NCBI GenBank assembly: GCA_963729045.1
Contig: CAVSMN010000010.1
Location: forward strand, 1-64,000
DNA length: 64,000 nt
Origin: an uncultured Nitrososphaeraceae archaeon
GTDB taxonomy: Archaea; Thermoproteota; Nitrososphaeria; Nitrososphaerales; Nitrososphaeraceae
Reading direction: 5' to 3'
Of this stretch, positions 1 through 64,000 are shown piece after piece; the first letter of the stretch is position 1; the number at the start of each line of letters is the position of its first letter. A model generated the notes under the pieces. It did no database searches, was not told the origin of the DNA, and saw only the letters and a program-made list of their open reading frames with translations. A program made the translations under genes and the position numbers.

Positions 1-187
1 GCGGTTTACAAACTATGGAATAAATCACTTCTTTACGACGTTTTAAAATAATATTTTATTCTAATTCCCATATTTTGTGTTCAGCTATGTGTGTGAGTTG
101 CTTTGGTACTCACAAAATTGGCACATTAATTTTCTGAGAACAAATGGTATTTTCGGAGAATAGGCCATTTATAGACAAGGCAATCAG

Positions 188-2197
188 TTAATAATCAATA
201 TTAAATTTAGGTGGAAATAAATTCAGTCCTGCTATAATGTGCTTACATTTTACATGCCTATAAATAAAATCATTACAGGTACAACTCTGTTCTTCCAAGT
301 TCACGAGATAATTTTTTTCTTTATCCATAGAAGTCTTTACCTTGTAAATTTTCCCACTATATTTAAGCAACTAACTATCGAGATTTGAGTCATCCTTATC
401 TTTTTTGACTTTTGTTTTGATATTCTCTTCAACTATTAGAGATGCTTCATTAAGAGTTGACTCTATAATATCATATGCTCTATGAATTCTATTCTCATGA
501 TTTTCTTTTTTAAAAATTATTTCTTTCTTATACGTCTTGTTCGACCTTTTTATAGTCTCATTCGATAAGTGGTGTATTTGATGGTTTTTTCTGTGGTAAC
601 AGAGAAGCAGTTGGTTGTTGTTCTTATAGTTGGTGCCTCTGTTTTTACCTCCACATCCTTTGATATGGCTTTAAGATCCTGTTTCTTGTGGATTTTAATC
701 CCTTCATTTTCAACTGTTACTGCTTTATTTACTACTCTAATCACATGGTCGTCTTTTGTATCAGGAACGTATACGACATATATTAACGCAATATTCTTGC
801 CCTCATATTTTCGAAGCACTCGGCCTTTTCTTTGGACTATTTGGTTTATGTTAGATGTAGTAGCCAAGATAATCTCTATCCTGACTTGAGGAACATCATA
901 ACCGATTTCCAAAGTATGCACAGATAAAAGGACGTTAAAACCAGGACCCCAAGAATTCAGAATCCTTTTCCGGTCTATTGCTCTTACCTTAGCGTCAATA
1001 ATTTTCGATTCTATTCCTCCACTTTTCAAAATATCCCTCAACTTTTCAATGGATTCTATTGTCTCACTAAATACCATAATTTTTTCATCCGGAAATTTAT
1101 TTTGAATTATATTTGCTGCCGCGGTTAATTTATTATCAGCATAGCTTAACAACAACTTTCTTTTTCGAAATGTTTGCAAACCTAGCTTTCGCCATTCCAC
1201 TTGCAAATCCACCTTTTTTCAAAAGATTGGTCATTGAACTGACATCATATCTTTTGAATTTATTTGAAATATTCTTTATCTTTGTGGAATAGACATGGTA
1301 TTCTTTAATTTCACTTTCTGTTAGAGAAACTTTTATTGGGATTACTATGGGTTTGGCTAGTCTTTTATCCTTAACTGCCTTTTTAATGGAATATCTTTTT
1401 ACAGGCGGTAATACTGCAAGCACGGGGACGATTTTTAAAATCCTTCTCATCTAAGGTGGCTGTGAGACCTAAAATTGCCTTTTTTGGATCTTCGATTACA
1501 ATATCAAAAATTTTAATAAATGATGTTGAAGTGTCTCTTATCAAATGCACTTCATCAAATATCACCATATTAGAACGTCGAACCAGTAATGGATTTCGTA
1601 TTACACTATGGTAAGTGCATATCATTATCTCCCTTTTTTCTTTGCGTTCTCAAAGTAAACCCCAACTTTCTCTTTTGGGATGCCATATGAAACTAATCTA
1701 TTTAGAGTTTGATCTATTAAGGATATTCGTGGCACCAAAAACAAAATATTGAAAAATGAAAAAGACAGTGTATTTTTTTCTATATTGGGCTTTAATAGTA
1801 GTTTCAATCTGTTTATGAAAAGAAGGTGTATTTTTTTTGTCATTTAATATCAAATTCGCAGAGAACATTTCATCCATTTTCGATGGAGATTTCATCCTTT
1901 CTGGTGAAAGAAGTTGACACACTAGCCTCCTTGCACATTCGAATGCGATTTCAGTTTTTCCATTCTGGTACTGTAGAGGATAGTTCCCCTGTTGTTGTTT
2001 TCCATCCATGCATCTACTGCGGCTATCTGATCATCCTTTAAATCGAAAGGAAGTTTTAACGACAAAATAGAAGGTGAAAGAGTTTGTGTAGATGGTGAGA
2101 TTATAGTATCTATTTTCGAATCCTCTTCAATGATTTCTGATTCCTTTATAATATGATTAGGTCTAGGCTTCATTGCTAAAAAAGCGTAGTATATCAT
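188..2197 (-). pseudogene. Superfamily II (XPB/Rad25-like) helicase with C-terminal SWIM zinc finger, fragmented
   Basis: Consecutive minus-strand fragments carry the Q-motif (LKDDQIAAV), a broken Walker A (GKTEIA), FLVPRISLIDQ, DEVH, LGLTATL, helicase C motifs (EIGYDVP, QRKGRVLR) and SWIM CTCNDF...CKH. At least 5 frameshifts plus an in-frame TAG just before LLKYSGK. Confidence 0.85.
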
Positions 2198-2760
2198 GGT
2201 TTACTGAAGAGATCATTATCTTATTTTGTCAGTTATTATAGCAATAAATTGATTAATATACTTTTACGAAAATAAAAATTAATCCTCCATTAGAAAATAT
2301 GGATAGTTTGGCACCGGACAATGACTGATTATATGTGCCTGGAAAGGTAGGATAAGTCTTGAAATGGTAGGATCATTTTAATACTATGTTTAAGAACATG
2401 GATGGTTAGTGAGGTGGGAACAGTGTGTTACGATTTGAATAATGCGTCGAGCAGAACTAATAGATGATCGGAGATGATACAAAGGCTTTATTCTTAGGAT
2501 TCTTTGTTTGTTTGATAAATACTATAATGAACAGATTGTATTATAAAATTTATAGGATATTGGGGCTTCTCAAGAGCAATACTCTATTCAGGATTTATTT
2601 GGATTTGCCCGCGGAGCCGAAAAAGGTGGATTTACTGCTACCATGGACAAGAGGATTCACTTTTAATATCCTGAGGTTATCAGTGATAACTATTTTTAAT
2701 TGTGAAAACTGTCATGAACTTTTTAATATGATTTCATTTCTTTTTAATTTCTTTTTTATT

Positions 2761-3503
2761 TCATTGCTGGGTTAACCAGACCTTAAACTCTTGTATTAGC
2801 TGGTTAATATCAATTATATTTCCATCCCATTCTTGGAGGATTTTAACTCGTGATTCTTCTAGATTGATTCCTTTACTTAAAAAACCAACCATATTATAAG
2901 TATCAGGAATTCTGACCATACAGTTTGAATATCTGGGTTGTTGTGAAAGATCGGACTTTCCGTTCGTCAAATATCTCCTGCAAATTGCAAAAATACTTCT
3001 GACATATAATATTCATAGTATCGACCATTCATTGAAAATAGATTCTGAAATCTTCCTTTAGAAAATTCAACTTCGGTATCCAGAATTGGAACCTGTACCG
3101 GTAAATAAATATGATATCCATTACCAGTCCACAACACGGTAGGTAGACCCTGGATTTTTTCTTTTATTTTTATTAAAGTTTGTTTTAAGAGATAATCGAG
3201 TTTTCTGATTGGGTAAATGCATGTTTTGCAAAGGGAAAGATCCAAATCTATGAGAATAAAATTGGGTGATTGGATGAGCCTTCCGTTAATTTCTAAAATT
3301 TCAGGATAGGCATTTATCATACATTCTCTAATAATCCGCTTCTCTACATCTTTGTAATATCTCCTCTTTTGAATTTATTGAGATGAGATCTTTCGAAGTC
3401 AAAGTCATCATTTTGCGTGGAAATATACTAGTGGGACTTTTGAAATGGGATAAAATAAAATCAACGGAGTCTATCTTTATGGTCTGTCGCCTCCTTCCCC
3501 CAT
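2761..3503 (-). pseudogene. Archaeo-eukaryotic primase (AEP) family protein, fragmented
   Basis: AEP motif I LIDLD and motif II WTGNGYHIY. An upstream broken frame reads VDFILSHF..IFPRKMMT, with an ATG at 3503. The downstream fragment has NCMVRIPDTYN. Confidence 0.7.
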
Positions 3504-4120
3504 ATTTTAAAGAGTAATTGCTAATAAAAATACATTGGTAGATTAATTATCTTATTCAACATATTAGTTCTTACTCAGGCCAATAAATTATTTCATCCTC
3601 GAATTCTAGTCCCAATAGCAAAACCTAAAACAAATATTTATTAATTTCATAATAGGGATTGAATGGAAAGTAAATTTTGGAGTAATTCAATAACCAAGTC
3701 TACATCTTTAGTTTTAAACCTCAATCAAACGTAAAAATAAGGTCGAAATTGATTAAGAATAGAATTCTTTTCTATTATTGTTTCTATTCTTCACCCATCA
3801 AGAGTATTAAACTCTACAAATCCTAAATTGGTTTTATTCATTTGCCAACCAGTAGGCTACAAAGGAACATAATATACCCAACTATGTACTTAAAGGATAG
3901 ATTTCCTCAATACCGAACAAATCTGTTCAAATGAAACGTCTCTTAGCCTAGATTTAACATCTGTTATAGTTCATATTCAACTAAAAATTATTTACAGGAT
4001 AACAGCATAAAAATATCTAAATATTATCATATGCCATTATTCTGTCTAAAATAAGAACATGGTATAAATACTATTTTAGGTATACTGAATCAACATAAAC
4101 TTTGATGCGGATAAGATTTT

Positions 4121-4185
4121 CGTAGGAATGGGATGTAATACAGGGGATGCAATGTGTTTTGCTACCATCGCATCCCATTTCTATG
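4121..4185 (+). ncRNA. Long intergenic hairpin, candidate small RNA
   Basis: CGTAGGAATGGGATGT pairs with GCATCCCATTTCTATG using G.U wobbles on the + strand. TATAAATA lies at ~4063. Confidence 0.3.
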
Positions 4186-4616
4186 TTTGAGGTTCTAAAT
4201 ATTTTATTAATCTGTAGTTTACTAATTTAAATACAAGTATATCAAAACTAATCATTTTCTATCATACTTACCACCCTATTTTCTTTTCATGGTCTGAACT
4301 CAAAAAAGAATTTTGATGTTGCAAAGATAAAAGAGATGAATTTAGTGATTTTTATCCCTATTTCTGCCACTTCAATTTTATGACTTTTTGAACATTTATA
4401 TATTTATTGAGGGATCACAATTCAAAGTTACTCTCCTTGAGATTGATTGATGAGATAACGATAACGATAATCCCTTTGCTACTCCGTAAAGGTAAGCCAA
4501 TTTTAGATCGATATCAAGAGATATTAAAATAACGCATTTAAAAACTCCATATATGACTTTGTCAGGTACAACTCAAATATTTTACTCAACTAGAATAAAT
4601 GATTAGAAATGTTTTT

Positions 4617-5159
4617 TTATATTTTGTTACCATAAAAATATATCTTTATGTAGGTTATTCCACCAGATATAACCCCACACTCAAGATTCCAATTGAAATT
4701 GCTATAGGTGTAATGAAAGAATTCATTATTTCGATATTCTGCTGGCCGATATTTCCTTCTGTAAATACAGACAAAATTCCAGAACCAGCCAGTCCTGCAA
4801 AAATCATGAGTATGGTTGCTAGAGGACCTCTCAATATTCATTCCCAATAGGTGAATCCAAGCTAAAATATTCACAAAACCTGAGATTTTTTTTGCAAGAT
4901 TAATCTCCAATTGAATATAAAACACCGCGGTAACTGCGATGGCAACAATGAATATGAGATAAAATATTATCCCAAGGAAGAACCATTTAGCAGGACCATC
5001 AAAAGACAATGATAGAAATTGGATCATGTCTATTTTACTAGAATAGATGAATTGAGATCCCACCATCAAAAGGGCTATTGAAGTAAGTAGACCACCCTGA
5101 ATGATGGCTGAGAGAATAAAACGATTGCCCCATTTTGCTCTACTCATATCATTAATCAT
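4617..5159 (-). CDS. Multi-pass membrane protein (frameshifted after GMNI)
   Basis: Several hydrophobic helices. An alternate frame continues GPLATILMIFAGLAGSGIL. Confidence 0.7.
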   Translation of the reverse strand: MINDMSRAKWGNRFILSAIIQGGLLTSIALLMVGSQFIYSSKIDMIQFLSLSFDGPAKWFFLGIIFYLIFIVAIAVTAVFYIQLEINLAKKISGFVNILAWIHLLGMNIERSSSNHTHDFCRTGWFWNFVCIYRRKYRPAEYRNNEFFHYTYSNFNWNLECGVISGGITYIKIYFYGNKI

Positions 5160-5733
5160 GTTGCATTACAGCATCTCTCACTTAATATGGATTGATAGGA
5201 AATTCAACGAAAAATCAGATTAAAAACAACATGATCTAAGCAAAAACACGAATTCAAACCTTATAGTATGGTAATTCAATTTCATGCAAAAGACTTCCAT
5301 TGGTTTTGAAGTATCTATCCTTACACAAAGAGCAACTGGTCACTTTATTCTAATATAAGTTCCTATGCACCATTCATTTGCAATTGGTCTACTATCTCAA
5401 TGGATATACACATGTGTGTATAACGTTTCAATCCTACAGATATTTTTCTCAATTAAAGGAAACCACATAACTAGATAAAAACACCAGATTTCATGATCAA
5501 ATACTGCAAAAAATAGATTTTCCTAAAATCATGACTAATAGGAATATTAAGAACTCTAACTAAGGAATTGTTTTAGGATGACATATTATAAAGATGGGAG
5601 ATCGCCGACCGGCCGACCGACTACTCATTCTCTAAATTAATTCTAAAATAAAATATTGTAATCAATTCCCAAGCAGTTTCTAACAGTGAAATAATATTAA
5701 TAATACAAGTACGATTGTATTAGAGATTATTTA

Positions 5734-6714
5734 ATGCATGTCAATGTGAGGAATTTGAGAGAAGATGACCTTGAAGAAGCAGACACCATACTCAGACTCT
5801 CATTTGGTACCTTTATGGGTCTAAATGATCCCATGTCCTTTTTTGGCGACGCAGATTATGTTAGATCCAGATATGCTACAGATCCAAACTCTGCATTTGC
5901 AATAGAAGTTGATGGGAACCTAGCCGGTTCAAATTTTGTTACTAACTGGGGTAGTGTTGGGTTCTTTGGTCCCCTATCAATCCATCCGAACTATTGGAAC
6001 AAAGGAATAGCTAAACATTTGATTATCCCTGTATTACAACGATTATCAAAATTGGAAATCCAATACGCTGGATTGTTTACGTTTGCTCAAAGTCCAAAAC
6101 ATATCTATTTGTATCAAAAATATGATTTTTGGCCAAGATTCCTCACATCTATAATGACTAAAATAATTACTGATGAAAATAACGAGAAAAGATTGGAATT
6201 ATCTCAGAAACATGAATCGCAGCATGAAGTCAGATATTCTGAAATACAAAATGACGTAAAGTCATTAATTTTAGACGACTGCAAATATCTTACCAACGGT
6301 ATTTTTCCAGGACTAGATTTGCAAAAAGAAATATTTGCTGTAGACAGTCAAAAATTAGGTGACACAATATTGCTTTATGATCCTTCTGGAAGCAAGCTAA
6401 TTGGAATTGCAATATGTCACTACGGCAAGGGGACGGAGGCAGGCAGCAATGTTTGTTATATCAAGTTTGCGGCTATATCAACAAATAGTAATTCGCACTC
6501 AAATTTTGTTCGAATGTTGAATTCTGTAGAATTAATGGCATTAGAAAAAGGCATATTTAAAATTACTGCTGGTAGTAACATGGAACGACACTTGGCATAC
6601 AAAGCAATGATCAACTATGGCTTCAAATCAGAGTTCCAAGGAGTATCCATGCACAAAGGAAACAAACAAGGATACAACATTCCTTCCGCTTATATAATTG
6701 ATGATTGGCGTTAA
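5734..6714 (+). CDS. GNAT family N-acetyltransferase (tandem GNAT domains)
   Basis: N-terminal VRNLREDDL and acetyl-CoA motif GPLSIHPNYWNKGIAKHL. 326 aa, intact. Confidence 0.85.
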   Translation: MHVNVRNLREDDLEEADTILRLSFGTFMGLNDPMSFFGDADYVRSRYATDPNSAFAIEVDGNLAGSNFVTNWGSVGFFGPLSIHPNYWNKGIAKHLIIPVLQRLSKLEIQYAGLFTFAQSPKHIYLYQKYDFWPRFLTSIMTKIITDENNEKRLELSQKHESQHEVRYSEIQNDVKSLILDDCKYLTNGIFPGLDLQKEIFAVDSQKLGDTILLYDPSGSKLIGIAICHYGKGTEAGSNVCYIKFAAISTNSNSHSNFVRMLNSVELMALEKGIFKITAGSNMERHLAYKAMINYGFKSEFQGVSMHKGNKQGYNIPSAYIIDDWR

Positions 6715-7256
6715 GGGTCGATACCAGGCCTAGAATATGAATTGATGTATAAACATTTAGATTTCAATATAGCACATCCATATCATCATTTCATCCATCT
6801 GACTTGACTTAGATTTTTCTTTCAGTTTCATAAAGGGACAAAGATCGAGACCTAAACCTTTACCTTTAGGTAATTGTCTCAAACCTCGTTGTATTATGAC
6901 GGGTTAATACTTGGCCTTGAATAATTCCAATCAATGATGACCATCTGGAAACGATCACCTTAATTTATCAATTATGATAATCAACTTGTTTATTACGAAT
7001 CTACGCTGATGAAAAACGGTAGATATAGTGCCATAATATTAAGGAAAAAATGGTCAAGTGTAAGTCCTTAAATTACGAAATTCTTTTTCTATAAATAGTT
7101 TCTATTCCTATATATTTTAGAACACTTATTGCGTCTTTCATTCAAAAGAGTATATAATTTGCATAGAGTCCTGTAAGTATCACACAATCTTCTATTTCAA
7201 TGGAATTTATCAATGGTAGGTAAAACTTACATATCTCCAAGTAACACATCATAGAA

Positions 7257-10009
7257 TTGAATAAATCTATTGTACATGTCGTTCCTCACAGTCATTATGA
7301 TGCTATTTGGATTTTCAGCAAGGAAGAAAATTTTGATATTAATTGTAACTTTATTATAAAAAAGGCTATTGAAATTTTAAAAAATGAAAAAGATTTTAAA
7401 TTTATTATTGAACAGACTTATCTCTTAGAAAATATTGAGACAAGTTATCCAGAACTATTTTCAGAAATTAAACAGTTTATCAAAGATGGGCGAATAGAAA
7501 TTGCAGGAGGAGAATATCTCATGTCAGATGTAATGCTTCCATCAGGCGAAGTATTGATCAGAGAAATTCTAGAAGGTAAAAATTATGTAAAGGAGAAATT
7601 TGGGAAAAATATTTTAGTTGCATGGGGTGCAGATGAATTCGGTTACAATGCACAATGGCCACAAATTCTAAAAGGAAGTGGTTATAAATACTTCGCCTTT
7701 AGAAGGGGAGTAACAGAGCCACTAATATCTGAATTTTATTGGAAAGGCATTGACGGTACATCTATACTATCCCACTGGATGCCCCTAGGTTATCGAGCAG
7801 GATTAGATCTGTCACTTTTACATGAAACTTTCGAACAACTTAGAAGACAATCATCTACAAGACATGTTCTTATGCCTTCAGGCAGTGGTTCCACACCTCC
7901 ACAACCAGAGTTATGCGATACTATCAACAAGTATAATGAATCCGCCAAAAATATCATTGAAAATCCATTAATGAAGGTGTCGACTCCTTCAGAATTCTTT
8001 GAAGCGTTAGAACAAGAAATTGAAGAGAAAAATATCCACATGTCTATCAAAAAAGGGGAGATGTACTCGGGAAAAGCATCATTCGTATTCCCAGACAGTA
8101 CTTCAACAAGATCATGGATCAAACAGGGATTTAAAGAATTTGAAACCTACTTACTCATGCTTGAAAGATGGAATACCATACTTCATTTGATATCAAAAGA
8201 AAATGATCATACAGATGACCTTAAAAAGTACCTGGAAGCAAGCACTATTTTTTGCAATGCATGACTCTTTACCTGGTACTGGTATTGATGCAGTATATGA
8301 TGAGATGAGATCGGCATTTGATAAATTAGAGAATACATTAAAAAAATCACACTTTGAATGTATTAATAAAATATCTAAGATACTATTTAGACAGGACAAT
8401 AAAGCACATCATATCTTAGTGTTCAATTCTGTGTCATGGGACACAAAGGAATGGGTAGAAGCAAAAATCAACTTTGATATTGACGAGGCAATCGAAATAA
8501 TGGAACTTAGAACTGTAAATAGTAACGAAATAGTGGATGTAGAAATACTAGATTTAGAATTACATGAAAAAGATCGAGGAATAAAAAGTGTCCAATTAGG
8601 GTTCATTGCAAGAATACCATCTCTTGGTTTTTCTGCGTATGAAATAATATTCAGGAAAAAAGAAAAAGGTAAGAATAACAATATGGATCAATCACCCCTA
8701 CTTGCATACCCAAGATCCTATGAAACAAAATTCACCTTTGACGATTTCACATTAGAAATTGATGCTGAGACCGGAATATTTACACTAATGAAGGCTGATC
8801 GCCTATATTTCATTGGCAATGAAGTACGTATAGAAGAAGAACTAGGTGACTTGTATTACCATAAAGACGTAACCGGCATAATAAAGTCAGAAAGTGGTGA
8901 AGGTATACCATTTGGAGTATTCAAGAAAGAAAAATACAGTGTTTTGAATGGTAAGATCAGAACTAAAATAGTGTTTCAGAATAAATACTATGCTATTCGT
9001 TGGCCATATCGACTTAATGAAAAATTACCGACTATTATTTACCAGCATAGTTTCTTGACAGTAAGGAAAGAGATATCCATCTACAAGGGGTTGTCTAGAA
9101 TAGATTGCACAACATACATTAGAAAATAATCATCCCCATGTGCGAATTAGGGTTAAGTTTGATGTACCATTTAAAGGATACACTTATTGGACCGGTACAC
9201 AATTTGGTGCTATTCAAAGACCAACTAATTTATTTTACTTAAACAAAGATCCCGATGTACTTAAGAAATGGAAAGAAATACCCAGTGGTACATTTCCTTC
9301 AGTAGAATGGATAGACTTTTCCAACAAAGAACAAGATATGGGTGTTACACTAGCCCATTTTGGTATACCTTCCCATGAAATTAGAGACAATAGTATATAC
9401 CTCACATTATTAAGAGGGGTTGAGACACTTTCTGGAGATGGGACCAAGGGTCCTTGTATCGCCACCCCGGATGCAGCAGAAAAGAGACCATATACCTTCA
9501 AATATTCGTTGCTCCCTCATGACGGAGATTGGCGCGATGCATCTAGCTATAAAGAAGGGATATCTTTTAACATGAAACCAATAGCAATTCATATTTCAAA
9601 CAAAGAACATCAAAAATGGGATGACAATACAAGCGAGTCGAGTTCTGCAGGCGCCACGGTTGATATAATCATATCTAATGGTTTTTCATTTTTGTCCATA
9701 TCACCAAAGAATGTGATCTTAAGTACGCTCAAACTCCCACAAGATTCTAGTCATAATAGCGACTCTAAAGTAGTAATATTACGGTTATATGAAACTGAAG
9801 GTAAAACAGTCACTGCAGACATAAAATTCCATTACCCCATAAAGTCTGCATCATATGTGAACTTGATTGAGGATGATAAGAGCAAGACAGATGATGACAG
9901 TCATGATGATGATAGTGCGATTACGATTTCGGGTCCAAGCAAAAACATTCTTAGCTTCCCTATTCAGGGTTTTAAGATAATAACTTTAAGAATAGAATTC
10001 GATTTTTAG
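7257..10009 (+). CDS. Glycoside hydrolase family 38 alpha-mannosidase (split into 3 ORFs by 2 frameshifts)
   Basis: VPHSHYDAIW, WGADEFG (nucleophile Asp), EFYWKGIDGT, AMHDSLPGT, LTLLRG and VILRLYETEG. Breaks at ~8230 and ~9125. Confidence 0.9.
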
Positions 10010-10353
10010 AACCAATTGCAAACATACGATGAATACACATGTTCCAAATTTTACCATGCAATGTGATCCTTCTCAATAAGCACTAAAACATAGAAACGAG
10101 TAAAAATAATCTCGATCATTTGATGATCGATCCTGTCAATAATATCACATTGAAAATATAAATCAACTTAAAGTTTATGACCTTGTAGTTGTCCTTATTA
10201 AAATGACTTTGTAGAACCGAATCCACAACTCTAACCATTAGATATTGAGATTCGTGTTGGAACTTCTTTAGAAATCGACATCGGTTGTTTAATAGCTATG
10301 GCAATTAGGATCATAGATATATATCTGTCTTTTTATCTAGAAAATGAACATAT

Positions 10354-11650
10354 ATGAAATTACTAACTTTGGCTCCAATCTTCCTTCTGATTGGCATTGC
10401 AGTCTTTGCTCAGTCAGAAGCAAACGCCCAAGGAGGAGAATTTACACTTACAATTAACCCAGGTGCGACTGATAGTAATAGTCTAAACCCGATAGAACCA
10501 GCTAACATTACAATACCAGTCGGGGCTACTGTTGCTTGGCTCAACAAGGATTCCGCTTATCATCAAATAGTATCTGGAACCCCTGAGGCGGGTCCAACAA
10601 ATGTCTTTTATGGAGATTTTTTTGCTACAAATGAGGCATATAATAGGACTTTTGACTCAGCAGGTGTAATCGACTATTACGATCCAATATGGACAAATAT
10701 TAGGGGCCAGGTTACAATTGTGGATGAGAACAATACAGAGTCAGGATTTGGGACAACAGGAAATTTTACCAATAATAATTTCACAAGTAACGATGCAAAT
10801 ACAGGAAATGGGACATCCCTGACTACCGACACTTTGCAATCATCGACAGGCGAGACATTCCAATCAAATAATGTCAACACTCCCGATGCAGGCAATTCGA
10901 ATCAACCACAAACAGGAGTAATGGGAGATAATACCCAGTTATTTACTACTGATCAACAGCAACAGCAACCAGTTCAACAACAGCAACAGCAACAGCCTTT
11001 GCAATCATCGACAGGCGAGACATTCCAATCAAATAATGTCAACACTCCCGATGCAGGCAATTCGAATCAACCACAAACAGGAGTAGTAGGAGATAATACC
11101 CAGTTATTTACTACTGATCAACAGACAACAGCAACCAGTTCAACAACAGCAACCAACACAACAAATCACACAAGACCAGCTTCAAATACCACAACATGGT
11201 CCGATCGATAGTTTTAAAGCAAATGGAAAAATCAATTCATACATTGTAACGGCATTAAGTCCCTGGAATGCAACTGGAGATTGGAATATGGTAGTTGAAG
11301 ATGGTGAAATGAAGAATTTTGTCACCAACATGGCATGGTTTAATGGTACTTCTGGTCATACACATGATTTTTTGAATTTTGAATCAAGTGGCGATATAGA
11401 ACTACCCGCTGATAACATATTGACAATAAATGGAGAAATGGACGTAGCTTCTAATGGAGTCATTACTTGGGATGGCGTTGATTCAACAATCAATATTGGA
11501 GGTGGAGGTAAAACTATAACTATATCAGTAGATCACGAAGATACCGATCACCATTTTGCTGGACAACCAATTGTCGGAACAGTTACTTCATTGACTCCCT
11601 GCTCAGACACGCCTGGAGCTAGTATGGAAATATTACCCACATGTGATTAG
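10354..11650 (+). CDS. Secreted protein: degenerate cupredoxin domain, Q/N/T repeat and His-rich C-terminal domain (frameshifted)
   Basis: Signal peptide, then PANITIPVGATVAWLNKDSAYHQIVSG. The frame shifts inside the second repeat copy and resumes as FKANGKINS...GHTHDFLNF...DHHFAGQPIVGTV. Confidence 0.75.
10832..11153 (+). repeat. 165-bp tandem duplication within the cupredoxin gene
   Basis: CTTTGCAATCATCGACAGGCGAG... begins at 10832 and again at 10997, and the copies are near identical. Confidence 0.95.
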
Positions 11651-11803
11651 AACACCAAAATGACAGCACAAAAATAAAGGCAAAGATATAATACCATCTA
11701 AGAATATTTCTTTTTTTTTGAAGAATCTTTGAAAATAAATATCAAATTCGATTTGGCTGAAATAGGAAGAACCAAACTAAATTGAGGAAATAAAAAGAAA
11801 TGT

Positions 11804-11905
11804 ATGGAGAAGCAAAAGGAGACAAAATTTTTCAAGGAAATACAATCAAAAGTTATTGATTACTTCACTCATGAACTGAGAACACTCCTTCAACAAGTAT
11901 TATAA
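11804..11905 (+). pseudogene. Histidine kinase HisKA (H-box) remnant, 33 codons
   Basis: MEKQKETKFFKEIQSKVIDYFTHELRTLLQQVL* resembles the HELRTPLQPIL H-box. Confidence 0.45.
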
Positions 11906-11976
11906 CACTCCAGAGTAACCAACCTAAAAATTTTGCATTCAGTTAACCAAGATAATAAGTATGATTGAATGAATGA

Positions 11977-12064
11977 TGGATAATGCCGATGGTTGGACTA
12001 TAAGTGGGTAGGGCATAAATCAGGATAAGGATGATGATAAAATCCAACTATCCTGGATTATCCA
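11977..12064 (+). ncRNA. Long intergenic hairpin
   Basis: TGGATAAT..GATGGTTGGA pairs with TCCAACTATC..ATTATCCA around a ~45-nt loop. Confidence 0.3.
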
Positions 12065-12177
12065 CCTAAGGATCATAAAGAAGATACTCTTGTTATAGTT
12101 TGTCTGGTTTCTTATAATCGATATTCAATGGGTTCACCGATTTTTGATAGAAGTATGATATTCTTTAAGATGTTCTT

Positions 12178-12252
12178 CTAGCCATCCTGACAACAATCTC
12201 CGCAGTCACACAGTTGTTCCCCGTAATTTTCACATGTATCATTTAATTCCAT
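12178..12252 (-). CDS. Candidate 24-aa Cys/acid-rich microprotein
   Basis: MELNDTCENYGEQLCDCGDCCQDG*, with a TATA-like ATATATAG ~30 nt upstream of the ATG. Confidence 0.4.
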   Translation of the reverse strand: MELNDTCENYGEQLCDCGDCCQDG

Positions 12253-12551
12253 ATAGTTTATTGTAAGCAACTTCTATATATTACTTACTGATTTCGGCAT
12301 TTATTGGTTAAAAATCGACTAATACGTATTAATATAGCGAAAATCATATTTCTTACAAAAAAAATGACGTTTTTGTTCAAAATTATGAAATCAACTCGTA
12401 ATAAAAGATGTCTATATTTGTTTGGATAATTATGAAAATAATCACCAATTACTTGTATTTTATTGATTAAAATGCTTCAAACGACTAACAAATATCATTA
12501 TAATCATTGTTTTTTTATATTACTTTATCACTTCAATAGTTGTGTATTAGA

Positions 12552-12800
12552 ATGGAAGTGGCAAACCACGACTGGACAAATCAATTCAATTCTATGTCGG
12601 TATGTACTTTCCCTGATTGCAGGAACGAGTCAAGATGTTTATGTTCAAAATGTCTAACCCTTTATTGCAACTTGCACTTGCAAATTCATTTGGCGAATTG
12701 TAATAGCATAGGAGAACCCTCTGGGAACAGCGAGAGAATTGAACACCATCAAATTAAAAACGAAATATCATGTGATCCAAGAAGCACATGCCTAATTTGA
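12552..12800 (+). CDS. Small zinc-finger-like protein
   Basis: Pattern CTFPDC..CLCSKC..YCNLH..H..C. ATG at 12552. Confidence 0.55.
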   Translation: MEVANHDWTNQFNSMSVCTFPDCRNESRCLCSKCLTLYCNLHLQIHLANCNSIGEPSGNSERIEHHQIKNEISCDPRSTCLI

Positions 12801-13076
12801 TAATGAAAATAGAGATTTCTGGATACTAAATAAATTATTAATTTCTTTTGTTTTTTTTTTGTTTGAAATTATTGCAGTAATTAGCTTGCTGTTAGGATAC
12901 GATGGATTATAGTAAGTTAGATTTGAAGATATTATGACAGCATTATTGACATGCATCCTAGTAATTCCACGCATGCATCAATTTGATAAAAATATTGTAT
13001 AGCAGATATTAAGAATAAATTGAAACAGTCAATTACAATAGGATTAAGGAATGGCAGAAAGTTGAATGTAGAATTA

Positions 13077-13484
13077 CTATCTATTTTTTATTGCTTCTAT
13101 CTGTCCATTATTAGCTTTTACAACTACTTTTTTAAATTCAGAATCGCCCCCATCAGGAGATACAAAGATTGATGCAAATGGCCCCATATTTCCTAAAGGT
13201 TGAATTTGATCGTCGTCAAACTGGACAGTAACGTTATTGATGGAATTGAAATTATTGTTACTTAATTTTACGCTTATTGTCTCGACAGGACCACCCCTTT
13301 GAATTATTTCGATATTTAATCCTGCTGTTGAAAAATATACGAACAAGACAACTGCTGCAACCACAACAAAACCAACAAAGATTATTCTGCGAATTAATTT
13401 ATAGAAATTTCGCTTTTTGCCTGATCTACCATTTTCAGGCGATCTACCATTTTCAGGCGATCCTTCATCATCCCAACGCCCCAT
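13077..13484 (-). CDS. Single-pass membrane protein with small beta-rich ectodomain
   Basis: A basic stretch followed by one TM helix. An 18-bp tandem repeat at 13423-13458 encodes SPENGR twice. Confidence 0.75.
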   Translation of the reverse strand: MGRWDDEGSPENGRSPENGRSGKKRNFYKLIRRIIFVGFVVVAAVVLFVYFSTAGLNIEIIQRGGPVETISVKLSNNNFNSINNVTVQFDDDQIQPLGNMGPFASIFVSPDGGDSEFKKVVVKANNGQIEAIKNR

Positions 13485-13751
13485 ATCTTATTGATAGATA
13501 TTTTTCATGCAATTAAGTGTTATATACTAAAATGATCTAGATTCCAACAAACATCTTTTTGATTCGATAATAGGGTTTTGCCTTTCCCATGTTGATATCA
13601 CCTATTCGTTTATGAATCATGTGGACTAAAGTAAAGCAGCAAAACATTATTTCTAACTAACTAGACAATTAGTCTATTTGGGATACATATGGTTAAACCA
13701 TTCGTATAAATGTACAAGTTTTAAACTTTTATCTACATTCATTTTTTGATC

Positions 13752-14633
13752 TCATTCGTTTAGAGAATCTCTTGATCCAAACTCATTCTTAAATCCATAT
13801 AGACTTGCCAGCCTTTTCACATCATTGTTAGTTATTTTACAAGACTGGTGGGCAAGCTTTAGACTATAAGGATATCCCTTGATGCTGTGATAGCACAAGC
13901 CATCGATCAAATTTTGAATTTCGGGTTGTGTAATATTTGCCCTATTAATAATTTCAATCTTTATAAGGGGAACATAGGCCGTTAGCCTTGCATATATCTC
14001 AACTACATCTAAATTATCAGAGATAAAGTTATTCTTGTTTGCAAGACTAAATCCCGTCTTGTAACCCAATTTATTATAATAATAAATATCAGCTGCTCGT
14101 GATCCATATTCCTTGAACTGGTTCTTTGATGTAGAATTTTTTGAAATAAACAAAATATCACTCTCTTCATCACTAGCAAAGAGGCCCTGAACGTTTTCTC
14201 TATAAGATACATTTTTGTTATGAACTAAATTAGATATTAAGGATCCATCGACACAAACATAATCGGGTTTTTGATCCAATACAGATTTAGTTAGATCGAT
14301 TTCCATTTTCATAGCTTTAGAACTCAGAGCATCACCAGTAATGTTAGAAATCCCATAATCCCATTTTGATCCCAAAACGTGATTATGTGAGCTTACAGCA
14401 GCACTATCAATAACAAACAGATCGATTCCTTGAAAGGATTTCTTATTCCAGCTACTATCAATGCCCACACTAAAGGATGGTTTTTTTGTAGGCTCATATT
14501 CCACCCACTTTGTAGATGCAATCTTTAAGAGATCGTCAAATTCATCTCCATGTATAGATGAAAGCTTTTTCTCCTTATTTTTTATAGCATCCAAATAAAG
14601 TTCGGACAGCAACATTATAGCCAACTCAAGCAC
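13752..14633 (-). CDS. nurA: NurA nuclease
   Basis: VGIDSS, VCVDGSL, FISKNS and GYPYSLKLAH match NurA motifs. Confidence 0.85.
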   Translation of the reverse strand: MLELAIMLLSELYLDAIKNKEKKLSSIHGDEFDDLLKIASTKWVEYEPTKKPSFSVGIDSSWNKKSFQGIDLFVIDSAAVSSHNHVLGSKWDYGISNITGDALSSKAMKMEIDLTKSVLDQKPDYVCVDGSLISNLVHNKNVSYRENVQGLFASDEESDILFISKNSTSKNQFKEYGSRAADIYYYNKLGYKTGFSLANKNNFISDNLDVVEIYARLTAYVPLIKIEIINRANITQPEIQNLIDGLCYHSIKGYPYSLKLAHQSCKITNNDVKRLASLYGFKNEFGSRDSLNE

Positions 14634-14720
14634 TAAATTTATTTATTATTCATCACAAACAAACCATAAATCAAAAGGTTAGGATAATTTACCTTTTAGT
14701 GCAAGGTAGTGCAAGGCAAG

Positions 14721-16704
14721 TCATAATTTAACTACGGAGAAGGATCTAAGGGATTCGGGATTTTCGACTAACAAAAGGTCATCTTTTGCAATGTCAATAT
14801 CTAAGAGTTTCTTACGCATCAATCTTCGTAATATCTTCCCCGATCGATTCTTTGGTAGTTCATTAACAAAATAAATGGCTTTAGGAAGTAGAAATTTACC
14901 AATCCTTTTTGTCAGGAGTTTTTCAAGATCTTTTTTTATTAAGGAGCTTGTCTGGTTTGTCATATTAGCATTCTTCAAAACACAGAAAATACATACAGAT
15001 TCACCGGTTAACTCGTCTGGAATGCCAACAGCAGCTGACTCAACGATTCCCGAATAGCTTGTTAATACCTCTTCAATTTCACTAGGATCAATCCTGTGTC
15101 CAGAAATTTTCATGACATCATCTATTCTGCCAGAGATATACCACATGTTTTGTGAGTCAGTCCGAACCTTATCACCATGATTCCAAATATTAGGAAATTT
15201 TGACCAATATGTATGTAGGTATCTTTCCTCATCATTTAGTATGCCTTTGGTCATCCCAGGCCACGGATTCCTAATTACGAGATATCCGTCATCAACGGAT
15301 TTACCTTGGTCATCTAAGATATCAACATCCAATCCCGGTACAGGCACACCTACAGATGTAGGTACATTGTCCAAGAATGGAAGCATACTTAGAATCGCGC
15401 CACCTACCTCAGTGCCACCTGACAAATTTATAACAGGACAACGATTGTTCCCTATTTTTGAAAAATACCAATTCCACGCTTCCTTATTCAATCTCTCTCC
15501 GGTGGAAACCAGTAGCCTAAGAGAAGAAAAGTGAAACTTGGAAAAATCAATCTTATTTCTCATAAATTGTCTAATTGCCGTTGGAGCAGCCCCAAATATT
15601 GTAACATGCAGATCATCAACTTGCTTTGCCCAATAATCCATAGATGGAAAGTCCAATGTATCTTCTAATATGACAGCAGTTGACCCTATTATAGGAGATC
15701 CATAAACTATCCATGTTTGACCAGTAATCCAACCTATGTCAGCATACCAAAGAATAGTATCATCAGATTTGAGATCTATCAAATATGATGATTGATGAGC
15801 AGAAAAAATAGAAAATCCTCCGTGTGTTTGAATTGTACCCTTTGGTTTTCCAGTCGTTCCTGAAGTGTATAAAATGAACAAAGGATCACCAGATTCCATC
15901 AGCTCTGCTTCGAATTTCTTGTTTGAATCATGTTTCCTAAATGCCTCATCATAAATTCGTTTAAAGGAAAAAACCCTATCATTAGGAGGATTATAAGACA
16001 TAGATTCCTCAGTTTCTGACACAATTATTTTTTTTACAAATGTATTGGATAACACATCTTCCCAGTGTGTTCTTAAATTAATTACTCTGCCCCTCCGTTG
16101 AAAAAAATCACTAGTAATTAAATATGAAGAATTTGAATCAACGAGTCTCTGTTCAAGTGCTGCCTTACCAAAACCGGAAAAAATTGGTACATGAACCGCT
16201 CCTAATTTTGAGATCGCATATAGCGCTACAAATGATTCCATTCTCATAGGAAGATAAATTCCTACTACGTCACCCTTTTTAACTCCGAGATCTCTTAGTG
16301 CACTTGCAAATACATTTACCCTTATTTCCAGCTCCTTAAAACTGAGCTTCTTCTTTATCCCATCCTGGTTAACAAAGATAAATGCAGTCTTATTTGGGTG
16401 TTTATTGATATTACTTTGAATAACATTATCGATAATGTTACATTTTCCTCCGACAAACCACTCGCACCAAGGTAGTCCCTTTTTGTACATCAACTACTTT
16501 ATTGAACGGCTCTCGCCATTTAATTCCAAGATCCTCGTTTACGGCCTTCCAATACCATTCAACATTTTCTATAGATTTCAGCAACAAATCCTCCAACGTA
16601 TCAATATTATTTTTCTCCATAAATCGAATTAAATTATTATCCTTTGTCAACTCCGATTTAGATGAATTAATTGAATAGTAAGGTACCTTTAGTTTTTTGA
16701 CCAT
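14721..16704 (-). CDS. AMP-forming acetate/acyl-CoA ligase (frameshift near 16490)
   Basis: YTSGTTGKPKG, WYADIGWITG, SGGTE, GRIDDVMKISGHRI and PKNRSGKILRR. The N-terminal piece is 16438-16704. Confidence 0.9.
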
Positions 16705-16789
16705 CTATATTTTAATCGTTTAGAATGCTTTTCAGATATATTAGTCTATTTTATAGTGAAATTAATCGCCTTTGATTTAAGTAATAAAA

Positions 16790-17452
16790 TTAATTGAGGG
16801 GATATTGAAAGTTGAACTCATTTTCCCTCACTTGTGCCTCGCTACCCCTATTCAGTGTATAAAAATAGGTTCCATTTACGTCGTATTCGTGTAAGGTAGA
16901 AGAATTTGAATTATTTGCATTTGCACCTAGGATTTTTCCTTGAGAATCAAAAAGTGAATTAGCGTCTTCGGTCAATGATTCTCTGTCACGAAGAACGATA
17001 CTTTGATTTCCTATTATTGTATACACTGATTCGAGAGAATCTACAAATCCCTCTGTTCTGGATCCTACATCTCCAGAGGCTATCCTCGCATTGTCAAGAT
17101 AAACATTATAGGTAACAGTTTCAAGGATTGCGGACCCCTTATTTGGATTATATACTTTGAAAACAGTTTCCAACCTAGATTCGTTGTTTACTGGTACCAC
17201 TTTAACCGAATCGACCGATAAAGATAAATTTTGGCTGTTGAGTTGCTGAGGGGTTAGTTCTGTTGTTTCTGGCGAATTAGATGGCGAAGGTTGATTTGAT
17301 TGGGCTGGTAAGTCATTCGTACCATTGACTACTGATTCAGGATTATTGTTTGATTGTGAATTCGGGGTTAAAAACCCTATGTTAAACAAATAGAAAACTA
17401 CTCCAATAATTATTATACCTATCCCAACTGCATATAAAACCCTCGCTTTCAT
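16790..17452 (-). CDS. Membrane-anchored LEA_2/WHy-like domain protein
   Basis: N-terminal TM, low-complexity linker, then FKVYNPN..ILETVTYNVYLD. Confidence 0.6.
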   Translation of the reverse strand: MKARVLYAVGIGIIIIGVVFYLFNIGFLTPNSQSNNNPESVVNGTNDLPAQSNQPSPSNSPETTELTPQQLNSQNLSLSVDSVKVVPVNNESRLETVFKVYNPNKGSAILETVTYNVYLDNARIASGDVGSRTEGFVDSLESVYTIIGNQSIVLRDRESLTEDANSLFDSQGKILGANANNSNSSTLHEYDVNGTYFYTLNRGSEAQVRENEFNFQYPLN

Positions 17453-17539
17453 AAATATGAGAATTTATCATTTGAGCCTATAAAATGGTTTAGAAAAAAT
17501 TTTAAGAATGAAACCAGATAATGTTATAAATTATACCAA

Positions 17540-18354
17540 ATGAGGTCTTTAACAAATGAAAAAGGGAAATGGGATGCGGAAAATTATCACAAAGTTTCTT
17601 CCATACAAGAAACATGGGCAATAGAACTATTATCTAAAAGGAAGTGGAATGGAAATGAGGTAATAATAGATGCAGGCTGTGGAAGTGGCAGGGTTACCAG
17701 AATCATCGCAAATATTTTGAAAAAAGGTAAAATCTACGCTATCGATCTGGATCAAAACATGATCGCAAAGGCAAAGATAAATCTAAAGGATCAAGAAAAT
17801 GTGATTTTTGTCAATTCAGACTTATCTACAGTAGAATTACCAGAACCAGTAGACATTATTTTTTCTAATGCAGTAATACATTGGATCAAAAATCATTACA
17901 AACTATTCTGTAACTTTTGGAAACTACTAAAGCAATCCGGAGAAATCTTAATTCAATGTGGTGGTAAAGGGAATCTAGGTACAGTCATACCTTTGTTAGA
18001 TTTGACAAGAGAAAGTAGTAAATTCAAAGGCTATTTTCTTGATTGGGAAGATCCATGGAATTTTGCCACCGCTGAAGAGACGTTTTCAATAATGGAAAGG
18101 ACGGGGTTTAAGAAGATTGAAACAGGTCTAACAAGAAAAATAGCAAAATTTTCCAGTTTTGAAGAATATAGACTGTTTATGAAAACAGTGGTAATGAAAC
18201 CATATTTATCGTATTTGCCTTCTGATCAGATATCATGGATTCTTTTATGGATTGTTTCTTTAAACATCAAAAGGGGAATATTAAAGGAATTTCTGAAGTT
18301 ATTACCGACTATGCTATAGACTACACAAGACTAAACATTAGTGCCATCAAGTGA
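17540..18354 (+). CDS. Class I SAM-dependent methyltransferase (Tam-like); C-terminal frameshift
   Basis: IIDAGCGSGR, IYAIDLD and DIIFSNAVIHW. An alternate frame ends IDYTRLNISAIK* at 18354. Confidence 0.85.
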
Positions 18355-18510
18355 ACCCATGCGTAGGAACACAATCGATGGCTAGAAAATATTGTTCTAG
18401 ACATCAGAGAATAAGATGAACATAGATTATTTGGAAGAAGAAATCAGATATCAAATGAAAATACGCCCAATGAGTCCGGTTCTAAAAATAGAAAGGTAAA
18501 TGAAAAATAA

Positions 18511-19587
18511 TCAAATGGTAACTGGATTGTCATTTTGCAAATAACTTCTAATAGGTGAAATTATTTTGTCTAGGTATCTGGAAGTTGCCGCCTTTAAATC
18601 CATGGGATGAATCTTGTCTTGTTCATAATCATTTTTAACCTCATTGTAAGAGAAGTATGACATGTTACCGCCATATTTTTGGGGCCGCTCCAATACAAAT
18701 TCCTTGAACTGATGGAATATTACATAGTTAATAATTTCTAAGACTGGGTTGTTCGCTGAAATCTTCGTTGGACAGTAAGCTTTTCTTATTTTTTTAGAAA
18801 TCTCATCATGAGTATCATGAATTAGTATACTACTAGACGGATTACTCTTGCTCATCTTACTAAAGATCTTTTGATCATCATCTAATGTTCCATCACCAGA
18901 TTCTGTGGTGGTGGCGTTAGAAGTAGCACTGGTAGAAACAGGCTCAGATAGACCAGGTAACAAGTGATGATGAACAGAAATGGGAACTTTCCAGCCTAGT
19001 TTTGGAAAAACTTCTCTCACCAACATATGGATCTTACGTTGATCGGTTCCTGCGTGAACAATATCCAAATCTAGGGCTTTGATATCCACAGATTGCATAG
19101 AAGGATAGAGAAGCTGGGAAAAATCAAGTGAATCTTTCTCTGTTCTTCCCATAATTGTTAACGATCTTAATGTTCTAGCAAGTGTAATTTGCTTTGAGAA
19201 AAGTACAAAATTTTTCCAATAATCATCAGTTTCCTCATAAAGCTTTGTACCATGAATAATATTAACGCCAGGGCAAAAAAATTTGAATGCTTTTTCATAA
19301 TAATCTGAAATTTTTGAAATTAATTCCCAATCACTATTTAGTTTGTTATTGATATAAGTATGCCAATCAGCTAGAAACACATTAGCCTGGACGCCGGCTT
19401 TAAGAAAATCGTTGATCTTAAAACCTGTAACTATAAGGCTACCTAAATGTAATCTTCCGGAAATTTCCAATCCTATATAATGTCTAGGCGTTGTTTTGTT
19501 TTCAAATAATGTAGCGAGTTCATTTGATGTTATTATTTCTTCTGTTGGAGGCCTCTCAATTAATCGGATCTTCTCTTCAACGTCCAT
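18511..19587 (-). CDS. tyrS: Tyrosine--tRNA ligase (archaeal)
   Basis: YIGLEISGRLHLG, LLYPSMQSVD, GTDQRK, KMSKS and HPMDLK. Confidence 0.95.
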   Translation of the reverse strand: MDVEEKIRLIERPPTEEIITSNELATLFENKTTPRHYIGLEISGRLHLGSLIVTGFKINDFLKAGVQANVFLADWHTYINNKLNSDWELISKISDYYEKAFKFFCPGVNIIHGTKLYEETDDYWKNFVLFSKQITLARTLRSLTIMGRTEKDSLDFSQLLYPSMQSVDIKALDLDIVHAGTDQRKIHMLVREVFPKLGWKVPISVHHHLLPGLSEPVSTSATSNATTTESGDGTLDDDQKIFSKMSKSNPSSSILIHDTHDEISKKIRKAYCPTKISANNPVLEIINYVIFHQFKEFVLERPQKYGGNMSYFSYNEVKNDYEQDKIHPMDLKAATSRYLDKIISPIRSYLQNDNPVTI

Positions 19588-19680
19588 TACAAAATTTTAA
19601 TATAGAGATTATTATAAATTGTTTAATTCAACATATTCTATTGAACAAGGCCGAATCAGGTTCTGAGTAAAGAGGTTGAG

Positions 19681-20847
19681 CTAATCTTTTAACTTGTTAA
19701 CTTTTATGCTGTTGAGCTTTCTTGGAAAAACATAAGTATCAGGTTCGGGCGTAGATAAAGTTGAATCAGAGACTGTAGATAAAGGATTTTTTTTACTACT
19801 TTCAATTGCAAACAATGGCTCGCAATTTACCTTAATGAATTTCTTCCTGCTGCGATATTTCTTGTCCATTCTGAAATAAAGATAATATTCTAGCACTCCT
19901 TCACGAACCCCGGTAGGACATACCAATAAATTGTTAAAATTTTGCTTATTTATCAATATTTTTACGATGAAACTACCGGTTGTAATTGTTTTAGCTCTTT
20001 CAGGGTCAACGGATTTTAGTTTTGATAATTCTTCAATAGATAGTCCTCTGAAAATAGTGTTTGCAAGGGTTATCATTCTTTTATCAAGTGCCGCTCGACT
20101 ATGATAAATAGATGGGGCTAAATCCATCATATGTGACATAAACTTGTAAATCGCTCTAATTGTTCCTCCTATTGCTACCATTTTTGTATCCGGAGATCTT
20201 TCCAAACTCAATTGATCATTTGAGGGGATATTTTCAATCAGAGATTTTTCCAATCTTTTGTAGTTAATATCGGACCAGGGTTTGCTCTCCTCTATACCAC
20301 TATTATAATTTACTAATTCTTCAGACAGTCTCAAAACACCCATATCCAAACAAATCGTTTTTAATATTCTAAAATTTTGAACATACATCAATTCTAAGCT
20401 ACCGCCACCTAGATCAAAGAACAAGCCATTAGGGATATGCATGTAGGATTGAGCACCCAAATATGAAAAAAATCCTTCTTCCGGTCCTGATAAAATATTA
20501 AATAGAAACCCAGTATTGTCTTCTAGGGTATCCACTACGAATTTCTGGTTAACTGCGTCCCTTACTGCACTAGTAGCTATTGGAATAACTACATCTATGT
20601 TCTTTTCTTTCAAATCTTTTTTAAAATTATCAAGTGCTTTGATTGTTCGATCAACATTTCTATCAGATATCATGTTGTCATTGCTATTTAATTCTGAACC
20701 GATTTGAACATAATCCTGTTTCTGATACTGTTTTTTGTAATGCCCATTTTTGTAAATATCATAAGTAGAAATTTTTATGGAATTATAACCAAGATCTATT
20801 ATAGCAAGACTTTCCTTTTTCCTAGACTCTATTGACTCGGCATACAA
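19681..20847 (-). CDS. ppx: Ppx/GppA family exopolyphosphatase
   Basis: IIDLGYNSIK, ATSAVRDA, EEG, DLGGGSLE and GVREG. Confidence 0.88.
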   Translation of the reverse strand: MYAESIESRKKESLAIIDLGYNSIKISTYDIYKNGHYKKQYQKQDYVQIGSELNSNDNMISDRNVDRTIKALDNFKKDLKEKNIDVVIPIATSAVRDAVNQKFVVDTLEDNTGFLFNILSGPEEGFFSYLGAQSYMHIPNGLFFDLGGGSLELMYVQNFRILKTICLDMGVLRLSEELVNYNSGIEESKPWSDINYKRLEKSLIENIPSNDQLSLERSPDTKMVAIGGTIRAIYKFMSHMMDLAPSIYHSRAALDKRMITLANTIFRGLSIEELSKLKSVDPERAKTITTGSFIVKILINKQNFNNLLVCPTGVREGVLEYYLYFRMDKKYRSRKKFIKVNCEPLFAIESSKKNPLSTVSDSTLSTPEPDTYVFPRKLNSIKVNKLKD

Positions 20848-20973
20848 ATATATTAAAAACTACAAAAAAGTAGTTTATTTAATTTTTTGTTTATAAGTTA
20901 TACAAAAAAACTATGCATAAAAGCCCTAGAGGAAAACAAGAAAATATGGAGAAAAGGTAGATAGATTAGCTTA

Positions 20974-23151
20974 TCATCGGTATTGTGAAAGCGTTAACTT
21001 TTCTCCGGGTTTCATATCTCTTTGAGTTTTTATCTTCTTTACAGCATCTTCGAAATGTTTCATTGTAACATGTGCCTCCGTTGCATGTTTTGCAGCGTCT
21101 TCAGGATTACTGTATTTTTGAAGATACTCGTGCAACACGAGTGAAATCGCCGTATTTGCAACTGCGGACATATCTGCGCCACTAAATCCATCAGTTAGCT
21201 CGGCAATTCTCTGTAAATTGACATCACTTGTTAATGGCTTTTCCTTTGCATATATTTCCAAGATCTTTAGCCTTGTACTTATATCGGGTTTTGGAACAAA
21301 AACTATCTTGTCGAATCTACCAGGTCTTAGCAATGCGCTGTCAATCATATCTAGACGGTTGGTTGCGGCTATTATAACTACGCCATTTAATTCCTGAATT
21401 CCATCCATTTCCGTTAGTAGTTGAGAAACCATTCGTTCGGTGCCCGCATTAACACCTTCCATTCCTCTGATAGGAGCAATGGAATCTATTTCATCAAAGA
21501 AAACAACACATGGTGCGGCTTGTCTTGCACGTCGGAAAATTTCTCTGACCCCTCTTTCGGATTCGCCTATCCATTTTGACAATAATTCCGGTCCTTTCAC
21601 GCTAATGAAATTAGCTTCAGATTCTGTAGCAACTGCCTTGGCAAGCATCGTTTTTCCGGTACCAGATGGACCATGCATCAGAATTCCTTTGGGTACAGAA
21701 TGACCTAGTTTTGTATAAAGATCTGGGTACCTTAATGGCCATTCCACTGCTTCCTGTAGCTCTCGTTTAACATCATCTAATCCACCTATATCATTCCATT
21801 CAACATCAGGAGATTCCAGATAAACTTCCCTCATGGCAGAGGGCATCACTTCTTTAAGAGCATTTTCAAAGTCAGACATTGATATAATCAATTTTTCAAG
21901 TGTCTCGGGCGGGATTTTCTCATCCTCCAAGTTAAGTTCAGGTAACAATCGTCTAAGACATTTCATTGCAGCCTCCTTACAGAGATATTCCAAATCTGCA
22001 CCAACAAAACCATGACTTACAGATGCTATTTTTTCTTGATTTACATCTGATTCTAAAGGCATATTTCTTGTATGAATTTGTAGGATTTCCAATCTACCAC
22101 GCTTATCAGGAACTTTAATTTCAATCTCTCGGTCAAATCGACCAGGTCTTCTTAGAGCTGGATCGATGGCATTTGGTCTATTTGTGGCAGCAATAACTAT
22201 AACTTTACCTCTTGCTTCCAATCCATCCATCAAAGATAATAACTGAGATACAACTCTACGTTCAACTTCTCCTGTTACTTCTTCTCGCTTTGGAGTTATA
22301 GAGTCTATTTCGTCGATAAATATTATAGAAGGAGCCTTTTCCTTGGTTTCTTTAAATATTTCACGCAGTCTTGCTTCAGATTCACCATAGAATTTGCTCA
22401 TTATTTCTGGACCAGAGATACTGATAAAGTGTGCATTACTTTCATTAGCCACTGCTTTTGCCAACAAGGTCTTACCGGTACCTGGAGGTCCATACAACAA
22501 CACTCCCTTTGGTGCCTCTATACCCAGTTTTTCAAATATTTCTGGATGTCGTAATGGCAGTTCAATCATTTCACGAACTTTTTGAATTTCCTCTTTTAGG
22601 CCACCAATATCTTCGTATGTAACTTGTGGTACTCCACGGAGAGTTTCTCCCCGTTCAGCGATATGAAATACAGTTTTTTGAGTAACTAAAACGGCATCAA
22701 CACCAGGACCTGGGGTGACACCTATGACTTGAAATGTAAGTCTACCACCAAAATATGGCACCATCACATTGTCGCCTTTGATTAATGGTACACTTTCAAG
22801 AGCATCAGCTAAATATCGTTCATCAATTGGAGGAATAGCTTCTAATGGTGCAACTATAACTTTTTCTGCAGGAACAGCTTTAATCTTTCTGACAATTACA
22901 GTGTCTCCTATAGCTACACCTGCATTATTTCTAACCAGACCATCAACTCGGATTATACCCTTACCTTCGTCCGAAGGATAAAGAGGTAAACATTTTGCAA
23001 CTGTTTTACGTTTACCTTTAATTTCCACGACATCACCTGTAGATGCGCTCAAAGCATCCATAGAATCATAATCAATTCTAGCAACACCACGGCCTACATC
23101 TCGGGTATAAGCTTCAAGCACCTTTAAAGAAAGAGTATTACTCTGAGACAT
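20974..23151 (-). CDS. cdc48: CDC48/VCP family AAA ATPase
   Basis: N-domain plus two AAA modules ([13 protein letters not shown] and [13 protein letters not shown]) with RPGRFD. Confidence 0.97.
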
Positions 23152-23338
23152 GATTACTACTTAATATTTAATAACATACTACTTATACACTTTTGTAAAA
23201 CAAACCCTAGCAAAAACAGGTATTTTATGAACCATAGAACGACACATCAACAAGACGATAAAACTTGGTTGCAGAACCAAAAAAATATGGGCTATGAATT
23301 GATGAAATAATTAAGATCGGTTAACCCGATCTCACAGT

Positions 23339-24235
23339 CTATTGTTTTACGAGGCCAACAATAGGTATGTTTACAAACTCTTTGGATAAGGGCGTTTGAC
23401 TGTCGAAATTAACAAACAACACGCTATTGTCGATAACCGATATCGACACACCTACACCCTTATAGTTATTTGTTTCATCAGAAATAGTTGCATTATTGGA
23501 CTTTATTTCTTGAATAACATCAATCTTACCCGAGTATGTTACATCTTCATTCTGTTGCTGAACAGAATTCCCCACAAAATTTGATAGATGATATGATGTC
23601 GTATTGCCTATGTCGTTATGGTTATCAGTTAATTGGGTACTGAAGCTGGTGTTATTATTAACTGCCGCAGTATCATTTCCAGAGTCAATAGACGTAGCCA
23701 AGTTATAATAGACAGGTTCCTCTATAAAGCTAGCATTAAAGTCCTTTGAACCATTATCCTTAGTAATTAAAGACCAATTACCGAACATAGTGTTTATAAT
23801 AACACCAGTATCTTGATTATACTCTGACCCTGCAATTGTCCCATTTAGATTAGCTTTGCCTGATCCGGAGTTAATGTTGTTAGTAGATGTAGTTGTAGTC
23901 GTCCCATCATCGCATGTATTTTTTGTTGTACTCGTTGTTTTACCATTATCGTTAGTTTGAGACTGAATTGAGATATTGTTATTACAATTATTGTTATTGT
24001 TATTGTTATTGTTATTATTGCTAGATTCAATGGTTGATTGAATGTTATCCTGAGTCTGTTTCATGAAATCATCTAAATTTAATTGCGCATTTACAGGAGC
24101 AATGTTAAAAGCAAGAGAGGTTGAAACCATTAGGATAGGAAGTATAAGGAAAATGAACTTATATTTACTTACATGGATGTCAAAATTACTATGATTTTGT
24201 AACATATTAAAACTATAGATTTTTTCACTAGACAT
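23339..24235 (-). CDS. Secreted Asn/Thr-rich protein
   Basis: Signal-like hydrophobic segment ending VNAQ and a poly-Asn tract. The C-terminal domain (GNWSL..F.ASF..YHLSNF..PIVG) resembles that of 11200-11650. Confidence 0.7.
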   Translation of the reverse strand: MSSEKIYSFNMLQNHSNFDIHVSKYKFIFLILPILMVSTSLAFNIAPVNAQLNLDDFMKQTQDNIQSTIESSNNNNNNNNNNNCNNNISIQSQTNDNGKTTSTTKNTCDDGTTTTTSTNNINSGSGKANLNGTIAGSEYNQDTGVIINTMFGNWSLITKDNGSKDFNASFIEEPVYYNLATSIDSGNDTAAVNNNTSFSTQLTDNHNDIGNTTSYHLSNFVGNSVQQQNEDVTYSGKIDVIQEIKSNNATISDETNNYKGVGVSISVIDNSVLFVNFDSQTPLSKEFVNIPIVGLVKQ

Positions 24236-24372
24236 TAATAATTCATATTTCTTATATGCAAAATATGATTTATGCTTTACTGAATAAAAGATAGGGATTT
24301 ATATTAGTTTATTTTCTTATATAAAATAATTATAAATGATTTTAGTGGTATTTGAATCCTTAGGTATTTTCC

Positions 24373-25681
24373 TTGCATATAAGAATGAATGATCGTTTAA
24401 TGAAGCAATCATCACCAGATATTGATAAACTCGCGGGAATTGAATATTATACAACAGAGTTCAATGGAATAGGCGGAACTATAAAAAAAAATACGGAGGA
24501 TTTTCATGTACAGGAAATAATAAGTAATATTTTCTTAAAACAGATCTCTCCTGAGCAGACTACAAGCAATATTTTCCCAGTTTATGAAATAAGAAAAAAA
24601 GGAATGGATTCAAGCCATGCAGTTCTGACTTTGAGAAAAAAAACCGGTCTTGATTCTTAAAATAGTGGGCATAAAAGATGCAAAAGCCACTACAATTCAA
24701 TACGCTAGCAGTTCTGCAAGAAAGTTCATAAAGAATATCGACCTTGGAAAAATAAAATTAACACTGATTGGCTTCTCAAGAAAACCAATTGAAAAGAACA
24801 ATTTGGTTGGAAACACGTTTGATATAAGAATTGTTGAACCAAAAATGGACAAATTAAACAACATCACACAATTTTTGTCTGATATTAATAAATTGGGTAA
24901 CTATTACGGATTACAAAGATTTGGAAGTGAACGGTTGGTGACTCATCTAGTTGGAAAAGCCATTCTTGAAAGAAAATTTGATAAGGCGACAGAGATTTTA
25001 TTGACTTACACCACAAAATATGATTCAAAATTTAGTCGTGAAATCAGGGAAAAATTGAGAGACATCAAAAGTAATCCAAATTTACTACGCGAAATCCCTC
25101 CTGGAATGGATATAGAGAAAAATCTAGCTCAGGCAATATTAATGGGAAAAGACTCTATTTCGGCCTTGAGAACTATCCCCATTAATATTAGAAGGCTATT
25201 CGTCCAAGCGTTCCAGGCGTATCTTTTTAATAAGACCTTAAGTATCGCTATTAGAGATGACTTCTCCCTCACCGTACCTGAAGAAAATGATCTCTGTTTT
25301 GACGTTTTTGAAGATAGTTTGATCTTTGGAAAAATTCGCAAATATGAGAAGGAAAAATTTATGGACAATAAAATGCAGAGATTGCCAATTATTAGATTAC
25401 CAGGATATTCTTTCCAACCTGGAAAAAATAGATTTGACAAGATATTAAAAGAATTCATGAAACATGAAAATATAACTGCCAAAGATTTTTTTATCAAGGA
25501 AATGCAGGAATTAAGTGAATCAGGCGGTTTCAGACAAGCATGTTATGTATGTAAAAACTTCAAATATAAAAGAGAAGATAACTCATTATTGGTTGAGTTC
25601 TCTGTACCAAAAGGATCATACGCAACCGTTTTGTTAAGAGAATTAATTAAACCCGCTAATCCTATTGAGTCAGGTTTTTAG
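24373..25681 (+). CDS. truD: tRNA pseudouridine(13) synthase TruD/Pus7 (frameshift near 24650)
   Basis: EDFHVQE, GIKDAKATTIQ, GNTFDI, NYYGLQRFG and FSVPKGSYATVLLRE. Confidence 0.92.
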
Positions 25682-25775
25682 AACAATTTGTAAATGGAGT
25701 TGCTGACGTTTTTGCAATGAACGAGGATAATAAATAGAAATAATTATGACCATGTATAAATACATAAACTAGTGA

Positions 25776-26063
25776 GTGTGGGATAAGATTTCGGCCAAGA
25801 ATGATTTACCACTATTCAAAGCATTCATAACAATAGGAATATTAGTCATTTTTTTCGGATTAGCATTTATAATTATTGATTTGGTTGTAAACGAATTTAC
25901 AGAAGGTTTGAGACTAATAGGTAGTAGATTCATAATAGTAGGCATAGTAACGATAGCCATAGCTTTTGTCTATAAACATCATGTAGTAATAGGGTTCATA
26001 CTCAGACAATTTAAAAATAGATTGACAGATCAGGACAGATTTTCAAAATGGTACAAGCCATAA
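25776..26063 (+). CDS. Small two-TM membrane protein
   Basis: Two hydrophobic helices. TATAAATA lies upstream. Confidence 0.65.
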   Translation: MWDKISAKNDLPLFKAFITIGILVIFFGLAFIIIDLVVNEFTEGLRLIGSRFIIVGIVTIAIAFVYKHHVVIGFILRQFKNRLTDQDRFSKWYKP

Positions 26064-26200
26064 GTAAAATATATACTCTGGCTACTATCTGCTTGTAAAT
26101 TATCCGCAAGTTAGTACTACGCATGATGGATGAATTCAAATTAAGATATAGACCAAACCAAAAGTTAAAAAGAAAAATTCTAACAAGTTGATTTAGCTAG

Positions 26201-26941
26201 TTGACAATTGAAGAAATAAGATATGATTTTAGAGAACATCCTGAGCAATTTCACAGCTATTTTACAAAAATCATGAAGTTGATAATAATATCCAAACTAA
26301 ATTGTCTTGAAAAGAACCTCACATCTTTGAAATATTTCAATGAGGTAATAAGCAGGATTGAAGGATGTGATGTTCACAAGGTAAAATATGGAAAGCCCAT
26401 GATATTTACTAAATTCTTTGGTTATGAATTCAATTATCATACAGTAAGAGTCAAGATAAAAATTACTGACAAGTATGCAATAGACATATCCTTAGAGTCA
26501 ATTATCCCAGATTTTGTGAAAGCATTTGACAAACTAAGTACTGATACGAATGAAATCAACTGGAATACAAGTAAGCATTCAACAAATGGGATTAAATTTG
26601 GAGATGATCAAGAGAGAAATTCCCAAGATGAGTCAAATCTTCAATTGATTGAGAAGGAAGCCAAATTAACTTTCCATTTATTGGATTCATTCATCCAAAC
26701 ATTATATCTATTGATGACTCAACCAGCCGTAAATACTAATAGTCTAAGTGGTCGAAATATTGAAATCAAAGATATTTCGGTCTCTAGAAAAATTCTAAAT
26801 ATTGAAATGCTCGTGGATGAAAAAACAGTAATTTTGGATTTTCTCCCAAAGTCTAAAAATGGTGTGGTGGTTTCAATAGACAATGATGAAAAGATTGGAG
26901 AAACTATCAGGACTGTGATGTTACAAAATACTTTTAACTGA
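26201..26941 (+). CDS. Hypothetical protein
   Basis: 246-aa intact ORF with typical composition. Confidence 0.7.
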   Translation: MTIEEIRYDFREHPEQFHSYFTKIMKLIIISKLNCLEKNLTSLKYFNEVISRIEGCDVHKVKYGKPMIFTKFFGYEFNYHTVRVKIKITDKYAIDISLESIIPDFVKAFDKLSTDTNEINWNTSKHSTNGIKFGDDQERNSQDESNLQLIEKEAKLTFHLLDSFIQTLYLLMTQPAVNTNSLSGRNIEIKDISVSRKILNIEMLVDEKTVILDFLPKSKNGVVVSIDNDEKIGETIRTVMLQNTFN

Positions 26942-26965
26942 GGTTTCAAATGTTTTGGTACATAT

Positions 26966-27472
26966 TTAGATGCTTCCTACTGCGCCCCTATCTAGTAATG
27001 CAGCCAGGAACAGTATTCCTATTGATAGACCAACAGTTAATCTACCTAATAAGATTATTTTATTTCTTAAATATGAAAAATATTCATCGGGGACATCTCT
27101 TTGCAGAATACGAGATTCAACATTCTTGTTTAGAAGTAAAATGTGAATAACGTACACAATTATCATCACAAATACTAATATGATTTTAGCTAAGAGAAAA
27201 TATCCGTATGTAGATTCGAATAGGAAGGAAGGCTGATCCAAAAACGATCGAGCATTATACACTCCTGTAATGACTAGTATGATCAAAGAGGCACCACCTA
27301 GGTAGTTGAATCGGCGTCCTACTACAACCATGAATGAAATTCTCTTATTGGCATCAGGCATAGTCTTCTTAAGAAGAGGGGCCAAAACAATCCCTAGAAA
27401 AATAGCTCCACCTACCCATATTGAAGAAAAAACTAGATGAATCCATGTAACTAATGGATCAAGAATAAACAT
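26966..27472 (-). CDS. CopD/DUF4149-like membrane protein
   Basis: WIHLVFSSIWVGGAIF, RRF..ITGV and YGYFLLAKIILV. Confidence 0.75.
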   Translation of the reverse strand: MFILDPLVTWIHLVFSSIWVGGAIFLGIVLAPLLKKTMPDANKRISFMVVVGRRFNYLGGASLIILVITGVYNARSFLDQPSFLFESTYGYFLLAKIILVFVMIIVYVIHILLLNKNVESRILQRDVPDEYFSYLRNKIILLGRLTVGLSIGILFLAALLDRGAVGSI

Positions 27473-27560
27473 TGGATAGTGTCATATCTATATCCCATAA
27501 TATATTATTATAAACAAAGTTTTTTAATACCAATACTTTACAGATTAATTCGATAGAGTA

Positions 27561-28061
27561 TTGTTTTTAAGTAGACGCAGATTAGTATTGATAGGAACAG
27601 TTACGGTTATCATAGGAGTCATTGTATTATTACCTTTAATATTAACAATAACCTTACCTGATTTAAGCGCCGTAGACATAATAGTAAAGAATATAGAATT
27701 AGAAGACATTTCTGAAGATAATATTGCTACCTTAAAGGTAGTATTCAATATAAAGAATCCAACAAGTCAAGCGTTAACTACCTCAAAAATTGATTATGAA
27801 TTAAATGCTAACGGAGAATCAATTGGAGAGTATACAAAGTCATATATTGACATACCTCTAAATGGTAGACCGCAACTCTTGTCAAATACAGATACTAACA
27901 TTAGTGCAGTGATAGAAACACCGGTTCTTGATGAAAAAATTAGGTCGGATTTTAGGAATAATAATCAATCACTGCAAAATATCGAATGGACAATTAATGG
28001 AAATGCAATAATAGAGTCAGGATTTAGTTCAGCTCCAAAAATATTTAATGCAACATGGTAA
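27561..28061 (+). CDS. Membrane-anchored LEA_2/WHy-like domain protein
   Basis: TM anchor, then VFNIKNPT..IDYELNANG. Confidence 0.65.
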   Translation: MFLSRRRLVLIGTVTVIIGVIVLLPLILTITLPDLSAVDIIVKNIELEDISEDNIATLKVVFNIKNPTSQALTTSKIDYELNANGESIGEYTKSYIDIPLNGRPQLLSNTDTNISAVIETPVLDEKIRSDFRNNNQSLQNIEWTINGNAIIESGFSSAPKIFNATW

Positions 28062-28153
28062 ATTTCCATTTTAATTTCATATATGGTATTTTTTGAGTGC
28101 GCTTGAGTTTGTATTCGAGTTGGAGTTGGATAAAAATAAAATAAGAGACTATT

Positions 28154-28621
28154 CTAAAGTAGATCTTGTTCTGGTGGTTGCTCCTCCTGAGTTAATATGA
28201 ATTTATCAAAAGAAGTTACAATCCATTCTTCAATGATCTGACATCTAGCAGGACTGTATTGATTTGATTCATCCTCATTTGAACAAAGATGTTGATAGGA
28301 ACAACAAAGACAAGGTGCACCTTCGACCATACTTACATCAATAGGTTTTTGTTCTTCAGCATCAATGGAAATAGTCTTTTTTACGACCAGTTTATACGTC
28401 CATCTACCCCGATAAAGTGCTTTTTCTCGTGTAATTAATGACTGTTTTTCCAAATTTCCTACTAGTCTTGAACCATCTCTACTATCTAGCGAGAAAAGTT
28501 TGCATAATTCGGTTTGAAAAACACCCTCTTCGCCGCTTACGGTGATAGCGTCGAACACTTTATCAATAAGATCACTTTTAGAACGAACAGATAATTTTGA
28601 ACCAATAATTTCAGATGACAA
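28154..28621 (-). CDS. TFE-beta / RNA polymerase III C34-like protein (wHTH plus 4-Cys FeS domain)
   Basis: wHTH GVFQTELCK..SRDGSRLVGNLEKQSLITR followed by PCLCC....C...SPARC..EEW. Confidence 0.75.
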   Translation of the reverse strand: MSSEIIGSKLSVRSKSDLIDKVFDAITVSGEEGVFQTELCKLFSLDSRDGSRLVGNLEKQSLITREKALYRGRWTYKLVVKKTISIDAEEQKPIDVSMVEGAPCLCCSYQHLCSNEDESNQYSPARCQIIEEWIVTSFDKFILTQEEQPPEQDLL

Positions 28622-28946
28622 AACATATTATAAACAACAAAATGATATAAATGTCTTTATTACAAAATGGCACCACATAGTGAAAATGGACAACTTATAA
28701 AATACGATAGCGGATCTTCGAATAAGACCGACATCTACCTTGCAGAATAGGTTTATCCATTAAGGGAAGTATCTGGAATCAAATATTTTACTGGTAAAAT
28801 AGCTTCTTTTTAGGAAAAATTACAAAAGAAAGTGTCGTTATGAAAACCCAATAAATAGAAACTCCTATTAAATATGAAATAACAAACTAGATTCAAAATC
28901 AAATCTTAAATGAGTGAAAATAGGAACTTAAAATAAAAGAACTTGT

Positions 28947-29300
28947 TTGTTTTTAACTAATCTATTGATCCAACTATTCACTCTATCAATTTATGGATGC
29001 ATACCTGAACTTTCTTCCGGATGTGTAGATATGACAAACTCGTCAAGTACATATTTAGGTGTACTAATTGGTGCCTTAATTGGTGTAATTATATCTTGGT
29101 GGATTTATTATAGACAAAAGAAGACTACTGAAAAACAAGATGAAGTAATAAAAAAAATTGCAGATTTGGAAGAATTACACCTCACATTACTCAAAAAAAT
29201 AGAAAGATTAGATAAACAAAATGACAAGACCTTAAGATCTATCCTAAATATGGAAGAAAGATTTGAAAAAGAAAGAATGAAAGATGTGAAAGATCAATAA
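28947..29300 (+). CDS. Single-TM coiled-coil protein
   Basis: YLGVLIGALIGVIISWWIY followed by a charged helical tail. Confidence 0.65.
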   Translation: MFLTNLLIQLFTLSIYGCIPELSSGCVDMTNSSSTYLGVLIGALIGVIISWWIYYRQKKTTEKQDEVIKKIADLEELHLTLLKKIERLDKQNDKTLRSILNMEERFEKERMKDVKDQ

Positions 29301-29494
29301 ATCATGATGAATTAGCATTGATATAAAAGAAAAAATTTGATTTTTTGGGATTTTTTAATAAACTATATTCACAAAGTACATCAGATATAGCAGCGAAACT
29401 GTATTTGACAATATGTCATAAAAAGAACAAAATTAGGTCTACTAGTTATGTACATATTATACTTGGGGCGCAGAATAGCGTGTCTACATGCATT

Positions 29495-30178
29495 TCATTC
29501 ATTTAGATTTTTTCTTGTCGTTTTTAAGAAATCTTTAGTTAAATCTGAAACTGCAGAAATATCTTGTCCTCTCATCTGGTTTACCATTTTCTCAAAATTT
29601 TGATTACTCTGCTCGTTAGGTAGATTTTGCATGCGAAACTTTATTGATGAAATTAACTGATTGTGTATCTGTTCAAGCTCGGACGGATTCTTCTTTGGTA
29701 ATTGGTATAAATCATGGGGACCAGTAGGATATCTTGGACCAAGTCTCTTAATGTTATTATTTACAAAATCCATAAAGTAGATAAATCTAACATCCAATAA
29801 AAGTATTTTTTTATTGAATTTTCATTGAAGACATGATTTAACTTTGAGGGTACATGCCCATCTCAGAAGAGCCCATAATGCGTTGAATGGCAAAAGCAGA
29901 AGAGATAACAGAGCAAAAGTGGGATTTTCATTTCTCCAATTGTCGGTCAATTGCGAAAAAGTAAAGTCAAAAAATGGCCCTATCAATCATCAACTCATGG
30001 AAACCCATCTAATTATGATCACTATTATTAAAGACGTTACTAAATCCTCAAACTTAAGAGGACAGCAAGAGTATTGCCTAATAGTAAATTGATTAATGAT
30101 ATAAAGAGTAGATGGTCTGGATATCCTGATTTGAAAACTAAATAATAAAATTACTGGTTGGCTTTTTCTATTTGCCAT
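29495..30178 (-). pseudogene. Multi-TM membrane protein with soluble C-terminal tail, broken
   Basis: The ATG overlaps the upstream cyclase stop. Hydrophobic segments lie in shifting frames (HLLFISLINLLLGNTLAVLLSL; LVTSLIIVIIIRW; FALLSLLLLPFNALWALLRW), with an in-frame TGATGA. The tail ORF is 29495-29797. Confidence 0.5.
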
Positions 30179-31510
30179 TTATAATTTTATTGTAATAATT
30201 ATGATCAATTTTTATCATCTTACCTGTCGCCGTTAACTCGATTAGTTCATCAAAAAATTGACTACTTTGATTAAAGGTTTCACTCCCAAAAGGATGCAAC
30301 CAGAACCTTCGCCTAGTCAAGGGATGATTCTGATCCTTGGGATTAATATATTTCATGATTGGGCCAAATTGAAGTACGTATTTTCCAAACCAAAGCCCAA
30401 GTCCTACATTATGTACTATTTTGGGATATTTTATTAATATATTATCTATCTCTGAAAGATCGACATAGAATAAATTTACATTATTTTCCGAATGCCATTT
30501 TATGAAAAGTAATGAACTATTTTGATTTGCTCGAATATCATCATCTAGCTTTTCTTTTTCCATGATCAGAAACCTATAATTTTTCTTGTTTGAAGCAAGA
30601 TGCTTTAGTCGTCCTAACGATTTTTCCTGATGACTTAAGAGATTTAGAGGATCATTATTTTGTAATTCCCAGTATTGTCCTGGAGGTAAGTACGTTGCAG
30701 AAACATACTCCTGACCATTTTCAAATAATACCCTATATATCAGGCCCGTAGAAAGTAATCCAATTTCTAACCCCTTCGAAGGATTAGTTAATTCTTTGAA
30801 TTTATTTAGAATAGTTACAAACCTTGCTTCACAGAAATTTTGTATAGGGGCTACAAAGTTATCAGCAAATTTTTCATATTGAATAAAGGGTTTAAGATCC
30901 AAATTAAATTCGATATCAGAATTATCCCCATATTCATCCCTTTCATAAAACGAATATACATTCTCTAGTTCATTGTGATGTTTTAACATGATTTTACCTT
31001 TATCGTATAAAGTCAAACCGAATTTATTCTTGTCAAACAAATAATCGTTTTTTATTTTTTGATAAGCATAATCAGTTAATAATATTTGATTGGGTCTTGC
31101 TATATCCATTATTCTTCTCGCGAGAACTAACTCATGACCCCAGGGTGCAAATTCTGTATGTACACCGTCTTGGAAGGAAAGAAAAGATCCGAATCCTATT
31201 CCAATCCGTACAAAAATTTGTTCTCTATTTTCTACAGATAGTTGAACTGTTTTATGTTTTTATGAATATGAATTGAAAGTTCCAACGGATGATCATATTT
31301 TAAGAAAACGATCAACATCCCATCTCCTGTGAATGACTTGTATATTTCAGGATGTTTTTGAGTATCGAGAAATCCTGAAATCAAGTCTTTAATTCGATTT
31401 ATCTTTTCTAATTGACTCGATATGGATAAATTAGGATCAGAAGAGCCAACGATATCAATAAAAAAATACCATCCATCACCTATGCTCTGTTTAAGATCAT
31501 TTCCATTCAT
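30168..31510 (-). CDS. Class III nucleotide cyclase domain fused to an unknown C-terminal domain (1 frameshift near 31240)
   Basis: FFIDIVGSS and FTGDGMLIVF. After the shift, VRIGIGFG..WGHELVLARRIMDIARPNQILLT runs in frame into the 313-aa ORF. Confidence 0.85.
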
Positions 31511-32244
31511 ATTTCCAATTATAGTTTATTTGTTGAATGATTCCAATTTATAACTGTTAGAGTATGATGGCTTAACAATCTATTAATAATTCCAAGAAAT
31601 AGCGACGAAATAATGAACAAAAAATAAGAGTCACAAGAAAATATGTAAGATAGTCGATTTCTTAAAAATAGAGTCAGATAGATTATAATACGTCCACAAT
31701 ATCGCCAAAGTCAACCATTTCTCTTATGTTTCCAAAAGCTTTGGCAAAAGAATAGGCACTAGCCATTAGACACATATCCTCCCTTAATAGATCAAAAATA
31801 GAGAAAATGGTTTTTACGAACAAGTAATAGGATCAATGTTGATCAATCATGTTATTAAAGTCAGGTGATGATTTGATAAGAAAATATTGATACATTAAAA
31901 GTTTGTGAGTACATGTATCACAATATTCGCTCCTCGATTTAGGAACTAGAATAGTCCGCTAAATAGTAAATACATTCCTCTAAAATAAGATATCTCATGA
32001 TAAAATAAAATGCTCGATCTCAATTGAGCAACCAACCCACCTACATGTATGGACATATATCAAACACTGTTGAAATATATTTTTTAGAGAATTCTAAAAG
32101 GCGACAATTTATTATTTAATATTAGAGAAAGAAATTTATCTAACTTTAGATTTTTTTCGTTGGTTTATAGTTAGCGGTTCACTACAAAAAAATAATACAA
32201 GGATGAACATATTTATCACCTCAAATTGAACATAAAGTGTGATT

Positions 32245-33280
32245 TTGACCTCTGGCTAATTATACCTCTAGTAGTCAAGAAAATGCGATATTATGTAACG
32301 GACTTTCTAAAGTATATGGAGAACAAACAGCAGTAGATCAAATAAATTTAAAAATCAAAAGTGGAAGCATATTTGGCTTATTAGGTCCAAATGGAGCTGG
32401 TAAGACCACAGTAATTAAGATGTTAACTGGCCTGTCTAAACCAACTCAAGGGAGAGCATTAGTTGCAGGTTATGATATTACTACACAATCCTTAAAAGTC
32501 AAAGAGAACATTGGCTGGATTTCATCGGAAGTCATATTAGATGACTCGCTTACAATAATGGAGAATATTTGGATTCAAGCAAAGTTACATAGTCTTAACA
32601 ATACTTGGAAGAAAAAAGCAATAGACTTATTGAAATACATGGAATTGGATGAAAAAGACAACAAGAAGGTTGGAAAATTTTCGACTGGGATGAAAAAGAA
32701 GTTAGAAATAATCATGGCACTATTGCATGATCCCAAGGTACTGTTTATGGATGAACCAACCATCGGGCTAGACGCAAGTTCTAGAAGATTGCTTTGGAGA
32801 CTGATAAGAAAAATAAATGAGCAATACGGAGTTACAATACTATTAACTACTCATTATATCGAAGAAGCTGATGCATTATGTGACGATATCGCGATAATTA
32901 ATAATGGTAAAATTGTAGCTAGCGGCTCACCGCAAAAGCTAAAGTCTAGAGCCAACGGCGATATTATAGAAATTGATTTCTTCTCATATTTTGACTATAA
33001 GAACTTAGAAAAGGTCAATGGGATACTAGAAATAGTTCAAGTAGGTCTAGAAAATACTGATCTAATAAAAAGAACACGACCCGAGCGCGCTTTGAGGTTA
33101 CGCATCAAAGTCAGAAATGCTGAAACTATTTTACCAGAGTTAATTTCTAAAATAACAGAATTTCAACCAGCCATTATTAATTCAATCAAGATAGAAAAGC
33201 CAAATTTGGAATCAGCCTTCCTAGAACTTACCGGGAAACGATTTGATGAAATAGAAGAAGCCACCATTGATCAAAAATAG
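32245..33280 (+). CDS. ABC transporter ATP-binding protein (DrrA-like)
   Basis: The frame is open upstream of 32420 and includes Walker A GPNGAGKT. Also FSTGMKKK, LFMDEPT and TTHY. The start is uncertain. Confidence 0.9.
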
Positions 33281-33316
33281 AATCGCCTAAAATCAATAAT
33301 AAAAGTCAAGACAAGA

Positions 33317-34099
33317 ATGATCAAAATATTAAATCAGCTTAGTGGTTTGTATATAAGGGAAATAAAAACTACTTTTAGAAGCCCCGCCATAATCGTGCTA
33401 AGCATCGTCCAACCCTTATTATGGATAATTTTTTTTGGGAGCAGTTTTGCTTCGGCACCAAGAACCTTTCTTGAGGATTTTTTTCATACAGATAATTATA
33501 TAGCATTTCTCTTGGCCGGACAGCTTTCTACTTCGATGCTGTTTGTAGGAATGTTTAGTTCATTAAGCCTCATTCAAGATAAGAAATCCGGATATCTAAG
33601 AAGAATATTAGTCACACCTACCAGTAATCATACCATATTCTTATCAAAAGTATTGGGAGCTTCAACCCGTGGGATGCTACAAGTTCCAATCGTCTTTGCG
33701 GGTGTAATGTTATTTGGCGTACATATTCCAGACATATTTGGAATAACGGCTTTTATTGTATCATTATTCCTACTAAGCTTAGGTCTTTCTTCGGTATATC
33801 TATTTTTGACTATGAAAAGTTCGGACTGGCAAATCCCTACTGTAGTAGCCAACTTCATAAATCTCCCCCTGATGTTTGCAAGTACTGCCCTATTTACGAG
33901 CGAAAACTTTCCAACTTGGATGCAAACAATTTCAAACTTAAATCCTGTTTCGTTTTCGTCGACTTTTGGAAGAGAAATAATTATTTCGGGTAGTATTGTT
34001 AATGTTAACTGGATGTATTTTTCTTATCTCTTTATCTTTGCTACTTCCATGTTACTAATAGGCGTAATAGTAGCGAACAAGACTTTGAAAATTGATTGA
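33317..34099 (+). CDS. ABC-2 type exporter permease
   Basis: Six TM segments, QPLLWIIFFG and PTWMQTISNLNP. Adjacent to the ATPase. Confidence 0.9.
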   Translation: MIKILNQLSGLYIREIKTTFRSPAIIVLSIVQPLLWIIFFGSSFASAPRTFLEDFFHTDNYIAFLLAGQLSTSMLFVGMFSSLSLIQDKKSGYLRRILVTPTSNHTIFLSKVLGASTRGMLQVPIVFAGVMLFGVHIPDIFGITAFIVSLFLLSLGLSSVYLFLTMKSSDWQIPTVVANFINLPLMFASTALFTSENFPTWMQTISNLNPVSFSSTFGREIIISGSIVNVNWMYFSYLFIFATSMLLIGVIVANKTLKID

Positions 34100-34433
34100 T
34101 ATAAAATGTAGATTAGGCTTTCATTCACACCTACATACATATCACTTCTGTTAGCCATAGCACTCTATCAATTGATTATTTATTGTGACTACAAGTACAA
34201 GATACAAGGTATAAAATTAGAGTGATGGGAACCACAAGGAGCACTTGATTATATTATATGATAGATTGTTAGGTAAAGCGCAAGATGATATAAAATCGAT
34301 AAGATGAATCTTGACCCAACTTGAGATAAGGGATAACTTGAAAGTTCCTGTTATGAGAAACTTTAATTCCTGATCTCTGTTCTGAAATTACGTTAGATAG
34401 TATCTATTACCAATTCTACATTACATGGGTGTT

Positions 34434-34740
34434 CACTTATCTGTTTTTTGTCTTTTTTGTTTCTTTTCATCTAGTTTGGTATTAGAGGCAGAGGAACCGT
34501 ATTTTATAAATACTGGCAAAACTATTGGTAGAGGTATTATTTTCTTCTTGTCTATACCTTCATTGATCTGTCTTGCAGCATCGAGGGATTGATGTATTTT
34601 TGATAAGATAATATTTAGATTAGAAACTGCATCAGTGTAGGCTTTTTCAAGCAGTTGTTTATTGTTGTTTAGAATGTAGATCTGTTTGTTCAGGCCATCT
34701 ATGTTTGAAATCTGTTTGTTTATTTCTTGAGAAAAGGGGT
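34434..34740 (-). pseudogene. 3' remnant of a coiled-coil protein gene (no start codon)
   Basis: About 100 stop-free codons, PFSQEINKQISNIDGLNKQ...KRQKTDK*. Confidence 0.35.
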
Positions 34741-34899
34741 GATTTTATCCAACTTTTAATATATTATTCTGTCTTTTATAAGTATGGTCATTTTATTGGT
34801 CAATATTGGATTAAGATAGAAATACAGTCATTTTAATCAATGAATTTTCTGAAATTTCATAATATTTAATAAATCTGTATGTGAGAATCGATATGTTAG

Positions 34900-35230
34900 A
34901 AATGAAAAAATTGAACCTATTACACAATTGATATCTTCAAAAAAAGAAGCATTAGATATAATTTTTCTGTTTCTAATAGATTCAGATTTAGCCGACAAAT
35001 CTATTTATTTTCTATTTAGGACTAGTAGCATCAAGTTTATTATCTACATCATACAATCTTGTTTCATTCAAGTAATTCACAAATTCAATTAGGATTTTCA
35101 AATTATTAATATATGATCTTCAAATAACCCTTCTTTTCACATGCAATCATAAATATCATTAATAACAGAGGTATTATCTTTACTCTTTAGAGAATCAATA
35201 TTTTTTAAAAGTGTAGCAATATTGATGGAA
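34900..35230 (-). pseudogene. Integrase N-terminal remnant (paralog of 55030-55218)
   Basis: SINIATLLKNIDSLKSKDNTSVIND..NNLKILIEFVN. Clear nucleotide similarity to 55060-55218. Confidence 0.65.
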
Positions 35231-35383
35231 ATAATCTTTTTAATACCTCGATTTATGGACACGTCATAACTAATAGCCAGAGCACAAGAAACTCTTCGTA
35301 TATAAAATAGTCATATTTGAATCCAATGTTCTTCGTTCCTTCACTTTTTATTTATAATACCAAGAATATGAATCCCGATAATC

Positions 35384-35403
35384 TATGCGTTAACCGAGAA
35401 TTG
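35384..35403 (-). repeat. Degenerate att-like copy of the tRNA-Gly 3' end
   Basis: TATGCGTTAACCGAGAATTG versus TATGCGGTCACCGGGATTTG at 55377-55396 (16/20), at a similar distance from the integrase remnant. Confidence 0.6.
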
Positions 35404-35859
35404 GCATCTAGTAGAATGAGAATTCACTTGATTTAAACTTCATGATAGTCATTTGTCAAATAATAATTGACCAAATATAGAATACATGAGATGATAGAAA
35501 CAGGTTCGGTAAGATTATTTAAAGATTTTAGTAATTCGTTATTATTTGCCGGAATTTTGAAGTAATTGCGATTTCTCTTCATATTTAAACAATATATCTC
35601 TAATGCATTGGGACTCGAAGTCCGTATCATAAAATCAGAGAATGTACTTCTTTTAAACGACATATCAAATGGATGGAGGGATTTGATCTCCGTGGCTATA
35701 CTCGAGGAGACAATTATTGAAGTAAATTTGTAACAATAGATGTTATATCTTTTCATTTTTGACTTTTTGTCATCCTGAATCTACGTCTTTCGCCTGTGAG
35801 TTCAATTACAAACCCATGCGAACTCTTGAATTGAGAGTGTCTCAAGGAGGACATTCACC

Positions 35860-36057
35860 TTTAAATCGGGGAAATTTTATTGCAATCTATAAGAGGATAA
35901 ATTAATTGCTGCAAAATTAAAAGTTTTTAATACCAAAACAAAGGACCATTATGATTATTACGTTACTCCAGAAGTATTTCAATCTGTAAAAGAATGGATG
36001 GATTATGTAGTTAAGAGGAGAAATTCAATAATAGAAGAGTCTCCCTATCGGCTATAG
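35860..36057 (+). pseudogene. Internal fragment of a tyrosine recombinase
   Basis: KLIAAKLKVFNTKTKDHYDYYVTPEVFQSVKEWMDY..IIEESP resembles the catalytic-domain segment of Nitrososphaerales integrases. Confidence 0.5.
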
Positions 36058-36074
36058 CAATAGATGTTTAGAAA

Positions 36075-36882
36075 TCACTTATAGTGATTGATGCTAGTGT
36101 GTTCCTTTAAAACTTGTCTTGAGTCAAATGTTTGTCCACACGTTTCACAGGAAAAGGTTGCCTTTACATTTGTTGAACTTTCGTCTGAATTTCTTCCACT
36201 ATCAACTTCGAAACTATTCTGGCTACTTTGATTGACTGATGAACCTTCGCGTGTATGATTATCTGAATCTACCTTTGTCATTCCCCTCTTACGATATTCC
36301 TCTTGTGCTTCTGGCGTATCTGTACCAGTTTGTCCGCCTGAAGTAATTTGTTGATCATTGGGATCTCTCTTTACTGCTGTTGGTTCACCTGTGTTAATTT
36401 TAGCAGGAGTCATAGGTTCTTTATCTCTATACTCTTCTAAAGGATTGTCATTTCTACTTGTATCAGTACCAGGTCCGCCTTCTTCGTATATTCTATCTCC
36501 ACCAGAAGACTGTGCATGTCCGACAGAAGATGAAGCTATTGTATCTTTTGTCTTATTTGCGACATCTTTCGTAGTATCTACTACCTTGTCTTTAACATCA
36601 CCTAGCTTATCAGAGATACTGTCAAGAACTGATTCGCCGTAGTTCTCCCTTTTTTGTTCAAACATTTTAAGTTCGGATTCAGGTACTTTTCAACATTAAT
36701 TGTGTACCGTCATAGCCTTCAATCTTGGATTTCGGGATTGTGTATACATTTTCACTTACTTTATCTTTTTCTACTATAATTGAGTCATCTCTTTCACCAA
36801 TTATGTTTCCTACAATTTGACGATCTGATAAAACTACACCTTTTTTTGATACGATTAATTCTGAAAAATCTATATTTGACAC
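36075..36882 (-). CDS. PRC-barrel-like domain, LEA-like/hydrophilic region and C2H2 zinc finger (frameshift near 36680)
   Basis: N-terminal piece IVGNIIG..YTIPKSKIEGYDG, then VKDKVVDTTKDVANKTKD, ending CETCGQTFDSRQVLKEHTSINH. Confidence 0.7.
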
Positions 36883-37125
36883 GTTTAATTTGGTTCATAT
36901 AACTATATAAGGGTCATAATTTTTCAAATATTCATCAAAAATTAGATTTATCTCGATTAATATGGAAAATGACTGTTGCTAGTTACTACTTTTATATATT
37001 CTGCTCTACATTCATTACAAGCCCAGTATCTCAAATACAATCAGAGTATGCTACATTAGGTTGGACTCTAAAGTATTAGTAATCCTAATTATGGTACTAT
37101 ACAAACCATTTGCAACAATATAGTA

Positions 37126-37720
37126 ATGAAAAATCTTTCAAACATGTTTATGATTTTTCTAATCGCAGTTGGATTAGTAATAGTTCCTGTAATTAGTATG
37201 AATTCTGTAAATAGCGTGAATGCTCAAAATCAAAATCAAAATCAAACTTCGACACCAAATTCTCAAAATGATACAATGGCAACAATCACTGATAACCCTC
37301 AAACTACAATTGCAAATCAAACTACCATACCAGCAGAACAAACCACAGTTACTGTCAATCAAACGATTAACCCTATGGACCAATCTCAACTTCAACCACT
37401 TAGAATTCAGACAATAACATCTCAAACTGGAAACTTATCAAATATAGAAAATAAAACGGTAGTACAGACCACAGGTCCCGTCACTACTACTATTGCAAAC
37501 AAAACAACAGTACCGTTTAATCAAACTACTATGAGTATGGACAATATGACAAATTCCCAATCACAGGTATCCCCTTAACAGCAGCAGCAGCAATCGAGTA
37601 GTAATCAAACTGAAGGCGGATCATCGACTCAACAACAACAATCACCACCCCAAAATCAAAGTAAAGGACCGTTAGAACAACTTGGAGAATCCGTTAATAA
37701 AATGATAGTAGGCAGGGTTG
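37126..37720 (+). CDS. Secreted Q/T/N-rich repeat protein (premature TAA at 37576)
   Basis: Signal peptide and NQTTIPAEQTT / NKTTVPFNQTT repeats. After the TAA the frame continues to QNQSKGPLEQLGESVNKMI, as in the paralog at 45825. Confidence 0.75.
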
Positions 37721-38232
37721 ATATAGAAACTACTATCTCTCTTCGACATTTGTATTTTATTATAATCTTTCTTTTATGTAAATTTTATCCATAAATTAAA
37801 TAAATAAACCAATACCTGCGACAAATACCATGATAATATCATTAGATATTAGACAAATTGCTGATATGTTGATAATATGATTAACATATCTTGGGTCAAC
37901 GTTTATAGCGCCACCCTGTTGGGCGGCGTGGATATTTACGATTGAACCAAACTAATCGGTTAAATAGACAACCCTTATCACTCTTCTCGATAATGTTCAC
38001 ATTCTTAGCATTACAATAATATTGTTGCCAAGGATCCATACCAAGAGAACTATTCTATATTTATGGCTGAAAGCAAATCTAATAATCAGCCATTCTTTTT
38101 ACAATGTACAATAGAGATAACATGCAGACATAATGAGATAACAACAGACTCACAATCCTGAAAAATCCTGGACAACTTTTCTCAATGTTGTATCTGTTAT
38201 ATAACATGATGAACATCAGAATGTGAAAAAAA

Positions 38233-38493
38233 ATGAAGAAAATTTTAGTAATCGCGACTTTTGTTCTGTCATTTGTACTGACAGCATCACTAGTTAGCAA
38301 TTCAATAGTCCAGACGGCATTAGCTCAGGACTTATCCACTCTTAAAGATGAGGCAACAAACTTGCTGACAGGAAATGATAATAGCCAAAGAACAAATAAT
38401 AATTCAGCATCATCAACAACAAATAATTCTACTTCATCTGACTCATCCCTAACAGAAAAAGCAACTGGCTTAATAGGTGGATTATTAAAATAG
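38233..38493 (+). CDS. Small secreted low-complexity protein
   Basis: Signal peptide ending ALAQ, an N/S/T linker and amphipathic ends. Confidence 0.7.
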   Translation: MKKILVIATFVLSFVLTASLVSNSIVQTALAQDLSTLKDEATNLLTGNDNSQRTNNNSASSTTNNSTSSDSSLTEKATGLIGGLLK

Positions 38494-38889
38494 AAGACTA
38501 TCAAATCTAAAATAAAGTAAGTAAATATGCTACCTGATGAAGTTTCTCCTGAGGTACGAGATAGTCCATCTTGTTGTAAAAAGTATGATGGAAAAAACAA
38601 GAAGTAATTTGACAAGTCCTGTGGAGTTAGAGCAAGTTTACTTAGAGGCTTATAGGAGAGACACCAATAAAAAAATGTCCATTCAAATATAAAAATCCGC
38701 CGTCATGTAAGAGATATTTTACTTAGAAACGGCTATATTTTTGTTAATCCTGATGATGCAGAAGATGTATTCATCACGAAAAAAGCAATTGATCAATATG
38801 AGTTGATTAGGATGACTATATCTCTTGCCTGGTATTAAACACCAATTGATACCTGTGTTTATATAGTATATTGATTACGAATCCTTACA

Positions 38890-39518
38890 ATGTCTAAAAA
38901 CGATAAAAAAGAAATTAATGACCAAACTTCATCTTAGTTAACAAAAATATCGAGAAGCAGCAAGATATTTACCAAAGTAATCAAAGATTATATAATAGAA
39001 TTATAGAACAAAACAACGAATCACTTGAACAAGTTTTCGATGAGTCAAAAAAAAATATAGATGAAAGTATCAGAGAAGCAAGAAATCAGATTCCACGTTA
39101 TACTGAAACTGTTAATCAAGTTCAAGAACAAACACTTCAAGCTACTAAAGATATTGCAGAAAGCTATCTTGAATATCAAAGACAAACAATCGATTCTTTT
39201 CAATCAATATCTACCCCGTATATATACAATGTAAATAACCAATTATTGAATAACCAAGATTACTTTAGAAGAATACCAGAAATATACTCAAAATTAGTAA
39301 ATAATTATGCAGAAAATACAATAGCAATGAGTAGAATTTTTAATGATATGGCATTTTCTAATATTGAATTATTTAAAAATGTAGTTGATAACACAAAGAA
39401 ACAATCTAAACATCTTGCAGAAATAGGAAAAAGAAATGTATCAGCATATGAGAGAATCGAAAGAGACAGCAACGATGCATTATTATCAACTCAAAAAGAT
39501 CATCAGTCTAAAAATTAG
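38890..39518 (+). pseudogene. Alpha-helical (possibly phasin-like) protein with a broken 5' end
   Basis: ATG at 38890 with a TATA upstream, then an early stop/shift. A long open frame follows: FDESKKNIDESIREARNQIPRYT..IAESYLEYQ..IPEIYSKLVNNYAENTIA. Confidence 0.55.
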
Positions 39519-39878
39519 AAAAGAAAAATAAAATAATCTTTTCTTCTTTATTTCTATCAATATTTCATTTTTTTATAGTTTATAGGAATCTCTACTAAAT
39601 CTCATGAAATGGGGTAAATTGATCATCCAAGTCTGCTATTCTTCTGGATTACCATGAATTATGACTAATTGATAAACTATTCAATAATACGAAACAAGGA
39701 GGTTAGAAGCGTTACTATAAATAGATAGCTTCGTTCGGTGGGACAGCTTATGAAATTTCAGACTAGTCTGTAATTGGGAAAACCATCGCAGGTTGTACTT
39801 ATTTATCACTAATGGCTTATTTAAGCTATTTGAGAATATTTAGGATAACTTTATTATATTGCACGATATCCATAAGTC

Positions 39879-40071
39879 ATGACATTAAGTCTAAACTGTA
39901 AAGATGCAGGTGATCCTGTTTGCACTCATACGATGTATGGTGAAACTGAGGAAGAACTTTAGAGAATGCAAAAAAACACTTATAGAGGCTCACGGATATA
40001 CAGAAGAGACATTTAATGAACGAACCGGGAAAGACAAGGAGAACTTTAGAAAATTAATAAAAACTACTTAA
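39879..40071 (+). pseudogene. DUF1059-like small metal-binding protein (frameshifted)
   Basis: MTLSLNCKDAGDPVCTHTMYGETEEEL / ENAKKH / EAHG matches the C..C..H..H pattern of DUF1059. Confidence 0.7.
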
Positions 40072-40368
40072 CTTTTATGTCGCAATAATTTTTTTCAGAG
40101 ATAAGATCGAACCAATTCCTGTAAAATATGCAAGGACAAAATAAACTAATTAGTTTGTTTCTCCATCTTTCACAACACAATGATTCTATCAATTTGTAGT
40201 AATTTAATTACGATCGAATTTATGAGAATCTATTTTAGTTGCCCATTACTATATTGATTTCAATAATTATATGGAAAAATATTAATTTACTTTACAATCC
40301 TCATGCATAAGAACTGATTTATTATTTAAGACAACTTGTAACACTCGAACTAACTTTATATTGGAAGA

Positions 40369-40767
40369 CTATATCACTTCCTTAACCGAATTATCGTTTT
40401 CTACCTTGGTCATTCCTCTTTTTCGATATTCTTCTTGTGCTTCTGGAGTATCAGTCCCCGTTTGACCTTCTGCTGGTAATTATTTGGTCCGTTGAATCTC
40501 TTTTTACAGCCTTTGGTCCCTCCACTTTTAATTTAGCAGGAGTCATTGGTTCTTTATCTGAATATTCTGTTAATGGATCGCTTTTTCTGTTTGTGTTTGT
40601 GCCAGCTACACCTTCTTCATATTCTTTATCATTAGAGATTGTTGATGTTCTTAGTGATGAATCCACCGTATCCTTTGTTTTTTCGGCAACATCCTTTAGT
40701 AGTATCAACCACTGTATCCTTTGCGTCCTTTGACTTTTTCTTTGAGTTTGTCAATAATTTCTCCCAT
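40369..40767 (-). CDS. LEA-like hydrophilic protein, paralog of the 36075-36665 core (frameshifted)
   Basis: Shares KDTVVDTTKDVAEKTKD, YEEG..GT, PLxEYxDKEPMTPAK, AVKRD and TDTPEAQEEYRKRGMTKV. Confidence 0.7.
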
Positions 40768-41247
40768 TGATAATACAATTATTATTTAACATACTATAAA
40801 AACAGGGCTCAAATGGAGAGGGCTTTTTTTCAAAGGGTCAAAACAAAAACATTTTACTTAAGTTGTATGGATATAATGATTTCTAATTTATTATTTTAAA
40901 ACTATAATATGAAGTTGTTTCTGTAATCAGAATCAGTAATAAAGTTATTAAACTATTATTTACAGTATTTAGTAATAATACTAAACTAATACCCGTTACT
41001 ACGGCAATACTATCACCTAGTAAACTCTAGTATATATCTACAAAAGTATAATGATATTATATTATGAATCCAGATTTGATCTCGGTAGTAGGACAAAATC
41101 AAAATCAATACTATATTTTCTGACAGGAAATATAGTTAATTTATATAATCCGATAGTTTTTCTGAGATTTTCATGGTAATTATTATTCGGACTTCTTTGG
41201 TAGAAGTATTTTAAGTATGATATACTTTACTTTATGTATACAATAGA

Positions 41248-42460
41248 GTGGTTGCACATTTCAAAGTCTTAATGGTTTGTACCGAATATCCTCCCATGCA
41301 AGGTGGTGTTGGTCGCTATACTCACAACTTGGTTAAATCATTGCGCTCAAATAGTATAGACATCCTTGTTGTATCTAGTTCTGATGGTTCGGGAGACTAC
41401 AAAGGCATTTCACCACATAACAAGGACAATTCAGAGCTATTATTGAAATTAGTAAAAGAGATCAAGCCAGATATAGTACCATGTACAACACGAGTTCGGA
41501 CTGTATGGCTTTTTCTTAAATTCTCTACGACCTTCTAAATCATCAACAGGTCTTGACGAATTCTATGATAAATGTACGATCCCAATAGTAACCACATTTC
41601 ATACATCAATGTATTTTAAACAATGGATGCAATTAATAAACATAAAAGAAAAAGGTAATGATAATGACTATCTGAGATTTTACTCATTATATAAATACTG
41701 GCGACATTTTATTAATTATTCTTCTATGCATAGAATCAACAAATACCTTATGGCTAAGAGTGCTTATGGAATAGTTCTTTCAAATTACATGAGGGAACTC
41801 ATACCCGGAACAAAGGTGGTATATCATGGATCGGATCCATATTTCAAAACTGGCATTACACGCATTGAGGCGAGGAAGAAAATGCATCTTCCAGAGAAAG
41901 GAAAGCTTGCATTAGCTCAAGGATTCATTACCAATACTAAAGGATGGGATGTAATAAGAAAATTAAAAATGCCAAAGGATTGGAAGTTGGTGGTAAACTA
42001 TTCAAAGAACTTTTATAATAATGAAAAAATCAATTTTGAATATCATGACAATAAAGTGATTAATTTAAACAGAAGATACCTATCTGAAGAAGAACTCTCT
42101 TTATTGTTCTTTTCTTGTGATGTAGTATTCTTGCCCTACAAGGTGTGTTCTGGTTCAGGTATAATGTATGATGGCTTGGGACATGGACAACCGTTTGTGG
42201 CTTCTGATCTAGGTTTCTTTAAAGAGTTCTCAACACAAAATCTGGGTATTGTAACAAAGAGAGATCCTCATACATTCGAAAAGGCGTTTGAACAAATGGA
42301 TAAACAATACCTATTTTTCAAATCTAAAGTTAAAGACTTTCAAAAAAACTTACGCTGGGATAAAATAGCAGGACAACATATAACTATATACCAAAACATA
42401 ATAAAAGACGAAACACTAGAATCACAACCGGTAGAAATGATTCGTAAAAATAAGAGTTGA
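41248..42460 (+). CDS. GT4 family glycosyltransferase (frameshift near 41480)
   Basis: TEYPPMQGGVGRYT, IVTTFH, DVVFLPY and SG...PFVASDLGFFKE. Confidence 0.85.
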
Positions 42461-43352
42461 ACATACAGAATCATCCTGCCTTCAATTGTGAACTAATATA
42501 TGACAAGTAGAAAATCTCAGCTAAAGGGTTCTCTAAAAGAAACAGATGGGAACGTACGATACAGCAGGAATTCAGTGGGGTTCGAATCCATGAGGTATAT
42601 AGGACCTGTTATTTTAATAAATATTTGTAAATAAGAGTGGCTTAGTAATAGATGGATCATGGGTCTGTATTTTCAAAATATTCTTCGTTTAAATGTAATA
42701 TTTTCTCACTCTGTTAAACACAATAACTATGAAACTATCATACTGTCTGATTTAATGAAACTTGTCTAACAATCCCGAATTTTATCTACAGGGATCTACT
42801 TCATTTTATGGCATTATATGTTGGTTTTTTTAGAACTGGATTCAAAATACTGTCGTCATCATCTTCCGATCAATCAACGAATGGAAATAAAGGATATGTT
42901 GGAATATTATCGTCATCATACACATCTACTATCACTTACCTGATTTGTCAAATTGATATGCTTGTTTTTGGGATAGAATTATACTCCTTTTGTTACTTCA
43001 TACGCGTACAAATGGGCGACTGGAATATTGGGACAATACTTTTCAAAATACAATGACAATGATTCTAAATGTTGTTCATATATTATCTAATTATAACGGT
43101 TTTCTACTTCAAGTAATTTTTTAAACATATAAAATAATTTTTTCAAATCTTTAAATTTGAATAAATGATATAAAGCCAGACGGAAATGTGATAATACGGA
43201 TTGACATATTGATATATGCATTAATTCCAAACCGTAAAGAAATATCTCATATTTTTATTACTAATTGAATATATACACTATTAATAAACTATCATGAACA
43301 ATCAACTCAATGGTGAGGAAATCTAATTTCACCTAATGATTATGGCCAATTA

Positions 43353-43905
43353 ATGAATGCGAGAGAAGCAGCAGAGACTATTTCACAAAGTGAATATGGA
43401 CTGCATTGTTTACTAATTTATCGTGATCTTACTACTCTAAGAGAATTTTATTCTAATTATGTTCAAAAACAAATCAATGATAATGAAATGATTCAAATTA
43501 TGCCATTTTATGAAACAGAGAACTCTGTTAGAGAAATACTGTCAAAGAATTGGACCGCCGATCTTCATATGGTCCAAGAGGAGGAAAAATCATTGATCAT
43601 CGTTGATTCTTTAAGAGGATATCTTGATCATGATAATGTCGAATCCATTTGGAAAAATATTGAAGAAAGGGTCAACTATGCTAAAGAATTAGGTAAAAAG
43701 GGAATTTCCATATTAGGTGATGCGGGATGCATTTCTCTTTAAACATAAAATACAAAGTCTTTTGGATTACGAATGCTATTTGCCATTAAAATTTGAGAAT
43801 AATCTTAAGGGCATTTGCATGTATCATCAAAAGGATTTTAACAAGATATCCAAAGACTTTCAACAAAAAATAATAGATAGTCATTCAAAGACTATAGTGA
43901 TATAA
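43353..43905 (+). CDS. MEDS domain sensor protein (frameshift near 43730)
   Basis: GLHCLLIYRD, ISILGD and LLDYE..GICMYHQKDF..H. Confidence 0.75.
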
Positions 43906-43961
43906 ACAAGCCAACCAACCAATATCCTGATTTCTTATTTTTATTCTACTATAGTGTGCGC

Positions 43962-44341
43962 TTATAGAGATTCATTGAGCATTAGTCTCAAATCAGAAAA
44001 ACGGACGGGTTTTTGAATTAGTATATCTATTTTTGCCTTTTTAAAATCCTCGTTATTTTTTAAATCCACTATATCAAAAGCAGTCATCAAGAAAATTTTT
44101 ACTTTATTATTCATCTGTCTTATATTTTTTGCAAGATCTATTCCACAGATATCGGGCTTTCTCAAGTCCGTTACTATCAATGAATGTTTATCGGAAGTTT
44201 GCTTAAAATATTCAAAAGCCAAAACCGGGTCGGTGAAAGAGATTACATTGTACCCTTCGTTTCTCAAAAATCTTTGAAAAGAGTTACAAGTTCTAGTTCA
44301 TCATCCACTATAAGGATGGAATGTGGAGATAACTTTGACAA
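43962..44341 (-). CDS. Stand-alone response regulator receiver (frameshift near 44270)
   Basis: ILIVDDE, LIVTDLRKP, FLMTA and IQKP. Confidence 0.85.
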
Positions 44342-45430
44342 TAGGTATTGCTTTTATCAAAAATATTTAACTTTATCGAAATTATAGTCTTGCTCATATA
44401 ATTCTTGAATATAAGGGCACATAAATGAAGCTCAAATCCTATTTTAAAGCATTCATGATCATTACTTATATGAATCTCAAAAATATACAAACAATCTCCT
44501 TATCTTTAGTAAATTTCACTCATCAAGTGACTCTATCTTATTATTATAGAATTGTGATCAAGGCATAAATTTACTACAGTAATATAAAAATTAATAAAAG
44601 CCGAATTTTTCCTATTTTAATTCTTTTAACATATTTAATTAAGCTAATTCCCAGACGGCAAATGGATTCTATCAAAAATTTTACTCGATACAACACTTTA
44701 ACAAGATCTTTCAAATCATTTCCTTTAGCCTGATATTCTTTGCAAATTTATACCTGTGTATTAACCTATATTGACCAACTATTTTTGATGATAATTCATA
44801 TAATTTTACTAATATTGACTGTATCTTTCTCAACAGATGGCCTTGGCACAATTTATGCCCATCAAAACATTTCTGAAGAAATTTATAAGATGTTCGGTAA
44901 TTTGACACCGGATTATCTTGGATTCAAAAATTTCTCGTATGAACGACCTGGCGGTTTCTCAATAAGTTCCATGCCAAGCATCAATACAAGTAACAATTCA
45001 ATAACTGGTACACAATGATATTGGTCAAAGTTAGATGGACAAAGTTATTTTCTAGTAATTGAACATTTGTCAAAAAATTGTAAAAAAGAGCATCATTGTG
45101 AGAAAGCTAAAATTTTTCTGATATTTTTTAAAATACTAAACGCAGCTGCCTGACCACATAGAGATACTCAAATCTTTGTTTTTAAGGTTTGGAAAGGAGA
45201 GGCATCAAATAAGAAAATGTTTTCACATATCTTTATATTAATAACATTTACGACCAAAGAATAAAAATTAAATCTTAATAAATATTACTTGATGTTTTTC
45301 TAAAATATTATGGTTGATTCGTTCACTAAGAATTCGTAAGTCTGTTTATCATGTTGATATCTCATAAGGATTGTACTTTTATATCTCTGTCCAGATGGAA
45401 ACACAACTAATTATAATGATGTCTTCTAAC

Positions 45431-45494
45431 CAGAGATGAGGAATAGGGAAAAGCTGATGCACCTAACATATGAACATCTTATTCCTCATCTCTG
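45431..45494. repeat. Perfect 15-bp inverted repeat with 34-nt spacer
   Basis: CAGAGATGAGGAATA ... TATTCCTCATCTCTG. Confidence 0.85.
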
Positions 45495-45824
45495 AGTAAT
45501 GTAGTTGTCCCTTCGAGTCTTGTAGAGGTAAATATCTAGGTTTAAGATAGTATTTAATGACAATAATAAAACAGAATACATAGGGAAGAGGCAACAACAA
45601 CACAACCTCGTTAAGTTGGTATATGGACTAATATTTACCTCAATCCCACAATGAAATCCGCTGCTTGTATTCTAATATAAAATGTATACGATAGTTTATA
45701 ACCATAATAAAGTGAGATAGAGAAACTGTAGCCACAGATTGGATTCCATATTCTTACTGTTAAACCATCTGTAGTGATGTGCTAATTTATTAGCTATTTA
45801 AGTAATAAAACATAAGACCAGATA

Positions 45825-46399
45825 ATGATAAGATCAAGTATACTTACTCTCTGTGCTATTGCACTTTTTGCTAGTCTTGTATTCACAGGAATAGTTTATG
45901 CACAAAACCAAACCCAAAACCAGACATCGTCTCAGGCTGCATCACAAAACGAAACTATGGCCACTGTGACTGACAAACCTCAAACGGTAATAGCAAACCA
46001 AACTACTGTTCCGGCTGAGCAAACAACAGTAACAGTTAATCAAACAACTGAACCAATTAAAGATCAATCTCAATTACAACCACTACAAAACCAGACTATA
46101 TCTTCTCAAACTGGAAATCTATCTAATATAGAGAATAAGACAATGGTACAACCAACTGGACCTGCAACCACAGTTATAGCGAATAAGACAACAGTCCCAT
46201 TCAATCAAACTACTATAGGTATGGATAACACAACCAATTCACAAACACCATCAGCAGGACAAGCTCAACAACAACAAGCTCAACAACAAAATCAATCAGG
46301 ACAACTCAACAACAACAAGCTCAACAACAAAATCAATCTAAAGGTCCTATAGAACAAATGGGAGAGTCTTTAAACAAGATGATAGGCGGAGGCAAATAA
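45825..46399 (+). CDS. Secreted Q/T/N-rich repeat protein (frameshift in the Gln repeat)
   Basis: Paralog of 37126. The corrected frame ends QNQSKGPIEQMGESLNKMIGGGK*. Confidence 0.8.
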
Positions 46400-46887
46400 T
46401 CTTATACTTATTTCTTACAATTCGTTAGCATTTATTCAATACCGTTTTTCATTATTTCATCAATTTGTAAACAATTAATTATATTAGTTAAGTTGGCAAT
46501 TTGCACGCACTAGGAGAAGAGCGAAGATGATGTTATACATCAAATTTCATGCTATCGACTATAATGTAGAGATGGAAAATAATCAGAATAACTCAAAAAT
46601 CGACTTGTCCATATAGAATTAGACTAATTGAATATCAAGTAACAGAACAAGGCTTGCTATCTGAAATAGATGCAATAATATTTGATGTTTGGAAAATGTA
46701 TGAATTCATAATAGTCAGACAATTAATTGTTACCCGCGTCAATCAACTACATGGGATGTGTAAATTCAACAGCGATTAACGATGTTTATAGTATTTTCTA
46801 ATTTCTGCATGATATTACCAACAGATACATCATCCCGATAACTGATAGTACATGTATATAAACTATTATTAATAAAGTTTCTTGGAT

Positions 46888-47055
46888 ATGCTTGGAACAC
46901 TTTGGACAATTATTTTGATTATAATAGCAATTATCGTCATAGTACTGTTACTACGGTTTCTTTTTGGAATATTAGTTATAGCTCCTGTAGGGATGGAATT
47001 CGTTAAACCTGGCACAACTACCGATATAGCATGGTCAATAGTTAATGGCATCTAG
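46888..47055 (+). CDS. 55-aa small membrane protein (below the ORF-track cutoff)
   Basis: MLGTLWTIILIIIAIIVIVLLLRFLFGILVIAPVG..., with TATATAAA ~33 nt upstream. Confidence 0.65.
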   Translation: MLGTLWTIILIIIAIIVIVLLLRFLFGILVIAPVGMEFVKPGTTTDIAWSIVNGI

Positions 47056-47629
47056 TTAGTTGACGAAATGGCACCTGGGTTAGAACACCTATTGTAGAAT
47101 GTTACTAAGATTAAATGGTTATAACATACCGTATTTTGTATTCTATTTGCCATCATAGTAAATAGTGTTATCGGGTTCATTATCTCGATGATTGTCGATA
47201 AATATTATTAGCATTATATTAGATCTAGAGATGAAATGATTCTTCTTAAAAAATATACAAGCAAATGAAATAGGACCATAGCATTCAGCTCTGTCCTACG
47301 GGAAACCCGTCGACATCAAGTAAATTTCACGGTGTTCTCGATAGGGCATTAAGAAAAAGATATATCAATTAGGAAAAATTTTTCAATGTCTTTCATCACG
47401 CAAGAATTGCGATAACAGAATTGATACATGAGCCTATAATTACAGTAATAATAAAATATCAAATATTGTAAAAGATGTGAATAAGTAGGAATAACAAATC
47501 ATCTTTGTTAATTACCCTCTCGTGGTAATTTGATATATAAAATAAAACCTTTTTTCAAACTAATACAACCTCGGTGATTAAGGGAGTGATTGTATGTCCC
47601 TTCAAGTTTTATTAGAAACTTTTATCTAG

Positions 47630-47659
47630 AGTATTACCCTTTATAGTATTACCCTTTAT
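47630..47659 (+). promoter_or_regulatory. 15-bp tandem direct repeat upstream of the YsnF-like gene
   Basis: AGTATTACCCTTTAT twice. A related palindrome AATTACC-N7-GGTAATT lies at 47510-47530. Confidence 0.4.
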
Positions 47660-47708
47660 ATTATACTACCTTATTTATCTATTTATAGCATGTTATATTA
47701 AATATTTT

Positions 47709-48392
47709 ATGAGCTCAAATATTGATTGGACGGATGTCATCAAAAAGGAAGCCAGAGGCATTAATGATGCTGATTTTGGTGAGGTTCAAGAACTAACAAC
47801 TGAATTCGTCATAACTCAGAGAGGATTGATTGATGTAGAAGTATTTGGCATACCCAAAGAAAGGGCAGAAAGTTATGATGGAAGCGTATTGCGATTTAAT
47901 GTTTCTGAAGATGAAGCTTTCAGTAAATATCGAGAAGGCGGAGAAGATACCGCTGAAACACTTTCACAAGAAGAAGAGGTTTCAACTATAGACGAGATGG
48001 AAACTCAGTTACAATCCAACCAAGATAATGAAACAGAGGAATCAACTACGGTACCTCTCATGGAGGAAAGAGTAGATATTTCAAAAAGAATCGAGGAAGA
48101 CACTGCTACTATAACCAAAAAACCAATAACAGAAACCAAAACAATAGAAGTACCGATAACTCATGAAGAAATAGCAATTGAAAGAAGGAAACCTTCTGGA
48201 GAGCAAACTTATACCGAACAAAAACCAGTCACCTCTCAAGAAGAGATAGAAATACCAGTAAAGAAAGAAGAAATTGAAGTCAACAAAAGACCATATGTTA
48301 AAGAGGAATTGGTGGTAAAAAAGAAACCAGTAACTGAAACAAAAGAAATTACAGAAGAAGTGACATCTGAAATGATACCTACAGAAGATTAA
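47709..48392 (+). CDS. PRC-barrel-like plus YsnF/AvaK (DUF2382) domain protein
   Basis: IDWTDVIKKEARG..FGEVQE..IPK..YDG, then VPLMEERVDISKR..IEVPITHEEIAIERR..IPVKKEEIEVNKRPYVKEELVVKK. Confidence 0.85.
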   Translation: MSSNIDWTDVIKKEARGINDADFGEVQELTTEFVITQRGLIDVEVFGIPKERAESYDGSVLRFNVSEDEAFSKYREGGEDTAETLSQEEEVSTIDEMETQLQSNQDNETEESTTVPLMEERVDISKRIEEDTATITKKPITETKTIEVPITHEEIAIERRKPSGEQTYTEQKPVTSQEEIEIPVKKEEIEVNKRPYVKEELVVKKKPVTETKEITEEVTSEMIPTED

Positions 48393-48665
48393 AAATAATA
48401 CTATTCTTCTTGGTGGTAGAAATTAATTTATCTGGTTCTAATTTTATGAGTATTGAACATAGTTTTTTAACATCCTATATACACTTTAAGTTCCCACACC
48501 AGATAAATTTATTTTTTGTAAACTTTACTAGTTTGTGCAACATATGAAATAAAATTTTAGTTATTATGTATTAAGGCTATCTAGTATTTGAACATAGTAT
48601 CAAAGTATAAGTCAGAATATTATATCGCATAAAAGTCAAAAGTTATGGGGGTATTGTATTTCCGC

Positions 48666-49346
48666 CTATCTTGGAACTTTTACCTTGAACTGGCTTAATC
48701 TATCGTAGGTTGTATTTAGAACTACCTCTTGTCCATTGTAGGATTGAATTTCGTTTTTTGGTATACTAAATTCATCTTTAGCACCATCAGAAGTTATTAT
48801 TACATTTTCATCGTTTACTGCTGTAACAATGCCTACTGCTACAGAATCCCCTGTCCGTGCACCCTTTTTGAGAACAGAGTCCCAGTCTTGTATGCCCGCA
48901 TGAGGCCTGGTATACGATGCATCAGTTCCGACACTATCTATTTGTCTTTTCTCAATGAGAGGAATATACTTTTGAAGATCTCGCGAAGATTCTGATTGAT
49001 CGTATGTTTGTGTGTCGGGTTGTTCTGTTACGGATGCTGACTTGTACCTTGAATACTCACCCATCTGTGGTGGTTCATCTTTTTTGAAATTGTCTTCAGC
49101 TTCTTGTTCGGTTATATTAAACCAAAGAACTTCCCCATCATAACCTGCAACTAATACTTTAGGTAAATAAAATTTGTTTTTATTGAGTCGACCTCTTTCT
49201 GTTACAACAAATTCCTGTCCGATTTCTTGCACCTCACCTAAATCATCTCCTTTCTCATATCCTCTTGCTTCTTTTTTAATAATGTCTTTCCATTCTATGC
49301 TATTATCTTTCCAGTTAAAATTACTTGAATTAGTATTATTGTTCAT
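48666..49346 (-). CDS. Tandem PRC-barrel-like domain protein
   Basis: Two copies of W..(I/V)(I/L)KK.AR..G.V..V...(L/I)PK....Y(D/N)G. Confidence 0.75.
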   Translation of the reverse strand: MNNNTNSSNFNWKDNSIEWKDIIKKEARGYEKGDDLGEVQEIGQEFVVTERGRLNKNKFYLPKVLVAGYDGEVLWFNITEQEAEDNFKKDEPPQMGEYSRYKSASVTEQPDTQTYDQSESSRDLQKYIPLIEKRQIDSVGTDASYTRPHAGIQDWDSVLKKGARTGDSVAVGIVTAVNDENVIITSDGAKDEFSIPKNEIQSYNGQEVVLNTTYDRLSQFKVKVPR

Positions 49347-50322
49347 AATCTAAATTGATTAATAAAGTATTTAACAGCCAGTATTAGAATAATTTAGTTT
49401 ATCTGAAGATTAAACCAAAAGTTACAAATTTATTTTTCTGTTAAAAACAAAAAAAAGAACAACATACTATTAATATGCAACAACGGTTATGAATAAAAAC
49501 TAATATGTTGTCATCGGTTGCATTGCTATCAAAAGTCGTTTGCAATATACCCAGTGCTCATTCTATTACTGTTACGAACACATTCAAACATATCCACATC
49601 CCAGAGAAAAACTTGAGATTCCAAAATAGTCATTGTTGGATTTTTCTGAAAGATTTATTTAGAACAAACGTAGCGAATCAAAGAGAGAAACATTGTCAAA
49701 CTAATACATTAAGAATCAGCATGGTAAGACATTATTGTTAATAATAGTAAAAGTAACAGGTCTAGCTATCCTCTAGAATGGAGAATAAGCCTTGATGACA
49801 TCAATAACGCCGCCTAGTAGGCAGCACTTGACAGTAAAATTACCAATACAACCATACAAAATATCGAATTGGAAATCTTTCAATATTTTTACTCCTGTAA
49901 AATAATAATGATTGCTTTCTGATTGATATTTAACATTGACGTTGATTTTTCCACTATATCTTTTTGTATATTTTTGTTTGTTGTCTAGATGGAAAAGGAT
50001 CGCAAATATTATTTTGTACGTTAAGAATCCCGTTATTACCGTCAATGCGGAGTTAAGCACATAATTAGTGAAATACTGAGCAGAAAAGTGTGCAATAATT
50101 ATACTTGACAGAAACCCTATCGTACCCGAAAAAAGTAGATTTTTATTTAAAGATATCGTGTAGTATATTTCTGATAAGACTGTAGGAGGAATTCACTTAT
50201 TTTATGCATTATTGCCGTCACAGTAATATGTCTTGAATTGTTTAATATGTTATTTAACCATCAACAATATATTATTTCTAGGTATTAATGCAATAAATAA
50301 GAACAATTAATACTTAAATTTA

Positions 50323-50613
50323 TTATTGATTCTTTTGTTCGTTTGAAAACTCTTTCGCGGTATCTACAACAGTATCTTTAACTTCTAAAGCTTTTTGTTT
50401 AGCCTGGTCCAATATTCCATGTTTCTCATTACCGTAATTTTTAAGATCATTTTGCTTCTTTTGTACCTCATATTGTATGTATTTCATATCTTTGGAGTTA
50501 ACGAAAACCGGATATCTCTCAAATGTCGCTACCTCATTATTTTCTAGCCTGATCTCAATCTTACCTATTCCCTTTTTTATTTGGTCGGTATTTTCTTCTT
50601 TAATTTTGATCAA
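50323..50613 (-). CDS. Small protein with LEA-like C-terminal helix
   Basis: LDQAKQKALEVKDTVVDTAKE shares the (V/A)KD(T/K)VVDT motif with 36075 and 40369. Confidence 0.55.
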   Translation of the reverse strand: MIKIKEENTDQIKKGIGKIEIRLENNEVATFERYPVFVNSKDMKYIQYEVQKKQNDLKNYGNEKHGILDQAKQKALEVKDTVVDTAKEFSNEQKNQ

Positions 50614-51020
50614 TAATTTAGGTGTATATCACAGTTAATAAATATGATAAAAACAAGATGCGATATATAAAAGATGGACGGTATAATTTTTTGGGAAATA
50701 ATATAAATTCTTATCCATACAGATTGAGCATCACGATGTGTTGATAAATATGGATTCGATACTATTATGCTGGAGAATATTGAAATACCCTTTGTCATAA
50801 ACTAACTTTAAATTCTCATCAAAAATTAATACAGGGTATTTAATATGATACTTCACCTACTAACCACTAAATATGGTAATTAGTAAATACACTATCTTAC
50901 TTTTATTTAGGATTAAACAAGTGTTGCTTTAGTGTATTTAAGAAAAACAAGTACAAAAATCAACAGATAATACTCAGAGGTATGGTATACCATTATAAAT
51001 ATTAATAATATAAAGTACCT

Positions 51021-51770
51021 ATGAATAACGAGTCTATAGTCCCGCATGACAATAAAATTACACCTGTTAATGATAGTCCTCCTTCCATAGACACTAAATC
51101 CCAGCAGGAGGAACTAATTGTAGAAAAGATTCCAATCTATGAAGAAGAATTTGATATTTCTAAAGAGACTACAAAGACACAATTGTATTTAGAAAAAAGA
51201 TGGATAAAATCAACAAAAAAGATTGAAGTCCCCATCAATTATGAGGAGATGTTTATCAATGGAAAAGAATTTGACTCCTACAGCCACAATGAATTAGTCG
51301 AGATTTTTTCAAAGGTAAAGGAAAAAATTTCAGAAGTGTTTCATCCTAGCCAAACTGAAGGAGATGAAGAACTACCCGATAAGATAGTGAATAGAGATGA
51401 TCGCCATTATCCAAATGATCTGGACATAAAGATACACGAAAACGAGGAAACAATAAAAGCAAAAATGAGCCAGACCGATTATGAATCTAGTCAGAGTGAA
51501 AAAAGGCCACCACTACCCAATTCTGAAGCTAGTGTAAATAATAATCAGATTCAAGTTTCTGATAATAACAATAACAATAATGACTCTGAAGAAGAACAGG
51601 TTATTCCTATTTGGGGAGAACAAATAATAATAGATAAAAAAATGGTAAAGCTCGGCGAAATAGTTATTAAAAAATCTCGAATATCCGAAAAGCGCAAGGT
51701 AGGTGTAGAAGTCAGAAAGGAAAAAATTACTGTCAAATATCCTGATGGCAAGAATCAAGAAATTACCTAA
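51021..51770 (+). CDS. YsnF/AvaK (DUF2382) domain protein with acidic insertion
   Basis: IPIYEEEFDISK..IEVPINYEE and IPIWGEQIIIDKKMVKLGEIVIKK..VEVRKEKI. Confidence 0.8.
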   Translation: MNNESIVPHDNKITPVNDSPPSIDTKSQQEELIVEKIPIYEEEFDISKETTKTQLYLEKRWIKSTKKIEVPINYEEMFINGKEFDSYSHNELVEIFSKVKEKISEVFHPSQTEGDEELPDKIVNRDDRHYPNDLDIKIHENEETIKAKMSQTDYESSQSEKRPPLPNSEASVNNNQIQVSDNNNNNNDSEEEQVIPIWGEQIIIDKKMVKLGEIVIKKSRISEKRKVGVEVRKEKITVKYPDGKNQEIT

Positions 51771-51812
51771 TATTTAGAACATGAATATATAATATGTTAT
51801 ATAGAAAAATTT

Positions 51813-52590
51813 GTGACTACTAAGGATGAATTATTAAAATCTAAGAATATTAATCTCGACGACATCATAAAGAAAGAAGTCATAGGAATTGATGGGCTAG
51901 ATTTAGGAAAAGTAATAGAGATAGGGGAGACGTACGTTGTCACCCAAAGAGGTTTAATAGATAAGAAAAAATATCATCTCCCAATTTCATCGATAGAAAG
52001 TTTTGACGGAGAATTTTTGAATTTGAAGATTAATGAGACTGATTTAAAAAGTTATGAACAAACAGAGGATAATTTATTCGAAGGATATTCTTCTTTTAAA
52101 TCTTCAGACATGTCACATGAAGTACAGACAACTATTCCATTAATAGACGAGAAATTAGAAGTAACTAAAAAGACTATCGAAGAAAACATGCAAATAATAA
52201 AAGAACCCATAAAGGAAACGAAAATTGTAGAGATCGAGCTAATACACGATAAAGTTACAATAACGAAAAGACCATTCAAAGAAAATAATATTGCAAAGAA
52301 AATCGAATCCCACAGTCATAAATTAGAAAGTAATTCTTCAGATAGCCAGATAGACAAAAGAAGAAGAAGAAGAGGATATGAGGAACTATGATGACACTAC
52401 TGAAATAATTATGACACTTGAAAGAGAAGAACCCATTATAGTTAAAAGATCCCATGTCAAGGAAGAAGTGATAGTAAAGAAAGAAACTTTATTTGAAACA
52501 AAGACAATAACAGAAGAACTAATTCATGAACATATGAAATCTAGTGATATCGAACCTACAAGAGTAAAAGATAGGAATACATCAAATTAG
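51813..52590 (+). CDS. PRC-barrel-like plus YsnF/AvaK domain protein (frameshift at the GAA repeat ~52360)
   Basis: IIKKEVIGIDGLDLGKV..LP..SFDG, then IPLIDEKLEVTKK. The second ORF has LEREEPIIVKRSHVKEEVIVKK. Confidence 0.8.
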
Positions 52591-53214
52591 CCAACAACAG
52601 GATGCTACTGCATTTAAATCGTAGTTTGATAAGTCTAATGATAGAATATAGGCATTGTAGTCCGATATATTTTAGAACCTCTTCACATGGTAGAATTAAT
52701 CCGTATTTATTAAATCGGTCGTTATTTCATACTGCAAAGATATTATGGTTTTTCTTACATTATTGCATATTTCATTGATATAATATTATAGTCATCTTCA
52801 ATTTCCTTATTTCTCAAATACTATTTTGGTCATCATTTTAAAATAGTTTTTTGTCTATTTGCTCCATGTACTTTTCTTGTTTGTTAGAAGTATTGTCATT
52901 ATCCATATTAATTTAAAATCACAATAACTTTAATTATTCGCACAGCGTCGGATTTCATATGCATTGGGCATAGTATTCAAGCTGAATCTGCAAAATTCTT
53001 GATAAATGAGAATAGACTAAAATGAGATTTAAGGTCATCTAATGAAATAAAATCTAATATTTTAAACTTAAAAAAAGTCAAGACAAATAATTGTCCATAA
53101 TTGTCAAAAAAATAAATTTCAAAGTATCTAGATGGTTGTAAAATACAAGAATATAGATACGTGAAATTAGAATTTTATCAACCATATATAATTTGTTAAA
53201 TAAATACATTCAAT

Positions 53215-53973
53215 ATGTCATCTGAAAATGACAATGAAATTAATTGGAATGAAGTTGTAGGAAAAGAAGCACTCGGAGAGAATGGCTTAGACTTTGGTAC
53301 GATTAAAGATATATCGGATGACTATATCGTTACCGAAGTAGGTATGCTTAAAAAGAAAATATACCACCTACCAAAGAGTTCTGCAAAATACTTTAACGGA
53401 GTTTTCCTAAACTTCTCGCTAAATGAATCAGACCTTTCAACTTATGAACAAAAGATTGGAGAAGGTGCCTTTAATGAAGATTCTTTTTCCGGATTACAGG
53501 ATATGCCAGCAAAAAAAGAAATGTTAATTCCTTTGATCAGTGAAGATCTAAAAGTAACCAAGACAATTATTGAAGATAATATAAGAATTGTAAAAGAACC
53601 CATAAAGGAAACGAAAACTGTGAAAATTGAGTTGATGCATGAAAAAGTAACAATTGAAAGAAGAGATGTCAGCATGAATGACGATAGGCTTGACAAAGGA
53701 ACAAATATTAATTTAAATAATAGTAAGACCTCTAATCAAGGACCTAACCAGGAATCGGATAGCGAAGGTTCAATGTATTCAAAGACTGAATTTTTGATTC
53801 CAATCAAAAAAGAGGAACCATTAATTACAAAAAAATCATTTGTTAGAGAGGAATTAGTAATAAACAAAAAACCAATAACTGAAACTAAAACAATAGCAGA
53901 AGAAATAACTAAAGAAGAAGTTAAGTACGACAATCAAGTGATAGAAAAAACTAAAGATGGAATACCTCTATAG
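53215..53973 (+). CDS. PRC-barrel-like plus YsnF/AvaK domain protein
   Basis: INWNEVVGKEALGENGLDFGTI..LPK, then IPLISEDLKVTK..HEKVTIERR..IPIKKEE..VREELVINKK. Confidence 0.85.
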   Translation: MSSENDNEINWNEVVGKEALGENGLDFGTIKDISDDYIVTEVGMLKKKIYHLPKSSAKYFNGVFLNFSLNESDLSTYEQKIGEGAFNEDSFSGLQDMPAKKEMLIPLISEDLKVTKTIIEDNIRIVKEPIKETKTVKIELMHEKVTIERRDVSMNDDRLDKGTNINLNNSKTSNQGPNQESDSEGSMYSKTEFLIPIKKEEPLITKKSFVREELVINKKPITETKTIAEEITKEEVKYDNQVIEKTKDGIPL

Positions 53974-54313
53974 CATAAATATTATTTTGTTTTGTTAATT
54001 AGAATCATTTCTTATACACAACATTGATTATCAAGTATTTGAATTGTCTCTATTACTATAGCCAAAGGACCTTTAGAGGATCTTTTTTAATTGATGAGGT
54101 TTGACATAAATCTCTAAAAATGTGAGAAATTTCGATATTATTTGGTATCGAAATGGCTTGTTCTCTTATATCAATGATTCCCTTAAGATTTTATTACTAA
54201 ATTCGAGTCTCTCATCATAGATAATATAATGAATCTGACTGTGCTCTTGTCTTGTGAAAAAATAATAAACTATGTATTGATTATTTATGCTATGTTATAC
54301 ATATCATTTTACA

Positions 54314-54535
54314 ATGTCTGAAAATCAGGACAATGAAAAGACCGAAAATCGTGGGGAAAAACTTCTTGACGTTACCAATGAGTATAATGAAAATGAAAGA
54401 CCTCAAGATGAATCTGAGAGCGTTTTAGACGAAGCGGTAGATAAAGTAAAAGCAGGAACGAAAGCAGTCATCAACAAGGTTAAGGATTCTGAAAAAGACC
54501 TTGGTGCTGAATATAACAAAGAAAAGACAATTTAG
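54314..54535 (+). CDS. Small hydrophilic LEA-like protein
   Basis: MSENQDNE..VLDEAVDKVKAGTKAVINKVKD. The second ATG (54314) is preferred over 54287. Confidence 0.6.
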   Translation: MSENQDNEKTENRGEKLLDVTNEYNENERPQDESESVLDEAVDKVKAGTKAVINKVKDSEKDLGAEYNKEKTI

Positions 54536-54816
54536 ACCCACATATAGGAAACAATATAGATAAGGTCAGGATTTGCCAAAGATATCCTCTTTTCTTTTGA
54601 AAGTAATTGTTACTATATTAATAAAATATAACAAAAAAAATAATCAAACCGCATAAAGATTTTTCAAAGGCACAAAGTCATTTAAATAAAAATAGACTTT
54701 ACGTCGAGACTCAGATGTATGATATTCAGTCGTGACCTAATTAACTACCTTATGTATTGAGTTATAATATAACACAATAAGGAAGAGAGTTGTTTGCATA
54801 TCAGGTAGTCATAGGT

Positions 54817-55025
54817 TTATGCAGTTATCAAATCAAGACTTACACTTCTTCCTGATATTCTATATCTGCTTTTCTTCTCTGATGTGAGGCAATACTTTTT
54901 TGCAAAATGGGTATACAAAATAAATTCATTAGGACTAGTGTTAAGAAAGTAAATCTGATTGAAACCGCTTCTAAAGTATTCTTCAAGTGGTTTTATCAAA
55001 TCTTTTACTGATGTTACTATTAGAG
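54817..55025 (-). pseudogene. C-terminal remnant of an F420-dependent LLM-class oxidoreductase
   Basis: VTSVKDLIKPLEEYFRSGFNQIYFLNTSPNE resembles the C-terminus of LLM-class enzymes. Confidence 0.45.
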
Positions 55026-55029
55026 TAGA

Positions 55030-55218
55030 CTATTTTAGCGGTTTGTCCTCACTATGTAAATTCACGTATTCTATTATAACTTTCAAATTATTGATTATAT
55101 GATTTTCAAATAACCCTTCTTCTCGCATGTAATCATAAAAATCATTAATAACAGAGGCATTATCTTTACTATTTAGTAGATCAATCTTTTTTAAAAGAGT
55201 AGAAATCTTAATGGACAT
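55030..55218 (-). pseudogene. Integrase N-terminal remnant adjacent to the tRNA 3' end
   Basis: NASVINDFYDYMRE..ENHIINNLKVIIEY is a SAM-like N-domain. It starts ~160 nt downstream of the tRNA and is truncated. Confidence 0.65.
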
Positions 55219-55378
55219 TACCTTTTCAGACTCTTCCAGTTTGAAAATATCTTATAAGTGAGTATCTAAAACACAAGTAGCTCTTGTAAATTCGAAAGAT
55301 ATATTAGGGTTCATTAACTTCCTTCCTTCAATTTATATTTTGCATAACAAGTATATGAATTCCCATTCCTATACATTA

Positions 55379-55504
55379 TGCGGTCACCGGGATTTGAATT
55401 CCCGCCACGTCTTTATTAAAAGACATAGTCCCGGGTTACGGGCTTTCTCCATATGAAATTATATATGGAAGGCCAGTGTCCTAACCAAACTAGACGATGA
55501 CCGC
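55379..55504 (-). tRNA. tRNA-Gly(TCC) with two introns (21 nt at 37/38; 31 nt at 53/54)
   Basis: Exons GCGGTCATCGTCTAGTTTGGTTAGGACACTGGCCTTCCA + AGCCCGTAACCCGGG + TTCAAATCCCGGTGACCGCA (74 nt) form a cloverleaf. Both introns fold as BHB-type motifs. A GAAAAG-TTTAATA promoter lies upstream. Confidence 0.93.
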
Positions 55505-55589
55505 AACACAAATTCTTTATTTTATTCTGATATTAAACTTTTCCAATATCATCATATCCGGCTAAAGAAAAGTTAATATTGATAATTTC

Positions 55590-56114
55590 TTACTTCCTTT
55601 TATTAGAAAAAATATAGTTTAGGAGGGTGTCTATTGCTTTATTGGTTAATTTATGCTTATAATAGTTGGATCCTTTTTTTGGTTCCTCAGTTAGTTTATC
55701 TTTTTGTATAACCTCATATGGTCTATGATCTAGTGCACCCTCAAAATGAACTTTGAATTTCTTGAGTTTTGAAACCACAATTGAATCAAAAACTTCCTTT
55801 TGCCAAACTGACCCTATAAAATAAATGGTTGGTGGGTTTGTAAGACTAGTCATTTTAAAGAGAACGTTATTGATAACAGCTTCAATAGTTTTAGAATTAT
55901 TATCATTTTCTATATATTGCTCAGAAATACCGCCAGCTAGCAAGCGATCGGTAATAACTCGGGTATATTCATTTTTTGATATCAAAATTACAGAGGTGTT
56001 AAACTTGTCAGGTTTAGATTTCATTATGATATTGAATGTTTGGATGCATAATGCAATTCTTCCAGTGACAAAATCAGGAAGTGATTCATAGACTGTATTA
56101 TTGGCAGACTTCAT
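55590..56114 (-). CDS. Hypothetical protein (possible YdcF/DUF218-like)
   Basis: Intact 174 aa, with the segment LLAGGISEQYIENDNNSKT. Confidence 0.6.
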   Translation of the reverse strand: MKSANNTVYESLPDFVTGRIALCIQTFNIIMKSKPDKFNTSVILISKNEYTRVITDRLLAGGISEQYIENDNNSKTIEAVINNVLFKMTSLTNPPTIYFIGSVWQKEVFDSIVVSKLKKFKVHFEGALDHRPYEVIQKDKLTEEPKKGSNYYKHKLTNKAIDTLLNYIFSNKRK

Positions 56115-56272
56115 CGCCTATTTCACTATTTGGGAGGCCATCCCGATTAAAATTACAATATAATAGTATCAGATTACCGTAAGTAAAAGCATTATCAGAC
56201 AATTTGATAATATGATACATACTTACAAATTTATAGATAACGAAAATCAAAAATATGAGATTAAGTTGATCT

Positions 56273-57046
56273 TTATTTTACTAATTGGTATTTAGATCGA
56301 TACCCCCTCGGATTTATCATCATATCATCATAATTATACGAAGATGAATTTCCTATAATAATCGTAGTTATCATGCCCATCATATCAGGATATTCTAACA
56401 TTTTGTCTAAATTAGTAAGAACAATTGACTGACTGTCTCTAAACGCACCTTTTACTATTGCAACTGGAGTTTCGGGGCTCCTGTGTTTTAGAAAAATATT
56501 TCGTGCATCCTTAAGTTGGTGAATTCGTTTTTTACTAGATGGATTATACACAACAGTAACGAAGTCTCCTAGAGCAGCAGCTTCAACTCGTTTAACGATA
56601 ATTTCCCACGGTACCAGGAGGTCACTCATGCTCACAACTGCAAAATCGGTCATCAATGGGGATCCAATAAGTGCGCTGCATGAATTCAGAGACGAGACTC
56701 CAGGTACACATTCAACATCAATTCCTTTGCCTTTTTTCCATCCCTTTTCAGCAAGGATTTCATATATCAAACCTACCATTCCATATATTCCAGGATCTCC
56801 TGATGAAACTAGCGATACGATGCCCCCTTTTTCAGCGAAATCTATGGCTTGATTAGCCCGATCTACTTCCTGAGTCATCGGATATCTGTAGACTTCTTTA
56901 CCGTTAATGAGATCTTCTACTAAGGATACATAGGTTTCATAACCCACGATGATTTGGCTTTCTTCAATTACCTGTTTAGCGCGAAAGGTCATATGATCAT
57001 GATGGCCTGGCCCTACTCCCACAACATATAATTTTCCTGAACTCAT
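56273..57046 (-). CDS. cobJ: Precorrin-3B C17-methyltransferase (CobJ/CbiH)
   Basis: LYVVGVGPG, VSSGDPGIYGM, SMSDLLVPW, YNPSSKKR and PRGY. Confidence 0.93.
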   Translation of the reverse strand: MSSGKLYVVGVGPGHHDHMTFRAKQVIEESQIIVGYETYVSLVEDLINGKEVYRYPMTQEVDRANQAIDFAEKGGIVSLVSSGDPGIYGMVGLIYEILAEKGWKKGKGIDVECVPGVSSLNSCSALIGSPLMTDFAVVSMSDLLVPWEIIVKRVEAAALGDFVTVVYNPSSKKRIHQLKDARNIFLKHRSPETPVAIVKGAFRDSQSIVLTNLDKMLEYPDMMGMITTIIIGNSSSYNYDDMMINPRGYRSKYQLVK

Positions 57047-57225
57047 TACAAGATATTAATCGTCTGCATTCATTTATTTACTTTCTTTTCTTCAAATTAA
57101 TTGAGCATATCTTTGAATCATATGAAGATTAATGAGATAATTTAATTACATCTATTTGGAAGAATGAAATAATTAAATTCGAATACCCTAATCTGTCAAA
57201 TATGTTGCCAATACGATAAAATAAA

Positions 57226-58638
57226 TCAAACTGCCTTACCTAAATTAAATTCCTTATATAATGATCTTACTGCTTTTTCACAATCATCATCCCTTACAAT
57301 GAATGCCAGGTTCAATTCCGAAGACCCCTGAGCTATCATTATCACATTGACATCTTCTTTTGCTACGGAGGAAAAAACTCTACCTGCAATTCCCTTGATT
57401 CCACGCATACCGGAACCCACCACAGTAACTATCGAAACATCCTCTAATACATTTAGATGTTTTATTACCTTTCCCAATAATTTCAACTCCAGGGATGTTA
57501 TGGCCTTGCCCAAATCATCCTTTCTCAATACCATAGAAATACTTGATTCAGACGGACCTTGAGATATCATCATTATATTTACTTTATTCTTTGCCAATGT
57601 ATCAAAAATGTTTGCAGCCGTTCCAGGTGATCCCACCATTCCACCACCGCTAACGTCTATCAATGCAGTATTTCTTATTGCGATTATGGATTTAATGATA
57701 TTATTAGATATTCTCAAATTTTGAGTTATTGTAGTCCCAGGGTGAGATAAATTAAATGCATTTCTTATTTTCAGTGGGATATTTGAATCCATTACTGGCT
57801 CCAAAGCTCTTGGATGAATATATTTTGCTCCGAATAGGACCATCTCAGCTGCTTCGCTATAAGATATCTCATCAAGTACCTGTGCATCTTTTACGATCAA
57901 AGGCTCTGCAGTTAATAATCCATCCACGTCACTCCATAAATATACCTCGTCCGCATTAATACAGGAAGCTATTATCGTGGCAGTATAATCAGAACCACTT
58001 CGACCCAAGGTGGTAATATATCCATGCTGGTCTGCTGCTATGTACCCAGTAATTACAGGAATTTTTCCTGCTAGAATCAATGGGATCAGTTTAGCATTTA
58101 CTCTGAACTTTGTGGTATTCATCAAAGGTCTTGCTTCACCAAAATTAGAATCCGTGACGATACCAATCTCTTTTCCAGTAAGAAAATCAGAATTCAAGTT
58201 GTTATTTCGTAACGAATAACTTACAATTGGAGCTGCTAATCGTTCTCCAAATGATAACATATGGTCCAAAGACCTTGGTGTAATTTCAGAAATGAAAACC
58301 AATCCCTCTAAAATGGCTTGGAATTCTTTCAAAATATCCAAGATTACGTTTTTGGCTTCTGCTTGCAATTTCCGATCGGTTATAGTATTTTCAATTAAAT
58401 CAATATGAAGAATGGTCATTTCATCTATGAATGTCTTTATCGCACTCCTTTTTCCCTTTATTATCAGTTCAGAAAGCATGATAATTTTATCTGTTACTCC
58501 AGAGATAGCTGATATTACACAAACAATTTCATTATCTTTTCCTTTCAAGTTTTTAAAAGAATGTACAATATTTACAAGAGTCTTTATTTTTGACGATGAG
58601 TCTAAGACCGACCCTCCGAACTTCATTATTATTCTCAT
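57226..58638 (-). CDS. lysC: Aspartate kinase
   Basis: MKFGGS, SFGER, TLGRSGSDYTA and two ACT domains. Confidence 0.95.
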   Translation of the reverse strand: MRIIMKFGGSVLDSSSKIKTLVNIVHSFKNLKGKDNEIVCVISAISGVTDKIIMLSELIIKGKRSAIKTFIDEMTILHIDLIENTITDRKLQAEAKNVILDILKEFQAILEGLVFISEITPRSLDHMLSFGERLAAPIVSYSLRNNNLNSDFLTGKEIGIVTDSNFGEARPLMNTTKFRVNAKLIPLILAGKIPVITGYIAADQHGYITTLGRSGSDYTATIIASCINADEVYLWSDVDGLLTAEPLIVKDAQVLDEISYSEAAEMVLFGAKYIHPRALEPVMDSNIPLKIRNAFNLSHPGTTITQNLRISNNIIKSIIAIRNTALIDVSGGGMVGSPGTAANIFDTLAKNKVNIMMISQGPSESSISMVLRKDDLGKAITSLELKLLGKVIKHLNVLEDVSIVTVVGSGMRGIKGIAGRVFSSVAKEDVNVIMIAQGSSELNLAFIVRDDDCEKAVRSLYKEFNLGKAV

Positions 58639-58781
58639 ATCAACGAATTACATGGTTTATTAACTAATGGGATTAATAGAGTATTCTAAACCCAAAATTT
58701 GAATATATTAGTCTCGGATAATAACCAATGAGAACATTTGAAATATAGTTACAGCCGAGACATTTTTCGTCCTAATCTAAT

Positions 58782-59543
58782 CTAATCCTGGACTCGTGGT
58801 GCTAAATAAAAATGAATTCTACCGATGTTGGCGATCCTAAATTCAAGACGTATTGGCATCTTTGTAGAATATTCGATAGCAGCTGACACACCAACAGAGC
58901 TCACCGATTTTACAATTTTCAAAAGATAGTCAAGACTATAAGTTGCCTTTGATTCTTCCTTTACATTGATCTCTTCCAATCCTTCGCTGTTTGGTTCCAT
59001 CGTAACAACAGCTTCTCCCGTATCACTTTTACCTACAAACTCAATCCTATCAGGATAGGATTCAATTTCAACGTATTCTGATACGACCTCTATATCAGAA
59101 AGGATCTTATCAAACGAAGATAAAGAAAGCAGGAGTTTGGAATTAAATGACAGTTTTGGTAACGGTGTAGATACTGTTGTACTCTCTATGAGACGCATTT
59201 TGTATTCTCTTTTGTAACTACCCATCGTTTTTATCCTCAAGACATCTTCATCAATGATGGACACTTCCAATTCATCTTTCTTGTCTGTTCGTTTTATCAA
59301 TTTTGAAAATTCAGAAATCCGGACCCCAAATTTTAACTCAGAATCGCATTTATAACTTTCAAATGCAGTATTGGGCCAAAAAATATCAATTAATGCTACA
59401 TGAGATGGGTCCATTCCCCTGAAGGAAATCCCCTCCGAAGTGGCTTCAAATGTGGCTTCATCTACGAGAGTAGATATAGCTGAATTAACAACCTTCCATT
59501 CTTCTGGAGACTTTGTTTTCGCTTCAAACATCAAATTAATCAA
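58782..59543 (-). CDS. pcna: PCNA sliding clamp
   Basis: MDPSHVALI, YSLDYL and FYLAPR. Confidence 0.96.
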   Translation of the reverse strand: MINLMFEAKTKSPEEWKVVNSAISTLVDEATFEATSEGISFRGMDPSHVALIDIFWPNTAFESYKCDSELKFGVRISEFSKLIKRTDKKDELEVSIIDEDVLRIKTMGSYKREYKMRLIESTTVSTPLPKLSFNSKLLLSLSSFDKILSDIEVVSEYVEIESYPDRIEFVGKSDTGEAVVTMEPNSEGLEEINVKEESKATYSLDYLLKIVKSVSSVGVSAAIEYSTKMPIRLEFRIANIGRIHFYLAPRVQD

Positions 59544-59592
59544 CTAAAACAACAATCATCTATAAATTCCAATGGGATATCTAAAATCGTTC

Positions 59593-59937
59593 TTAAGAAT
59601 AATTTCTCCAAGTGTGACTGCATTTTGTACACCGATAGAATTGAGTTGTGGCTTCATCAGCAGACCTTGTCTGCAACATCCACCAAAATGCCATATTATT
59701 AAGGCACTTTGGGCATTCCATATTGGTTGTAGGCAGTGCCTCGATAGGTTTTTCAGAGTCCATTATCTTTAGAGGATCATCAGAATAATCATAATTAGAA
59801 ACAGTTTGGATCACACTTGCAGTGTTAGTCGTACCATTTGTCTCACTCGCCACTATGTGTCCACATTTTAGGCATGTTAGGACTTTTTCCTCTTGTCTAT
59901 TCCTTAAACGTGCATCGCATTTTGGACAAAACTTCAT
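59593..59937 (-). CDS. tfs: Transcription factor S (TFS/RpoM)
   Basis: MKFCPKC and CPKC...QTRSADE...CTKC. Confidence 0.95.
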   Translation of the reverse strand: MKFCPKCDARLRNRQEEKVLTCLKCGHIVASETNGTTNTASVIQTVSNYDYSDDPLKIMDSEKPIEALPTTNMECPKCLNNMAFWWMLQTRSADEATTQFYRCTKCSHTWRNYS

Positions 59938-59956
59938 TTACTAGTTATCACCGCAT

Positions 59957-60235
59957 TCAATTTCCTATCGTGAGCTTCAACATGCCGGCAAGATCATTTG
60001 TAAATTTAATAGCTGACTCTACGGATTCACCCAGTGCCTTGTATGGCTCGTTCTTATTGGTTAGTATCTTTAACATGTATTCTTTGATTAGAGGATGCTT
60101 TAATACAACACCCGCGAATCTGTTATCAGCATTCTTTTGTAGTTCATGTTGAATTATATACAAAATAGATATATCTATGTCATGTATTTTAAATTCTAAT
60201 TCTTTGTCCCTAGCATGTGTAACCTCAGCATGCAT
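59957..60235 (-). CDS. rpoL: RNA polymerase subunit L (Rpo11)
   Basis: FAGVVLKHPL motif, size, and position upstream of TFS. Confidence 0.85.
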   Translation of the reverse strand: MHAEVTHARDKELEFKIHDIDISILYIIQHELQKNADNRFAGVVLKHPLIKEYMLKILTNKNEPYKALGESVESAIKFTNDLAGMLKLTIGN

Positions 60236-60350
60236 ATATAAAAGACAACTACATATTGAGGATATAAATGATACCTTCTCAGTATCTAAATTGGACGAAA
60301 ATGAAAGTCGAATCAGTGCTTTAATCTTGAGAGGAGCACAGGAAAGGCCA

Positions 60351-60806
60351 ATGAATGAGAAATTGTATATATTGACCTTAAGTTTTTCCCTTGAGGGATT
60401 TATCCGACAAGTATTAACGCAGAAGAATTGGGAAAAAGCTTATAATAAACACGATAATTCACTGAGACTCACTATCAAACTAGACATCAAAAATAATGGA
60501 AAAATTATTGAATCAATAAAATTAATAAGAAAAGCTATTTTTTTCTGGACCAGAAATCCAAAAATTGATCATAGGATTTGGATTATGATAGTTAAAGATG
60601 ACACTCCATTTTATCCATTGGAGGAGGAAGAAGCTAGACAGTTGTTGTTTGATTTTAACAAGGATATAGAAATAAAGCCTGATGCTCTAAGAAAAGGTAA
60701 GAACAACCTTACAGTATTGGTGGAATTGTCATGGGGTAAGCATGAATTCATAGAGAAGAACAGTTTGAAAAAAGAATCAAACATCCAACAAATAGACAAT
60801 GACTAG
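60351..60806 (+). CDS. Hypothetical protein
   Basis: Likely start is MNEKLYIL, because the longer ORF overlaps rpoL. Contains FFWTRNPKIDHRIW. Confidence 0.65.
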   Translation: MNEKLYILTLSFSLEGFIRQVLTQKNWEKAYNKHDNSLRLTIKLDIKNNGKIIESIKLIRKAIFFWTRNPKIDHRIWIMIVKDDTPFYPLEEEEARQLLFDFNKDIEIKPDALRKGKNNLTVLVELSWGKHEFIEKNSLKKESNIQQIDND

Positions 60807-60859
60807 ACCTACTAAGCAAAATAATTTAATTTAAATATCACATATAATTGCCATCTACT

Positions 60860-61006
60860 ATGGCTAAATTTGATGGTATCAAAGGACAAGAACTCTTAGA
60901 TGTTGAAGAGAAAGACAACGAATTGACATTAATTTTCAAAGACAACAGGTTCTTATTTGTAAAAACAGAAAACGGAAAATTGATAATTGATTCGGTACCA
61001 GAGTGA
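60860..61006 (+). CDS. 48-aa small protein (below the ORF-track cutoff)
   Basis: MAKFDGIKGQELLDVEEKDNELTLIFKDNRFLFVKTENGKLIIDSVPE*, with TTTAAATA upstream. Confidence 0.65.
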   Translation: MAKFDGIKGQELLDVEEKDNELTLIFKDNRFLFVKTENGKLIIDSVPE

Positions 61007-61054
61007 CAGGCAAGGTAACTTATCTTAGGCCCCATGGCTTGAATTGTAATAAAA

Positions 61055-61411
61055 TCAATTTATTTCAACTAAAATTTTCTCTTCATTCAGATGAATTTTG
61101 TATATTTTAAGATCGTCAGAATGTCTCCATTGTTCATTTTGTTCAATCCAAGTTTCATCCTTTTTCCATGACTTCATGTTTTCCAGTTTGCCTGTAAAAA
61201 TATTATATTCGTATCCGTGCATATAACAAACTACATTATCTCCAAGGAAGCTTCCCTTGGATAATGACGCACCTTTATGTGGGCACCTATTGTTAAAAGC
61301 ATATACCCGATTGTTTCTTTTTCCAATCAAAATCTCTTCTCTTTCTATCGTGATTTTCTCAAAGGAATTTTCCTTTAATTCGTTCAATTTCAAACCGGTA
61401 TCAAAAATCAC
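61055..61411 (-). CDS. Rieske [2Fe-2S] ferredoxin
   Basis: CPHKG ... CYMHG. Confidence 0.9.
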   Translation of the reverse strand: MIFDTGLKLNELKENSFEKITIEREEILIGKRNNRVYAFNNRCPHKGASLSKGSFLGDNVVCYMHGYEYNIFTGKLENMKSWKKDETWIEQNEQWRHSDDLKIYKIHLNEEKILVEIN

Positions 61412-61477
61412 GAATACAATTGAAAAAATCCTATTTATAAATTGATCAAAGTTTTGTATGTCGATAAAATAAAAAAA

Positions 61478-61750
61478 TTAGAGTATTGGTTTTGTCATGG
61501 TTATTGATTCTGTCATTTGTTTATACAGTATCAGAAAGCGTCTTCCTTTTTCAGTCATCTTATAAATTTGAGCCCCATCATCATAAATGATCAAGTCGTT
61601 TTTCATAAGGTTAGATAAGTATTCTTTCATTTGGAGAAACGAAAGATATACTTTGTACATGATTTTAGCCTGTATCGCACCATTGTCACCTACTGTTTCA
61701 AGGATCATTGCTATAATTTCTAGGCGGCTTCTATTTTTCATTTTATCCAA
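61478..61750 (-). CDS. Winged-helix DNA-binding protein (archaeal HTH_45-like)
   Basis: RSRLEIIAMIL..IMYKVYLS..YL..YKMTEKGRRFL. Confidence 0.85.
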   Translation of the reverse strand: MDKMKNRSRLEIIAMILETVGDNGAIQAKIMYKVYLSFLQMKEYLSNLMKNDLIIYDDGAQIYKMTEKGRRFLILYKQMTESITMTKPIL

Positions 61751-62222
61751 ATTATTAAGAAATTTAAAAAATAAAAACGGAGCAATACTAAGACCAATAG
61801 ATATCTTTTAGTGATTTTTTAGCTTTGATGGTATTGATAATATAATATAGATGATACTAATCATTCAAACAAGCAGTTTAATATTAAAAAGATGGCAATT
61901 AGGAATTTAACTAGGAGAATGAACGTAAACCTACTGGAAAAAAATTAACGATTCCTACATTTAACCTAATCTTTCTTCCTTATTAACAAACAGAGAAAAC
62001 AATTTGTTAAGCCTGGGAGGAAAGGTGTGTTGGTTAGTAAGTACCGAATAAACAAAGGCTCTGTATAAAAGACATATGCAACGCATATTTGTATTGTGAG
62101 CATGGATATAGATTGCTACAATATTTCAAACCGACGTAGAGTCTGATACGCTGAAGACCCTCATTACTAACTCAATGCCACAGAGCAAAGATAAATAAAA
62201 TATTTCAGTAACAAAACATGTA

Positions 62223-63533
62223 TTGTTTAAGCGGATCGCAGATTTAAGAACAGAAGATAACATAGGAAAGACCATTTTATTAAGAGGCTGGATCCATAGA
62301 CTACGAAAGCAGAAAGAAAAAACCTTCATAATATTAAGAGATGATAGAGGAGATATTATTCAAGCTATATGTCCTTCTAAATTATGCGAGGATTTGATGA
62401 TCGAATCTTCCATAGAAATACAAGGAAAATTGGAAAAAGATCCAAGAGCAATTGAAGGTGGATACGAGGTAAAAGTGGACAAAATATTGATTTTCAATAT
62501 AGCCAATGCAGACTATCCTATAGGAGAGTATCAGAGTGACGAAATCCTACTTGATTTTAGACATTTGTCACTAAGGACAAGAAAAATGATAAATGTTGGA
62601 AAACTACGAAATTCATTATTAAAATACTCCAGAGAATGGTTTGCTAAAGACGATTGGATGGAAGTAACTCCACCAATACTTGTTCAGAGCTCTGTAGAGG
62701 GAGGGTCCACGCTATTTGAGGTGAAATATTTCAATGAAAAAGCATACTTGTCTCAAAGTTCTCAACTATACCTCGAGTCAATGATTTACTGCTTAGGTCC
62801 TGTATGGACCATTAGCCCCTCCTTTAGAGCAGAAAAGTCAAGGACCATAAGACACTTGGCAGAATTCACCCATTTAGAAGCAGAAGCACCGTGGATAAAT
62901 ATGACCGATCTTATCACCATTCAAGAGAAACTAATATTCAGCATTATAACTCAGATCAGGGAACATAATAAGAAGGAACTAGAGTTTTTGAATACTGCTG
63001 CAATAAAAAAATTAAATGAAATTTCAATCCCATTTGAAAAAATAACTTATGACAGAGCAATAGATAATTTGAGATCCCTAGAATGCAGAATCCGAGATCA
63101 TGATGGGAAAGATAGGCTGATTGAATGGGGAGACGATCTAAATCTTGAATCAGAAAGAGAACTAACAAAGGATAGATCTAATCCGATATTTGTAACAAAT
63201 TATCCTTTAAGCATAAAACCCTTTTACGTTAAACAAGATCCGTTAAATGAGAAGACAGGATTGGCGGTAGACCTTTTGGCTCCCCAAGGATATGGCGAGA
63301 TTTCAGGAGGGGGGATTAGAGAAGACAACCTTGAAAAATTAACAAACAGGATAAGAGAGACAAACCTAAATCCAAATGATTATTCATGGTATTTGGATCT
63401 TAGAAAATACGGGTCAGTACCGCATGGTGGATTCGGTCTAGGCTTGGAGAGACTGCTGAGATGGATATTAGATTTTGACGACATCAAAAACGTGACATTA
63501 TTTCCGAGAACGATGGCGAGGATCTTACCCTAA
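62223..63533 (+). CDS. asnS: Asparagine--tRNA ligase (class IIb; AsnRS more likely than AspRS)
   Basis: OB-fold, LSQSSQLYLE, PSFRAEKSRT.RHL.EF and WYLDLRKYGSVPHGGFGLGLER. Confidence 0.85.
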   Translation: MFKRIADLRTEDNIGKTILLRGWIHRLRKQKEKTFIILRDDRGDIIQAICPSKLCEDLMIESSIEIQGKLEKDPRAIEGGYEVKVDKILIFNIANADYPIGEYQSDEILLDFRHLSLRTRKMINVGKLRNSLLKYSREWFAKDDWMEVTPPILVQSSVEGGSTLFEVKYFNEKAYLSQSSQLYLESMIYCLGPVWTISPSFRAEKSRTIRHLAEFTHLEAEAPWINMTDLITIQEKLIFSIITQIREHNKKELEFLNTAAIKKLNEISIPFEKITYDRAIDNLRSLECRIRDHDGKDRLIEWGDDLNLESERELTKDRSNPIFVTNYPLSIKPFYVKQDPLNEKTGLAVDLLAPQGYGEISGGGIREDNLEKLTNRIRETNLNPNDYSWYLDLRKYGSVPHGGFGLGLERLLRWILDFDDIKNVTLFPRTMARILP

Positions 63534-64000
63534 AGTCGAATTTACGATCATAAATTCTCTCCTTTTTTCCCTCATTATAGAGTAAATATTGGATTCATAG
63601 TCAGATAATTTTTTGATGGTGGCAACCCTTTCGATTCTGGAAATGTCAGCCCCCCCGGCGCGCGATCGAAGATTGTAAGAATTGGATAGAGTCATCATGA
63701 CTTTTTCTATCAACAAAATAGTGGAAACCACCCTTTCCTCTTGGACAAAAGAATTCTTAGCTGGAACTTTCCATGAAAATTTCGTCCCAAAATTAACCCT
63801 GCTATTAACGCTAGTGCTCTGCTCTAAGTGTAGCTGGACCACCACCTTTGATAGAGATGAATTCCTAGTAATTTGATGGTGGTACAACATATAATTTACG
63901 CATGCTCGCCCAGTCAACATTTTTTGGCATGATAGGGTGAACAGGATATTCATTACTTTTAGGATTAATCAAAACAAGGCAATTTGGAGTTGGATATAGG
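63525..64000 (-). CDS. 3' part of an unidentified gene running off the window, probably frameshifted
   Basis: Overlapping open frames convergent with asnS. No motif recognised. Confidence 0.35.

Follow-up and report, generated by a model that had tools for sequence, protein, structure and literature searches.

In the explanation that we favour, and that we hold as a whole to be somewhat probable, the right half (about 47.7-54.5 kb) of an 18.5-kb archaeal gene island is a conserved, anciently duplicated AvaK/YsnF-type array, which also takes in the gene for the PRC-hydrophilic-zinc-finger protein (36.1-36.9 kb) and that gene's broken paralog, and whose products may act as a shield against dehydration. 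An earlier note had described the island, which lies in the 64,000-nucleotide stretch of DNA analysed here (the window), as a stress/dormancy module; that observation was partly confirmed and is for the most part real, and the interpretation is partly supported. The note had proposed a soil ammonia-oxidising archaeon as host, and the organism is a Nitrosocosmicus-like member of the Nitrososphaerales: its nearest named protein matches show 58-80% identity, and a Nitrososphaerales MAG contig shows 97.8% nucleotide identity. The features are listed in Table 1.

Table 1. Features of the island and the evidence for each
Feature	Position	Strand	Evidence or remark
PRC-like domain, hydrophilic disordered region (KDKVVDTTKD helix), C-terminal C2H2 zinc finger	36075..36882	-	relatives' intact gene
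QTN1, secreted, Q/T/N-rich, 10 N-X-S/T sequons	37126..37578	+	homologs in 5/79 loci
86-aa secreted S/T/N-rich peptide	38233..38493	+	85% identity homolog in L021
p90, helical, phasin/apolipoprotein-like	38925..39518	+	ORF analysis; N. agrestis comparison
DUF1059-like small cysteine protein, frame-broken	39879..40071	+	alignment to L044 DUF1059
Second hydrophilic copy, ~143-aa type without zinc finger	40390..40778	-	55% identity to 36075; repeats D5, D7; cf. P0195
GT4-type glycosyltransferase with a frame break between 41478 and 41480	41248..42460	+	Pfam, L017 ortholog
MEDS-like protein (putative sensor domain) with a frame break near 43720	43353..43905	+	Pfam, L030 ortholog
Stand-alone receiver domain	43962..44330	-	Pfam 41.8 bits vs 30.2 cut-off
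QTN2, secreted, Q/T/N-rich, 12 N-X-S/T sequons	45825..46352	+	blastp, sequon count
55/57-aa hydrophobic membrane peptide	46882..47055	+	GRAVY 1.75; homologs in 4/79 loci
AvaK1 (PRC-barrel, acidic disordered linker, DUF2382)	47709..48392	+	Pfam, TIGR02271, model, Foldseek
Two-PRC protein without DUF2382	48666..49346	-	domain search, blastp, alignment
p96, two predicted strands, then helices ending in KDTVVDTAKE	50323..50613	-	blastp, profile
DUF2382-only protein, two partial copies, without PRC	51021..51770	+	Pfam/TIGRFAM; conserved in L001, L008, L012, L021
AvaK2 (PRC, DUF2382)	51813..52590	+	extra A at 52356 splits gene here
AvaK3 (PRC, DUF2382)	53215..53973	+	Pfam, TIGRFAM, blastp, relatives
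82-aa very hydrophilic acidic protein	54287..54535	+	GRAVY -1.25
TATARNWTGTTA site, hydrophilic copy	40787-40798		exact match
TATARNWTGTTA site, AvaK1	47684-47695		exact match
TATARNWTGTTA site, AvaK2	51788-51799		exact match
TATARNWTGTTA site, AvaK3	53187-53198		exact match

A repeated small domain

Six copies of a domain of about 65 aa, N-terminal in their host proteins, lie at 36679-36882 (minus strand), 47709 (plus), 48666-49346 (minus, two copies), 51813 (plus) and 53215 (plus). They are true paralogs by alignment and by blastp (E 7.5e-7 to 5e-21), so that the six PRC-like copies counted earlier within about 18 kb are indeed present. The PRC-barrel assignment itself has to be made by another route than Pfam, since none of the six window copies reached a PRC-clan cut-off (best, DUF2171 at 24.0 against 25). 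PDB profile searches gave nothing significant, and Foldseek with the N-domain model (pLDDT 86-91) gave no match at E <= 1e-3. The Foldseek PDB matches listed include 3htr, 8onw, 8qzo, RimM, reaction-centre H, MTH1859 and CdvA, all of which, as far as we recognise them, we take to be PRC-barrel proteins (8onw and 8qzo being CdpB1/2). A domain scan of 116 sequences (115 of the 150 best profile matches, and AvaK1 itself) identified DUF2171 in 33, PRC in 4 and DUF2382 in 22. Structure model and family transitivity together assign the small domain to the PRC-barrel fold, and the archaeal N-domain is a divergent DUF2171-like branch that misses the Pfam cut-offs.

One possible hypothesis from the fold is that these proteins serve the cytoskeleton or cell division as adaptors, much as CdpB1/2 do in Euryarchaeota or as the PRC domain does in CdvA, and that they have no relation to stress. 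A. fulgidus CdpB1/CdpB2 (8onw, 8qzo) and S. islandicus CdvA (9s9g) are among the Foldseek matches, and the two-PRC protein could mimic the CdpB heterodimer. We think that this is highly improbable. CdpB1/CdpB2, CdvA and RimM share the same small beta-barrel fold (TM normalised to target 0.46-0.60), but they lack DUF2382, are only 8-16% identical and have another genomic context; the CdpB and CdvA matches are no better than those to RimM or reaction-centre H. Three to four of the six small domains are fused to DUF2382, which is the AvaK architecture, domain and homology searches found no Cdv or FtsZ genes in the island, and multi-copy arrays of fast-diverging paralogs are atypical for division machinery.

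DUF2382 genes and the conserved core

Of the four DUF2382-type domains claimed earlier, all were recovered: AvaK1 (65.8 bits), the DUF2382-only gene (43.8) and AvaK3 (50.9) exceed the Pfam cut-off for PF09557, and the domain of AvaK2 is split over a frame break into pieces of 17.5 and 25.4 bits. AvaK1 also scores 58.5 with TIGR02271 'YsnF/AvaK' (cut-off 49.75). The genes that combine PRC and DUF2382 encode AvaK/YsnF-type proteins, and homologs in Ca. Nitrosocosmicus are already publicly annotated 'YsnF/AvaK domain-containing protein'. In each AvaK-type protein an acidic disordered linker joins the N-terminal PRC beta-barrel to a highly charged DUF2382 repeat region.

We define the core as six genes between 47.7 and 54 kb: AvaK1, the two-PRC gene, p96, the DUF2382-only gene, AvaK2 and AvaK3. 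N. agrestis, N. sp. FF01 and two MAGs keep its content. By locus, it recurs, p96 included, in L001, L012 and L021, where AvaK2 is unbroken, and, minus the two-PRC gene, in L008. One or more additional PRC or DUF2382 segments are present in 46 of the 79 related loci, and extra segments occur in 16 of the 24 loci that span 15 kb or more; in relatives the homologs thus lie in clusters and are not scattered. The core is under purifying selection. In eight of nine gene comparisons (against L001 or L021) dN/dS was 0.05-0.47, with 0.05 for AvaK1 and 0.09-0.18 for the two-PRC gene (83-92% identity in L005, L012 and L021); p96 against L001 gives no ratio because there are no synonymous differences. In a quick tree, the separation of AvaK2 from AvaK3 and the clade of AvaK1 are older than the divergence of the sampled Nitrosocosmicus genomes, and the proposed expansion by local duplication therefore holds in an ancient, but not a recent, sense.

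The sequence TATARNWTGTTA has five exact matches (0.63 expected), every one within the island. Four of them lie 9-16 nt before the starts of AvaK1, AvaK2, AvaK3 and the hydrophilic copy, beginning 20-28 nt upstream of the start (about -25). Nitrosocosmicus-like loci carry the motif at 17 of 64 family genes as compared with 3 of 113 control ORFs (two of these three being an SDR gene inside the same cluster), figures to be read with the motif having been defined post hoc from the sites on which it was tested and with orthologous promoters not being independent. It was found at none of 9 two-PRC genes, none of 7 DUF2382-only genes and only 4 of 84 AvaK1-type genes. The shared motif at -25, post hoc as it is, hints at co-regulation.

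Hydrophilic and zinc-finger proteins

The 67-aa PRC gene (36679-36882) and the 196-aa hydrophilic gene (36075-36665), previously read as separate, are a single 268-aa gene in relatives (P0122, P0124, P0138). A one-base frame break near 36678 splits it here; the intact P0122 gene is 96% identical. The product has a GRAVY of -1.27, and its C2H2 finger scores 17.1 bits, under the 25.2 cut-off. Every Atlas cluster with this hydrophilic zinc-finger protein is from Nitrososphaerota, to which the protein is so far confined, and a homolog is often linked to the core, lying near AvaK-type genes in 16 of 79 loci across several AvaK clades. The second hydrophilic copy is broken into at least two frames. 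The p90 frame stays open upstream of a TTG at 39246 and has no canonical start there; the p90 module of N. agrestis is fused to the same C2H2 tail (267 aa), and Phasin_2 reaches 19.1 (cut-off 24.9). The p96 family is narrow (38 matches) and its structure model poor (pLDDT 55.5). The 82-aa acidic protein has short matches in 4 of 79 loci, and family profile searches gave it no match.

Four of these proteins had been called LEA-like. They are very hydrophilic (GRAVY -1.11 to -1.27, within -0.69 to -1.27 for the island's family proteins), and a KDxVVDTTK helix recurs in three of them, but none meets an LEA or YtxH cut-off (in the window, LEA_4 13.8 against 51.1 and YtxH 12.9 against 37.5). Hydrophilins/LEA group 3, YtxH and ElaB/YqjD/DUF883, which are stress-associated in their own organisms, are likewise very hydrophilic and charged, with a short amphipathic K/D/T-rich helix. 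The archaeal proteins differ in having a single helix motif instead of the 11-mer repeats of LEA group 3, and in carrying that helix fused with both a C2H2 zinc finger and a PRC-like domain. No match to any of these families reaches its cut-off.

ElaB, YqjD and YtxH are ribosome- or membrane-binding stationary-phase proteins, and one could envision a narrower form of the stress idea, aimed at another target, in which the island encodes ribosome hibernation or maturation factors whose PRC barrel sits, as that of RimM does, on a ribosomal protein, and whose hydrophilic helices behave like those stationary-phase proteins. The best fold matches include C-terminal domains of RimM (3h9n, 2f1l, 7cq1, 3a1p), JGI labels one hydrophilic-protein homolog ElaB/YqjD/DUF883, and YtxH matches are weak, at up to 20.8 bits. 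Every such similarity is under its family cut-off, however, and ribosomal and translation genes are absent from the island; we regard this scenario as improbable.

The left half and the frame breaks

Further to the left, the two secreted Q/T/N paralogs of the earlier note are 78% identical, and its 55-aa membrane peptide was found as described (dN/dS 0.08 against L001). Other assignments held in part. The pieces of the DUF1059-like gene match nothing in Pfam, but its first 27 aa are 48% identical to a bona fide DUF1059 in L044 (83.9 bits). The GT4 copy in the window falls short (21.6 against 28.5), and its intact L017 ortholog passes (Glyco_transf_4, 35.4). In the MEDS/receiver pair, the receiver is secure by Pfam (66.8 bits in the L009 ortholog), with its N-terminal ILIVDDE segment in a different frame after a break at a T-run near 44270, whereas MEDS stays under the 29.8 cut-off both here (20.5) and in L030 (25.5).

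These genes appear to be neighbours loosely linked to the core. Among the 79 AvaK-type loci, Q/T/N genes occur in 5, GT4 in 3-4 and MEDS in 4-5; DUF1059 linkage is also low, the range for the four being 2-5. The receiver's 12 could be within chance for an abundant family, by an uncalibrated estimate. Of the coherent, co-regulated module proposed earlier, the left half is thus weakly linked, and the case for co-regulation is the post hoc motif.

Alternatively, the interval might be a gene-poor, AT-rich and partly decayed region of unrelated lineage-specific genes and pseudogenes, in which only the AvaK paralogs are mutually related. In addition to the loose linkage of the left half, GC is 0.29-0.34 with long non-coding gaps, and eight or more genes within the 18.5 kb have a broken frame or lack a start (PRC-hydrophilic-zinc-finger gene, DUF1059, second hydrophilic copy, GT4, MEDS, receiver, AvaK2 and p90). 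The QTN2 frame may be affected too; QTN2 differs from L001 by one base at 46305, near its 3' end. The breaks are not island-specific, because TruD and a mannosylglycerate-hydrolase-like gene, both outside the island, are also hit, and the genes broken here are unbroken in close relatives (P0122, L001, L012, L017, L021, L030). They look like candidate assembly errors; if real, the locus would be decaying in this strain. With dN/dS well under 1, core content conserved and the hydrophilic zinc-finger gene recurring as described above, we consider regional decay unlikely.

Discussion

The AvaK/YsnF-type array has its closest known counterpart in Nostocales. AvaK is an akinete marker of Anabaena variabilis, and YsnF of Bacillus subtilis belongs to the SigB general stress regulon; we know of no SigB-type sigma factor in Archaea. 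YsnF and D. radiodurans DR1314 share the DUF2382/TIGR02271 domain with the archaeal proteins, which have a different gene neighbourhood. In Nostocales, AvaKa (all4050), AvaKc (all4051), AvaKb and AvaKd likewise combine an N-terminal PRC-barrel with a C-terminal DUF2382; a genome carries several paralogs with two side by side, terrestrial relatives are enriched in them, and the NCBI family name YsnF/AvaK is common to both systems, the likeness being one of architecture and family profile. The archaeal system differs in its host, from another domain of life, in its divergent DUF2171-like N-domain, in its larger array (three AvaK-type genes, the two-PRC and DUF2382-only genes and p96), and in partners so far seen only in Nitrososphaerota.

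According to PMC9804601, Anabaena PCC 7120 cannot tolerate dehydration without AvaKa, salt and drying induce all four avaK paralogs via a response regulator, terrestrial cyanobacteria are enriched in avaK genes, and a Deinococcus DR1314 mutant, as cited there, is sensitive to peroxide and heat. The S. meliloti RpoE2 general stress regulon includes a PRC-barrel protein, according to PMC6180224. The stress reading of the island finds its anchor in AvaKa, from which a stress function of the archaeal cluster may be inferred; a 'resting-cell module' is unsupported. The earlier statement that no archaeal equivalent has been characterised agrees with the literature searched, which yielded no description in ammonia-oxidising archaea. 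It counts against the stress reading that the AvaK, PRC and DUF2382 families go unmentioned in the main texts of papers on these archaea that cover air-exposed growth, biofilm, skin, adaptive traits, gene duplication and ancestral reconstruction.

We propose that falling water activity, through drying or salt, would switch the genes on jointly, so that their products build up in the cytoplasm. Through its PRC barrel each protein might dock to a partner or to further PRC proteins, and the charged, extended DUF2382 and disordered segments could serve as hydrophilic shields against macromolecule aggregation while cells dry out and rehydrate. The model carries little information on the 'extended shield', because its DUF2382 part consists mostly of coil (pLDDT 62-79). 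One shield protein may be tethered to nucleic acid by its C2H2 finger. The two-PRC, DUF2382-only and small hydrophilic proteins, the last sharing the K/D-rich amphipathic helix, accompany the AvaK-type proteins. Because a cyanobacterium needs the same protein type against drying, the AvaK-type cluster would be a good candidate for the dry-soil endurance of ammonia-oxidising archaea.

Source of the window and condition of its genes

The DNA of the window is archaeal, and its flanks encode CDC48, PCNA, TFS, TyrRS, AsnRS, a NurA-like nuclease and cobalamin-pathway enzymes. The closest named relatives of the central protein come from Candidatus Nitrosocosmicus sp. T (80% identity), franklandus (75%) and arcticus (58%), where they are named "YsnF/AvaK domain-containing proteins", and L001, a 7.1-kb contig of a Nitrososphaerales MAG, is 97.8% identical to the window at the DNA level. 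Because of these two relationships, the source organism is, as judged by sequence comparison, a Nitrosocosmicus-like member of the soil clade. The GC content of the window is 0.29-0.37, scans of the window for tRNA genes and Rfam families gave no match, and no amo gene is present in it. Pfam assigned no family to the small ORFs in the gaps and at the edges of the island (55030-55218, 54817-54999, 34837-35092, 44740-45018, 49505-50060 and 42808-43056), and the first of these (minus strand) seems to us reminiscent of an integrase N-terminus. The flanks also hold genes for an exopolyphosphatase and a mannosylglycerate-hydrolase-like protein; mannosylglycerate is a compatible solute discussed for ammonia-oxidising archaea (AOA) (PMC7554672).

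Several genes of the island are interrupted by changes of reading frame, at approximately 36678, 39955, 40450-40710, 41479, 43720, 44270 and 52356. The breaks suggest either indel errors in the contig or a genome that is decaying. Their density is higher in the island than in the flanks; breaks also hit genes outside the island, namely the mannosylglycerate-hydrolase-like gene and truD, in which the N-terminus lies in another frame than the 343-aa ORF, and for this reason sequence or assembly errors are most likely the cause. In the ABC-transporter ATPase gene, the open frame continues upstream of the first ATG into a stretch that contains the code for the Walker A motif (GPNGAGKT), and no ATG, GTG or TTG precedes this stretch; p90 likewise has an open frame without a preceding canonical start. 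The start of the ATPase gene may be non-canonical or damaged.

Features of the island and its flanks, with the state of their reading frames and the number of AvaK loci that hold a homolog
Feature	Position (strand)	Reading frame	AvaK loci with homolog
Mannosylglycerate-hydrolase-like gene	7257-10009 (+)	three ORFs
Exopolyphosphatase	19681-20847 (-)
TruD, 343-aa ORF	24350-25681 (+)	N-terminus in other frame
ABC-transporter ATPase	32200-33280 (+)	open upstream of first ATG
PRC-hydrophilic-zinc-finger gene	36075-36882 (-)	67-aa ORF 36679-36882 and 196-aa ORF 36075-36665	16/79
QTN1 (Q/T/N protein)	37126-37578 (+)		5/79 (Q/T/N proteins)
p90	38925-39518 (+)	no canonical start	4/79
Second hydrophilic copy	40390-40778 (-)	at least two frames
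GT4	41248-42460 (+)	frames 1 and 2	3-4/79
MEDS	43353-43905 (+)	frames 3 and 1	4-5/79
Receiver	43962-44330 (-)	ILIVDDE N-terminal segment in another frame; break at T-run	12/79 (baseline uncalibrated)
QTN2 (Q/T/N protein)	45825-46352 (+)		5/79 (Q/T/N proteins)
Membrane peptide	46882-47055 (+)		4/79
Tandem direct repeat	47620-47665 (+)
AvaK1	47709-48392 (+)
Fifth motif copy	48468-48479 (-)
2xPRC	48666-49346 (-)
p96	50323-50613 (-)		7/79
DUF2382-only	51021-51770 (+)
AvaK2	51813-52590 (+)	extra A at 52356 relative to L001; one frame in L012 and L021
AvaK3	53215-53973 (+)
54287 protein	54287-54535 (+)		4/79

AvaK-type proteins and the fold of the small domain

All of the ORFs listed in the earlier note were found in the window, and its count of four DUF2382 genes was borne out. 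The Pfam family (PF09557, cut-off 23 bits) scored 65.8 in AvaK1, 50.9 in AvaK3 and 43.8 in the DUF2382-only protein, and in AvaK2 the score was divided over two frames (17.5 + 25.4 bits). The NCBIfam model TIGR02271, "YsnF/AvaK" (cut-off 49.75), was passed by AvaK1 (58.5), with AvaK3 (47.0) and the DUF2382-only protein (34.1) falling below; the 2xPRC, hydrophilic, Q/T/N, p96 and 54287 proteins received no NCBIfam name.

The six copies of a domain of approximately 65 residues, which the same note had taken for PRC barrels, are true paralogs (blastp E-values of 7.5e-7 to 5e-21; alignment A1). The PRC-barrel assignment stood with respect to fold, as judged by a model, Foldseek and relatives, but no copy in the window scored above the cut-off of the Pfam PRC clan (PF05239 PRC, PF09939 DUF2171). 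The second domain of 2xPRC came closest, with 24.0 against the DUF2171 cut-off of 25; AvaK2 reached 14.5 and the copy at 36679 gave nothing. DUF2171 and PRC presumably form one PRC-barrel clan. In an AlphaFold2 model of AvaK1 (58-sequence alignment), residues 11-70 form six strands with a pLDDT of 86-91, linker residues 77-110 are disordered, and the DUF2382 region is mostly coil (pLDDT 62-79). AvaK1 is thus predicted to have the AvaKa-type order, with the PRC barrel N-terminal to DUF2382. A Foldseek search of the PDB with this model returned 3htr_A (E = 3.1e-3, TM normalised to the target 0.51), followed by 8onw, 3h9n, 2f1l, 2gnu_H and 1pm3; no match had an E-value of 1e-3 or lower, and the TM-scores normalised to the target were approximately 0.5-0.6. 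We take the listed matches to be PRC-barrel proteins, among them 3htr, the A. fulgidus CdpB1/2 PRC pair, RimM, the reaction-centre H subunit, MTH1859 and CdvA. Searches of PDB sequences with profiles from alignments A3 and A4 found nothing significant.

The profile of A4 (33 N-terminal domains) retrieved 1370 representative clusters at E ≤ 1e-3, 465 of them at E ≤ 1e-10. When 115 of the best 150 relatives were scanned with Pfam together with AvaK1, DUF2171 was detected in 33 of the 116 sequences (best E-value 3.5e-16), DUF2382 in 22 and PRC in 4, and single members were fused to Usp or DUF892. The evidence supports a predicted small beta-barrel fold like that of reaction-centre H or the C-terminal domain of RimM, AvaK1 being the sole modelled copy and the other five domains being assigned by paralogy. 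A complex prediction for two AvaK1 copies (alignment A3) returned a score of 0.00, which, obtained without controls, has no bearing either way on self-association.

Hydrophilic proteins and the zinc-finger module

The 67-aa PRC-like ORF and the 196-aa hydrophilic zinc-finger ORF at the left edge of the island correspond to a single 268-aa protein in close relatives (P0122, with 96% identity; P0124; and P0138, from Nitrosocosmicus sp. T), relative to which the window carries one extra base near 36678. The 268-aa protein begins with a PRC-like barrel, which is followed by a K/D/T-rich helix, a long acidic segment that is disordered and a putative C2H2 finger at the C-terminus, and its neighbours in the Atlas are all from Nitrososphaerota. 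The finger motif, C-x2-C-x12-H-x4-H, is visible in the sequence as FSCETCGQTFDSRQVLKEHTSINH, with Pfam scores for C2H2 (PF00096) of 16.6-20.7 against a cut-off of 25.2. In N. agrestis (L012:3502-4305, minus strand), the conserved C2H2 tail of about 45 residues is attached to a phasin-like helical protein and not to the PRC-hydrophilic part. The phasin-like helical part is the module that p90 encodes in the window. Because the tail is also joined to this different N-terminal part, it behaves, by sequence, as a movable module among the proteins of this neighbourhood. The second hydrophilic copy is of the finger-less type of about 143 aa.

The designation of four hydrophilic proteins as LEA-like was not upheld. 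LEA_4 (PF02987) scored 13.8 against a cut-off of 51.1 in p96, and YtxH (PF12732, cut-off 37.5) gave 12.9 for the window and no more than 20.8 for homologs. The hydrophilic proteins have one common helix motif, in contrast to the tandem 11-mer repeats of LEA group 3. A structure model of p96 (26 sequences) had a pLDDT of 55.5, too poor for a fold search, and an Atlas search with p96 gave a top score of 0.79 and no usable lead.

Genes in the left half of the island

The two Q/T/N proteins are paralogs, as had been proposed, with a mutual identity of 78% and with 10 and 12 N-glycosylation sequons. The receiver (PF00072, cut-off 30.2) was recognised even in its truncated ORF (41.8 bits; 66.8 in the L009 ortholog). 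The accompanying MEDS assignment (PF14417) did not hold, given that both the window gene (20.5) and an intact ortholog from L030 (25.5) remained below the cut-off of 29.8. For GT4, the window pieces scored 21.6 with the Glyco_transf_4 N-domain (PF13439, cut-off 28.5), and an intact ortholog from L017, 53-66% identical, scored 35.4. The two pieces of the frame-broken candidate DUF1059 gene (PF06348) had no Pfam match; the 27-aa N-terminal piece is 48% identical to L044:12229-12405, a bona fide DUF1059 (83.9 bits) near an AvaK-type gene, and another DUF1059 gene is present in L052.

Conservation and age of the cluster

Species-representative genomes were scanned once with the AvaK1 alignment, which yielded 79 loci, all from Nitrososphaerales. 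These loci include 46 with one or more additional PRC or DUF2382 segments (16/24 among loci of 15 kb or longer), and 31/79 held at least two PRC-like domains, so that clustering extends to relatives. The core comprises AvaK3, AvaK2, DUF2382-only, p96, 2xPRC and an AvaK1-type gene; its content is the same in L021, L012 (N. agrestis) and L001, and L008 (N. sp. FF01) lacks the 2xPRC gene. The frequency of the receiver near AvaK genes may be due to chance, because receivers are abundant in these genomes. Ratios of dN/dS relative to L001 or L021 were 0.05-0.47 in all but one of nine gene comparisons; the exception, p96 versus L001, had zero synonymous differences and hence no ratio.

The MAGs from which three loci derive (L007, L017 and L046) carry the label "Nitrosopumilus sp." (MGR_bin297, MGR_bin428). 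In these loci, the AvaK-type genes nest inside Nitrosocosmicus clades and the neighbourhoods look Nitrosocosmicus-like. The label may be wrong, and for this reason these loci are no evidence of the family in marine lineages.

In a quick maximum-likelihood tree (IQ-TREE) of 102 AvaK-type ORFs, AvaK2 and AvaK3 formed sister clades of six rows each (SH-aLRT 98 and 98, joint 100), and AvaK1 fell in a separate clade of seven (SH-aLRT 100). Because each clade spans several Nitrosocosmicus genomes, the quick tree points to old duplications. Thus, the paralogs invoked in the proposal of expansion by local duplication are real, but they do not appear to derive from recent local events.

A candidate promoter signature

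The pattern TATARNWTGTTA, which was defined from the same sites on which it is tested, is matched exactly at five places in the window (expectation 0.63), a number reached in 1 of 100 shuffles. These sites are confined to the stretch from 40.8 to 53.2 kb, and four of them start 20-28 nt upstream of the start codon of AvaK1, AvaK2, AvaK3 or the second hydrophilic copy. In archaeal promoters, a TATA box is expected at this distance when transcripts are leaderless, and the four sites would fit such an arrangement. A looser form, TATAN{1,3}WTGTTR, had 10 matches against 6.7 expected and was not significant overall.

AvaK1 and 2xPRC are convergent, and the fifth copy, TATAGGATGTTA, is situated between them. 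This copy is directed into the 3' end of AvaK1 in antisense orientation, and no ORF of at least 20 aa lies behind it. It could be a chance occurrence, a promoter of an antisense or small RNA, or a relic.

Upstream of AvaK1, by approximately 50-90 nt, is a tandem direct repeat, GTATTACCCTTTATA, whose two copies are 15 nt apart. An initial promoter guess from this repeat, ACCCTTTATA, was dropped (8 matches versus 7.2 expected), and the 10-mer of the repeat was not enriched elsewhere in the window. The comparison with L001 showed extra bases just upstream of the repeat (window 47604-47629), where the alignment is gappy.

With a slightly looser pattern, matches were found in Nitrosocosmicus-like loci upstream of 17/64 family genes versus 3/113 control ORFs, and in all loci upstream of 17/131 family genes versus 4/369 controls, the orthologous promoters in these counts being non-independent. 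Two of the three control matches belong to one orthologous short-chain dehydrogenase gene located within the AvaK cluster in both L006 and L008. The two orthologs (L008:12524-13414 and L006:5150-6043, both on the plus strand) have the TATA-proximal motif, which lies at -25 in L008. Enzymes of this kind typically belong to general stress regulons in bacteria, and the RpoE2 table for S. meliloti in PMC6180224 contains one.

In other Nitrososphaeraceae, AvaK-type genes carry CAAGTATTAAAT at about -30 instead; TTAAAT occurred in the bin at about -30 at 0.32 per sequence in AvaK-type genes versus 0.04 in controls. The 2xPRC gene, the DUF2382-only gene and most AvaK1-type genes are without the promoter pattern. 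Co-regulation through this putative signature is suggestive only.

Discussion

YsnF is a member of the SigB regulon. The AvaK/YsnF family is known under this name, which NCBI and JGI already use for these archaeal genes. The literature searches found, among the matches listed, no paper on YsnF, AvaK, DUF2382 or PRC-barrel proteins in AOA, and term look-ups in the main text of AOA papers found the families unmentioned, although supplements may list these genes. The LEA14-like WHy proteins discussed in one AOA paper are a different family. Not found described in the literature searched are the conserved array, the PRC-hydrophilic-zinc-finger family, p96 and the candidate promoter signature.

Experimental evidence on function comes from bacteria only. 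PMC9804601 describes AvaKa of Anabaena PCC 7120 as a PRC-barrel plus DUF2382 protein, an architecture that the archaeal proteins have in common with it, and reports that AvaKa is indispensable for regrowth after dehydration. According to the same paper, this cyanobacterium has four AvaK paralogs, two of them adjacent, and all four are induced by salt and drying via the response regulator OrrA. Work cited there originally found AvaK as an akinete marker, reports enrichment of avaK genes in terrestrial cyanobacteria, and describes a Deinococcus homolog mutant that is sensitive to peroxide and heat. In S. meliloti, a PRC-barrel protein belongs to the RpoE2 general-stress regulon (PMC6180224). The archaeal proteins of the island are extremely hydrophilic, with GRAVY values of -0.69 to -1.27 and a share of charged residues of 30-39%. 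Because of this property and the common AvaK architecture, we favour, by analogy, a role in water-stress protection. The PRC barrels might mediate docking, and shielding might fall to the charged DUF2382 segments and the disordered segments.

The evidence, which is entirely comparative, argues that the cluster is real, conserved and lineage-typical, and makes it a credible candidate for a function in desiccation stress. The coherent stress module envisaged in the earlier note is accordingly retained as a conserved cluster, but one that is less coherent and less exotic than was proposed.

One could envision a broader scenario, which we regard as rather unlikely, that soil Nitrososphaeraceae hold an archaeal counterpart of the bacterial general-stress regulon, in which leaderless genes with a common TATA-proximal signature would act jointly in survival of drying. 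The signature would be TATA-RN-WTGTTA in Nitrosocosmicus and CAAGTATTAAAT in other genera, and the members would be the AvaK-type PRC-DUF2382 proteins, multi-PRC proteins, p96, the short-chain dehydrogenase and the PRC-hydrophilin-C2H2 family. In the last of these, so far seen in Nitrososphaerota only, the C2H2 finger would tether a PRC barrel and a hydrophilin-like segment to nucleic acid. If true, this scenario would help to explain why the soil clade, and not the marine clade, dominates in dry, air-exposed habitats.

Nitrosocosmicus and Nitrososphaera AOA drive nitrification in soils that dry and re-wet. The locus offers concrete candidates for survival of drying, given the genetic tie, by analogy, between AvaK-type proteins and cyanobacterial dehydration tolerance, and it adds accessory families seen so far in Nitrososphaerota only (the PRC-hydrophilic-zinc-finger, p96 and two-PRC proteins). 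The candidate common promoter signature could serve to delimit a stress regulon in archaea whose genetic manipulation is difficult. In addition, the locus widens the distribution of the PRC plus DUF2382 protein type across domains of life, which improves the odds of working out its biochemical role.
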